Origin: Eutreptiella sp. 'Long Island Sound 2002'
Taxonomy: Eukaryota > Protista > Euglenida
Direction: 5' to 3'
NCBI GenBank assembly: GCA_964036045.1
Contig: OZ038378.1
Coordinates: 11,098,001-11,162,000, forward strand
DNA: 64,000 nt
Shown: positions 1-64,000 of the stretch, piece after piece
How the letters are laid out: each line of letters begins with the position of its first letter
How positions within the stretch are numbered: position 1 is the first letter of the stretch
Notes under the pieces: model-generated
What the model was told of the DNA's origin: nothing
Database searches by the model: none
The model's input: the letters and a program-made list of their open reading frames with translations, nothing else
Made by a program: the position numbers and the translations under genes

Positions 1-163
1 AGGCACGGGAGAGCAAACACTCTGGATACCTAGCCAGCAAAATACAGAGGTTCTGATTCCGCAGAAGGGAGGGAAACAACGTCACAAAGAGGCCTCAGCA
101 GACCTGAGCCAAATGAGGCGTCCAGCCCAACGCTGCACAAGGATCCACCTCTAAAAGTACAGA

Positions 164-164
<1 letters not shown>

Positions 165-242
<78 letters not shown>
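165..242. repeat. (CA)n microsatellite, ~39 units
   Basis: Uninterrupted CA dinucleotide run seen directly. Confidence 0.98.
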
Positions 243-243
<1 letters not shown>

Positions 244-1035
244 TGTGTGCAGGGCGAGGAGGTTCGAGGTTACATGGCAGCGGCGCCTTAGTCTGTTTCC
301 CGTGGGTTGTGCCTCAGGCCCCAGGGCGCGTCCAGCTAGGCAGGCCTATTAGTTTGTTGTGTGCCGGAGGGCTCTTCTGACATCTAATGACCCCTCCCTT
401 CAATGGACACCCCTGCAGCCCCGGTGTCGTGGTGATTGCCGTCTTACACGCAGGCCTGTCCACCCGGCTTGGAGTACCGCATGGAATTCGACACCGGCAA
501 GAACTACGCCCGAGTCCCTCCTGACCAGATCTCCAAGGCCCGAGCCTCGATATTTGGGACAGGTAACGCCGACTTTGTGATTGTGCTCCGGAGGTTCCCC
601 AAAGGGTGCCGTGATATCTGTTGTCCAGTGCCATGTCTTGTGTGTGACCTGCTTTCGTTGATGGAGGTCGGTTGCATCTTTACAGGGTCGGGGAGAAGGG
701 CGCAGTGGTGGGGGTCCCACTGCTCCACATGTTAGTTCCCCTGCTCACCATCACACGACTGCCCACATGCCGCCGATTTCCCTGTCGGCGCCGGAAGGTC
801 ACATGCAGTCGTCCCCATGACCGTGGAGCCATTGGTCCATTGGCCAGTTTTCAGCCGGGGACAGACAGCGGGAGTGCTTGCGCCAGACTTCACTTTGTCT
901 GCAGGCCCAAAGCCAAGATGATTACCAGCGACAAGGCCCAATGCCAAGCCCAACACCAACCAAGCAGAGCGTGCACCAAGAAGATGGGCATTGCTGGTCG
1001 TGTCTTGTGAGTCTATGATGGTGATGTCCCACAGC

Positions 1036-1352
1036 CACGGAGGGGGGACTGCCGGCCAGAACCCGACCCCAAGCGCGGGGGAGGGGGGGGGCTCTACGGA
1101 CCCCAGAATGGTTGTACGGATCAATGGGTTATGTGGGCGCTGGAGGCGCCGGAGATTTTATTTTAGGCATACGGCAGGGCAAAATTTTTTTGTCTGACCC
1201 AAAGTGTCTATCCTCAAAATACTCAGAATTTTGTGGAGAATTCAAAAACGGGTGAAAAACACAAAACAACATTTTGACCCTGACCCGACCTCCGGTTCGG
1301 GCCTTGGCTGATGGGAGCCTGCAGCCGGCAGCCCCCCTCCCCCTCCCCCGTA
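1036..1352. mobile_element. Non-autonomous hAT-like MITE (317 bp)
   Basis: Perfect 8-bp direct repeat CCCACAGC at 1028-1035 and 1353-1360. Imperfect TIRs (CACGGAGGGGGGACTGCCGGC vs reverse complement TACGGGGGAGG...GCTGCCGGC). An 8-bp TSD is characteristic of hAT. No ORF. Confidence 0.7.
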
Positions 1353-1459
1353 CCCACAGCTTAACAGTGTGCATCCTTTGCTGGGCCCTCCTACTCCATC
1401 TCCCTCCCTCTCTTTCCGTCCGTTGATAGTCACCTCTCGCGCTCCTGCCTCCTGCACAG

Positions 1460-1944
1460 ACTTGTCAGCCCCACCCACTCGCACAATTTCTGCCGCAAGA
1501 CCTGCCAACCGTCAGCACAAGCCCAGAGGTCTGGTGTCTGACGAGGAGACCTGGAGGGTGGATCTTGAGAGCAAATGCAGCTGGGGCAATGTAGCAGGCG
1601 TTGAGGAGCTGCTGCGGTCCCGGCAGTTTGCACACGCTGATCTGCACGCGGCCCTGTGTGAGACGGCCCGCAAGGGGCACCTGCAGGTTCTCCAGGTGCT
1701 GTTGGATGCCGGGGCACCTGCTGGGGCCCAGACCCCCGCTGGAATGACCGCCCTGCACTTTGCTGCCCAAGAGGGCGAGGAGGACGCGTGCCGACTGCTG
1801 GTGCGGCATCTGCCGGACCGCGGGAGCTGCGAGCAGCGGAACTCAAGGGGGCTGACTGCGGCGGACCTGGCGCGGGAGCGGGACCTCTGTGGAGTGGCGC
1901 GCAGGTTGGAGCAGTGCATACAGCAGCAGTTCGCGGGCGTTTGA
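1460..1944 (+). CDS. Ankyrin-repeat protein, probable terminal exon
   Basis: Ankyrin motifs: ALCETARKGHLQVLQVLLDAGA, GMTALHFAAQEGEEDACRLLV, NSRGLTAADLA. Pyrimidine tract plus CAG acceptor at 1457-1459; TGA stop at 1942-1944. The exon start is inferred. Confidence 0.85.
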
Positions 1945-3627
1945 GTCGAGGGTGCACACGACCGATGGCGAAGTCGGTCGTGCGGTTGGCCGATGCCGCC
2001 CGGGCGTTCATGAGACCCACCTCCGATGCAACGTGGGCATGCCCTACACGACGCTGCGCGATGGACGTGTGTCGCTCCTTGTTTGGGACCCGTGCCACGT
2101 TTGGACTGGGGATCTGAGAACCCTCCCAGCCCTACCAGGGCTCTCCCATTCTGTCCCTCTTTCCGCCCGCAGTGGGCTAGCACCGCCGTGTCCACGCACA
2201 GCGACCCCGTCTGACGGACGCTTGCGGCCCACAATGCAAAACACATGTTTGTGAGCCGTTTCTGTTGGGAAAAGGGCCAGGTCATGCGTGTGACCAGCTG
2301 TTGCTGCTCGACACAGCATCACAACACATATTTCACACCGCTATCCACTTCCATTTGTGTGGATGTGATTTTCAGGGAATGGAACTGCAATGGGGCACAA
2401 GTCCCTCCAACACAGTAAAAGTTACATGGACCACCATCAGCCATCACAGTCTATGCACATCGGGAGACCACCAGGTGTCACAAAGACCTCGAAGGGGCCG
2501 GGATTCAGCAGGATTCGCTGGAGTGGACGGGAGGCTGATAGGAGGTCCAAAGCTGGCTGCCACAGCGGTCACGGGTGATTGAAAAAGTGGTTGAGATTGT
2601 CTGGCGGATGCACAATGGGTGCGCAATGAGCAGAGCAGTACGCTTACCATTTTGAGGTACAGAGGACGGGAATGTCCCTCTTCAATGTATTCGTTTGGGA
2701 CGCTCCGGCGACCAGCGCAAATCCCCCGCCCCCTGCCCCCCCAATGCAATGGCCAATGTGGTGCGCCGGCTTAGGATCTAACACGTAGCGACCCGAAAGC
2801 CCCTGGCCCTCTGTTGCACTTCTCGCATTGCATGCGGTGAAGAACATCCAACCTCACGGTCTGGAACGTCTGTATGTAAGGCCTGTCGGCGTTGGCAGGG
2901 GGGGTGGATGCCAGGGGGGCAGCAGGTTCCAATGGTGAGCGGCAGGACAAGCATTCCACTCTCCCCCACAAAAATGTGCCCCTCTCTCAGAACTGACCTT
3001 CAGCAACGACAGCAGGCCACACAAAAGACATGGCACTGGCTACCGGCTGTACTACACAGTACTCCCTCTCCGCTCAGCAGGAGAAGGGGGTTTCCGCCCA
3101 TTGTGACCCTCAAAGCCCTGGTGACCATAAGCCCCATATCCCGCTCATAAAGGGGCAAGGCCTGGGTGGGACGGGGGGTCACAGGGGGGGGGCTGGGGAT
3201 ACATGCCTTCCCTGTTGTGTCTCAGGCAACGGACCCAGGGGAAAGGAGGCCAAATTAGGGCATACCGCCGCCGGTCTACACCAGACTCGCCAGTGCCTTG
3301 CGACAGGCCACCACTCCGTCCCTTTTTTTTGCGACAGAAAAGTATCTATGGACCAGCACGGCCACCGACGAGCCTGCTCTCTGTTTTGTGTACTGCTGCC
3401 CGCAACTGGCATCCGGCTTCTCTCCGGGGGGGAGGGGGGTAGGGAGAGTTGGTTGGGGGATCTGGCGCGGACACAGGGCGTTGTGAGGGGAGGAGCCAGC
3501 ATGCTGCATTGGTCATTGCTTGGCACTGGCCTTCTTGTGTCGCAGTCATATGTGCTCTGCTACAGCAGTGTTGGGGACGTATGTGCCTCGGTCGTGCAAG
3601 GCAGGGGTCCAAAGACACCCTAGTCAC

Positions 3628-4500
3628 ATATCTCTCGGGGACATTCAGAATATGCCAACTTTCTGGGTTTTTAGCACTTTTCGGCAATTTCTACAACTTT
3701 TGCTTCCATGTGCAAACATGTCGTCACCTGGGGGGGGGGGATGTGTATACTTTTTGAAATCTGCAAGAAAAGGCCATTTCAGAAATGTATGGGTTGGGGG
3801 AGGGGGGGGTTGCCATTTTTCAGCGTAGCACAACACATTGGACAGTGCACACAAACATGGCACTGCACCGTTCATCCATTTTTCTTCAGAATCACTGTCA
3901 TCGTCAGCATTCCTTTTTTCAGGCAGGGCTGGGACCCCATTAGGGCATACATCCCCCTGTTTGTGGACAGGGACATATGTCTTCAATTTTTGCCAATCCT
4001 GCAACCTCCGTGCCTTCACCGGCACCCAACCTTCGTTAAGGGGCATGGCCCACAGGCCATCGGTTGTGAGGTCCACGTTTCGTTGTTTCGTCGTCAGAAT
4101 GGCATGCTCCTTGTTGCCTTCCTGCCGGGCTCATCCCGAGACACCTGCACCCAGTTTACACCCCCAGAGCGAGCCCTTTTGCGCGTCGAAGGCTTTTGTG
4201 GTGCGTCCGGGGAAGCAACAGCCTGTGGCGTGAATTTGTATGAAGACATGGCAGCTGCCTGTTGACAAAAAGAGGCAGCAAACAACACAAGCATCGTCCA
4301 AAACGGACGAAAATCTCAGACATGTCGTCAGTCCAGCATGCAGACCTGGGTGTTCCAAATAGCCCTTTTCAAGGGCTTTTGGAATATACCCCACATACCA
4401 ACACCTCCGGAACACTCAGTGGGCACAAATGAGGCAACAATGGCACCGACCCCCGAAAACCCAGAAAGTTGGCATAATCCCCAACGTCCCCGAGAGATAT
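3628..4500. mobile_element. Segment bounded by a ~45-bp inverted repeat; possible DNA-transposon relic
   Basis: ATATCTCTCGGGGAC...ATGCCAACTTTCTGGGTTTT at 3628-3673 is inverted at 4456-4500. The interior has a decayed minus-strand reading frame of unknown family. No TSD found. Confidence 0.4.
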
Positions 4501-4684
4501 ACGCAGACAGCAAGTCCACAGTACACCCTTTGGGTAGAATGTACAATGCGGGCTGTATTGCACTTGGAGCCCCGTCCAATTCCTAGACGCGGTTGCCTTT
4601 GCCCCGTCAGAGCCCCTAGAGCAATTGTGTCTTGCAAGGGCCTCCAACAGCCACGTTTCTGTGAACACAAGATGCGAGCTGCAA

Positions 4685-5394
4685 GAGGGTGCCCTCAGCG
4701 CAGTGTGCGCACAGTGCAACTATTTGAGCGTTTGGTCGTATTAGAAACCCATACTTTGTGATACTAGGGGCATAGCTGTTGTTTGACACCAGGTTTTTGA
4801 TGCTTCTTCTGCATTGGGGGTATGGCGGATGTGAATTTTCACCCAATTTCACCTATTTTCACTTTTTTCTACACATTCTTTGCTCATTTCTCCGCATGTT
4901 CTGCAAGCGGTGAAAATATTGGCCGTGCAATGGTTGGAACCCTAGGGGGAACAAATTTTTTTTTCCGGATGAGGATGCACACCTCCGGACTGATTCCCGG
5001 TGGTGCAAGACGGTACTGAACAATCTCAACGTCCAGGCATCCACTTGTGTGCCCTACACTCGCACGTCTAACCTTCTATGCGAGAGACAGAATCCTGTGG
5101 TGGAACAGGACCTCAGGGTTCTGATGAAACAAGTACCAAAAATTGGGTATGACTCTTGCCTTGGGCTGTGATGACCATGAACTCCGGGAAGAGTTCATCA
5201 ACGGGGTTCGTGGTTTCCGTTTTGCAAACTGTCTTCTGGGAAGGGAAGGTAGCTTGCAACTGTCTCAAGCTAGGGTAGCTGGGGTGGACGAGTTTTGAGG
5301 GCGTTTGGAAAGGGTGTGTCTAGGGCTGGTTGGGGGGGTGGGGGGGTTAGTCTAAAAGTAGCGTGCAATGCGCGCGCAATGCAAGGGTCCCCCC
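4685..5394 (+). mobile_element. 3-bp-TSD cargo-carrying element, copy H1 (710 bp)
   Basis: Short G-rich/C-rich TIR (GAGGGTGCCCT...AGGGTCCCCC) and TSD CAA (CAAG is also possible). GCGCAGTGC-like repeats at both ends. Left ~170 bp and right end (TAGTCTAAAAGTAGCG) are shared with 25675-26408. Confidence 0.75.
4968..5210 (+). pseudogene. Retroviral/Gypsy-type integrase core (rve) fragment inside element H1
   Basis: Translates DEDAHLRTDSRWCKTVLNNLNVQASTCVPYTRTSNLLCERQNPVVEQDLRVLMKQ, then (frameshift) STKNWV*LLPWAVMTMNSGKSSSTGF. This matches the D..~35..E / PY..SN..ER.N / W..LLPWA..N...TG pattern of LTR-type integrases. Confidence 0.75.
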
Positions 5395-8229
5395 CAAGTC
5401 AGACCTCTCTGCCGAAGTCGCCTGTCAACGCTAGTGAGTTGTCTGACAGCACATATATTCCTCCCACTGCCTGCTTGTGTGCTTGTGTGGGAAGGCGGTA
5501 GTCGCGTTCATCTGCAACAACGATGGCCCGCAGGGCACTCATTTGTTGTTGCACATGAATTGGGGTTCACAGGGCTGTCCTTGAGGTATGTGATTGTCCC
5601 CTTTCTTTCCGTTGAGGTATTTGGTGGCAGGATTGCGATGGCGGATAGTGGATAGCGCTTCAGCGTGCCAGACGCTAGTGTGGCGTATTTGTGCCCAACC
5701 CCCCCTTTGGCGTGCTAGTGGGCGGAGCTGTTGTTGAGCGAAGCAACTGCCGAAGTCAAACATGAAGAATCTACGGCCTCTGGGGGGCTTTTCAGGTGGT
5801 GCTCGGGACTCCCGGTTTCACTCCCGGGGACAGTTGAGTAGTTGTGCCCAACGTAGGCCTCAACCCCGGGAATTTTGCTGTAGGAGCTGGGTGCTACGGC
5901 CCATTGCTGCGACCGGGGGGAGGGTGCTGGATGAGTGCCCACTGTGCAGCTGACCAATGTTTGGGTCATCATTGTTCAAATAAAGCACCTCCCAAACCCA
6001 TGGTGAGGCTGAAGTCCATGTTGAGCGCGGAAGAGAGACGTGTATCAGTGCACACAAATGCACTGCCTTAATACAGTCGCAAAGGACCTCAGGAGACAAT
6101 ATACTAGAGAGGGTGGATGAAACATGGTGTAGGCAGGTCGCTAGTTGGTAGCCAGCAAACTGTTGTCACGGAATTGAGCAATTGACAGCCAGGTAACGCC
6201 CCATTGCCAGAATAGACAACCGCATTTGGACACGGAGAGTGTTCCCCAATTCCGTAGGCCGTGCCACTCTTTTTTGTGAAGTGTAGATTTTGACTTCCTT
6301 GGCATCCTTCAAAACTCTTTTTTCTTAGGTTATCACACTGAAAATGCAGATGTCTTTTTTCTTAAGTCTTCTCACACTCTAGTTCGTGATGTATAAGTAA
6401 ATACAATCTGAATCATGGAGCTAGATGACGATAGCCCCAGTGAGAGGACCCATTCCCAAACGTATGAGTAACCAGCGTCTCAATGAGGGACTGCCAAGAC
6501 ATGTTCTGTGGTTTAGAACAATGACCGTATCAGTCATTGGTTCCGAAGTTTGTGGGGCGCACCAACGTGAGCAGTCGTCCTTCTGGATATGCACCCAGAC
6601 TGTGGCGGTGCAGCAGAAGATCCGGTTGCTGGGTGGCTGATACCGTCTTGTCTTGAGTGTGGGGCACGCTTCTTGTGGCATCTTGTACCACCCGCCTCTG
6701 CGCACCTCCTTGATCTGACGAACTCCAAACAGGTGCGGACCCTAATTCTTTATATTGACCATCAGGGGGGGTAATAACCAATGAGACAGGATACTCGAAG
6801 ACATTAACCACCTGCATCTAGGGGCGTTACGGCCGTCGTTACACCTGTTGAACAAAGTGCACGACCCAATCGTGGCCATACAACACACAAGATTGTGTGG
6901 AGGCAGCAATGGTTTGATGGTCATTAAATTGTGGCCCCCAAATGGCTCGAGAGTCTCACCCCCCAATCACTCAATGTGTGCATCGACACGGATGTGTTCG
7001 GACCCACCAGGAAGTGGTATCTCCAACAGCTCCCACCACACATTGTGGAAACCTTGAAAACTCTGTTTTTTCCCACACCGGGGTGTTCCGAAACAGCAAT
7101 CGAGCACTTCGTTCAGTGCATCCCAAAGATAGTCGAAAGCTTTTGGTCGCGTAAGCCATGCATCTACAGGCACCACCACGGGGTGAGCAGGAACCAGAAT
7201 GCCTACTCCAAGATGAACGAGGAGCCTCTGCTAAGGCGCAAGGTGGGAGAGCATGGTGGTTCGTATATAGAGACCTTGGCATATGCTGCACGGATCGGGT
7301 CGCTTCAGTGGGTGCCTGCATGCTGCGTGTGACTTGGTGAGGACCCTTCTCACTTCCCGACAAGTGCAGCATCTGAACATCTGTATGAGCCCAAGCTGGC
7401 TCATGCACTGGGGGTCCTTTGATAAACTTATACTTGATATTCTCGGGAGGGCACTGGGGCAAGAACCAGCTTTGATTGCAGTAATCGTTCGAACACAAGC
7501 CGAATGTCACAGATTCCTTGGGCAGGCAACAGTCATTTCCAGAGATGGAAAATCATTGTATGGGAGGAGATGAACTCCATGGTCCATCTATAGTCCTCAA
7601 ATGTCACACCTGATGTGTTGGAGCACATACATTCCGTGCGCAGCTAGTGCATGGTGCGGGAAGCACCCCCGCGGTCGGGTGTCTAACAGGCACAACACAA
7701 ACGTTGAAATTGCCATAGTTTTGCAAGGTTTTTACGGTATTACCAATGTCAAAGCCTTCATCGTCGCAGCCTTTTTGTGGGGTATGCGCCCAGCGGCTGA
7801 CCCAAACCCTAATCGGAGCTGCGGTGCACAGGAAGCATTCCGATGTGATATCACACGAGCATAGTCATATGACACTGAGCCTTGCATTGTCAAGCGGTAC
7901 ACAACTAACTGAAAATAGGGGCTTTCGCAGACGAAAGACGCCTAGGGCTGCTTTGCAGCTCTTGGGGGGTCGTCTCCAACCGCTTTTCTTGTGCTCTTTG
8001 CTCTTGTTTTTGTTGTTCCTCATGTGTGCGCGTTTCAAGACTGACACTGGGGTGAAAACTACAATCATTGCAAAGATTGGGGTGCGCTCAATGACTTCAC
8101 CTTGCTTGTATTAGTATCCCAAACGGGTGTGTACCACTTGGTCTTTGTCACAAAGCTCTCACAGCGTGTGTGTCTTTGTGTGTCTTTGTGTGTCTCTTTC
8201 TCAGTGGCTATTTTTTTGTCATCTGCAAA

Positions 8230-11183
8230 ATGTTCTATGTGGGTGCCACTTTGCAATCAGTGTACGATGATCGTCGAAGCTTCGTTGGAGAGGCACAGCA
8301 CGACGATCCCCATGGGACTGAAATCCAACAGAGCCCAGCCGAGACCAGCGAAGGTACGGGAGCCCCGCTTCAAGAAGCCTCCAGGCAAGTCACTGCAGAC
8401 TGTTTTGTGTCGAACGATACCATGTGGGACCTGCAGCAGGAGTCAGTCCGAGACAGCCCAGGGCTGAGTCCAACTGCGTCGGGGGAGTCGTGGAGAACGA
8501 AGTCCCAGACTGTTGACCAACTTTTGCAGTTGAAGGATGAGCAACTCTGCAGCACTACGATTCGGGAGGAATGGGGCACGAACCAAGTACTAACCTCTGC
8601 GCCCATCTCCACACCCAAACATGAGTCCCAAAGCGCGAAGCCTGACCCAAAGCCTGACCCGAAGCCTAACCCATCCCAGCCGTCAGACCAACCGGTTGCA
8701 GCCGAGGCCATACCTGACCCAGAAGCAGAGGTGATGGTGGACGACGCGGAAGACGAAGGGATTTCGCAAACACCCCCAAATCTGGACATGCCGGATCTAG
8801 GCGAGTTCACCTCCCAAACGTCCTCTTCACCAGAGCTCCCCACCCCTTCTACCCCTCTTACTTTGACGCCTACCTCAAGCCAACAAACCTCACAACCTTC
8901 TCAATCTTCGACGGCTTCATCGGGGCCGTCTAGTATTGGTGATATAGATCTGTCCCAAGATTGGGATGAGGTAAAGAGACAGATCCACAAAAGTTACGGA
9001 CGCGGATTAGCTAGCTCGAAGAGTCACTTGCCGAGAAGGACTCGCTCTCCATGAAGCTCAAGCTGCAGCTGAAGGAGTATCAAGCAGGGATGGAAGAGAT
9101 GGCCCTGAAGCTCAAGATCTCTGAGGCTCAGGTGGATGCCGCCAAAAAGGCTGAACCAGAGAAACGCACTTCCAGCGGGCGCAAGGGCGACCCTGAGGCC
9201 GGGATGAAGCAGATGGAGCAAGTTGCCAAGTACTATGAGAACAAGTACAAGGAGATGCAACAGCAGCTGCTTATTCTTAGTGGAAAGGCTGGGCAGAAAT
9301 ACGCGGCGTTGCATGTGGCGGCGAAGCGGCTCCAGAACGATTTCCGTTCCACCAAAGTGTACCTCAAGTTTAAGATCCAGTCGACACTGGACGACATTAT
9401 TGCTGATATCAGCAGCGCTCAGCTCCCGGATTTACCCGTCCCTGAACTGCCACCACGACCACCACCTGCTCCTGCTGCTGACCCCCCCACAGCTCCATCC
9501 CCTGCCGAGCCTAGTATTCCGATTCATAAAGTTGCCAGGCTGGAAGAACAGCTCGTGCTGCTCACAAACACGCTCAGCGCAATGCAAGAAGGCACTGAGA
9601 ACACTTTTCTTGACGACTCTGATGATCCGAACGCCCGCTTCGATTGTGCCCTTGAAAACTTTGCAGGCCTCAATAGGCAGCTGCTGGAGGCTAGTCATCA
9701 GATGGTCACGAAGCTGTTGGTGAAGGATGTGGAGAGCAACGACCGACGAATCGCGGACTTGGAGGGCCAGAATGACCAGCTGAACGAGGAAATCATGGGC
9801 TTCATCCAGCAAGTGGAGGCCTCTCAGAGCCGAGCAGATCCCCCGAAGCCCGAATCCACAGAGATCGGCACTGAAACTGAGGAAAACCAGCGGCCCTCCC
9901 CCCTGCAAACGGAGGAGACAAGCGGCTTGTGCAACGTCCTGTGCGCCAAGTGCGGCATTTCGCTTGCCCGAGCCCACGCGCCGGACCAAGACATATCCGC
10001 CGCCATTCGCGCGCTTTCCGATTGCGTGGATCCGGGCGACGGTTGGCAGCTCCGGGAGTTCGCGGAACAAGTCGACTGCGTTGCGCAAGCGCTCCAAAGG
10101 ATGCCGCGCCCGCGCTCTCCGAAGTGCAACGGCCGGAGCCACATCCCCGACACTGAGCAGCGGGCAGTCCAGGCCCTGCATCGTTGGCAGGAGAAGCAGC
10201 TGATGCTTGTGCAGCGGCGGCAACGGATCTTAATGTCCACCTGCACGGTCCTCCGCTAGTCCGTCATGGGCGGGGCCATGGCTGCTGCCGACCGAACTGC
10301 CACCAGCCCATCCGCCTCTAGGCCCCGCGCTCTGTCCCGCGCCTCTGTGGACAAGTCCTTCCGGGGGCAGCCCTTTTCCCACCTCAGCTTGAGCCTGACC
10401 GCCCCTACCGGCGCTTGGTCGCCCCAATCCGGAGGCAGTGGCACGCCGTCCGGCTCCCCCGTGGCCGCCGTCTGCCACCTGCAGACCACCGGCCTTGCCC
10501 TCTCCGCCACCACCAGCCCCACAGTGTGCCGCGCGCTCTCCATCATCGGGTCGCCCCAACACGCCCTGGTGATGGCCAACAGCGGGAGCAGGGGCCGCAG
10601 CCCGCTCACCTTCAACGTCGGCACCAGCGTGGCCGTCCCGCGCACGTCCCTCCCCTCCTCCCCTGCGTTGCCCCGCTCCCGCTCACCTCCGACGCCGGAG
10701 TCGAGGCCGACCCCCGCGGCGGACGGGCCACCGCGCCACTGCAGCCCAACTTCGGTGGCCAAGGCCCTCACGCAGGGCCGCAGTGGCTTCAGGCTGAGGT
10801 CCCTCCCCTCCGCCCAGAGCGCCTCGCAGCCCGCCACACGCCCAAAGGCAGGGCCGGACACCCCCAGGCCCGGCAGGTGCCCCGCGAGCCGAAGTGCGTC
10901 GATGGAGGCGGGGCGGAGCCCTGCGCGCCGGACGGGCTCTTTGGAGGTCTTCGGCCTGACCCAGCACCGCCGCAGCGGGTCGCGCGCTCCCGGGGCCGAG
11001 ATGAATGCGTCGGGCAGCCGTAGCAAGTACGCGTTGGACTCCCCGCAGCACTCGGACGAAGCGGAGCGCGGCCCGGAGCCCAAGGCCGCGGGCAGTGACC
11101 TGCCTCCCGTGTCCTCGCCGCTCCGGAGGCGGGGGGCGGGGCGTGCGGCGTCCTCGCCTGACGGGGCCTTCTTCGGAGTGTGA
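8230..11183 (+). pseudogene. Large low-complexity/coiled-coil protein gene (~980 codons), interrupted by one frameshift (~8998) and in-frame TAGs at 9012 and 10257
   Basis: ORF 9051-10259 and ORF 10266-11183 are in the same frame, separated only by TAG. The frame of 9051 reads upstream as TRIS*LEESLAEKDSLSMKLK. Coding-like codon bias throughout and heptad-like segments. No recognisable catalytic domain. Confidence 0.65.
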
Positions 11184-11695
11184 GACTCACGGGGGCTGTG
11201 TGACACCGGCGATGGGTCGGGGGACTGCGGGCCGTGGGCAGTGGGCCGTGCCGCGAGCCAAAGACCACGTCAGGGCCCATCGACCTCGCAGACGCCCCCA
11301 ACACCCCGAAAATTTTGTTGCCCCCCCTCCGGACCCCCCTCCCCCCCCCCCTGGCCCACGCCGTGGGGGTTTGGGGTCCATAGCCGCTGCGGTGCACAGT
11401 TCTATGACGCAGCAACGCATGTGGAATGTCCCCATGAGTCACCTCAATCCGTACGTAATGTGCCCGTGAGTTACATGGCCACGTTTAAAAGTGCTGTCGG
11501 TGACTCCTACACTCGTTTGTGCATGCTGTGCGGTGGTTTCCAACTGCAGATTCTGGTGTCAGAGTCAGCTCATCCTGCACTACGAGTCAGATCCGCTACC
11601 GCGGTCATTTGTGGGATCACCGTAGCACCGGACAGCTCTGTACCTTCAAGGGTTGTCTAGACTGGTGAGCAGGCCACACCAGCCTGTCTTTGTCT

Positions 11696-12306
11696 GCCCC
11701 ACCCCTTCAACAAGAAACATTGAGTTTACGACACGTAGAACTCTCACAATTTTTAGATTCTGCAGCCACGTCTATCCCTTGCGTCTGCCCTGATCAGTCG
11801 CTACTCGGAATCGACGCAATTCATGAACCCACGATAGCCTGCTGCATATCTCACGATATTGGCAAGCAGCAGTAGCGTCACAGGGTGTGTGCACGCATGC
11901 CACACGAGATTCTTACCTGGAATTACTTCATTGCGATGACTCTTCAAATAATCATCAGCAAACGCTCACCAGTTGCGTAGCAAAGGCTGTCGCTGGAATG
12001 CCCGTCTGGACATCTTCTGATCCGAATGTTGGCCACTTTGATGCAGGAGGTAGACACTCGTCTCACACAGCAAGTCCAGCGAAATTTGGCGAAGCTGCCA
12101 GAAACCAAAATTTTAGGTGCAGCACTGATTGAGGAGTGCCCTGCAAAGTGGAATGATAACTATACAGCTAATACCACATAATAGGCTTTATTTTATGCCA
12201 ACCTCCAAAATTTTGATCCCGCCCTCCAAGTCGGGTAAAACGCGCTGCCGACACGCTCACCGACTTGTTGGCCGCCAGGTTTGCCGACTCGGGGGGGGGG
12301 GGGGAT
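11696..12306 (+). mobile_element. 5'-truncated transposon relic inside the tandem unit (repeated at ~14516-15127 and ~18474-19085)
   Basis: Ends in GCCGAC subterminal repeats plus poly-G plus TTTG, like the right ends of the CAACC elements. A decayed frame reads ...KILGAALIEECPAKWNDNY, loosely resembling the hAT LIxDxxTRWNSTY motif. No left end or TSD found. Confidence 0.35.
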
Positions 12307-15300
12307 TTGCATGAGGAATGAGCCACAGCTCTGGGCACTGCGACAATTCATTGCAGTACTAGCAAACAGGCTGCCCATGTGGCGTGCGCGACATGCGTAC
12401 ATTGGGGTAGTACCAGGAGCCCACTCCAAAACCATCTTGTATATTTATTGCTAGCTCTGGAGCCCTGCAAGGGACCCCATTTTGAGGGCTTCCGAGGAGA
12501 GAGCATTGGCCGAGCTTTCAGCCCAACAGCGGCACGGTGTGCGGATGGTGCCCGCGAGGTCACAGGGCTCAGGGGCGTTCAATGATACTCTCAATGGGAG
12601 GTCGAAGATCAGTGAACCCAACAATGACCATCATGGAGGAACGGTTTCCAATGACAAAGGCACAGGTACTGATGCCAATGCTCATTCAAGACTCCCAAGA
12701 GGCCTTGCCGTCTGACCAGATCCCATCCATGAAACATTCCATAGCTCACAGGGCGAACTCAAGGCAACATTCAGAACTGGTTTCAAGCCGACCCGGAGGC
12801 ATACGGTAGCTCAGTGTCCGTTGCTTCATATGCCCCAGAAAGGACCCAGGGTCCCTTTGGGTCGTGGGTGTGACATGTCATGCAAGCCCTGAAGGGGAGG
12901 TTTGGGAGGGTCCGAGGGCGGGGCTGCAGCGACCTGCCCCTGCGTGCAAACACGTTTCTCCCACCCCATTTCGCACGCCGCCCACAAAAGTTTGACCGTT
13001 GTTCGGGAAGGTAGACAACGTGGTCCCAGGTTCTGAGCCACGCAAACGCCGGAGGGCAGACTGTTGTCTAGAACACCGTTGCCCAAGGCAGCGAGCTGGC
13101 ACAAGGACCGAGTTTACCTTTGCCCATGGGCAAGTTAAACAGACCAGTTTTAGAACCCACGACCAGTTTCTACGCCACTGTGAAGTTCCTCACTCCACCA
13201 CATGATTCCATCAAAAGTAAGTGTATATACTCTTTCGAGTCCCTGTTTTGACGTCTATCTCGTCATCCTTTTTGGTTTTGTATCGTCGGATGAGCAAGCA
13301 CCACAATGTGATAGTTTTGTGCAATTTTCAAGTGAGTGTTTGTCAGTATCACGAAGTACTTATTGCTTCTCCTTCCAATTGTCAGTCGGGTACACAAAGC
13401 ACTATAAGCTCTGGGTAAAAAGTCACAAAAGTAGTTCCCAAAAATGACCAGCTGTACCTGAATGTTACCCCATGCCAATCCCATGCTAATAGTGTATGTC
13501 ATGCAACCTGCTGACGCATGTCAGCCTTCCATCCTCACACCGCTGTTCTCTACAGCCTACAGTCACTGTGCCTCATGCACACTGGGAAGCTTACGGGCGT
13601 GGCAGTCTCCCACTGCATAACCTGGTCTCAGATTCAGCTAATCCTCGCTACGTGTCAGATTCGCTACCACCCATTGTGGGATCATCGTAGCACTGGACAG
13701 CTCTGAACCTTGATCCCGAGAGGTTATCTCGAGTACTGTGAACTGAGCAGGCTACACCAGCTCATCGTAGTCTGAACCAAAAAAAAAAACAGAGTCACAA
13801 AAGTAGTTTCCAAAAGGCTTATGCATTCAGAGGTGATTGTAATAAATTGTAGAGAATCTTGCCGAACAAAGTTCCTTTGTTCTGTTCCATGTTCCATGGA
13901 TGTTTTATGTTCTTGCAGTGGCGGAACATACTTTCTGTGACAACTCCCACTTTCACTCCCACTTCCATCACCTGGTTTCAGTTTCAGACTCAGCTGATCC
14001 TCACTACCTGTCAGATCCGCTACCACAGCCATTGTGGGATCATCGTAGAACTGGAGTACCATATGGTGAGCAGGCTACACCAGCTCATCTTTGTCTGGGC
14101 CAAAAACAAATATCCTTTTCTGTGACAGAGTTCATTTGCTTAAGGTTATGGCTGTTGTGCCAAGTCGGATTCGTTGTTTGCTCTGCAATGGATCATCCTT
14201 GTTGTCGCCTTCTTGTCTGGCAGTGAAACCAGGACAGTGAAGTCTGGTTACGGTGAGCGAAGCTTTGCTTTTCGATGCGTAAAACCATTGTGCCGCCCGG
14301 CTATGCACTCCGCTATCTTTCTCAGCCTACATTCGTTTGTGCATGCTGTGCGGTGGTTTCCAACTGCAGATTCTGGTGTCAGAGTCAGCTCATCCTGCAC
14401 TACGAGTCAGATCCGCTACTGCAGTCATTTGTGGGATCACCGTAGCACCGGACAGCTCTGTACCTTCAAGGGTTGTCTAGACTGGTGAGCAGGCCACACC
14501 AGCCTGTCTTTGTCTGCCCCACCCCTTCAACAAGAAACATTGAGTTTACGACACGTAGAACTCTCACAATTTTTAGATTCTGCAGCCACGTCTATCCCTT
14601 GCGTCTGCCCTGATCAGTCGCTGCTCGGAATCGACGCAATTCATGAACCCACGATAGCCTGCTGCATATCTCACGATATTGGCAAGCAGCAGTAGCGTCA
14701 CAGGGTGTGTGCACGCATGCCACACGAGATTCTTACCTGGAATTACTTCATTGCGATGACTCTTCAAATAATCATCAGCACACGCTCACCAGTTGCGTAG
14801 CAAAGGCTGTCGCTGGAATGCCCGTCTGGACATCTTCTGATCCGAATGTTGGCCACTTTGATGCAGGAGGTAGACACTCGTCTCATACAGCAAGTCCAGC
14901 GAAATTTGGCGAAGCTGCCAGAAACCAAAATTTTAGGTGCAGCACTGATTGAGGAGTGCCCTGCAAAGTGGAATGATAACTATACAGCTAATACCACATA
15001 ATAGGCTTTATTTTATGCCAACCTCCAAAATTTTGATCCCGCCCTCCAAGTCGGGTAAAACGCGCTGCCAACACGCTCGCCGACTTGTTGGCCGCCAGGT
15101 TTGCCGACTCGGGGGGGGGGGGGGTTTGCATGAGGAATGAGCCACAGCTCTGGGCACTGCGACAATTCATTGCAGTACTAGCAAACAGGCTGCCCATGTG
15201 GCGTGCGCGCCATGCGTACATTGGGGTAGTACCAGGAGCCCACTCCAAAACCATCTTGTATATTTATTGCTAGCTCTGGAGCCCTGCAAGGGACCCCATT

Positions 15301-15675
15301 TTGAGGGCTTCCGAGGAGAGAGCATTGGCCGAGCTTTCAGCCCAACAGCGGCACGGTGTGCGGATGGTGCCCGCGAGGTCACAGGGCTCAGGGGCGTTCA
15401 ATGATACTCTCAATGGGAGGTCGAAGATCAGTGAACCCAACAATGACCATCATGGAGGAACGGTTTCCAATGACAAAGGCACAGGTACTGATGCCAATGC
15501 TCATTCAAGACTCCCAAGAGGCCTTGCCGTCTGACCAGATCCCATCCATGAAACATTCCATAGCTCACAGGGCGAACTCAAGGCAACATTCAGAACTGGT
15601 TTCAAGCCGACCCGGAGGCATACGGTAGCTCAGTGTCCGTTGCTTCATATGCCCCAGAAAGGACCCAGGGTCCCT

Positions 15676-16809
15676 CAACCCCCCCCCCCATTTCAGCGGC
15701 CGAATTTGGCCGATTTTGCGGAATTGGTATGCCGAATTGTTGGGTTTCTGAATCTCGCCGATTTGTTTTGCCGAATCACTAGGTTTCTGTAACTTTGCCG
15801 CCTCGTTTTGCCGATATGTTGGGGTTTCTGGGTTCTGGGTCACCTGAGTTGGAGGCGTCACTTACTTTGGGACACTGCATAATACCTTTTCTTTGTATAT
15901 TGGTTGTCCAGATTGGCACCATGAAGTGTTTCTACTGTCCACAAAAAAACGTGTCTTTGGTCCCCTGGGATTCGTTGTCCTCCGCTGATCAAGCTTTTCT
16001 TCGGGACAAGTATCCTGATGCCGGTGAGGGGGCAGTTTTCGAATTTTGTGTTCGCTCTGCACGACCCAGTGCGTTCTTCAGCCGCCGTTCTTCGGGCAGC
16101 TCATCATCAGGCCCCCAGTCACTGGATTCCGGGCTACTGGTGCCTGCAGTGGATTCTGTAGCTGTGTCTGGGGAGTGCACATGAAAAAAAAAGCGCCGCA
16201 AACTGAAACGGTGGGACCAAGTTGCCCCCAGGACACTTCCAAAAACCTGTTTTGGACTCTGGGGAGGTTTCATCATTTTTCTGGGTGACCCCGGCCCGAC
16301 TCGGGCTCGGGTTTCAAAAATATCGTTGAACCAATCAACGCCGCTTGGAGATTCAGAAAGTGCACAGTTTTCCCGTGCACATGAAAAAAAAAAGCGCCGC
16401 AAACTGAAGCGGTGGGACCAAGTTACCCCCCCCAACACTTCCAAAAACCTGTCTTTGACTCTGGGTCCAGGTCAGAAAATTGGTCAGAAAATTGACCCCA
16501 GAGGGGTTTGAACCAGGGTAACCCAGTTTTCGGCGTGCTATCGCCCGACACTGCAACCATTCAATCAAGCATTTTCGCTTTCAAGATGCCATTTTTCGTC
16601 TTATACAATCAGCAGGATGCAAATTTTTTTTCAGCTAATAAGGGTTTCCACATGTCTCTGACAACACAGCAACCAAAGGGACAGTGTGTTTGGGCCAGGG
16701 GCCAGGGCCATAATCCTGGTGACTGGGAAGCATTTCGCCGAAAAATAGGCCCGCCGAATTGTTCTGCCGAATTGTTGGGATTTCTTCGCCGAATTGGGGG
16801 GGGTGGTTG
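15676..16809. mobile_element. CAACC...GGTTG DNA element C1 (1134 bp), 6-bp TSD GTCCCT, inserted in tandem copy 2
   Basis: The empty site CAGGGTCCCTTTGGG is present in copies 1 and 3. GTCCCT is duplicated at 15670-15675 and 16810-16815. Offset change of 1140 = 1134 + 6. GCCGAATT repeats at both ends; internal ~90-bp direct repeat (~16172 and ~16374). Confidence 0.92.
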
Positions 16810-19134
16810 GTCCCTTTGGGTCGTGGGTGTGACATGTCATGCAAGCCCTGAAGGGGAGGTTTGGGAGGGTCCGAGGGCGGGGCTGCAGCGACCTGCCCCT
16901 GCGTGCAAACACGTTTCTCCCACCCCATTTCGCACGCCGCCCACAAAAGTTTGACCGTTGTTCGGGAAGGTAGACAACGTGGTCCCAGGTTCTGTGCCAC
17001 GCAAACGCCGGAGGGCAGACTGTTGTCTAGAACACCGTTGCCCAAGGCAGCGAGCTGGCACAAGGACCGAGTTTACCTTTGCCCATGGGCAAGTTAAACA
17101 GACCAGTTTTAGAACCCACGACCAGTTTCTACGCCACTGTGAAGTTCCTCACTCCACCACATGATTCCATCAAAAGTAAGTGTATATACTCTTTCGAGTC
17201 CCTGTTTTGACGTCTATCTCGTCATCCTTTTTGGTTTTGTATCGTCGGATGAGCAAGCACCACAATGTGATAGTTTTGTGCAATTTTCAAGTGAGTGTTT
17301 GTCAATATCACAAAGTACTTATTGCTTCTCCTTCCAATTGTCAGTCGGGTACACAAAGCACTATAAGCTCTGGGTAAAAAGTCACAAAAGTAGTTCCCAA
17401 AAATGACCAGCTGTACCTGAATGTCACCCCATGCCAATCCCATGCTAATAGTGTATGTCATGCAACCTGCTGACGCATGTCAGCCTTCCATCCTCACACC
17501 GCTGTTCTCTACAGCCTACAGTCACTGTGCCTCATGCACACTGGGGAGCTTACGGGCGTGGCAGTCTCCCACTGCATAACCTGGTCTCAGATTCAGCTAA
17601 TCCTCGCTACGTGTCAGATCCGCTACCACCCATTGTGGGATCATCGTAGCACTGGACAGCTCTGAACCTTGATCCCGAGAGGTTATCTCGAGTACTGTGA
17701 ACTGAGCAGGCTACGCCAGCTCATCGTAGTCTGAACCAAAAAAAAAACAGAGTCACAAAAGTAGTTTCCAAAAGGCTTATGCATTCAGAGGTGATTGTAA
17801 TAAATTGTAGAGAATCTTGCCGAACAAAGTTCCTTTGTTCTGTTCCATGTTCCATGGATGTTTTATGTTCTTGCAGTGGCGGAACATACTTTCTGTGACA
17901 ACTCCCACTTTCACTCCCACTTCCATCACCTGGTTTCAGTTTCAGACTCAGCTGATCCTCACTACCTGTCAGATCCGCTACCACAGCCATTGTGGGATCA
18001 TCGTAGAACTGGAGTACCATATGGTGAGCAGGCTACACCAGCTCATCTTTGTCTGGGCCAAAAACAAATATCCTTTTCTGTGACAGAGTTCATTTGCTTA
18101 AGGTTATGGCTGTTGTGCCAAGTCGGATTCGTTGTTTGCTCTGCAATGGATCATCCTTGTTGTCGCCTTCTTGTCTGGCAGTGAAACCAGGACAGTGAAG
18201 TCTGGTTACGGTGAGCGAAGCTTTGCTTTTCGATGCGTAAAACCATTGTGCCGCCCGGCTATGCACTCCGCTATCTTTCTCAGCCTACATTCGTTTGTGC
18301 ATGCTGTGCGGTGGTTTCCAACTGCAGATTCTGGTGTCAGAGTCAGCTCATCCTGCACTACGAGTCAGATCCGCTACTGCAGTCATTTGTGGGATCACCG
18401 TAGCACCGGACAGCTCTGTACCTTCAAGGGTTGTCTAGACTGGTGAGCAGGCCACACCAGCCTGTCTTTGTCTGCCCCACCCCTTCAACAAGAAACATTG
18501 AGTTTACGACACGTAGAACTCTCACAATTTTTAGATTCTGCAGCCACGTCTATCCCTTGCGTCTGCCCTGATCAGTCGCTGCTCGGAATCGACGCAATTC
18601 ATGAACCCACGATAGCCTGCTGCATATCTCACGATATTGGCAAGCAGCAGTAGCGTCACAGGGTTTGTGCACGCATGCCACACGAGATTCTTACCTGGAA
18701 TTACTTCATTGCGATGACTCTTCAAATAATCATCAGCACACGCTCACCAGTTGCGTAGCAAAGGCTGTCGCTGGAATGCCCGTCTGGACATCTTCTGATC
18801 CGAATGTTGGCCACTTTGATGCAGGAGGTAGACACTCGTCTCACACAGCAAGTCCAGCGAAATTTGGCGAAGCTGCCAGAAACCAAAATTTTAGGTGCAG
18901 CACTGATTGAGGAGTGCCCTGCAAAGTGGAATGATAACTATACAGCTAATACCACATAGTAGGCTTTATTTTATGCCAACCTCCAAAATTTTGATCCCGC
19001 CCTCCAAGTCGGGTAAAACGCGCTGCCGACACGCTCGCCGACTTGTTGGCCGCCAGGTTTGCCGACTCGGGGGGGGGGGGGTTTGCATGAGGAATGAGCC
19101 ACAGCTCTGGGCACTGCGACAATTCATTGCAGTA

Positions 19135-19731
19135 CCCCACCCCCCCTTTGCAATAGCCACGCCCTTGTCCAAGCTACAGTAGGCGTAGGGACCGTATGAA
19201 TTTGGTACCTAATTTTAATTCGGTACCAAATGTAGTGGAGCCACATAAGACATGGGTTTGATGACAAATTTGCCAGTTACATAGGGTTTGGAATGTACTT
19301 TACAAGAGACCACATGCAAGGCAATTTCATTCCCGAGAACTTGAAGTTGCCTGACCCAAACCAGCCCCTAAAACTCGGGCAAAGGCATCTTCAAAGGCAT
19401 CTTCAATTGGTGAGCATGTGCAGTTGTTCTGCATGGTGTATGATCGCAAGAAGGGTTTCCAAGCCGAACATTTGTAGGCTTCTCATGCCTCTTTGCTTGT
19501 AGGAACATGGGTGTGAACCTAAAGTTTCATGTTTCAGACACTTTCTTGTGTTTACATGCCTTTGGGAACGTGGGCGGAGGTTAAGGTGCATTGATACCAC
19601 GCACTCACCCCCGTGTGTGTCGGTAGTTGTATGTGTTGCGCGCAAGCCACGCCCTTGCCTAAGCTACAGTAGGCGTAGGGACCGTATTAATTTGGTACTT
19701 TTGTGTAGCTATTACAAATGGGGGGGGGGGG
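19135..19731. mobile_element. TA-TSD DNA element T1 (597 bp), inserted in tandem copy 3
   Basis: Absent from copies 1 and 2 (empty site GCAGTACTAGC). TIR CCCCACCCCCCCTTTGCAATAGC / GCTATTACAAATGGGGG. TA on both sides. 55-bp direct repeat at 19156-19210 and 19646-19700. Confidence 0.88.
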
Positions 19732-21818
19732 TAGTAGCAAACAGGGTGCGCATGTGGCGTGCGCGCCATGCGTACATTGGGGTAGTACCAGGAGCCCACT
19801 CCAAAACCATCTTGTATATTTATTGCTAGCTCTGGAGCCCTGCAAGGGACCCCGTTTTGAGGGCTTCCGAGGAGAGAGCATTGGCCGAGCTTTCAGCCCA
19901 ACAGCGGCACGGTGTGCGGATGGTGCCCGCGAGGTCACAGGGCTCAGGGGCGTTCAATGATACTCTCAATGGGAGGTCGAAGATCAGTGAACCCAACAAT
20001 GACCATCATGGAGGAACGGTTTCCAATGACAAAGGCACAGGTACTGATGCCAATGCTCATTCAAGACTCCCAAGAGGCCTTGCCGTCTGACCAGATCCCA
20101 TCCATGAAACATTCCATAGCTCACAGGGCGAACTCAAGGCAACATTCAGAACTGGTTTCAAGCCGACCCGGAGGCATACGGTAGCTCAGTGTCCGTTGCT
20201 TCATATGCCCCAGAAAGGACCCAGGGTCCCTTTGGGTCGTGGGTGTGACATGTCATGCAAGCCCTGAAGGGGAGGTTTGGGAGGGTCCGAGGGCGGGGCT
20301 GCAGCGACCTGCCCCTGCGTGCAAACACGTTTCTCCCACCCCATTTCGCACGCCGCCCACAAAAGTTTGACCGTTGTTCGGGAAGGTAGACAACGTGGTC
20401 CCAGGTTCTGAGCCACGCAAACGCCGGAGGGCAGACTGTTGTCTAGAACACCGTTGCCCAAGGCAGCGAGCTGGCACAAGGACCGAGTTTACCTTTGCCC
20501 ATGGGCAAGTTAAACAGACCAGTTTTAGAACCCACGACCAGTTTCTACGCCACTGTGAAGTTCCTCACTCCACCACATGATTCCATCAAAAGTAAGTGTA
20601 TATACTCTTTCGAGTCCCTGTTTTGACGTCTATCTCGTCATCCTTTTTGGTTTTGTATCGTCGGATGAGCAAGCACCACAATGTGATAGTTTTGTGCAAT
20701 TTTCAAGTGAGTGTTTGTCAATATCACAAAGTACTTATTGCTTCTCCTTCCAATTGTCAGTCGGGTACACAAAGCACTATAAGCTCTGGGTAAAAAGTCA
20801 CAAAAGTAGTTCCCAAAAATGACCAGCTGTACCTGAATGTCACCCCATGCCAATCCCATGCTAATAGTGTATGTCATGCAACCTGCTGACGCATGTCAGC
20901 CTTCCATCCTCACACCGCTGTTCTCTACAGCCTACAGTCACTGTGCCTCATGCACACTGGGGAGCTTACGGGCGTGGCAGTCTCCCACTGCATAACCTGG
21001 TCTCAGATTCAGCTAATCCTCGCTACGTGTCAGATCCGCTACCACCCATTGTGGGATCATCGTAGCACTGGACAGCTCTGAACCTTGATCCCGAGAGGTT
21101 ATCTCGAGTACTGTGAACTGAGCAGGCTACGCCAGCTCATCGTAGTCTGAACCAAAAAAAAAACAGAGTCACAAAAGTAGTTTCCAAAAGGCTTATGCAT
21201 TCAGAGGTGATTGTAATAAATTGTAGAGAATCTTGCCGAACAAAGTTCCTTTGTTCTGTTCCATGTTCCATGGATGTTTTATGTTCTTGCAGTGGCGGAA
21301 CATACTTTCTGTGACAACTCCCACTTTCACTCCCACTTCCATCACCTGGTTTCAGTTTCAGACTCAGCTGATCCTCACTACCTGTCAGATCCGCTACCAC
21401 AGCCATTGTGGGATCATCGTAGAACTGGAGTACCATATGGTGAGCAGGCTACACCAGCTCATCTTTGTCTGGGCCAAAAACAAATATCCTTTTCTGTGAC
21501 AGAGTTCATTTGCTTAAGGTTATGGCTGTTGTGCCAAGTCGGATTCGTTGTTTGCTCTGCAATGGATCATCCTTGTTGTCGCCTTCTTGTCTGGCAGTGA
21601 AACCAGGACAGTGAAGTCTGGTTACGGTGAGCGAAGCTTTGCTTTTCGATGCGTAAAACCATTGTGCCGCCCGGCTATGCACTCCGCTATCTTCCTCAGC
21701 CTACATTCGTTTGTGCATGCTGTGCGGTGGTTTCCAACTGCAGATTCTGGTGTCAGAGTCAGCTCATCCTGCACTACGAGTCAGATCCGCTACTGCAGTC
21801 ATTTGTGGGATCACCGTA

Positions 21819-22522
21819 CCCTCCCCTGCCCTTGCAAACCCCCCCCCCCCCTTGCAATCTCCCCCCCTCCACCCGGGAGACCGTCACTTCCATGTTTTTC
21901 TAGTTAACATGTATTGTGCTGGTTTGTGTTGCCCATCTGCTTCACGCATGGCCTTGCATTGCTTTCCAATTACTACAAATCAACCACCTGTATGTGTTCT
22001 GTGATATTCTCTCTCCAAAGGCGTTGTATGGGTGTGTTGTGTTGCTACGTCAGACCCAAGATGTTTTCTCCCGGTGACCATGTACAGTACCACTCAAAGC
22101 CAGCCGCCAAACGGACTGGTTTGGCTTTCAAGCGGGCGCTAAAGCGGCTGCCAAACCAGCCCTGCGTGCCATTGCCTCCTCCTCATCAGCCAGTGCAACA
22201 CACCCCGTGCCTGTCATGCAAACTGAGCATGTGCAACAGTTCAAAGTGTGTTATTCTCGTACCCAGAAGTTCTTCAGCGTTCCTTTGGATCCTCAATAAC
22301 ATTAGTGTTGGATGAAACACATTGGCAAAGCATCAATGTGAAAGTCGCTTCACACGTGTTCTCTTTGCTTGCATCAGTAGAGGGTACCACAATTTGCCTT
22401 GAAATACCCTTGCAAATCCCCCCCCCCCCCCGGGAGACTGTCACTTGGCGACCGTCTCCCCCCCCCCCCCACCCGGGAGACCGTCGCGCGCTAACCCGGG
22501 AGTTTGCAAGGGGGGGGCAGGG
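21819..22522. mobile_element. TA-TSD DNA element T2 (704 bp), inserted in partial tandem copy 4
   Basis: Empty site CACCGTAGCACCGG in copies 1-3. TIR CCCTCCCCTGCCCTTGCAAAC / GTTTGCAAGGGGGGGGCAGGG. TA duplicated. CCCGGGAGACCGTC motifs near both ends. Confidence 0.9.
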
Positions 22523-22599
22523 TAGCACCGGACAGCTCTGTACCTTCAAGGGTTGTCTAGACTGGTGAGCAGGCCACACCAGCTTGTCTTTGTTGTGGT

Positions 22600-23450
22600 C
22601 CTTTAAACCGAACGTGAGACGAGTCACACCCAATCGCACGATTCAAAATCCTCGGGGACAATGTCTTTACAAAACCCCGAACTTCCGGAAGAGAGCCGTT
22701 GTCCCACCGCCAGATGACGTACACCAGAAAAGAGTCCATGCCCTGGTGACCAAACCATGGATGCACACCACAAAAACGAAAGCCATTCAAACCATGAGGT
22801 GTTTGCCACAATTCCAATCCGAGTCAGTGCTGCTGCTTGAATGATACCGAGGACTCGGTGTTGAGTTATTTCCCCTCCCAAGTGTGGTGAGTGCGGCACT
22901 ATCCCAAGCCGTGGAGGCACGGCGGTTCTTGGCAAATGCGCTGCTAGAGGATAGCCACAACCAAGGAAGCATGCATCGGAACTTGATACGCCTCACGAAA
23001 GACCGTCTGCACTACTCCGTGAAGGAACAACACATGTTATGCCAGCATGCTGCACGGACCTCTGCTTTGCTTCTGAGTGCACCTGTGTTGTTCATAAATG
23101 GACCTTCAGCTTTTTGGGTTTCTGCCGAGTACACTCAATGACACTCTGAGCGTCTGGAACAAAACTTGATACGCCTCAGGAAATGCCAAGCAAAATGGTA
23201 TGCCAAGCACGCCTACCGAGCCACGCGTTACTACCTCACAGGGCTGCGTGGCTCCAAAACCAAGCAGATTTCTTTTTTTGGGGGGATCAAAGTGCGCACG
23301 CTTGATGCACCATCAACATCCATGGGTGCAAGAACATGCCGAGACCCTGGAGATGTTGTACCAAGCCACGGCAATGCGCACCACACACGAGTATATTGCG
23401 CGGCACCTAAAGGAACGGGGGCGACAAGTGAGACACACCATATAGCTTCT
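22600..23450 (+). mobile_element. Decayed coding relic, possibly the 3' end of a non-LTR retrotransposon ORF2
   Basis: Frame-broken protein-like text ending QEHAETLEMLYQATAMRTTHEYIARHLKERGRQVRHTI*, preceded by a possible degenerate C..C...ES..H..EC knuckle. The family assignment is a guess. Confidence 0.25.
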
Positions 23451-25674
23451 ACGGGAGTGCAAAAGGGGTATTTTTGAATTTTTGGCCACCCAATTGAACC
23501 TGCCACGCGGAACAAACACGCTAGGCCAGCAGACAAGAACAGACAATAAAAAAACCCCCCATTTTCCGGGAAAAGACCACGCTTTTGAGGCAGATGCAGT
23601 GAATGGCATACCCCACAGAATGAATTTTTTCATATGATCCAGAAACGTATCATATGAGACATATAGACTCGACAGTGATATTACCATTTCCCATTCCTTG
23701 ACATTGTCCCCCGGCATGGCAGTAGAATCTCGCTACACAGACAACTGACAGGTAAACATAGTCTGAATATATGTCCCACTGCTAAAGGTGGCATGCGAGT
23801 TGTGTCTCACACGGGGCAAAATATGTTGTACTTTGGCTATTAGCTTGATCTGGTCCTTGTGAGCAAGCACTTACGAGGCACAAGTAAGTCCGAGAACGAA
23901 AAAAATGTTGGTGGCGTACAAGGAAAGGTTGAAGAAGTAGTCCACGCAGATGGAGTACTATGGGCATTTGCGCATTTTCAACCCACGAAATCTGCTTGAT
24001 ATGCCACACTCCAGATATCAATACCCCCTATTGGGCCTTTCTCATGTGCGAGATATTGCAGAGCAATGGAGCTTGTACATCCGTTGCAACGCGATTGATA
24101 TAAATGGTCCTACTGCTTTGCAGGAATGGTGGCAATCTAACGTTTTGCAACAAACAAAAGTTTCGCCATAGGGCGGGGATTGCCAGCGCACTTCTGGTGT
24201 CTCAGGGAGGGGTTGACACGTCATGGGTCCGGAGAGTGTAGGGTCTGCCACCACTATCCTCGGCTTTTGATGATTGTTGCCACCAGGTCGCCATACAATT
24301 GAGTGCGCTTGTCTTATTCGTCACCTTCGCATCTGGAACACATGTGGGAGGCCAAGAGGTGCAAGATTGTGTTTGCCGTTGATACCAACATGCCCCTTGC
24401 TAACACTGAGGTGTGCAAGCGCTGGTAGGATTGGCGATGTGACTGCAGGCAGTGATGTGGCCTTCCTTTCCCTTGAGGACAGGGGGGTCATTGCTGCCCA
24501 CTGCCATGCACACCTAACATAGTTCGGCCTGCACCTTACCGCTATCGACCTCCTTATCAAGTGGGCGGCACCCGACCTTGAGGCCCATGAAGCCCTCCTG
24601 TACCTATCCCTCTTGGAGACAACGACCGGTCTCGAGTTGGATGTATTTGAAGGGGCGTGTAAGCCCACTGTTAAGTCCGCCAGCACACCCATTTTTGGGT
24701 CAGCACCCTCACGGGTGTAGACGATGAAAGAGATCTCTAGCGGTAGATCAACGAATGCGAGAGGCACTTGGCTGAACTTAGGGGCCCCACGGTCCCTCCG
24801 TTCTTGCATGGTGCGTTAATGCAGCTGGGGGATGGGACCCTCCTATGGGGATGCCGTGGTCGCCCTCATGTGCTTTTTGAAAATTGATACCTCCGACGCT
24901 ACTCGGGCAAGCTAGGTCTTTGCTGAAGACCTCGAGAAGCTGCTGTAAAAGTCCACATTTGCTGCCCCTCATGGTATGCCAATGCAGCCGCAGTCATGTA
25001 TGCCGAATCGTCGACCCCCTTGCACGGTGGGAGGTCCACCTGGGGCTTGTTTCACATGTGGGCTATTTGGACACCAAGTCAAGGACTTTTTCGGCCCCAC
25101 CTGCGTTTGGTCCCAGTAGCGCGCTGCCGATATTGCGTCTCATGCTATGTATGCCGCCTCTCAAGCTTCTACGCAACCAGCGGTCCCCATCCAAGTGCCG
25201 GCCCATGGAAGGCGTGGTGGGCTCACCTAGTGGGTGCGCCCATGCTATACACTGCGTACTCAACAGGGAGGACCTACGACACTTCGGGTCTGCCTCCGTA
25301 TCCCTGTTCGACGTGGCACATTGCTGTCCTCCCACCGGTACCTCTTGTCACGATCTAGACGTGCACCGTAGGCGTGCTGCAAGGTACGGGTCATTAGCTG
25401 TGGGGTAATTGGCATTAGTCTTCCTCAATTTTTGGGTGAAGGAAGTCGGTCAAATGGGCACAATGGTGAGGCACAGGCCGTAGGTGCTGCAGGTGCTGCA
25501 AGATTAGCGTTGCCACATGCCTTGTGCTGCAGTAATGTGTGATGTATCACATACCCCCCCATCCCATAGGCCATTGGATCTGGACCCTCCTTATTTCCGG
25601 AAGGAGTCCCATATGAAGTGACTCCCAGTAGGTCATGCAGAAGACATGGCACTAGACACCACTCATGTTACTGA

Positions 25675-26408
25675 GGGGGCGCCTTAAGCGCAGTGCGCGT
25701 GCAGTGCGCGCGCAGTGCAACTATTTGGGCGTCTAGCCGTAGTAGAAACCCATACTTTGTGGTACTTTGGGCATCATTGTTGTTGGGTAGTAGGTTGTGA
25801 TGCATTGGGGATCTGGCATTTTTGGATGTTCACCCTGTTTCACCCATTTCTACTTTTTTTGCACACATTTTTTGCCCATTTCCACCACATCTACTCCTTT
25901 TCTCGGTTGATTGATATGGTGATACACTTTGAGGGTGCCTGCTACAGGACATCATGCTTCCCTCCTCATTTCTCAGGCCCATTTTCTCCCTGGATCTCAG
26001 TATTGGGGATGGGGTGTTCTACACCCGCTCCAATGGCCTGCGACCTCCTGCCACGGTGGTTGGGACGGCTGAAGACGGACTCCTCCACTTGGAATACTAC
26101 CAAGATGAGTTGAGAGTGGTGAATCGGCAATGCAAGATGGAGTCCATCTCCTTTGCCAACCCAAGTTCAGACTCGCCACCTAATTGCCCTCCATCTCCGC
26201 TGCCCAACACACAGTCAAGTACCCCCCCGAAGGCCCCTGGTCCTTCACCATGCCACAAGAACCAGGAAGGTCCCCCTCAAGGTCCCCTCCAGTCCGGTTT
26301 GAGTCGCCTAATTCTAAGGGTGTTTCCAAGGGGGTTGCCCAGGGGCTCTTTGGGGGGAACATAGTCTAAAAGTAGCGCGCAGTGCGCGCGCAGTGCAAGG
26401 ATTCCCCC
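25675..26408 (+). mobile_element. 3-bp-TSD cargo-carrying element, copy H2 (734 bp)
   Basis: TSD TGA at 25672-25674 and 26409-26411. TIR GGGGGCGCCTT / AAGGATTCCCCC. GCGCAGTGC repeats at both ends. Termini homologous to H1. The interior encodes LSIGDGVFYTRSNGLRPPATVVGTAEDGLLHLEYYQD (Tudor/SH3-like beta-barrel look), unrelated to the H1 interior. Confidence 0.8.
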
Positions 26409-27605
26409 TGAGCAACCAACCACCCTTTTATTGATATTCCCCGGATTTGGCTGCAAGGACAACCATTCAGCCTGATAACGGGGCAATAAAGCGACAACAG
26501 GGCGACAACGTAGCGAACCCCCACTCCTACCTGAGGGTCCTCTTCAGGGACCCCATAGGGACAGGGTGCGCGGCACCCGGGAGGAAGAATAGGTGGCTCA
26601 GACACTGCACACCACAGCCCCAAGACCCCACTCTTGTGAACCATGCACAAGCAAGTAATTGTCCGTCTGGCCTAGGCGGTTGTGATGTTCCGATGTGACA
26701 TCTGCCTTGCCCTCCAGAAATTGTCCGCAGCTGTGGGAATGGCTTGTTTTTTGTGCTTGGGGTACCTGTGTAATCTGTGCCATCATCGCATGGACTTCGC
26801 ACCCCATTATAAAGTGCACGGGGCAACTAATGTCTTGAGAGAGGACATACTAGAGTATGCAACGTCGGGAAACTGGGAAATAAGGAAATTAGTGAGTGGT
26901 ACATTAGGCGACACCATTTGGCAAAGTGCTGAGGGTTTTCTGCTTATGTGGTCTGCAGCCAGTGAAATTTGCATTGTGAAGCAGAATCAAAGGTTGCATT
27001 CCGCTTACCGCAATAACATCAGGTCGGATTGTATCGTAAAGAGAATGCGCCACGACTTTCTCACGAAAAGTAACGATGCGTTGGCCCACCACCACAAAAA
27101 AACCATTCAACCGGCTGTAAATGAGCAAGACATTCGTATTCTTTATGGACCATGGCAGAGAGACACACACATTCCCGTTCTTGATGGATCTTTGCATGCG
27201 TGCCAATGACCTGTCTGTAGAGGTATTTGCCCCCCACCCATCCCCGCAGGTCGCTATGCCCAATGGTGTCCCCAAGGTGCCCATCTCTAAAAGGTGTCCA
27301 TCCCCAAAGATGCCCATCCCTAGAGGTACCTACCCCCACCAGCAGCTTTAGGTACCTATCCCCATGAGAAACACATACCCATAATTAGCATGATGATAGG
27401 TTTGGCCTGTGACCAGGGAAGGATCGCTGGCCTTGCAGACCACTTTCAAGGACGGGCACAAGCCGTGCATATTCCTGTACAATTCCTCCATCATCCTGAT
27501 ATGCTTGCCATTCAGCGTGTTGCTTTTGCCTGCTGTCGACACCTGAGGCGTTGTCGTTGTGGTGACCGTTGCGGCTTTCAACATCTCCGCATCACTTGCA
27601 AAGCA

Positions 27606-28427
27606 ATGGCGACTTTCTGGGAGCTTGTAACGGATGACGGGGGCACACAGCCGTCCGAGGGCTGGATGACTTTCCAAACAGCGCTGCTCGCCATCTCAGT
27701 CACGGGCGCCTTCCTGTACGTGCGTACCATGGGCGTGAAGCAGACCCGCGAGTTCTTCAGCCGCATAGGAATGAACATGGCCAAGGTGCGGCGCACGGCC
27801 ATGGAAATCGAGCGCAAGACGTTCCATCTGGTCGGCCTGGCGGTGCCGCTTGTCTACCAGCACGCGATGCGGCATCACGGATGCACGCAGCGGGAGTTTG
27901 CGACCTTCGCCTGGTGCTGCACGGCGCTGACTTGGATCGGGGACGTCTGCCGCCTCATGTTCCCCTCCATCATGAACCACTTCCCGTACTCGCTCCTCAA
28001 CCGGGTCATGAGGGAAAAGGAGCGCACGCAGTTGTCAGGCACGTGCTACTTCGGCCTGGGCTGCACGCTCAGCATGACGCTCTTTCCGCCCGCGGTGGCG
28101 GTCCTCAGCATCATATGGCTCGTGCTGGGGGACATGATGGCGGCCCTGATTGGCGTCAGTTTCGGGGGGGAGGCCGTTGTGGTGAAGATGGGGCGCGAGG
28201 GCAAGAAGTCGTTCGAGGGCAGCCTGGCGATGTTTGTCGTTTGTGTGGGCACGGGGCTGTGGTCGTTTGTGGGGATCTACTTGGCAGAGTACGTGGTGCT
28301 CGTGGGCGCGCTGGTGGCCACGCTCGTGGAGGCGTGGGAGCCGTTCATGCTCAACGACAACATCACGATTCCGATCTTCTCGGGGGCAGCGATGCAGTGG
28401 GCATTGGGCAGGATCGCGAAGTGTTAG
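27606..28427 (+). CDS. DGK1: CTP-dependent diacylglycerol kinase-like / phytol-dolichol kinase family membrane protein (273 aa, intronless)
   Basis: Motifs ERKTFHLVG, REKERTQLSGTCYFGLG, LGDMMAALIGVSFG, KKSFEGSLAMF and NDNITIP, with multiple hydrophobic TM segments, match the cytidylyltransferase-like lipid kinase family. First ATG with strong GC3 bias is at 27606. The paralog identity (DGK1 vs phytol kinase) is not certain. Confidence 0.85.
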   Translation: MATFWELVTDDGGTQPSEGWMTFQTALLAISVTGAFLYVRTMGVKQTREFFSRIGMNMAKVRRTAMEIERKTFHLVGLAVPLVYQHAMRHHGCTQREFATFAWCCTALTWIGDVCRLMFPSIMNHFPYSLLNRVMREKERTQLSGTCYFGLGCTLSMTLFPPAVAVLSIIWLVLGDMMAALIGVSFGGEAVVVKMGREGKKSFEGSLAMFVVCVGTGLWSFVGIYLAEYVVLVGALVATLVEAWEPFMLNDNITIPIFSGAAMQWALGRIAKC

Positions 28428-31400
28428 AGGCGTCGAGTGGCGAGAGGGACGGGAGGCGATATGTGGGAGACGCCTTCCTCACAACCAGGGCTCCGCTTGA
28501 GGGCAAGGGAGGCTGAAGGGGTGTATCGGGAGAAGTTGCACGCGGGGCCGCATGCGGTTGTATAAGTGGTTCCTTGGCGGTTACAAAACGGTTACAAAAC
28601 GGTTGGAGGGCAGCGGGGCACGGACGAATGTGGGGGTTACACCGTGCCGTCACCCACGACTCCCCTCCTTCCCTCCGTACCCCTCTCCCTCCCTCCCTCC
28701 TGGGCACAATGCACCCCAGGGCTGTCCGTAAGGAGCCAGAGTTGGTCCCGTTCTTTGTCAAGGATGGCCCACGTCCTTCACCACGGCCCGCACGATACCA
28801 GAACAGGTCGCAGTGGGCTGCAGTCTCAAGCACAGTATTCTGTGAGCACCAACAGTTCTCACACGCGTGACCCGGACCTCCTCTTTTCCGCTACACCCGG
28901 GTCACACACATCTTGCGTTCGTGGCTCAGGTATGGCCTGGTACAACGTCGTCTGAGCCTGACGCCGTCCACCTCAGCGGTAGCGGACTCTACATTGTTCC
29001 AGGCACCCGCGTTGCACGACGCCCCACGGCGCATCCCGTTCCATCTTGTTTGCAGTTGTTTTCAGGAGTGCCCCCTCGCTCGGGACCGTTCTTGGCGTAT
29101 AAAAGGGGTGGGGTATCAATGCACATGACAGCACTCGGCCCACAGCGCCAGACCAGTCAACCACGCCGGTTGCTGGTCACCGACATCAGCCAGCGGTGAA
29201 CCAAAGCGACAGCAGTTGGGGATAACGAGACGGTGGTGATTGGGTTGTGTGGGCAGCCCCGCTGGCCCCACGCGGTTGCTGCAATGGGCCCCAGACCCCC
29301 AAGACGCGCTTTTCTGTGGGTCGGCAGTGCTTATGCCAGGAGGCGCCTATGCAACCCCTCCAACCCATCCCTCCAATGGGCCGGCGCTCTGGCACCATTT
29401 ACTGGACCACAGCTGGCGGCGATTGCGTTGAAGCCCGCTGCAGCGTGGTTTCTGCCCGGGTTGTCCTTATCCGCACTCTATCGGCATTGTCGGCCAAGGG
29501 GATGGATCCTGCAATGGTGAGCAGTGGGAGAAACAGTCCTCTGCAGCTTTGTTCGGAGGCATGGAATCAACGGCTCCTTTTTCATTGACCTTTCCTTTTT
29601 TCTCGGTCGAGTTCGAAACGAAGCACCTTTGGGAAGCACCACCTCTTGACCTGCTGCACCTGCAGCTGCGCTCAGTGAACGCTTAGTGGAATACCCCGAC
29701 CCTTTTCGCTGAGTGTTGGGAACTCAGGGCGCCTCAGGCCGCCGCACAAATTTGAGTGGTGCCACGGTTGGGGCCGAGCGCAGGCGTTTCACGGCTGGAA
29801 GTGCGCGTCGTGGCGCCATCAAGATCGATCATCATCAGGCGCCCCATGATCAGAGTCAAGCAAAAAAAAAAGCCAAGCCGTAATTCAGCGGCATCCCCCG
29901 GAGGGGCCGTATGTAGCCAAGGGGGTGGGACTGTGCCTATTTCCGGGTCCAACCTTCAGTGCGTACTGTGGCCCAGGGCGTGGAATACATAGTGCACGGG
30001 TGTTCACTGTTCACTAGTACTGAGGGAGCTCATGCCAAGTTGATCAGTCCGGGGCACAACAGCACTGCAGGGCCCACGCCCATCGATCATGTGTTCAGCG
30101 CGGGGTCGAACGCTGGTTGAAGACCCTCAGGCCCGCAGAATGGGGCCAAAGCAGGGCCACAGGGAGGAGGAGGAGGGTAGCGGACGATCACATGCGTCAC
30201 GCAGGCCGAGTCGCGAGGATTGTTGCAAAACGCAGCGCGATAGATTATGGCGCGTATTCCGTGTACACAACAGGACACATCTGGGCGACGGGTGGCTAAA
30301 GGGAGGGAAGTCTCTCCGGTGCATTGAGCGTCGCATATGTGCAGCTCTGGGCGCATTGTTCTGGTTCGGCTCTACTCAGTTGGCAAGTTCGTCGTTCGGT
30401 TGTGTCCGCTGGACGTGTACAAAGCAGGGCTCGTGATACCGATGCATGTTGACAAGGCATTTTTTTCTGCTGGTTTTGTGATGTGCTGTTCAAGTGGAGA
30501 GCGCTTGACGCCGTGTGTGTCCATTTATTGCGGCAACCAGGGGCACCCTGGCAGGAGAGGAAGTGGGAAATAGTCGGAAGCAGTTCAGCTTTTCCCGGGA
30601 TCACCATCTCAAAAGGTGCGCGCGGCGCGCATTTGGCCTAAGTATTCCCCCATGGCTATTTTCTGTTAGTTTTGCCGTCAAGGTACCCATGCTCACGCAG
30701 TGCAATACTGGCCCACGATCACGTTTGGTTATCTCGTTCGTTTTCGGTCAAAGTCGCCGGGTTATGACGTGCTGTTCCTCCATCTTTGCTATAATTTTGT
30801 GCCCAATGTATTGCCCCGCCGGGTGTCCAGGATGCAGCGGCATCCGATTCCCACTGGCTGTGGCCAAAGTCATCTCTCAGAGATGCATAGAGGTGCACCG
30901 TGATACGCAGAGAAACACAGATACTCAGAGTGCGCAGATGCGCGGGGTTCCACAGGGATACAAACAGATGCACAGAGAAACACAGATAGTCTGAGATACA
31001 CAGAGTCCCAAGCATTCTCCTATTGTTATATATGTGTGCATGTTGTCTTCATTCCATAGGCCTCCCTGGCCACTGCATCAGAAGATCAATGCTGACAATG
31101 CGAAATGTTACTTTCATCATCCACAACGGCACATTGCTGTCTGCGACACACAATACAGTGCTCTACAGTGAATCTCGGCGCAGGCAGAAATAGTGTCTCC
31201 GCATCTGAAGTCTTGGACCGGCCAATTGTGTGACTGCATAGTTATGCCTCCAACAGTGTACGACAGACCATTTGTGGCAGCGAAGCTACGACCCCCGCCC
31301 AAGATTGGGCCGCGAGCCAAGGCTAGCGTGTCACATGCTGGCGTACTGCCATCAACCAACTCCCGTGAATGGGGGACCGCGGGAGCCCTGCTGTACTATT

Positions 31401-32956
31401 TGCTGAGGCGTGCAGACAACGGCCTTGTCCAAACAACACTAGGCATGGCAGGGAGGGGACGCTGTTCCATACCTGACGACCCCCGCCCAAGTTTGGTGAC
31501 GCTTTTGTGAGGGCGCTCGGCACAGTGTGGGGATGAACTGAACTCGCCGGAGGCAGAGTCCAGTTTCACTTACCGTGGGGAAGAATGCCAGAGGCACTGT
31601 TGCTCATTCCTTCGGTGGGTGGTGATCTGTCAGCGTTGTTTGTTGGATGGCTGACTGTCCAAAGGTAGACAGCTCACCGCGAATGACATGGCCCCAGGTC
31701 TTGCACTTGCGGGGGAGAGCAACCTCCAAAGTTCACGGCCATTGGTTTGACTGGCGGCCTGCGAAGACTGTGCCTATGCCTGCAGCAGAGCAGATGCCAA
31801 ACGGTTAGGGACGCTATTTGAGGAGACTGTCCACTCTGACCCACAAAATTGAGCTTTCCTCGCTCCGGTCAACAGTTAACACAATTGACCGCGTCAATCA
31901 ACAGCAGGTCCCACGAGAGGTGAAGCACTGGACACTCGCTGTATCATACTCAGTGAATCATGAGAAAAGATTGTGGGTGCAGTGCGGCTCTGGGACACAA
32001 AGGTCGGTGTGCAAACAAGGGCTAACCCCCCCCCCCCCCTCCACTTCACTTCAATACGTCACCAGTTTTAAAACCAAAGTACCGTTCTGCCGCTGTTGAC
32101 CAAAGCAGCCCTGCCCATCTCCTAAACAACACATAGGTATTATTTTCCTCATTTTTTGTATCATGGGATTAGACAAGGAATAAATTAGCAATGAGAGATT
32201 TCGACTTGTGTGCTGTGTGTACCTGAAAATTGGGTTGTAAGATGGCCAAGAGTTGTGTGTTGCGGCATGGCATGTGTAGCATGAAGAAGTATGGTCACCA
32301 CTTTTGGCATCATGGCAGAGCCTTTGCCATTGTGGTTCCCATGGCACTTTGATCGGCCCATATAAGCCCCACGCCAGTTGTAACCGCACCAAAACAAAAC
32401 AAGAAGACATGTCTTGGTAAACCTATGCACCGATGTTGTCTGAAGTCGCAGGCATTTTGACCAAAACAAACATTTTTTTCGTGCAGCACAACAACGGGGT
32501 CTCCAGGGCAGGAAGCATCAGAACACCACGCGTGAACACGAGGATCCATGCAGCCCCCCTGCATGGATGTCAAGTGACACCCCTGGGGCAGGCCCCAGCA
32601 CTGTACACGAAAACCGGTATGCAAGTGATGCGTAATTCAACACGCGGTTTCTAGTGCCTGTGGAACGTTTGTCACCAAGAACCATGACGAAACGATCACC
32701 GGTTTAAAAGGACACCATCCAAGGCTAGATCGACCGTGGTTCCAAATCCTGAAAATGAATTTGGGATGAATATATGGGTCAGGGTTGGCAAGGGTTGGAT
32801 TGGAGAGTTTCATGGAACCAAATTGGTGGTGTGTGGCACTTTTCGGGAGGGTGGCATTTTATATGTTGAGGTTGGGGCCCACAGGGGTGTGTCCTAGAGG
32901 TGCAAGTTTTTTCAGCTCCACACAAGCAGTGTGGTATGGAGGCACACACCTTCTTA

Positions 32957-33689
32957 GGGAATGCCATGCACGCAGTGCGCACGCAGTGCGCACGCAGTGC
33001 GCACGCAGTGCGAAGTTTTGGATGTCGGCAAATACTTGAACCCTAGTTTTGGCCCCTTTTCACAAGTTTTTGGTTCCGTACCAGGGTTTTTTTGGCTTCC
33101 CAAGCATTTAGGATGTGGCATATTTGAATTGTCAACCATTTCCCCCTAGAAGAGGCCCATCGACAAAGTGTACACAGTCAACACGGCCCGGATCTCGACG
33201 TCGTCATTGCCGACACTGCAGCGAGCCTCGTATCCGTAGAGGCGGTTCAATTCGCCCTGCAGAGTACTCTTCCCGACAGATAGTACGTGCACCAAAACCT
33301 TGGTCGACTTCAAGGTGATTCTCGAACCGAGATGCTCAAGGTCATCGACCGGTATGGCCACGTCCACAACTGCAGAGAAGTCAAAGTGGTCATCGTCGCT
33401 CGAAGGCTCTCGATCGCCGATACTCAATGGTGGCGAGTCGACACCAGGACCGGACAGTTCTTCTTCGACGATGCTGTTGGTTACAACTACAACCAGAAGT
33501 ATCGATGGACACCTAGCCAACCCTATGGTATTGACACCTTTCAGTCTTCCCTCTAGTAAACAGGTGACAGGTATTCTTGGGTGAGTATCCTAGCCTCTGC
33601 GTGCGCAATATGCACGCAGTGCGCACGCAGTGCACACGCAGTGCGCACGCAGTGCGCACGCAGTGCGCACGCAGTGCAAACACTTAGCC
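32957..33689 (+). mobile_element. 3-bp-TSD cargo-carrying element, copy H3 (733 bp)
   Basis: TSD TTA at 32954-32956 and 33690-33692. Begins GGGAATGCC and ends CTTAGCC. GCACGCAGT tandem repeats at both ends. The interior is a C-ending-codon-biased plus frame: DLDVVIADTAASLVSVEAVQFALQSTLPDR*YVHQNLGRLQGDSRTEMLKVIDRYGHVHNCREVKVVIVARRLSIADTQWWRVDTRTGQFFFDD. Confidence 0.85.
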
Positions 33690-33869
33690 TTAGCCTCATG
33701 TGTGCCATGGAAGCCACTTAATGGGCTTTGCCAAGTGGGTGCCGTGGTTATGGCACGGGTCTCAATATTGCATGAGAAGAGATTTCCCCCACAACATTGC
33801 ACTCTTGTGTACCAAAAAGTCTCAGTTGGGCTTAGGCAGCTTCTTTGTTGTATTTGTCATTTGCAATTA

Positions 33870-34613
33870 CAACCCCCCCCCCCCCGTTCGGGTCACCGGA
33901 ATTGCCGGAACGTGCCGGAACGTTTTGCCGGAACGTTGTGATTCTGTGAGGCTCAATGTTTTTCAGTGAAAACGCTTGCTGCTACTGTCAACCGTTGTCG
34001 TCCACTTTGCCAGTAACACTTTTGTTCGTCCATCCACTGGCAGAGATGTTGAAATGTTGTTTTTGTGGCTCGGTTACAATGAACGGCAACAACACTACAC
34101 TTGTCTGAGATGTGAAGTGCAGTTTGATGCAATTCTCCACTTGTGTGCATTTGTCGGCCTGTTGCCACTTTTCTTTCAGACTTGTTTCTGCATGGAAAAA
34201 AAAAGGACAGCTTTGAATGCCGATCAGAGTGACAGAAAAGTGCAAAAAACTTCCGTGGGTGGCAGAGCCAAGTGATAAAAAGTGCAAAAAAGTTCGGTGG
34301 CCCGTTAGAGGGGATTGATCCCACGCTTACAGATCTGCAGACCAGTGCATATCCACTGGACCAGTGGCAGGTTCTGAAATACTGCTTACCAGGAACCATA
34401 TACAGACCGAGAGATGAAAATTTTTTTTTGCAACTTGAGGGATGCTTTGGGTTTCCACATTACTCCAACTACCGAACAACCAAAAGGAAGGTGTGTTTGC
34501 GCCCTGGGACTGAGATCCTGGGCACCGGGAACCTCTTTTGCTGAAAAAACGGCTCGCCGGAACGTTGCGCCGGAACATTGGGGTTTTCTCGCCGGAACGG
34601 GGGGGGGGGGTTG
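33870..34613. mobile_element. CAACC...GGTTG DNA element C2 (744 bp), 6-bp TSD CAATT(A/G)
   Basis: Same termini as C1 (CAA + poly-C / poly-G + TTG). CAATTA at 33864-33869 and CAATTG at 34614-34619. GCCGGAAC repeats at both ends. The subterminal segment (GGGTTTCCACAT...CAACCAAA.GG...GTGTGTTTG) is homologous to C1 ~16640-16735. Confidence 0.85.
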
Positions 34614-34967
34614 CAATTGCACTATGTTTGCAATATACATTGTATAAACATTTCAAAATAAAAATTCGATCAAGAAGAATTGGTGGACTGTTTTTTTTTG
34701 CTTTGTGCTTGCATGCCACGCCACAACACCGGATGCATGTTGAACAATTGTATTTAAGAAGAATTTGTGGCTTGTTTTTTGCTTTGTTGTTGCATGTTTA
34801 CTGACAAAGCATGTGTGGATCTTTTTTTGGCTTGGTGCTTGCGTGGATCGTTTTTTGCTTTGTGCTTGCATGTCACTGTATTTGGTGGTTTTCGAAAATT
34901 TCGGTCCACAGACATAGGCAGACGGGGTAGGGGGGTTCATCGAAGCTCCAATCCACGATTCGCGCCT

Positions 34968-36112
34968 GGAGGAGTGGCAGCGCGCCGGGCATCCTTTTAG
35001 GCCACTTTTGACATGGAGCCGTAATCTAGGCTTCTTGTGTGGCCCCTTTCCAGTTGAAGATATGGGGAATGCCCCTTTTCGCAAGTTTTTTCTTCAATAC
35101 CCGGATTTTTTTTTCAAGCTTCTTATGCATTCTGGATGTGGCATATTTGAATTTTGGCACCCATTTTTACCCGTTTTCAACCATATTTACCCATTTCCCA
35201 TCCCTCTTTTCTCCCCACTATGGGGAACCCGAGAAGGTAGGGGCGGTGTAGCCGTATTGATCTATCCCCACCATGGGGACCCCGAGAACCCCGGGGACCC
35301 CGGGGGTGATGTAGCCATTCCGCCCACAAGAGGGCCCCTGAGGCGGCAGGGGTGATGTAGCCATGCTGAGTGATAGGGGAAGCCAGAGCATCTACATTGA
35401 TCGCTTCTGGGCGCAAGTGCTAAGCAAGTACCTTCAAGGAACCCAAGGCCATCCCGAGCTCTGCTTCAGTGGTTTCAAGGCGGATTCATGTCATTGTGCC
35501 ATTCATTGGAAGAAGAATGGAACTTTGACGGCCCGCCAACTGTCGTACAATGATGTGCATGGGTGGTATAAGGCACACATTCAACATTTGTTTGGATAGT
35601 TGTGTGTCGATCTAGCGTGGCGGCCCTAATGAGTTGCACTAATCCGTGTGTGTTTTGTTGCATTTCACGCAATTTTGCGTTCGGAGGCAGGTCCGTCACC
35701 CACCTTATGGGCCATGGGACCATGTCGCGCCTCATGTTTGGACTGATGAAAGCAAGTCAGCCGCCACGCAAGATGAGGGAGAGGATGAGGCAGATGTGTT
35801 TGTGTTATGCTGCTAGAAGCGCTCCACCATCACAGTTTGTCGTGAGTTCTCTGAGTGAGAATGTACTGATGCCCACACTTGTGGGGAACAAGTTGTTTAT
35901 TCGGCAATACGTGATGGACACACATTGATGTTGAATTTGACTATTTGGACTTTATGCAACGTGCTTTGTGGGGAAGGTTTGTGTGGTCCACCCTAGTCGA
36001 CTTGAGGGGCTCCTCTGGGGGAGGGTAAATCTGGTGTTAAAGCCGGGATAGTTAATACAAAAGTAGCGCGCCGGGCGCATGCCGGGCGCGCGCCGGGCAA
36101 ACAACCCCCTCC
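34968..36112 (+). mobile_element. 3-bp-TSD family, divergent longer copy H5 (~1.14 kb)
   Basis: GCGCCGGGC terminal repeats. The right end AAAAGTAGCGCG matches H1/H2. The left internal motif GATGTGGCATATTTGAATT...CTCCCCACTATGGGG matches H3/H4. Exact ends and TSD (CCT/CCC) are uncertain. Confidence 0.65.
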
Positions 36113-36536
36113 CCCCCATCCTGGGCGGGGGGGGGGGGTTTCCGGGACCTCCAATCCGCCGTGGATGGGATTACCTAGTCCCGGTACAAGACAGTAGGCG
36201 CAACAGGTGTCCCTTTGCTCTGCATCTTTGCTTTGCGCTTCAATGCTTGCTGATGGAGAGAAAACTTGGATGAACTCGGGTTGTAGTGAGTCCAGAGCAC
36301 CATTCGTCTATGACATTATGGAACATAATTGTAGAACACAGCCCCAAAAATTTCCTACCCGGAGGTCATTTCCTATGGTTTTGTTCACCTCACCCTGCAC
36401 CTGCATTGGTGATACACACCTTTCACTCGCTGATGCGAATGCTTGAATCAATGCAAATTTTGGGATTGAGGCTAAAATCAACATTATTTTTGGTTGAAAG
36501 TAGTCTTTTTCCTTTTGCATTGCTGCATTGTTGCAT

Positions 36537-36562
36537 TGTGTGTGTGTGTGTGTGTGTGTGTG
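36537..36562. repeat. (GT)n microsatellite upstream of the XRN-like gene
   Basis: Dinucleotide run seen directly. Confidence 0.9.
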
Positions 36563-36732
36563 TCCGTCCATCCGTCCATCTGTCCGTGTTTTTGTGTGCA
36601 CGGGCGTGTCAGTACCCGCGTGTCTTTGCGTCATTTGCCCCGTCGTTTTCCCTGCTGCACTCCACAGCGATGGTGTTTTGGATCTTTCGATGGTAGCATT
36701 CCTCGCCGGTGCTGACACGTCACCTCTTCGCC

Positions 36733-36776
36733 ATGGGTGTCATTGGTCTTATGCATCTCCTGGGATCAAGTGCAAG
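36733..36776 (+). CDS. XRN-family 5'-3' exoribonuclease-like gene, exon 1 (MGVIGLMHLLGSSA)
   Basis: MGVxGL N-terminus typical of XRN/FEN-type nucleases. Donor AG|GTACAA, phase 2, matches the next exon. Confidence 0.7.
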
Positions 36777-38117
36777 GTACAAGCTATGCAGATGGAATCC
36801 CTTATCCAGGCTTGCAGCTTCTAGATGCTGCTTGCTGCCTCCGCTCGGGGTTTAAGTGTGGCCTGAGCCCTGGCGCTTTGTTCCTTCCTACTTCTGCATC
36901 TCTCGCCAGCCCCCCCCCCCCCCCCCTTCAGGCGCACGCACACACCGGGTGTGGAATACTGCTGGACCCTTGTGACGACTGAATTGCACGTTTGTCTTTT
37001 CGACACGTTTGCCTGTGGCATTGCGTTGCACACACCTGCCACCCCCCCCCCCCCCCCCCGCCCTACCCCCCTCCGGCGCCATTCTTTGGAAGGGGCAACT
37101 GCGGCAACCGGAAGACACCCCATTTCCACGGCCTCAGCGTTGTGAGACAGTCACGTTGGCGTGCAGTAAGTGGGCACCATCGCGACCCCCACCAGAGGGT
37201 CGATGCCCCTCCTGGTTTGATTTCTCCAACGCTGATGATTTTGGCTGGGACTGCAAAACAAAAAAACAGACAGCAGACACTGCTCGAGATCCTGTTTTTT
37301 TTTTCGTTTGATCCTTGTTTTCCCTCCCCAGCAAATGGTATAGGGGTAGGGGAACGGAAATCATTCGGCATGGCAGTGGTGCTACTGCCTCGTCTAGGTC
37401 TCACCGGGAGGCACCTGCTTTTGCATGTCCCAGTGGCGGATGTCCTCTCTGACCCATCTGCTCTGGGGAAGGGCCAGCAGGGGTGAGCAACCCCCGTTTT
37501 GGGGTCCTTGGCGTTTCCTCAAATCCGGCTGCATGCATCCTCCCCCCACACACAATATGTGGACAGACAGGCAAGCAGTGAGTGGGGCAAGGGGGGCATC
37601 GATTCGCATGCGCAGAGAGAGGGATTTCTTTACCTCGGAGATCAGATGTCAGATCAGAGGGGATGTGTACTGCGTGTTCAGAGGGCAACCTGGCTGGGGG
37701 GGTTCAGAGATTGAAGTAAAGTGGGATGAAGTGGCGTCAGGGCCCACAGATGGCTCAGACAATGGGTCGTCGGTTTCGGCGGACAGTTGGCAATCAGAGA
37801 AGTGGTGGCATACGAACGAAAGAAGGTACGGGACAGGGGACATTGGCCAACAGCGAACGACTCGCCCTCATCAATGTCAACCAGGCACCGAAGGATATTG
37901 TCCCTGGAGGTTGTACAGCAACGGTACTCTCCTAAGCGTATTGCAACCGGGATCAGGTGCCATAGGGTTTCTGGGATCGAATGGCATTGGGCAGCTGCAT
38001 TGCTTCGTGGCCGGGTGGATGCGCTCAATCCTCCCTCTCTCCGTCCCTCATCACCTCCGTCCCTTCTCTCCTCCCTCCCTCCTTTCCTCTCCCCTTGCCT
38101 CCCTCTGTCCTGCACAG

Positions 38118-38191
38118 GGTCCGGAATCTGGAGACATACGATGTGGTGGCCATTGATATGATGAACCTGCTCCACATTGCCCTGGACGAAG
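38118..38191 (+). CDS. XRN-like gene, exon 2 (VRNLETYDVVAIDMMNLLHIALDE)
   Basis: Matches XRN 'DNLYLDMNGIIH'. Long pyrimidine tract plus CAG acceptor. Probable GC donor AG|GCATGT. Phase 2 to 1. Confidence 0.8.
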
Positions 38192-39419
38192 GCATGTGCC
38201 TCCGTGCGTGCAGCAGTAGACCTTTAGGGTGTGCGACCCAATTCACATGTTGCGCCCCCTTGTCGGTAGCCGGAATGTGCTGCGATCGCTCCTGCAGGAC
38301 CGCGGGTGCTCTCTCAAGTGAACGGACTCCGAGGTCCTCAATTACTCAGGGAGACGGGGAAATGCTGCTGAACAAAGGGCTACGGATGCCACCCCTTTTG
38401 AACACCAGCCTCCCCTTTGCACAGGCACGCGCTTTTCGACAGTCGGACACCCCGTCTCACTACAGTGGTTTTGCACCATGAATTTTGCAGACCTTCGGAC
38501 CCGCCGCAGAGTACTGTGCATTGAAGCCCATCTCACTTCTGCCTCCCCGTTGTTTTGGATGTGCATGTCGCTGTGTATTTACAGGGTCATGGCCAGGGGA
38601 CGTGTGCCCGTGATGTGCCACGGCGTGTCTCGTGCGTGCGTGCGTGTGTGTGTGCCACGCGCGGGCTGCCGTGCGTGTCGCCAGGGCAGCTGGTGCAGCG
38701 GGGGTGCCCCGTTGAGGCCTGTGGGCCCGAATGCGGTGGAGCTTGAGCGGACGGCGGCATGGGGACAGGCAAAGACTTCGAAGGTGCCTCAGGGGGTTGG
38801 CGGGGGCGCAGTGGGACAAGCAACCTCCGCCCACCCCTCTGTCAAAAGGCGGGCGAAGGACATGATGAGCGCGGATCGAGGGTGTGCCCTGTAGATAGCC
38901 ATCATCGGACGATGGTCGTCACCCCGCCCTAGGCCCATACCCTCCACAATCCGCAATCTGGTGAGTTGCATGCGTCCGGGCTGAGTCCAGCAGGCGCAGG
39001 CGCCCCCACGGCTCTTGCACGTGTTCCAAGGCGGCCAAGCCGCCCCCGTCAATTCATGGAATGCCCCGCAGGGCGGCGCTCTCGGCTGCACCCGTATCGC
39101 AAGCACCCTTCGGTGTGGGACCAGACTCCTTCATCCTCCCGATTCATTTCCCCCCGCCGCGCTGTAGGCCGTGGCACGCAATGACACCAGGCGGGCTGCG
39201 GGCAGTGTCGCACGGCGCCAGCTATGATAGCCACGTACGCTTGCTGACAGCCCCGAGGCCTGCCGTGCTACTGCTGTCCGCCTTCGCTCTGCTTCGCGGC
39301 TACACTGCACACTGGGCTTCGCCTTGTCTGATTGCATGGCTGTGATCGGCAGAGTAGGGCGTTTGGGCCTGTGGCACGACTTGGGGCAGCGGCGGCGGGT
39401 GTTCCCTCCATTCCTGCAG

Positions 39420-39538
39420 GGTTCTTGGAGAGCCTAGAGAACATGAGAGACCAGCGAAGAAGGAGAGCCGGAGACAAACCGTCAAAGCCCGTCCTGCGGA
39501 AGAAGACGGCGGGTGCAGCGCCCATCTCGTATGAGCAG
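39420..39538 (+). CDS. XRN-like gene, exon 3 (GFLESLENMRDQRRRRAGDKPSKPVLRKKTAGAAPISYEQ)
   Basis: CCTGCAG acceptor and CAG|GTGCGC donor. Phase 1 to 0 exactly bridges exons 2 and 4. Confidence 0.7.
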
Positions 39539-40323
39539 GTGCGCTCTGACCGCCACATCTCTGGCCCATTGCGGGGGTAGGTCGAGTGCAGCGGCCACCC
39601 GAGCCCTTGTTCATTGTCCCGGCCGCATCTTTAAAAGTGCTGCCTCAACCCATTTTGGGGGGTCCGTCAAGACGCAGGGGACTGCCCCGCCCGCTGCGCA
39701 CCGTGTATCCCACAACCCTCTGCATTTTGCAGCCACGGCCACCCCTGATGTCAAGGGCGACACGGTGACTGGGTGTCCACAGGCAACAGCTGTTCTGAGG
39801 ACCGCTGGGACACACAAGGGCCCCTCTGGAGAGTCCTGCAGACCTCCCAATCCCCCCACGAGACCCCGGAGACCAGTCCGTGGTCACTTCTGCAGTGAAT
39901 TGTGAGCACGTCCCAGTGTGCTGCTCCTGGTTCCCACGCACCATCGACGGGGGATTGCGATGGATAATGGGCCCCGATTGGCGAGACTGGCCAGCACGTC
40001 GGTGGCAAGGGGACGAAAAAGACACAAAACGACAGAGACACAAAAGGCGAGCCGCTAACAGGCTCTTGGCACCTGCGAAGACAACCTATCCTCTCACGAC
40101 TCTGGGAGTGTCCCCAGCGGTGGTTCGACACCTGTAAAGATTTTGCATCGAGAGCCATTGTTGTGTAGGGAGCACAAGGACCACAGGCAGCCAGAGGCCG
40201 GAGGAGGCGAAGCAAGCGGCACGCTTGTGCGACTGTACACGTGGGGTTGCGCGCGCGTTGTGTCTCTCTCTCACATGCGCCCAGCACTTTTGTATGCTAC
40301 GTTTTTCCGTGTGTCCGATGCAG

Positions 40324-40449
40324 GAGACACTGGAGACCGGATTCAATAAATACGTCGTTGCTCTTCTAGACCTTCTGCAGTGGACGGTCGAGAGGCTGTG
40401 CCCAACGAAGCAATTGTGTCTATTCTTCGACGGATGCTCTGTGGCGAAG
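40324..40449 (+). CDS. XRN-like gene, exon 4 (ETLETGFNKYVVALLDLLQWTVERLCPTKQLCLFFDGCSVAK)
   Basis: Matches XRN 'IDRL...RPRKLL.MAIDGVAPRAK'. AG/GT boundaries, 42 codons, phase 0 to 0. Confidence 0.85.
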
Positions 40450-41382
40450 GTTGCTGCTTTTGCACTTTATGTGCTTTGTCCGTTACAAAGGTGATGCACC
40501 CCTTTTACGGGTTAGCAGCGTGCAGCAGCAGCTTGCCATTGCTTTGCATTCCGATGCCGGTCATCATCGGTTTGTGATTGCCTGTCTCCTTCGACCAACC
40601 GCCATCACCCCCCATCACCGACCACTCCATTACCTTACAACACGGTCTATCACCTGGACACGTTTCAGACGTTGACGTGCGATGCAGGAGTTTTTCGACC
40701 TTCCAGAGGTCACCAATCGCTGAGCTTGGCTGCTATCGTTTGGTGGTGCTCAGTGCATCGGGGGTGGGTGAGTTGGCGTGACTCCTGAAGGCATGAGTGT
40801 GGTGTGTATACCAAAGTCTCCTCCTCTCTCAAGGGCGGGGTCTGGTTTCTACTGGTGGGTGCCATATGTAAGGGCTTTCGTCTTGTGGTTGTGTCCGACC
40901 GAGCAACCATGTGAAAGCAGGGCAATTTGTGAAGAGACCAAGACAGGCCTGGCCGGGCTGGCGTGCCCAGCAACGCGTTTCCAAAAGTCAGTCAGACCAG
41001 GCCACGCGGGTGTAAGTCGTGGACTCTTGACTCAATCATTTTCTGTCCAGGCGAATTTGACCCGCCCTGAGGGATCGCGCACGCCCCCTTCACACTCCAA
41101 TCTTCGCCAGCTCCGTGCCCTGAACCGCCCACAACAGATGCGTACGCACTGCAAACCGGGGCTTACAACGAAAAACACAAGCGTGGGCCGCCCGCCACCC
41201 CGCACGGCCCCATGCAAGGCACCCCGACACGGTGCACTGGGTACCATTGCTCCAAAAGCGCACGCAGGTTGTCTGTGTCCCACTCTGGGCGGTGCTCTGC
41301 TCCTGGGCGAGCACCGGGGGCCCGCCCCCTCCATCCGTGGGTACCTGTGCTCGTTGACTGTGCGCTTGTCATCTGTGGGCAG

Positions 41383-41492
41383 AGTGCAGAGAAACGGCGG
41401 CGCCGGGCAAAACGTGCCGGTCTGGAACGGGTCTGGCGCGCAGCCATGACCCCCGGCACTACGATCCTGGAAGACGTCACCCTCCGTGTCTG
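41383..41492 (+). CDS. XRN-like gene, exon 5 (SAEKRRRRAKRAGLERVWRAAMTPGTTILEDVTLRV)
   Basis: RR and TPGT motifs of XRN. CAG acceptor, TG|GTATGT donor, phase 0 to 2. Confidence 0.85.
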
Positions 41493-42391
41493 GTATGTGC
41501 CCCGCTGCTGTCAACGGCTGCTGAGGTATGGGGGGCGAATGATGTGCGGCAGTCGACCTGCACCATCGCCTTTGGGATGACTTGGCCCAGAGGGCACGTT
41601 CCTATGCAATGCCGCTGGGAAGGGGAACATGTAGCCGACCCCTTCCACTCCAATATGCCCCCGACCTCAGCGACGCATTAGAATGACAAAATTGTAAGGA
41701 GGACCCCCTCCCCCCCCACCTCCTCCCCTTCCACCTGAAAAAAAATTTCTTCGGCGCCAATGTACTGTGTGTTTTTCAGGGTATATGCTTGGGGTGTCAG
41801 TCAGCGGTTCACATTCAATGGTATGTCACTATGAAAATGGGATGCCATGAACTGATACTGATACCTTCGGCGCCGAATATGTTTGGGAGTCCTGTTGGCA
41901 AGGAGGATGGTCAACCCCCCCGCCCCCTTAGACCACCCCCCTCCGGGTCCAACCCCCCCCGCCCCTCCTCCGCTCCAAAGCCTGCCTGCCCGACCCCAGT
42001 GGCACGCATCCAACGAACATCCTTCAGCCCAAACGGATGACACAGTTGCCGGCACACCACTTGCTCTCACCCAACGCAACGACCGACCCGAGCCCAGGAC
42101 AGCGTCCATCGCCCCCATCACATTAGGCGTTGGGCAAACCACTGCGGACAAACCACGCTGCCGTCCGCCCTTATACGCGGTGACCCGTGCCATTTGGAAT
42201 GGGGATTGCTATGGTTTGGTTGTCGTGGGAATGGGTGAAATTCACCCCGCATAGGGGCGGGCAGCGGAACTGGCCTCGCCCGCCTGTCAGCTTGTGCTGC
42301 GTGCAACCCTGCCGGCCTGCAGCAGTCAACCTTCACCTTCAGGAAGCAGGGTTCGGGCGTGCAGCACTCCCAGATTCTATTTTGTTTCAAG

Positions 42392-42564
42392 GACGTGGGC
42401 CACACAATTCGCAAGTCAGCGAGGCATCAGCTGTGTCCTGAGCGACCATTTGGATGTGGGGGAGGGCGAAACCAAGATTTTGAATCACGTGATACGGACT
42501 GGTCGCACTCTTGTTGATGCGCGGTTTGCAATTGTTGGGCAGGACTCCGACATGCTGTTGGCAG
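42392..42564 (+). CDS. XRN-like gene, exon 6 (TWATQFASQRGISCVLSDHLDVGEGETKILNHVIRTG...IVGQDSDMLLA)
   Basis: Catalytic GEGE.KI and G.D.D motifs of XRN. AAG acceptor, CAG|GTGTGC donor, phase 2 to 1. Confidence 0.88.
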
Positions 42565-42599
42565 GTGTGCTGTTCCTGCCCATGTCCTCGTTGGCCCGG

Positions 42600-44230
42600 A
42601 CACCCACCCCATTGGTCTGGTCATCATGGATGCCGCAGAACACACCCCTTGCGCCAAACAGCACCTTGTCCGAACATGAGTGGATCGCTGGGTGTTGTTG
42701 CCATGATTTTTGGCACCAGTTGATTGTGGTGGAGTAGAAACGGCGGTATTTGCCGTGAGCGTTGGCGCATAGTGCGCTAGTCGAGAATGGGATGTGTGGT
42801 GCACGTTTGGGCTCATGTCCTGCACATTGGCAGCTCTTTGCTGTGCACATTGGCACGTTTCGGCCCGTTCGGGCACAATGAGGCCCTTGTGTGGGGCTGC
42901 GTTGACGGTCAGCAGGCTGTTCCCTCGTGTGGGCGGGGGGGCTCCCCCACTACCCCACGTGACAGGTCTGTTGGTGCGACCAAAAAGGGACACCGGGCAC
43001 CATGCAAATTCCTTTGACAGCACGGCGCCTTTGCTCTTGTTTGGCCATTTGTTCTGCTCCACACGCGGGCACGTGCTTGCGCTGTGTCATTGGCAGTCTT
43101 CTCATCGGAGGGTCGGTTTTGCTTCAAGCTTCACCCTTTTTTCCAGGTCTGGGCTCTCTGGCCAAGAACGTGTTTCTCGTGCACGTCACTATTGTGGAAG
43201 TCCCCAACGGGCCCCGGGTTGCGAGGAGGCGGCAAATCAAGACGTTCTCTATTTGGAATGCTTGTTTGGCCCTGGCATTCTCCGTCTTGCCCGAGTGTAA
43301 CGGCCACCGCGCCGCTCTGACCAAAGAACCGCCAGGTGAAGGCCGCAATGTGACTTCTGATGGGGTTACGCTGAGGAGGCACGTGGTTATCTCTATCGAC
43401 TGGTCACCTGTACCCCTGCCACATATGTCGGCACCTGCTCTCCCGGGCTCTTGACGAGGAGATAGGTCTTTTTGTAGTTCAGATGCAGGCTTGAATACAC
43501 CCCGAATTTCGCCAGCACTGCCATGACTTTCCTCATCACCATTTCTCGCCTCCGCCCTGTTCCTCTAAATGAGATCAAATGAGATCAACAGATCATCAGC
43601 GTACGACAATATCTCCACGTCAGGGCACTCTTGTCGCATGGCATATACCAAAAACGTGGTCAGCATGGAAAAAACCGCCGGCAAGGGGAAAAATCCCCTT
43701 GGTGTATGCCTGATCCTGGGACCATGCTGATACACTGTACGTACCCGGCATCAATACAAAAGAACACTGCACCCCCTGCACCCCGCAACGCTGACACCAA
43801 CAGCTGGACGTATGCCTCCGGCACCGCAAAGAATCGCAGCGCTACTGCGAAGAAGGCGTGTAGTATTGAATTGTACACCTTCGAAAAGTCCACCGGCAAC
43901 ATATTAACAGCATCCGAAGAGTCCCAAAGCAACCTCGCTCGCTCAATATGATCGAGCATTCTCCGCCCTTTCATGAACCCTTTCTGCGCCGCCGGCACCA
44001 CTATCTGTAGTGCATCTTGCACTTGCAGCAGCACACACGTTGCCAACCACTTGAATGTCACGTTCTGCAATGCGATCGGTCGCATGTCCGCCAACATATC
44101 CGCCATGGGCGTTTTTGGAATATTTGTTTGCAACGATACAACCCATTCTGGCGGATGGGGCCCACAGCTCAAGCAGTGTTGAACCGCCCACAACATAGTT
44201 GAACGCATTCCTCCGACAAAGCCGAGTACA
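42600..44230 (-). mobile_element. 5'-truncated, degenerate LINE (non-LTR) retrotransposon, RT domain, antisense in an XRN-like intron
   Basis: RPIALQNVTFKW, QKGFMKGR, VDFSKVYNSI and SGIHQGD motifs. YADD at 43603-43592, next to a 10-bp duplication (AAATGAGATC) that shifts the frame. LHLNYKKT and VRYLG follow. The RT core is 43390-44230; the 3' extent is approximate. Confidence 0.88.
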
Positions 44231-44404
44231 CTTCTGCCAGAGTCATGGGTATAGTCATGGGCAGAGTCATAGGCAGCGTCATTGGTAATTGTCATGGGCA
44301 GAGGCATGTGTAAGGTACCGAGTTTGAGGCTGTTTGAAGGGAATGGGGCGGAAGCTGCCTTGCAGAGGTCAGGCTGTCAATACACGGCGCCTCTAGTGCG
44401 CTGC

Positions 44405-44595
44405 GGTACTCTTGCGGCTGCCTGCAGTGTCATGTGGGCTCCTCATGGGGGCAACCCAGGAGCCACGGGGGTACTCGTGGGGCGCCTCAAGAGCTGCGTG
44501 GGGACTCTTTGGACCGCCTTGAGAACGATGGGGGTACTCAGTGGGGAATCTCAAGAGCTTTGGGCATACTCACGGGTGCTTCTCAACGGCCCTGG
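44405..44595. repeat. Degenerate ~30-bp minisatellite (GGGG.ACTC.TGGGG...CTCAAGAGC-like)
   Basis: Recurring GGGG(T)ACTC and CTCAAGAGC motifs. Confidence 0.5.
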
Positions 44596-45208
44596 ATGAT
44601 GTGGTGGCTGGACAATCACGGCACATGCATTTTGCCATGATTGGCAGAAAAATATGTGGCTGTTGTTGAGGTTTGGGTGTTGTTGGGGTGCTGTGTTGGT
44701 TGCGGCTTTGGACTGAACGCCAGTATGCTCGTGCAGGTGATGTGTTGGCTGCAGTTTTTGCGGCGTGCTTCTGCGTCACAACACCACCCATTATGGGCCA
44801 GTCACTGCACAGATACCCCCCCCCCCCCCCAAGAGGGGATCACGGGTGGGTGGGTGCATAGGTATGTGCGTGGTTGTGTCAGCTGCAGTCAAGCAAATCC
44901 CCAAACGACATCAGCTCCCCCCCCGCCCCCCCCCGACGGGGCCGCTAAGCAATGGTAATTGTACCAATGGTAATGGTAAGCAATGGTAATGGTAATGACA
45001 AGTCTACACCTGGACTGTGTATGTCTGCATGTGCGTTGTGTGTTTTGTTGTGTGTGCGTGTTGTGTGTGTGTTGGTGGGTGTGGGTGTTTGTCTTATATG
45101 TGTGCGGGTGTGCGCGAGGGTGCTTCAGGGGAGATGTCACTCCTCCACGCCATCTCCCTCTGAGGCATCGCTTCTGGTTTTATCTCACGTGCCTCTGCCT
45201 GTGCACAG

Positions 45209-45279
45209 ATGATATACTACTGAAGCCTTGGGACCTGGTGCACAAGGCTCCGGCCATGCCAGTGCTTGAGGAGAGCCAG
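45209..45279 (+). CDS. Putative further XRN-like exon (DDILLKPWDLVHKAPAMPVLEESQ)
   Basis: Pyrimidine tract plus CAG acceptor, CAG|GTACGT donor. Phase 1 start fits exon 6. No conserved motif. Confidence 0.5.
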
Positions 45280-46448
45280 GTACGTCGCCTCGTTTTGCAC
45301 CGTCAGCCCCCCTACGCCAGCACATCTCCTGTCCTTTTTTTGCACCCGCACTGCCTGGGGCTGCGGCTAAGGGGTCCCATCAACGCTTGTTGATCACCGT
45401 GATGCAGCGGTACCCAGTGCCATGTCTCTTGTATGGCCCACCTGCTCTGCACGTGCCGACAGACGGGTGTGGAGAGCGTGGCGCGCAGTGGCGATACGCT
45501 GGTGGTGGTTGGGGGAAATGAGAGAAACATGCAAAGCCCCCGCATTTTCGCACGCTGTTCATCATCAGCCGATGGCATCCCCCCCCCCCCCTCCCCCGCC
45601 CCACAAGCGTTGTTGGAGCACCGCTGTGTTGGTAAAGACCGCCACTCCGTGTGCTGGAGGCAGTGCGTGGGCAATGGGGTGTGCTGGTGTTCATGGGTCC
45701 CACATACCTCCAGCCCTCACCCCCCCACATGTCCCACGGTTGCATCCTGCTGGCAGCTTCCGCCCGTTTTACCTGTGCTTTGCCATTGCCTGAAAGACAG
45801 GAGAAGGGGCGCAGTGAACACCCCGGCACCACATTGTCTTCAGACGACACAGAGTGCGTGACCATGGCCCCCCTTGTCAGAAAGGTTGGATGTGTGCCAG
45901 ATGCCGCATCTGACGCTGTGCATCACCTGGATGAGGTTTGCACAGCCAAAGACTGTGCAGCGGACTCTGGGCAAAGGGCTGCACGGTGTGCGCCCGGTGC
46001 GTACCGTTACGCAGGGGCCCCACCTCTCTGGCTCCCGGCAGCATATTCGTCCCGACGTGCCAGTGCACATTTCCGGTTCGCAGTATCGAATCAGCATTGG
46101 GCAATTTTGGACCCGACAGCAAATTTGTGCCGTTTTTGGTCGCCCCCGCACTGTGGGTGCGGCGGCTCCACAGCCCTGTGTTGATTGTGTGCAGTACTCT
46201 CCATGACCACCTCCCGTGTACAGAGGGGTGCATCGAGTTTTGGTGGGCGAGCGTTGAGGACCACAGCCAGCGCCAGCCGTTTGGGGGTTGCAGGTGGGTC
46301 ATAATGGGATGCATGAGGCTCTTACACAGCCCAGCACACCGTTCTCCTATGGCAGAAACCACTTTGTTGTCCCTCACCGCAGTTGAATGCCGTTCGTCTG
46401 GATCTCATATTCGTCGTTTGTCTCTGCGGAAGTGATTGTATTCCACAG

Positions 46449-46514
46449 GTCTGCATGGTGCTGTGCACTGGTGACCCGTCACCGCTCCCCTCCGGCAGCA
46501 GTGAGGCGCTTAAG
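46449..46514 (+). CDS. Putative further XRN-like exon (VCMVLCTGDPSPLPSGSSEALK)
   Basis: TTCCACAG acceptor, AAG|GTGAGG donor, phase 0 to 0. Confidence 0.45.
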
Positions 46515-47222
46515 GTGAGGAAGGGCCTACTTGTGGCGATGTCAGAATGGCTGTTTACCAAAGGAGGAGGGCGGCCCGCTCCCCAGGGACTGCCTCCCCC
46601 CCCCCCCCCCCCTCGCTCCTCTTCCTGTACGAGGGGTGAACGGGTTGGGGAATTTTCCAAAACGCAACGCTGGAGATGCGACTCTTTTGCTTCAGTTGTT
46701 GCGGTTGCCTTTGGAGTCCCTGTGTGTGTGTGTGTCTGGGTCTTGTTCCGCAGGCCACACCATGGAACAGGGTTGTAATAGTGACTGTCGTATTTGTGCT
46801 TTCACATGGAGACTGGGACCCATAGTTCAAAGAAGGTGAAATGGGACCACAAAACATTACAGGCGCACCATACATACTTCGATGCACCAGCAACACCCAG
46901 GTCTGAGCACATCCGTCAAAAGAGGGTTTTTGCGACGCGTGGTCATACGACGCCTGCTACGACGCGTCGCAGCCCCCCCCCCCCCCCTGCGAGAAAACCG
47001 CCCCTGTCGGAACAACACGAGATGTTGTTTCCGCAAGTTTCGGAGTCATGGAACTTGGTGGTTCTTTTTTATGGATGTCTGTAAGATCAAGTTTGTCCTG
47101 TGATGCGGGGCTGGGGATGGTCCTGCCACGATTTGCCCCTCCCTTCAGGACGTGAGTTTGATGCATGGGCATGGCTGTCTGGGCCTCAATGATTCATTGC
47201 TTTGCTGTTTGTGTCCTCTCAG

Positions 47223-47390
47223 GGTGTGCACAGACATCGCCCTTGTCAAAACAACAGGAGGTGTTGTTGCCGTCATTTTCAGTGCTTATAGCCTTGTTCT
47301 CGCAGGGGCGGGGGAGGGGGTAGATGATTACGCATCCTCACTGGGAATCCTCAAGACTCCTCGGGGGGGCTGCTTCAAGCAGTTCAGCAA
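47223..47390 (+). CDS. Putative XRN-like exons 47223-47260 and 47324-~47390 (VCTDIALVKTTG|DDYASSLG...)
   Basis: Splicing a 63-bp GT-AG intron gives DIALVKTTGDDY, resembling the XRN 'DF.LL....GNDY/F' motif. The upstream phase is not matched, so an exon may be missing. Confidence 0.4.
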
Positions 47391-50300
47391 GGCATCAACT
47401 GGCCGTCAAAGCGCCTTCCAAACCACAACACTTCACTGACTCGCCACAGGAGTCGTTACAAGGCTAAGAAAGGTGCAGAGGGGAAAAGAAAGGGGGTGGG
47501 GGCAAAAGTTTTCTATTTGTCACCCTATGTATCCCAACTGATGATCCCAACAAGCGCCATTTTTTTCCTGAGCACAATAACATCGCTATCCCGCCGCAAA
47601 GCAAATCGGTCCTGAGCTGCCGACTATGTACAAACAGGTTGTCAGCGTTCGAGAGTGCAAACAACAGGATTTTTCAAATCTGTCAAGAAACCAAACTTGA
47701 AGAGGCACCACGACAGATGCAAGGTGCAGAAACTGGCCGACATGCACTGAGGCCAGACAAACAAGAGCAGAGGGTTCATTTTCTCCTTCGCCCCTCTTGT
47801 GTCCCTCTTTCTTAGGTCTCCAACTGCCGCCCCAGCGCTGCCTGCTGTCTCTTTTGCTCGCAATTCTTTATGACTGCATTCATTTCACAACAAAACATTT
47901 GGTGTTGCAGTTTGTTGATTTCTTCTTGCTGTTGTGACCGTTGCACCCTGAGCTTTTGATTCATCTGGCCCTCTGACGGCTGTTTCTGCCACTTCAACCT
48001 ATTGGGGAAGGGGCGAATCCGTTTGGGGAGGGTTAGATTAGAAAACCGACGCCATGTAAGTTTCTGCTTCTGGCTGGGGTACTGTGGCATCTGACGAGAA
48101 AGGTGTGATGAATTGGCAGTGAGAAACATGGGTAAAACAACCTGGAAACATTTTGGATCTCGTCAGGTGTGTGAAATGTTAGATGTCTTGCACCCAGAAT
48201 AGATACATATGCGGACTCTATGAATTTCGCACGCGTAATACCGTTGCAGTTCATGTCGGCTTGTCTCCGGAGCATCATACTTTCAGTCACCATTAGTTAT
48301 GTCAATCATAGATACAAGAATACGATACTAAAATTTCCGAGGGCGCAAGAGCAGATGCCGAAAAACTTGCGCAGTTAAGGCTTCCCAAGCAAGCTCAAAA
48401 CGTTACTTTACAGACTCAAGGCCAGAAAAGGGTTTGTCAATATGGATCCCACCTTACAAAAGAGGTCTAGTGCTACAGTTGTTATTCTAGCTCATGAAAG
48501 CCTCGTCCAAAGATGTTGTCGGCCATGTAGGGTCACGAGGATACTCAATGATGGAGGTCATACCGGCCAAAGATCCACACATGTACCATACAGGTCCATA
48601 GATACATCTCGTTACCCTTTTGTGTGGTTTCGGAGAGACAAACCATTAAATTGTGTGTGCAACCATTCGGTGACCATGTTTGGGGATTCAACTCAACTGG
48701 TCCACCTCCAAAGAGTTCTGCACTGAACCCTCAAGCTCTTAACTGTTTGCACCGTTCTGATGAAATGTGTTCCTGGCCATACATTTGTGTTTCACGATTC
48801 TGTTGTCTTGCTGAATATTGCACTGGTTGTGCACGGCGCCAAAATCGCACTATGCAACAAAATGCACCAAAAGGAACCCTTACTATATGGATTGGCTTTT
48901 TTATTTTGCCACAAGATTCCTGGGCACCCACTTTTCGATTCCCCTCCACCATCCCCATCCAGTACTGAGCACAACCGTCATTGGAATCCTCTCTCGTATT
49001 TTCATACTGTCAAACAGTGGCCCTGAGTCTAGCATGTTGCAGGGTTACACAAACAAAGAACACCAGTGGTTGCTAGTATTATTGCGTTGGCTGATTTGTG
49101 GAGTAGTTATGGTGCCCCTGGGTGCCCCCTAGTTTGTGCCCATGCCCTTGTATGCAGGTGCAGCCCGGTGTAAATATACGAGTTGCATACCCGTCTCTGA
49201 GGCATTGGTACAAGCAAGTCCAGCAAAATGCGAACCGCTCTCTGTTGCGACTGCATCAAGGTATTTGTGCTACAAAGGGCCAGCCGTCGTTGATAAGAAT
49301 CAAGTTGCAAAAGGGGGGCGTCTGGGTGGGTAGGTGGTGAGCTGGGTGGTTGGGTCTTCGGCTCTAGACCACCACCCCTCTTATAATTCCAAGGGTCTCC
49401 CGGGTTGGTTCGCGTGCCACACCTCATTCGCTTGTGTGCAGATGAGTTGTCAGTTTGTGTCTGGTTGTTTCGTTGATGTTTGTATGTAGACAGGCACCAT
49501 GCAGAAACCTCTTTGTGGCTCTGGGTAAGTTGTTGAAGCACTTGAAGGCTGACAAGCACAAGAAGTCCGAAAAATATGCGCACTCTTTATTTTTCCATGG
49601 TCAGTCGTCCTAGCACAAGCAGTGGGCAGCCACCACAACAATCAGCAACAAACAGCAGCATCAGTTCCAGTAGCAGCAGTAGCACCCTAGTACAGATGTC
49701 AGGCAGCCGCAACAACAAGCCAGAGGGAGCAGCCAGCCAGCCACTCTCAGCAACAGCAACAAGGGCACAACGAGCATGTGTCTTGCATATTGACAGGGTC
49801 CATGCCAATATGCAGGTTACGTGTTGGGGCTGGGATGCCTGACTGGGGAGAGCGCCTGAGATGTTGACCAAAGAAATCTGCCCCACGAAATAATAAGGGG
49901 GGTTGGGGTCTGGGTGGGACTAATAGGAGGTGGGTCGGTCTGATCTTGGGTGGCTAGGTCTTAACCACCATCTTGTAAATGAGGGCTGCCAAGGGCCTTC
50001 AGGTACCGTATTTTGTACTGCACTCGTACCTTCCTGTGCCGAAGATTTGTTGGGGGTTCCTGAGGATTGTTGGCTGTAGAGGGCTGTAGAGGGCTGTACA
50101 CTATTTCTTAGTGTGGTCAGGTGTGGCTGAGGGTTAAAACATCAGCCCTGTGTCCGAGGACAAGAACTTACTTTATTTCTCACAATCGTCGTTCTTATTC
50201 AATCGATATTCCATTTTGTATTGTTTTCCCCGCCCTGTGGGCATGGCACCGGTTTTTCTAGCCACAGATTAAGCAAAAAACGTTGAGGCCTGTAGTCGGT

Positions 50301-53300
50301 GTTGCCCTGTGCTGCCTCTAGGGCAGGCTGTATTCTCCATAGGGTTGCTGGTCCCCCACTGGAGGCACGTGGCGGCATTTCTGCGCATTGTGGTCGCTAA
50401 GACGTCTGACAAGTGTCACAAGAAGCCACCACTGTACACCAAGTATGTGCCTTGCCAATGACCTGTGGGAACGGGTGGGGATGCCCTGCTTCGCCGGTTG
50501 CCTTCCCTTCCGTGGCAAGACTGATGCTGTTCCGTTTCATCAGGCAGGACCAGAAGCCCGTCGCTTTCACCACGACGCATCGTGGCAGTAGCCGTATTTT
50601 GTGTTTGCTGTTGTTGTTGCGGGGGAGGCTCCTCCTGGCCACATGCCTCCCCCCCCCCCCCCCACACAAAGTGGAATCAGTGGTGATCCAGCAGGGACTG
50701 TTCAGCGGCTCCGCGTTCGAATCCCATGTGGTGCAAGGAACCGGCCATCCAAGGCGTGAGGCATTCAGAGCCGATGGGCCGAAAGGCTTACGCCTACAGG
50801 GACAGGGGCCATGATGGTATGCTGGGCTCTGGGGCGTGCAGGCACGCTCCCTCTACAGCCGGCTGTGCGGCACCCAGATGCCAACTCAAACAACGGAACA
50901 CTCCCAGGTGATGCTGTCACCTTTGGATCCAGCACGGAGGGACTCCGACGACTGATACAAATGCGGCGCTGCGTAGGAAACACCGGAGCTTACTTGTGCC
51001 ATGTTCCATTCTCAGGTAAACTGTAAAGTGTGAGTGGTGCAACGGTTTTTTTTTTTTACTGTGGTGTGGCGATGTCCATTCTCTTGCAGTCCTCTGCGCA
51101 ATGAATGCCAAAGGCTTTGAGGCACAGCGCTAGTTCTTGTTGTCCGACCATGCAACGACCACCCTGTGAACAAGTTGTGCCCAGGGCTTGCAACCCTCTT
51201 TTCTCAAACCAAAGCCCTGCGGGGACTGACAACACATGTCCAAAGTAGGGCAAGTCAAACCCACCCCCCAACACCCCTACATCTCTCCCCCTAGTATGCC
51301 GCCCAGATTGCCTACAACACGTTTCACACCACTCAGTAGTCATGTTTGCCACATCTCCCACCCATTCAAATGCAAAGCTAGACCTCTCCTGTTGTGTAGT
51401 GTCTTGTCCATTGCAAGCTTAAATGGTTGGCAGCCACCAGATATTTGTTTTGTGTCCAGACTAGAATGGAATTTACACCAGAATTGCCGTTTGAAGGTTC
51501 TCATCTATGCAACTCAACCTGGTTATTGAAACAGGCAGCATTTGCCTCTGCATTTGCCCTAACACACAGGGCCGCCCACTAGCCACTAGCAAGAAGATGA
51601 GGTCCATAAAGCTGTCATTGCCTCTCCTCAACGGACACAGAAGGCATGGGAGGTACACCCCTGCGGCATTTGCAGTGCACCATTTGGAAGAACACAGCTG
51701 GGTGCAATTCCTTACGAAGCTTGGAGCCAGGGCTGTAGTCTCTCCTTTGTGAGAGAGCGAGAGTGAGAGAGTGGATCAATGTGCATTTGCTTTCCCCGGA
51801 CCCCACTTTTGTGGATAAATGCCCCAAATGGCCTTGAATGGTGGATTTGCTTCTTATTTTAGCTGTTGGTGAGGGTGTATGTGGAATGCTAGTGTACCCC
51901 AAGCCATTTTGCCTACTTTCTAGTAGTTGCTAACAGCGATGTGCCATCAGCCTATTGAGATCTTCACAAAAACACCTTTCTGTATGTTATAGTTCATTAG
52001 ATATCCGCCGCACAATGGGTGTGACTACTGAGAGTACGGCGAGTTCACGGTATACTTCGCGTTGGAGGTTGTGTTGTAGGACGGCGCTACGGACAACAGC
52101 CCTTGGGCTACAGTATGCCCCTTTAGTTACGGAGATCAAAAGTTTGGGTATTGCCGCTTGTTGAGCAGTGAGGCGCAATGGACCAAGAGCGTGGATAGAA
52201 AGAGGGTCGTGAGATCAAGGGCATGTGTGGGTGCTGTATGCTCCCACTTTTGGAGGGAATTTGTGTGGCACACATCAAAGTATGATGTTGGATGTTTTCC
52301 CATCATTGATTTGGAGCCCAAAAGATTCACCACGGGAATGTTTGGATTTGACACCCAAGACTACCGTTTGCTAGATGCCCCTAGTTTTTCAAGGCGGGGG
52401 GCGGGGGGGGGGGGGGGGGTTGGGTTGGGTTGGGTCAAGGCATCACCTAGTCGTCAACCCGGGGTCCGCGCCGCCTTCCCTACGGTTCCCGACTGGGTGT
52501 CTGGTCACAAAGCCTGCCGGACCGTTGACCGCCCCAGACCCCGCGGTGGCGCTCGCGGGCGGTGCCTATGTGTATGTGCCCTGTGTGTTTGGAGAGGGGG
52601 GGGGGGGCTGTGGGCACACCTGCTTGCTCCACTGTTGGTCGGCGTCGGCGCATGTGGTGCGGGGAAGTTTGTGCCTAGTGCTCAAGGACCTGGCACGGAG
52701 GCCAGAGAGCCTGACACTGAGCCCGCTGGGGGAGATGTGGGCCTCGGCTCGCAACCTCCACGTCACAACGACAAGCTACCCAACCGCTCCACAACTACCT
52801 GCCGGCATGGGAAGGCGGTGGTACCGGGCACGTTTGGGGTCAGACCCGCACTCCTTGATTGCCTTCGGCACAGGTGGTGCTGCCACTTTGGCTGGGCGGG
52901 GCTCCTCACGGCCGAGGGCGTACTCTAGGCAGGTGGAGGGGCCCTAGGGCGCACAGAGTGCTTCCTTGCCCCGGGTGCCGCCGGTGCTAGCTGCACATGC
53001 TACGGCACTACAGCCCGCGTAGACGAGGGGGCCCAGAGGGCACCACACCCAAATGGCCTCTCCATTGGCAAGGGGGGGGGGGGTCGGCTGGCGGCCGACC
53101 CGCCTCTAGGGGTCACCCACAACTGCAGTAGGCTTGCTGGTGTCGGTGGATGTGTTTGGGTTGGATGGGCACGCACACCTAGAGGTTTCCCAGGACATGC
53201 CGCTCTCGGGATACTCACAGTAGTCTAGCAGTGAGCCTTTCGCACCCACCACTTTCCCAAGCCCAGAGGGCACCAACTCCATTAACCCCTCCCAGGGGTG

Positions 53301-54013
53301 TGTGGGTACGGGGGGGGGGGCTAGTCCTAGAAGAGGGGGAGTCTACATGTTCGCTCATTTGCTTGTTGTCTCCATTTGTTCGGGAAAGGAGGACCACCTG
53401 CTGTGTTACCATGCGGGTCCTAGTGCCTGAAGTTCTCAACCTCCAGCGCCCTCCCCCCTTGTGTGAGTGGAGGGACCTCGCTTGCCATGTGCCAGCATGC
53501 AGCAAGGGTGCGAAGGTTGTGTTGGAGGCCAAGGGGTGTGTGTGTGTCGGGTCTGTCACCCATTCGGCCCCACTGTCGGGGTGGGGTGGGGGGGGGGGGT
53601 AGAATACAAATTGACATGTTTTGCTGCCTCCAACCCTGCTTAGGGCCGGGTATGGCCCACTCAAAACACACAAAATCACTGTTTGGACTGAAGATAGTAT
53701 AACAACTGCTCCAGCACTTTTGGCCCTCAGTAGCTCAACAATTGAAAATCCCAAAACCTATATTGTGAGTACTCACAATGATCAACTATCCCGTGTCAAG
53801 CATGTTCTAGGCCCTCTTTATGTGTTTTGTCTTCTATTTGGCCAGTGGGTGCTGTGTGGGTCCCAGGGGATTGGTGCACAGCAGTTTTCACCCTCAACAG
53901 CTCCAAAATCGAAGATTCTACAACACAGCCAGTCCCAATGATCAGACCTCGCACATCATGTGAACCAGTCTTGGCACCTTAAGAGGGGTTCATCATTATG
54001 TGCCAAAAAAGTA

Positions 54014-54544
54014 AACCCCCTTGTGTAAGAAGACAGAGCCAAATAAGAAAGACTCATGCACATTCTTATTTTGGAGTCCAAAATAAGAAGACGCACAGAG
54101 ACCCAGAGCCGCAGCACCATGCCTTCCTTAGAAGCAACAGAAGGATGCTCTGATTGTGTTTCTCAACCACCAGAGGATTTTGTTTGCTTCTTCTGCGAAA
54201 AAGGTGGTCATGGACACGTACTTGGGCAGTGCTGCGGATGTTTCGTTCAGGGGATTCGTTTGATCGTGCACACCGTCAAACTCTGCACTAGAGGCCTCAC
54301 ACACTTGTCCTCCTCTTCCCCATCTGCGTTTGGTTGCCAGAATGTGTCCACAACAAGTTCATCATGTTGCCGTGCTTCATCACATCAACAAATGCATCAG
54401 ATTTTTCCATGTTGTATGTCATATGGCACCGCAGGTCTGAAACAAAGGGTGTCAAAGGGGGGAGGGTCAAAGTAAGAAGACACACCAAATAAGAAGATGC
54501 AAATAGATAAGAAGACGCGCATCCTCTTATTCGAGGCGGGGGTC
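54014..54544. mobile_element. TA-flanked non-autonomous DNA element (~530 bp) with AATAAGAAGA subterminal repeats
   Basis: TA|AACCCCC...GGGGGTC|TA. AATAAGAAGA-type motifs cluster at 54025-54090 and 54470-54530. Confidence 0.55.
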
Positions 54545-56834
54545 TAGCAGACTCCCTCACTCTTTGAGGTGCCTTGCCGGAGGCAATAGAATTATTGCCA
54601 CTTGGAGTTTTCACAAGTCGGAGCAGCCAAAGTTTTTCACAGAATTGTTGGTGGATTCAACTTTACGTTGAACACCATGGGCCAGTTGGGCTTGGTTTTC
54701 TGTTGGTTTCTTTTGGGAAAAACTTTTTTCACACAGGGACCTGAGGCTGCTCCCAACAGGCTACCAACAGGTCAGTCATGGTTCTGCATTGTGATGTGTA
54801 TTCATCCACGTGGTGTTCACTTACCTAGTGCAACGTGCCCCTAATGGGCATTTTACCACCCAGGTTCCGGCTATGGAGAACAAACATGCAGACAGTCACA
54901 CTCTGCATTAGTGGTGGGCCACGATGGTCTCTGTCTTTTGCTCAGAACCAATGGGAATGATGCCCAGCATTTGCAGCTGCTGTATGCCATTGTGCGGCAA
55001 GTGAATGAGTATTCCTGCGGAGGCACCAATGATGCAGATTTCATTTTCGACATCCCTTCTGGTATCCTCTGCCACCCGCCTTATCCGCCTTGGTGTGGTT
55101 CGTACCTCCTCTCCCTCCAACCCAGGCCCCTTCCTATCCCTTGCGTCCAGCATTCAGCGCTTTGATCAAGTGGTGCGAGAAAGTCAATTATTTTTGAGTT
55201 CCAGCGACTCAGCTCTTCTGCCGTGGACCGCACGATAGCGATGCAGTGTCGATGCGAAAACTATATTGTTGTGGTAAGAGACATGTAATTCTGGATTGTG
55301 GAGATATGCTGTTATGGTGCACCACCATGTCAAAATCTTCGTTCACATGGTTTTTCTGGCAAGATGCCGGAGGGGCATCCATTGACCACCCAACTGATCT
55401 CCAAGCCGCTGCATCGGCACCACACAACATGGGTGAGCATTGGAACAGTTGTCTTCTCACTTCACGGTTTGGTTTCAACCCAAGGCTGTCTGGTGCAATT
55501 TATCTTACATGAGCTGTCGCTTTTCCTTCTTGTTCTCCTCATGTTCCAGGCCTTGGGCATGACGGGCTTTGGCTTTGCTTTTGTGGTGGGTTTCTGTGGA
55601 ATTTCACGAACCAGCCGCCAGCACGTGATTGCCTTTCGGTGCACTGGAAAGGCCCAGTAGGCATGCGGCCCCGGGCACTCAAACACTCAAAAGTCATTCT
55701 TCCAACATGCATGAAGCACCAATCAGCCGCTCGACACGTATTTCGCGTCTTCAAAGTGTATGGCTCTTCTTCAAATAATTTTCATAAAACCGAAACCACG
55801 TTTCCCGGCGTATCTCCTTGTTTCCTCACCCCAATGGGCAAATGGGGAATCACAATGGTAACACATTCAGCTGCACACCGCACCATGGTGTCTTCTTTTG
55901 GGACCACTTGTTTTTGTTGATGTGCATATGATAATGTCTGTGCATATCGGTGCATATCGTTGATGTGCGTATGATGCTGTTCCATGTTTCATGTATGCTG
56001 TTTTGCACCTCCTTCATGGAACGCTCTTTGTATCTAAAAGGGCCCTAAAAAAAAATGAGGTCCAGCATCAGCTCCAACATTTGACGGAGCATGCATCCCA
56101 GAAATAGGAAGATGGGTCCCATGAAAACATGGGCAGCTAGAGTCTGTCGAACTGCAGTATTCACCAAATGTAAGCTGCACAATGAAATGTTATGTGCCCC
56201 TGAGTCAAATGTGTGTGAATGGACAGCGAAGCTTCTTGAATAGGTTAGCAAAAGCTGTAGTGGCCCGTTGCGTGTTGGAATTTCTGAATTTTATTGCAGC
56301 ATTTTCAATGGGTTCCGGGAAATCAATCCCACACAACATGAACCCGCGCAAATTTGATGCCACACGAAGCCCTCCCCCTGTGCACTTCATTTCAAGTGCC
56401 ACGCGTGTACGTTTGGCAGACCATTTGACAAGAGTGCAAAGGAAGTGCCCAGGTTGACCTCTTGACAACGATTTCATTCAACCCCCAAGCTTCTCGCCTC
56501 GTTTTCGACGTGAGATGTCTCCAACATTTTGCCGAGTGAATAGCCTTGCTACTTCTGCAGGCTGTTGTGCCACTGATGCCCCCCAGCTCCAGAATGCCAT
56601 ATCCAGCCATAGAGTGTTAGGAGGTTCCAACATGGCGGTGCCCCAGGCTGCTGGGGGAAGTGCATGTGTTCGCACCCCCGAACACCACAGCTCGAAATTT
56701 GTCGTCTTTTGGCGGGCCATGTGCTTAGCAAGGTTTCCCCACCCTCACCAAGTAGGTTGTCTTTGTTGTTGCAAGCAGCAGCAGCAGCAAAGGTCTTCAC
56801 GCTATTCCCGTGCAACTCCTTGTGGTCCCCTCAG

Positions 56835-58946
56835 GGACGGTTTTCACAGCGCAGGGGCTGCTGTCTGCCGTGGAGAACGCCGCGTCCGACTCTTCCAAAA
56901 TTGAGCAGCGCTGGGTCAGTGCTCTTTGTGGTATGGATTCACAGTGCACGTGCGGGTGCACTTCCGACATTGTATCCGGCGGGACGAAGGAGGCCACCTG
57001 AGGCTAAGCAGAGCAGATTCTGGGCGTCCATAAACAGAGATGGCTGCGGTAGCATGTTGCTCATGGCGCATTGGAGCATTTCGCGTGGCAGGGTGTCCCC
57101 AAACGGGTGTTCTCGGCGAGTTGCTACTTTTAAGTTGTGGCTCCATTTGCTTGAGGGAGTTGTGCGTTTGGGAGGCGGGGTACAGGCGGGGGTGCAAGGG
57201 GTCATCGGGGTTACTGCTGCAGTATGCATTCTGCATTATGCGTTTTGCATGTGTGTGCTGGTGTGTGTGTGTGTGTGTGTGGGAAGGCGGGGGAGGTGGT
57301 TGTTTCAAAGAGGCGTGGAGTGTAGGTGGCGGGGGGCTTATCGGTTAGGGCAGGATTGTACATGCAGAGCAGGGAATTTGGGCTCTCCTTCCAGTATGAG
57401 TCGCCCTGTTTAGCCTTTGAACTAGTGAGTGCGCTTCCCCGACGATTTCTGGGCAGTTCAGTCACCATCTGTTACTCTGGGGGCTCCAAAGGGGAGACGT
57501 GTGTTTCCAACTCTGATTGAGCGGGCCGGATATCTTGAGACCTCCTCGTTTTACGCACACGCCAAGCACGGACTATTCTTTCGAAGAAGAGGTGAGCCAC
57601 GCAATCCCAAGACCACTTCAGCCCCCCCCCCCCCCTGGCCCCAAGAGTCCATCAAAGGAAAGGCGACAAAACAAACCGCCAGTGCAAGGGTTTGCCACTA
57701 CTCCACGGTGCGGCATTCAGGTGGCCAGCGCTCCGTAGCCTAGAAAACACGTTCCCCCCATTCACTACCACCTGCATGTATACAGCGACCCTTGCCACCT
57801 CTGGGGCACGCACTCCCATACCTAGCTCTCCTAAGCAGCAAGCCAGGCGTTGTCCGGACAGGGTCGCAGCCCTTCGCGTCATTCACTCGGTCCGGTTTGC
57901 ACCTGCCTGATTAACCCGCACCGCTTGACTGACCTTATCCAGCTCAGTGAGCTCAATCACCGCCCCTGTGTTTACACACCTCAAGCAGCCTGAACATATT
58001 GTTGCGGCTCGGTGTGGGCCTCAAAGTGCAGAGTCAATGCAAAAAAAGCGGGGAATTTGGTCTGGAGGAGGTTTGAAGGGGGCGATATTGGGGGGATGTT
58101 TACAGGCCCAGGGTTGTGCTGTAGGACCAGGAAGAAGTTAATAGATGCAGGGCAGGCGACAGTGGGTTGTTGTGGTTTGGCGACGTATGGGTTCCACTAT
58201 CGTGGTGCGTTCCACAGGGCAGCGTAGGAGGAGGGCGGGGGGGCGCTCTACAGCAACAGCCATCTAGACCTCAACTCCGTATTGGACATCCTCTCGGAGG
58301 AGGAGGGGGAGGGGGGCGGAGCAGGGGCCCGCTGTACCACATTATGGGCTAGAATTTGGTGGAAAGGCTGCCACATTGCGGGATGAAGCCATGGCATTGG
58401 CAGCAGCGCTGTTCGATCTATTTTCACCTTTGTGAAATATCCATTGTGTGTGCCAACCCAAAATCGATTGCCAGCATTGGCAGCAAAGAGGTACTGCAAC
58501 GTGGCAGCAACACCCCTTAGTGACTTGGCAACAAATTACTGTTGCACTGTGGCAGAAGCACACTGCACTACAGCAGCAGCCATCTGCTGCTTTGCGACAG
58601 CAAACGTGAGCTGGCATGCAACACGCTGGCATGGCACGACACACCACAGTAGCGCAATCCCATATCACGTCCTGCGCTACAAGCTTTGGTCGTGAAGGGG
58701 GGTGAGGAGCGAGCACTGGGCTGCGACAGCTGTTTTACCTTCTCTGGGCTTTGGGTGGGCTGCGTTCGCTACGCATGTGCACTCTTTGTGTAACAGGCCA
58801 AAGGCCATCGCCTACCCTGCAGAGCATGCAGCGTTTAGGCTCTCAGACTGCGGTTTCGTTGGCGGTCAGTCTGCCCCCCGACCTGCTCTATTTGGCATGT
58901 CACGATCTGCAGCCTTTAGTACAGCAAGCAAACCTGCTGGATTCAG
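56835..58946 (+). CDS. Putative distal exons of the XRN-like gene: 56835-56914, 57395-57424, 58797-58946
   Basis: Each has AG/GT boundaries. The last encodes AVSLAVSLPPDLLYLACHDLQPLV, similar to the XRN 'QLLAVLPP....L....LM' motif. The first two join as QRW|YESPCLAFEL. Linkage to the upstream exons is inferred. Confidence 0.4.
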
Positions 58947-59199
58947 GTGGACGCCTATCTATCCAGGGATGCATCAAGGATGCTTTGTTCCACCGATCCG
59001 AGAGAGCTCGTAGTGTTGTGGAGGCTTGTCCTGGGCCGGTTCAGCTGAAGCATGGTTTTGAGGGTCGGTGAGGGTCCAAGCGCAATGGGAGCCGAGAGGG
59101 CTGGCCAATGGCAACCACCTGCTGCAGCACAAACCCTTAGCCCCGTCTACAACCCACTGTGCGGATGCGAATGCATGGGCACTAATGTCCATGGGTCTG

Positions 59200-59940
59200 T
59201 AGGGTGGTTATGCACTGACACAGACTCGGGTGTATCGGTTGTGGGGGTGAGTATGCTTGAAGACAGTTTGAAGGTAGTCCGAGTTCTTGCAGATATGCAT
59301 GTGTATGCTTGGAAACGTGTACACGTGTGTGTATACATGTACAGGTATACTAAAGCTATGTCTCTCTAGGTAGTCTGGGTTTACGCATTCACATATGTGC
59401 GCACGCATGTAGACATTGTGCTCCAACTTGCAGATAGTGTGCACATATACGTTTACCCGAGTGTAGTCTGTAGACGCTGTGCACACATGTTGTAGATGCG
59501 AAGAGACGATATTGAGGATGGGGCGCGAATCGCCCCCCCCTTAAAAAGGGTTGCATAGGTCTGTTTACCGGGACTTATGCACGCCACATTAGGGCTGTGA
59601 GTGGGCGAGCCAAAGCTCCAACGATAAGACCTTCTCCGGGAGGCTACGCCAGTCCAAAGAACACCTACCTACCTACCTCCGTTTACCCAAGTGTTGTCAG
59701 TGAGCACTCTGCATGCATGTAGAGAAAACAGTACGTATACATGTGTACATGAACATGTGTATAGGTGGAAAGATTCTTGTGTAATCACGCATTTCCGTGG
59801 AAACGTTTTCGTGTCTACACATATGTGTATACGCACGTATACCTGTACACGCATATGTCCGCATACGTATAAACACGTATACGCAACATATACACAATTT
59901 ATACGCGTGTACATTTACACATGTACATGCGTATGCGTAC
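59200..59940. repeat. Degenerate TA/CA/GT-rich low-complexity tracts (59200-59490 and 59700-59940)
   Basis: Alternating purine-pyrimidine text such as ACATATGTGTATACGCACGTATAC. Confidence 0.7.
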
Positions 59941-60190
59941 AGCACTCCGTCCTCGAGAGACCCAGCCAAAAGAGAAACGGCTCCTAAGAGGCCGAGCCAC
60001 AAGCACAGGTGTTCCCAAGAGGCCCTACCACAAGAGACGGGGCTCCCAAGAGGTCCAGCCACAAGAATATGGTTCTTGAGAAGCCCGGCCTCAAAAGAAC
60101 GGGCTCATGAGAAGCCCGGCCACGAGATAAGGGACTCCCAAGACACCCAACCACAAGAGAAGGGGCTCTCAAGAGGCCACTACAGATGGG

Positions 60191-60934
60191 GGGAATGCCA
60201 TGCACGCAGTGCACACGCAGTGCGCACGCAGTGCAAAGTTTTGAATGTCGGCCAATACTCAGACCCTACTTTTGGCCCCTTTTGACAAGTTTTTGGTTCC
60301 ATACCGGGGTTTTTCCTATGCATTTGGGATGTGGCACATTTGAATTGTCACCCTTTGTTGCCCAATGTCAACCATTTTTACCCATTTTCCATCCCCCATA
60401 TTGGACTCTCCCCACTATGGGGACCCCGAGAAGGCAGGGGTGATGTAGCCATACATAGCCCGCGGACCTTGAGGAGTTTGTGGTACGGCCTTCATCCCCA
60501 CCACATCACTGATCTCGCTCGCCATCAACAAGTGTGTCGCGTCCACGCTCAGAATCACCACCGCCCTCCCCTTCACCCTATTCGCGGCCCCCATCACCCA
60601 AGAGACCACGGACAATGCGGCCCCGCGCTTCGAGTCAAGGGACACCTCATCGCCGCCTCCAAGAGCGAAGCCACGGGCACCGAAACACTCGAAGCAAGCG
60701 GACTTTACAAGGCTGAGTGGTTTGTTCATAGGGACAGTGGAGTACCAAGTTGAAGGCAGTTTCGTTGTTCTCATGTGGGCTTTGCTGCTTCGCTGTGCAA
60801 CCAGTCAGGTGACAGGTATTCTTGGGTGAGTATCCCGGCCTCTGCGTGCGCAGTATGCACGCAGTGCGCACGCAGTGCCCACGTAGTGCGCACGCAGTGC
60901 ACACGCAGTGCGCACGCACTGCAACAACTTGGCC
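60191..60934 (+). mobile_element. 3-bp-TSD cargo-carrying element, copy H4 (744 bp)
   Basis: Begins GGGAATGCC and ends CTTGGCC, like H3. TSD GGG at 60188-60190 and 60935-60937. GCACGCAGT repeats at both ends. The interior (plus frame TSLISLAINKCVASTLRITTALPFTLFAAPITQE...) is unrelated to the H3 interior. Confidence 0.85.
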
Positions 60935-60984
60935 GGGGTCTCCCAAGGGGCCCAGCCACAAGAACGGGGGTTCCTCAGGGGCAG

Positions 60985-61860
60985 CAGGGTTTTTCATTGA
61001 AACGTGGTACGTTAAATCACGTTAAATCACGTTTTACCACGTTTTGAGCCGATTTGCCAAATCACGTTAAACCACGTTAAATCACGTTGAATCACGTTTC
61101 ATTGGGCCCCGACCAGGGGGGGCGGCCATGGACCTATCCTTCCTTGGCATGCCATGTGAATGCGCAACATAGAAGCAAGACACGGTGTCAACTGACACTG
61201 TGTTCTCTGTAGGTGATCAAGACCAGATCAAGTCCAGCGGATGACAACATGCGCCATTTCCGTGTCAGGCCCCTTTGTCTGTGCTCCTTTTCGTTATGCC
61301 CGAATTGAGAAGGTTAATGTGCAATGTTGTAAGGATATTGATACTTTTTGGTCCTAGCGTGGAGGACTGTTGCCTGCAGCAGTGGAACCGTTTTTTGTGG
61401 TTTCCCTTGTCCTCTGCTGCTGTGGAGCGTTCTTTCAGTTTGGCTGGCCTAATTGATGCTCCCAACCGACAAAGAATGGGAGAGCGTGTACGTGAAGCAT
61501 GTGTCACAATGTTTTTCAATGGGGATGTGGAGCAGCGCTTCACTAAGGACTGATGTATTTAGGTTGTTTCTCGCATCCAATATCTCATCTGTACTGTTCC
61601 TGTAGCATTCAAATGTGTGAAGAAATGATTTTGGTGGACTGAGAATTGTCTCCTACAAACCTGTCCAGTGCATTGCCCTGTGTTACATGTTCCCAAGGAC
61701 AGGGCTGATGAATGAGATTGGTGGACATGGGTTTACCATGTCCAGAATCCACAGAGCAGCATGGAATTGCAACCCAGAAATCACGTTAAAAATCACGTTA
61801 AATCACGTTAAATCACGTTTCATCCGGGGCAGCCCAATCACGTTTCTATGAAAAACCCTG
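60985..61860 (+). mobile_element. Non-autonomous hAT transposon (876 bp) retaining a hAT C-terminal dimerisation-domain fragment
   Basis: 22-bp TIR CAGGGTTTTTCAT(T/A)GAAACGTG. Flanking direct repeat GGGGCAG (7 bp). AAATCACGTT subterminal arrays. The internal frame MPELRRL...WFPLSSAAVERSFSLAGLIDAPNRQRM matches the hATC P.SS...ER.FS motif. Confidence 0.92.
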
Positions 61861-62781
61861 GGGGCAGGCAGGCTCCCACGGGGCTCAGCTGCAAGAGAGC
61901 AGGTTCCCAAGAGCGCCTACCACCAAAGAAGGGGTTCCTAGGAGGCCCAGAGAACAGATTCGCCATCACCACCCAAGGTGTGCATGGCTGGTGGACAGGC
62001 ACAGGACATCCCGCCCCGGACACTGACAGCAGAAGCACCCCAACCCCTGGCGAGACCCCCCTCCCTCCCCTGGGGGAAGTGCAGACAATCAGCAACAACC
62101 TCCACTTCCCCCACGGAGCAGTGAACCAGCAGCAGCCCACCTCAGCGTGACTGGGTGAGGCTTGGCACATCCGTGTGGCCTGACGTGCCTGAGGTCGGGA
62201 AAGGACCCCATGCACGTGTGCACACACACAGGCATGATGGCGACTCCTGCCCACGGCCGCTTCGGCTGGGTCCATGGGGGCTGTTCAAAGTCCATTCGGG
62301 CTTGAAACCAGACCAGCAGGCAGTTCAGCCTTGGTTTCTGGCAGGCAAGGTGGCCAGGACCTGCGACCCTGCTCCTGTGTGAGGCCCTCCAATTCACAGA
62401 TTGGGGCTGTGAGCACCTGCTCCCGTGAGGCTGCTTGTGTATGTGCGCGGGGGTGTGTGGGGGTGATTGTCTGTCTTTGCATACGGTCACCTTCTTCAGG
62501 TTTGACGGGACAACTGGCCAATACTGTTAAAGCGTTGCAGGAATCTTTCAGCAAAAGTCCCCCAGGAGACTGGGGTGTGTGCTGTGATCGAACTGGTTCA
62601 TATCATTACACCACAGGTTCACTCCCTTACCGCTGTCTGGGGTGTGGGCCACGAAGGTTACAGGTTGTCTAGGGCAGTAATCACGCTCCACCTCTGACAC
62701 CACTTGGCAGCTTCGTTGCCCTCAAGCTGCCCATGCCATCAATCATCTCATGTCTCATCGGCCGCAATTTCGGTGCGCGTG

Positions 62782-62805
62782 CACACACACACAGACACAC
62801 ACACA

Positions 62806-62836
<31 letters not shown>

Positions 62837-62838
62837 GC
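62782..62838. repeat. Compound (CA)n(CG)n microsatellite
   Basis: Seen directly; a shorter copy is at ~63297-63321. Confidence 0.9.
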
Positions 62839-63480
62839 ACCCACCCACCCACTGGGCTCGGGGGTAGGGGTGGTGGCCACCCAGGGCACCCCCGCCGCCC
62901 CCCCGCCACAGCTGGGCCGCGCGACAGGGCCCCAGCGGCGAGAGTACACACCCCCCCGGGGGGGGGGGGGGGGCGCCGTCGACCAAGCGGCGCAGAGCGC
63001 AGCGGCAGCAGCCGCCTGAGGCCGCCAGGGGGTGGGTTTTCAAGAGGGGGAGGGCGGGGCACCCCCCACCCCCCCGGCCAAACGGGCATGCGCGCAGCCA
63101 CACAGCGAGGCATGGCATGGACGTGCAGGGACGGAGGTGATTTAAACCCCCGAACCCCAGAGGTTCTGGTTCAGGCGAGGCCCCCAGCTGAGACCCGAGC
63201 AGCCACCAGACAGGACAGCTGCATGGCAGTCTGTATGCTTTTGGAGGCGCCTCAGGCGACCACGGGGGCCCTGGACCCATACGGGCCTCCCTCTACACAC
63301 ACACACACACGCGCGCGCGCGCAGAGTTGTAGAGAGGTGGTGTGTGTTAGTCCAAGTCAGGCCGACCGACTACGCCGCCACCCACCCTGGGCGCCCCCCA
63401 GGGTCAGCGGTGCAGCCTGTGAGGGGCAGACACACCACTGCCTCACCAAGTGTGTCTCGAGTGCGCGTGTCGACCGTCTA

Positions 63481-63815
63481 AGGTGAGACCCACCAGTTCC
63501 CAGAAAGCCGGGGCCTGTCGGCGGGACTAGTGTTTCTGAGCGTCCGCTCGCCTTCCCGTGGTGGACCTAGCTTGGTCCGGGCGCCTCTCTTCTTCGCGCC
63601 ATGCATGGTGCTCTCGGCCCCCCCCTCACCTGGGGCCCATTACATCAAAGGTGAGACCCACCAGTTCCCAGAAAGCCGGGGCCTGTCGGCGGGACTGGTG
63701 TTTCTAAGCGTCCGCTCGCCTGCCCGTGGTGGACCTTGCTTGGTCCGGGCGCCTCTCTTCTTCGCGCCATGCATGGTGCTCTCGGCCCCCCCTCACCTGG
63801 GGCCCATTCCATCGG
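63481..63815. repeat. Tandem duplication of a 168-bp GC-rich unit
   Basis: AGGTGAGACCCACCAGTTCCCAGAAAGCC... at 63481 and 63649, with only a few substitutions. Confidence 0.92.
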
Positions 63816-64000
63816 AGTGCGTGTGTGTGTAACGGCTAGACGTTCTGCCGATGGACGCCCATAGGGCGGGCCAGCGGACGATGGCTCTAGCGCTCCATGA
63901 CATGACATGACATGGTGTGTGTTAGCGAACGCTATGGAGTTTCGTCAATGATGTGAAGAATGCGGTCCACGGTTGCAAGGCCTGAGGCATCTGGCCACAG

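What the first reader, a model, noticed from the sequence alone, without database searches (positions are those of the whole stretch)
4685..60934. Pack-type transposon family: five copies with shared ends and 3-bp TSDs, each carrying different coding cargo
Seen in sequence: H1 (4685-5394), H2 (25675-26408), H3 (32957-33689), H5 (~34968-36112) and H4 (60191-60934) share tandem 9-bp terminal motifs (GCGCAGTGC, GCACGCAGT or GCGCCGGGC). They also share a GCATT.GGGAT.TGGCA..TTTG.AT motif ~130-190 bp in, short G-start/C-end TIRs and 3-bp flanking duplications (CAA, TGA, TTA, GGG; H5 unclear). The 300-700 bp interiors are mutually unrelated. In H1-H4 they are sense-oriented coding fragments: an LTR-type integrase core, a Tudor/SH3-like piece and two codon-biased unknown fragments. 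Established: GG-start TIRs with 3-bp TSDs point to PIF/Harbinger, and gene-fragment capture is known for Pack-MULEs and Pack-CACTA. Inference: this is a Pack-type capture system, apparently without the TWA target preference of PIF, in a protist genome. I cannot tell whether it has been described.
Basis: partly seen in the sequence, partly recalled or inferred. Interest (0 to 1): 0.75.

Follow-up and report, generated by a model that had tools for sequence, protein, structure and literature searches.

The report
Decayed Harbinger transposon copies, not gene-stealers
The five look-alike insertions are real short copies of a very abundant cut-and-paste (PIF/Harbinger-type) jumping gene of a Euglena-like alga. 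Their differing middles are leftovers of the element's own gene or scraps of other repeats, not captured host genes.

Summary
Observation confirmed. All five elements sit at the stated coordinates and share arms with tandem end repeats (period 11 bp, not 9). Four have perfect 3-bp duplications; H5 is unclear. In 57 genome-wide copies, 53 had a perfect 3-bp TSD, against about 1 at control offsets.

The PIF/Harbinger call is supported. Longer relatives with the same ends encode a DDE_Tnp_4 transposase. The target is a relaxed palindrome, WC|WNW|GW, and only 7 of 53 TSDs are TWA.

The Pack-type reading is mostly not supported.
- H2 carries the 5' end of the element's own gene, a Tudor-like barrel.
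- H4 carries own-gene 5' and 3' pieces, and probably a linker piece.
- H5 carries a decayed piece of the transposase C-terminal region.
- H1 carries 238 bp of a Ty3/gypsy integrase.
- H3 carries 411 bp of another high-copy repeat (2,434 candidates).

No host-gene cargo was found. Each interior defines a subfamily rather than a unique capture. H3's cargo has at least 640 copies. The H2 Tudor 24-mer has 1,366 hits, which include longer elements of that lineage.

The scan had already reached the same family and much the same verdict on other DNA of this genome (s1-213121 and others). I saw those notes only after my own analysis.

No full-length autonomous copy could be read.

The parts
4685..5394 (+). 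H1: old, low-copy family-A-type non-autonomous element. TSD is CAA (4682-4684 and 5395-5397).
   Evidence: Relatives L082-L084 are 72-82% identical across the whole element.
4968..5205 (+). H1 interior: 238-bp sense fragment of a Ty3/gypsy (chromovirus-type) integrase core.
   Evidence: 77% nucleotide identity to a high-copy repeat with 2,173 candidates. The L085 ORF 750-2720 (minus) is integrase plus chromodomain-like pol and carries the matching residues. No Pfam hit for the fragment itself.
25675..26408 (+). H2: family-A MITE-like deletion derivative. It runs GGGGGCGCCTTAAGC...GCAAGGATTCCCCC, with TSD TGA.
   Evidence: Copies lie about 2.7% from their consensus.
25990..26160 (+). H2 interior: start of the element's own gene. 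The ATG is mutated to CTG in this copy. It encodes a Tudor/SH3-like barrel and is followed by a Pro/Ser-rich linker.
   Evidence: Same N-terminus as P0176, P0183 and P0201. It is fused to DDE_Tnp_4 sequence in P0073 and P0116. AF2 gives a 5-strand barrel with pLDDT 72-82. Top matches are Tudor domains. The subfamily consensus has an intact ATG.
32957..33149 (+). H3 left arm: GGGAATGCC terminus, four 11-bp units, the conserved GCATT..GGATGTGGCA..TTTGAAT motif and a pyrimidine-rich stretch.
33150..33560 (.). H3 interior: 411-bp piece of a different high-copy repeat. The coding strand is unresolved.
   Evidence: GC content is 3-periodic. The antisense frame is open in the 33-copy consensus, and the sense in-phase frame has one stop. 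There are 67 HMMER hits, including longer ORFs at 36-48% identity. The P0267 family has 2,434 candidates and more than 100 full-length copies, with a typical 431-codon frame. No match to any Harbinger protein. The cargo 24-mer occurs 641 times.
33561..33689 (+). H3 right arm, shared with H4: 3' region of the autonomous element, six 11-bp units, and the terminus ...CTTAGCC. TSD is TTA.
34968..36115 (+). H5: longer deletion derivative of a sister lineage, with GCGCGCCGGGC-type end repeats. The right boundary and the TSD are uncertain.
   Evidence: L070 is an 85-87% identical relative.
35481..35897 (+). H5 interior: decayed fragment of the transposase C-terminal region (DDE_Tnp_4 lineage of P0044).
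   Evidence: tblastn against P0044: 55% over 147 aa, E 2e-44.
60191..60934 (+). H4: family-B deletion derivative, with TSD GGG.
   Evidence: Relatives L055, L061-L063, L074, L075 and L080 are 93-96% identical.
60457..60531 (+). H4 interior, 5' piece of the element's own gene region (residues SPRTLRSLWYGLHPHHI).
   Evidence: Matches P0037 aa 25-51 at 74%, E 3e-9.
60554..60700 (+). H4 interior, probable Pro/Ser-rich linker piece of the own gene. It contains the exact 9-residue run PRAKPRAPK.
   Evidence: P0073 aa 45-94 at 38%, E 2e-5 without composition correction. The region is low-complexity, so this is only probable.
60702..60934 (+). H4 3' region of the autonomous element plus the right-end repeats.
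   Evidence: 87-89% nucleotide identity to the 3' part of longer transposase-bearing copies L074, L066 and L040, and 80% to L068.

Best explanation
The five elements are non-autonomous members of one very abundant clan of PIF/Harbinger-type cut-and-paste transposons in a 2.28-Gb euglenid (Euglena-like) genome.

Anatomy of the autonomous partner:
- It encodes, left to right, a protein with an N-terminal Tudor/SH3-like barrel, a Pro/Ser-rich linker, a Trp-rich helical region, a DDE_Tnp_4 catalytic domain and a Cys-rich tail.
- The shared left arm of about 190-315 bp holds the terminus, a variable number of 11-bp near-palindromic units, and then a conserved stretch that I infer to be 5' UTR or promoter. 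In the H2 type it runs up to the gene's ATG.
- The right arm is the gene's 3' region plus the same 11-bp units.

Mechanism (inferred): the transposase acts in trans on these ends and inserts at a loosely palindromic WC|WNW|GW site, duplicating the central 3 bp.

Origin of the differing interiors:
- H2, H4 and H5 are internal-deletion derivatives that keep different pieces of the element's own gene.
- H1 and H3 are chimeras. The lost interior was replaced by a scrap of another repeat: a Ty3/gypsy integrase piece in H1, and a piece of an unidentified 431-codon-ORF repeat in H3.
- The likely route (inferred) is abortive gap repair with template switching after excision, or nested insertion followed by deletion.
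- Each variant then amplified as its own subfamily.

Shown: ends, TSDs, copy numbers, transposase family, identity of the interiors.
Inferred: trans-mobilisation, role of the left arm, and how the interiors arose.
For: Ends and TSDs: (53/57 perfect against about 1/57 at control offsets).

Abundance:
- 3,008 and 2,213 first-look candidates for the two left arms.
- 1,667 exact motif hits.
- 641 hits for the H3 cargo 24-mer.
- 1,366 hits for the Tudor-coding 24-mer.

Transposase:
- Longer copies with the same ends carry DDE_Tnp_4. L066 scores 28.7 bits against a cut-off of 24.8.
- P0037, P0038 and P0049 score E 6e-12 to 7e-9.
- The own genome has 14,650 candidates, with open frames up to 500-502 aa.

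Own-gene interiors:
- H2's ORF is the N-terminus seen in P0176 and P0201, and fused to DDE sequence in P0073 and P0116.
- A Tudor 24-mer lies 375 bp upstream of a transposase piece on the same strand at C1:22558787 and C1:22559185.
- H4 pieces. H5 piece.

Foreign interiors:
- H1. Its relative L082 still holds a transposase piece between the left arm and the integrase piece.
- H3.

Neutral decay: H2 copies show substitutions of 60/82/65 by codon position.

Target palindrome.
Against: - No full-length autonomous copy could be read. The gene order therefore rests on predicted proteins from deletion derivatives and on one coordinate adjacency.
- H3's cargo could still lie in an unseen non-coding or accessory part of an autonomous element.
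- The H4 linker match is low-complexity.
- Trans-mobilisation and the mechanism of cargo acquisition are inferred, not shown.
- The family-B terminal inverted repeat is weak: GGGAATG on the left against GGCTAAG for the reverse complement of the right end.
Confidence: 0.85

Rival explanations
1. A true Pack-type system. The Harbinger ends repeatedly capture fragments of host protein-coding genes, so each element carries different host cargo.
For: Two interiors (H1, H3) are foreign to the element and have separate parental families elsewhere in the genome. H3's cargo shows coding-like 3-periodicity.
Against: Three of the five interiors are the element's own gene. Both foreign pieces come from high-copy repeats with 2,173 and 2,434 candidates, not from host genes. 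Among 86 sampled loci, every copy fell into a few recurrent subfamilies rather than showing unique cargo.
Confidence: 0.05
2. All five, including H1 and H3, are simple deletion derivatives. On this reading the integrase-like piece and the H3 piece are normal parts of some autonomous lineage, for example an accessory or antisense gene.
For: L082, a relative of H1, holds a transposase piece and the integrase piece between the same ends. No complete autonomous copy was read, so unseen regions exist.
Against: H1's piece is 77% identical in nucleotides to the integrase of a complete Ty3/gypsy pol ORF with RNase H, integrase and chromodomain context. The P0267 repeat is a dispersed unit of about 1.15-1.3 kb with its own copy-number profile. 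It shows no similarity to any of the Harbinger proteins recovered.
Confidence: 0.08
3. The short elements are kept because they do something. One possibility is that H2-type copies express a Tudor-only protein that regulates transposition. Another is that copies inside genes are removed as euglenid non-conventional introns.
For: The H2 subfamily consensus keeps the ATG and an open frame of at least 120 codons, and 9 of 18 copies are intact over it. The terminal inverted repeats would pair the ends of a transcript. Published work suspects MITE-like origins for non-conventional introns (PMC12501133).
Against: Substitutions among H2 copies are even across codon positions, which indicates neutral decay. 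The element ends do not show the published CAG(+3)/CTG(-8) signature (one search compared). No expression data were available.
Confidence: 0.05

Closest known systems
PIF/Harbinger superfamily with its Tourist-like MITEs (for example maize PIF/mPIF)
   Same: DDE_Tnp_4 transposase, 3-bp TSD and G-rich termini. Short high-copy non-autonomous derivatives share ends with the autonomous element. The extended target is palindromic, with C before and G after the TSD. From memory, maize PIF uses CWCTTAGWG.
   Different: The central triplet is relaxed (WNW or TNA; only 7 of 53 are TWA). The arms carry variable arrays of 11-bp units pointing the same way at both ends. The gene begins with a Tudor-like barrel. 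No separate Myb-like helper ORF was demonstrated.
Pack-MULE, Pack-CACTA and other Pack-TYPE elements of plants
   Same: Non-autonomous TIR elements whose interiors can hold DNA acquired from elsewhere, which is then amplified (H1, H3).
   Different: The acquired DNA here is from other transposable elements, not host genes. Most of the 'cargo' is the element's own gene. The captures are few events, each amplified to tens or hundreds of copies.
Internally deleted DNA transposons with filler DNA (Ac/Ds, P element and Mu deletion derivatives)
   Same: Heterogeneous interiors between constant ends, made of different retained pieces of the transposase gene plus occasional foreign filler.
   Different: The superfamily and the host differ. 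The deletion and filler junctions could not be examined here because the donor DNA could not be fetched.

Membership tests
PIF/Harbinger | IS5-like DDE transposase (Pfam DDE_Tnp_4, PF13359) | tested here: met
   L066 piece scores 28.7 bits against a cut-off of 24.8. P0037 scores 45.9 bits, E 6e-12; P0038 and P0049 score E 4e-11 and 7e-9. Within the window only H5 keeps a remnant.
PIF/Harbinger | 3-bp target-site duplication | tested here: met
   53 of 57 perfect, against 0-3 of 57 at five control offsets. A 5-bp reading is excluded because about half the copies lack the flanking C.
PIF/Harbinger | TWA (TTA/TAA) target preference | tested here: not met
   Only 7 of 53 TSDs are TTA or TAA, and 14 of 53 are TNA. 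The context is WC|WNW|GW. This is a relaxed form of the PIF palindrome rather than no preference at all.
PIF/Harbinger | Second gene for a Myb/SANT-like DNA-binding protein | tested here: inconclusive
   P0176 has a Trp-rich region of four helices (pLDDT 56-73) after the Tudor barrel. It has no Pfam hit and it lies in the same reading direction as the transposase. No full-length element was read.
PIF/Harbinger | Terminal inverted repeats | tested here: met
   Family A: GGGGGCGCCTTAAGC on the left against GGGGGAATCCTTGC for the reverse complement of the right end. Family B matches only weakly: GGGAATG against GGCTAAG.
Pack-type (Pack-MULE-like) elements | Non-autonomous element bounded by the family's ends and a TSD | tested here: met
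Pack-type (Pack-MULE-like) elements | Interior made of fragments of host (non-transposon) genes with a separate parental locus | tested here: not met
   H2, H4 and H5 carry the element's own gene. H1 carries a Ty3/gypsy integrase piece. H3 carries a piece of another high-copy repeat.
Euglenid non-conventional introns (MITE-origin hypothesis) | CAG near +3 of the 5' end and CTG near -8 of the 3' end, with paired ends (PMC12501133) | tested here: not met
   The ends can pair through the TIR, but neither motif is present at the stated offsets (one search compared). Removal from RNA cannot be tested here.

The most novel reading that the evidence does not exclude
This Harbinger clan may act as a carrier and amplifier of foreign DNA in a protist, in a loose 'Pack-Harbinger' sense. 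One acquired 411-bp coding-like piece has been copied at least 640 times. The constant left arm is inferred to be promoter and 5' UTR, and in the H2 type it also supplies the gene's ATG. It could therefore express truncated products, such as the Tudor-only ORF of the abundant H2 type (its 24-mer has 1,366 hits, which include longer elements). Such products might regulate transposition or chromatin.
Probability: 0.12. Interest if true: 0.55.

Novelty: new variant of a known kind. Interest (0 to 1): 0.3.

Why it matters
The result turns an apparent gene-capture system into ordinary transposon decay, which guards against over-reading 'different coding cargo' between shared ends.

What remains of interest is the family itself. 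It is a very abundant and recently active branch of PIF/Harbinger in a euglenid, and I found no paper describing it. It has four unusual features:
- a Tudor-like N-terminal barrel
- same-direction 11-bp end arrays of variable length
- a relaxed palindromic target
- chimeric subfamilies that spread pieces of other repeats

With thousands of young copies, it is a major shaper of this 2.3-Gb genome. It is also a practical source of annotation errors, because many ENA gene models are read-throughs of these elements.

Tried and rejected
Searches that found nothing:
- Pfam on ten interior ORFs.
- ESM Atlas on the H2 and H3 ORFs gave no usable hit. Recognition scores were 2224 and 1188.
- Pfam and PDB sequence searches on the H3-cargo family.
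- Papers on Harbinger or PIF in Euglena: none relevant.

H3-cargo frame: AF2 on the P0267 family gave mean pLDDT 35 and almost no secondary structure, only two short strands. The open antisense frame is therefore probably not the true protein. I dropped a guess that the sense frame is a reverse-transcriptase piece, because Pfam gave no support for it.

Non-conventional intron link: the ends lack the published signature.

Steps that were blocked:
- Fetching full-length autonomous copies and the 13.5-kb-spaced array.

Script error: my first TSD script used fuzzy anchors and misplaced the boundaries. I corrected it with exact anchors.

Sampling caveat: the top hits from the genome search are biased towards the query's own subfamily. 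I therefore used 20 motif hits taken in coordinate order from chromosome 1 as a less biased sample.
Full report
WHAT IS THERE

The window lies at chromosome 1, 11.098-11.162 Mb, of a 2.28-Gb assembly in 2,317 contigs. Earlier notes of this scan call the organism a Euglena-like euglenid. One ENA gene model is 100% identical to this genome, so the ENA proteins used below come from the same organism.

H1 and H2 share one set of arms, which I call family A. It begins GGGGGCGCCTTAAGC and ends GCAAGGATTCCCCC; H1 is a diverged version. H3 and H4 share another set, family B, which begins GGGAATGCC and ends CTTAGCC. H5 has a third kind of end with GCGCGCCGGGC units, and inside it there is an arm related to family B.

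All units point the same way at both ends. Each unit is a near-palindrome (GCAC..GTGC), so the asymmetry concerns only the central three bases. Unit number varies from 0 to 7 per end, which explains an 11-bp ladder of element lengths.

IS IT MORE THAN CHANCE?

- The two left arms gave 3,008 and 2,213 first-look candidates in the genome, with top hits 94-99% identical.
- The internal motif has 1,667 exact hits and none for its reversed control.
- With exact anchors, 53 of 57 delimited copies have a perfect 3-bp duplication. The same comparison at five outward offsets gave 0-3 of 57.
- TSD triplets are diverse. TGA, ATA, TTA, TAT and ATG lead, and only 7 of 53 are TWA.
- The flanks show a palindromic preference: W at -2 (44/53), C at -1 (27/53), G at +1 (38/53) and W at +2 (36/53). 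This resembles a relaxed form of the extended PIF target, which I recall as CWCTTAGWG.
- Because only half the copies have the flanking C, the duplication is 3 bp and not 5 bp.

WHICH SUPERFAMILY?

I took 20 motif hits in coordinate order from chromosome 1. About five were H3-type and about six were H4-type. Four were a composite type, and the rest were longer or truncated.

Longer copies with the same ends carry a transposase piece that matches Pfam DDE_Tnp_4. L066 scores 28.7 bits, above the 24.8 cut-off. A protein search of the genome with that piece found 14,650 candidates. Many were 96% identical, with open frames up to 500-502 aa, so intact or nearly intact autonomous copies probably exist.

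Word searches recovered near-full gene models: P0037 (407 aa), P0038 (375 aa) and P0049 (470 aa). They match DDE_Tnp_4 at E 6e-12 to 7e-9 and end in a Cys-rich tail.

WHAT ARE THE INTERIORS?

H5. Its interior is a decayed piece of the transposase C-terminal region from the P0044 lineage (55% over 147 aa, E 2e-44).

H4. Residues SPRTLRSLWYGLHPHHI match P0037 aa 25-51. Its last 230 bp are the 3' region found in the longer copies L074, L066, L040 and L068. The stretch between contains PRAKPRAPK, an exact nine-residue match to the Pro/Ser-rich linker of the element's protein. That region is low-complexity, so I rate this assignment as probable only.

H2. Its 143-codon frame is the N-terminus of the element's own gene.
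- ENA models P0176, P0183 and P0201 begin MDLNVGDRVFYTRSNG. They continue through the linker into a Trp-rich helical region.
- P0073 and P0116 join the same N-terminus directly to DDE_Tnp_4 sequence.
- In this copy the ATG has become CTG. The 18-copy consensus keeps the ATG at about position 315.
- One genomic place has the Tudor-coding 24-mer 375 bp upstream of a transposase piece on the same strand.
- An AF2 model built on a 17-sequence alignment gives a five-strand barrel (residues 21-75, pLDDT 72-82) and four helices (residues 120-200, pLDDT 56-73).
- Foldseek's top rows are almost all Tudor domains (TM 0.6-0.71 on the target, E 0.015-0.2). VIA-align gives Z about 7 for Tudor, PWWP and KOW barrels. 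That supports the fold but not a function.
- Substitutions among H2 copies are even across codon positions (60/82/65), so the copies decay neutrally.

H1. The stretch 4968-5205 is 77% identical in nucleotides to a repeat with 2,173 candidates. Its ORF in L085 is a Ty3/gypsy pol with integrase and a chromodomain-like tail, and it contains the matching residues. H1 belongs to an old, small subfamily: L082-L084 are 72-82% identical. L082 still holds a transposase piece between the left arm and the integrase piece. The integrase scrap was therefore acquired by a longer ancestor and later reduced.

H3. The 411-bp interior matches none of the Harbinger proteins, yet its GC content is strongly 3-periodic.
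- The full HMMER search found 67 relatives. They include longer ORFs at 36-48% identity, all from the ENA assembly of this organism.
- One of them, P0267, marks a dispersed repeat with 2,434 candidates. More than 100 full-length copies are 72-87% identical, with a typical open frame of 431 codons.
- That frame is antisense within H3, and it is probably not a real protein. AF2 gives pLDDT 35 with almost no secondary structure, the Atlas recognition score is low, and there is no Pfam or PDB hit.
- The true gene may lie on the other strand in phase. There the H3 consensus has one stop. I leave the strand open.
- The cargo 24-mer occurs 641 times, so this chimera is one event amplified at least 640-fold.

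VERDICT ON THE INTERPRETATION

That holds for H2, H4 and H5. H1 and H3 do carry foreign DNA, but it comes from other repeats, and each piece is shared by a whole subfamily. I found no host-gene cargo.

The 'sense-oriented coding fragments' are mostly explained by the element's own gene being read left to right.

The family fails the defining Pack-type feature. It passes the main PIF/Harbinger tests except strict TWA targeting, and the helper gene remains unresolved.

MECHANISM

Shown:
- constant ends and 3-bp duplications
- a DDE_Tnp_4 enzyme in longer relatives
- young, neutrally decaying copies
- frequent nesting into each other: L029 has an H2-type copy that splits a transposase gene, and L074 has an H4-type copy inside a longer element

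Inferred:
- The transposase, perhaps through its helical region, binds the 11-bp arrays and mobilises the short copies in trans.
- Deletion derivatives and chimeras arise by interrupted gap repair with template switching after excision, or by nested insertion followed by deletion.
- Other repeats would be the most likely filler in a repeat-rich 2.3-Gb genome.

EARLIER NOTES OF THIS SCAN

After my own analysis I looked up 'Harbinger'. The same clan has been reported from other DNA of this genome. The notes cover Tudor-like N-terminal fusion (s1-222844, s1-213078), same-direction 11-bp repeats (s1-199790, s1-219512) and nested GGGGG...CCCCC copies with 3-bp TSDs (s1-195187). They also cover a B-box-like tail (s1-216483) and a near-identical 'Pack-type' claim judged to be deletion copies (s1-213121). 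My results agree with these and add the identities of the H1 and H3 interiors.

LIMITS

- As a result, no full-length autonomous element and no donor copy of the H3 cargo could be read. The gene order rests on gene models of deletion derivatives plus one coordinate adjacency.
- Consensus sequences were built only inside scripts, for the two short non-autonomous DNA-transposon subfamilies of this alga, to check frames. None is reproduced here.

Noticed in passing
G000 C1:155463607-155518770 (minus); C2:13519167-13742798; C5:3289527-3369655: Copies of these elements recur at fixed spacings of about 13.5 kb, about 55 kb and about 20.0 kb. They appear to sit inside large tandem segmental duplications.
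   Followed up: no
L066, L072, L077, L078 (G000 C1) and window 34968-35256: The two kinds of left-end module occur in both orders. H5 has the GGGGGAGCGGCAGC/CCGGGC module followed by a family-B-like arm. The composite elements have the family-B arm followed by a CCGGGC-type module. This suggests that ends were swapped or acquired between lineages.
   Followed up: partly
window 35220-35365; also L068 about 1160-1370 and L070 about 590-950: A unit of about 45-50 bp (CCCCACTATGGGGACCCCGAGAAGG.AGGGGTGATGTAGCCAT) is tandemly repeated just inside the left arm in some lineages and occurs once in others.
   Followed up: no
ENA gene models P0035, P0036, P0103-P0221: More than a hundred predicted 'proteins' of this organism are read-throughs of these short elements or of their arms. 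This is a source of spurious gene models.
   Followed up: partly
G000, for example C1:78965758-78966909 (P0267 family): A dispersed repeat with 2,434 candidates keeps a 431-codon open frame in many copies that are only 72-87% identical. That frame gives no fold (pLDDT 35) and no family hit, so the real gene may be on the opposite strand. The repeat is unidentified.
   Followed up: partly
window 4685-60934: All five copies in the window lie in the same orientation. Genome-wide, motif hits on chromosome 1 crowd into 0-30 Mb and 140-200 Mb and are sparse in the middle of the chromosome.
   Followed up: no
L064 3211-3999 (G000 C1:3446842-3447630): An exon-like ORF resembling a serine carboxypeptidase S28 (PRCP-like) lies about 3 kb downstream of a truncated family-B copy. 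I judged this by eye only.
   Followed up: no
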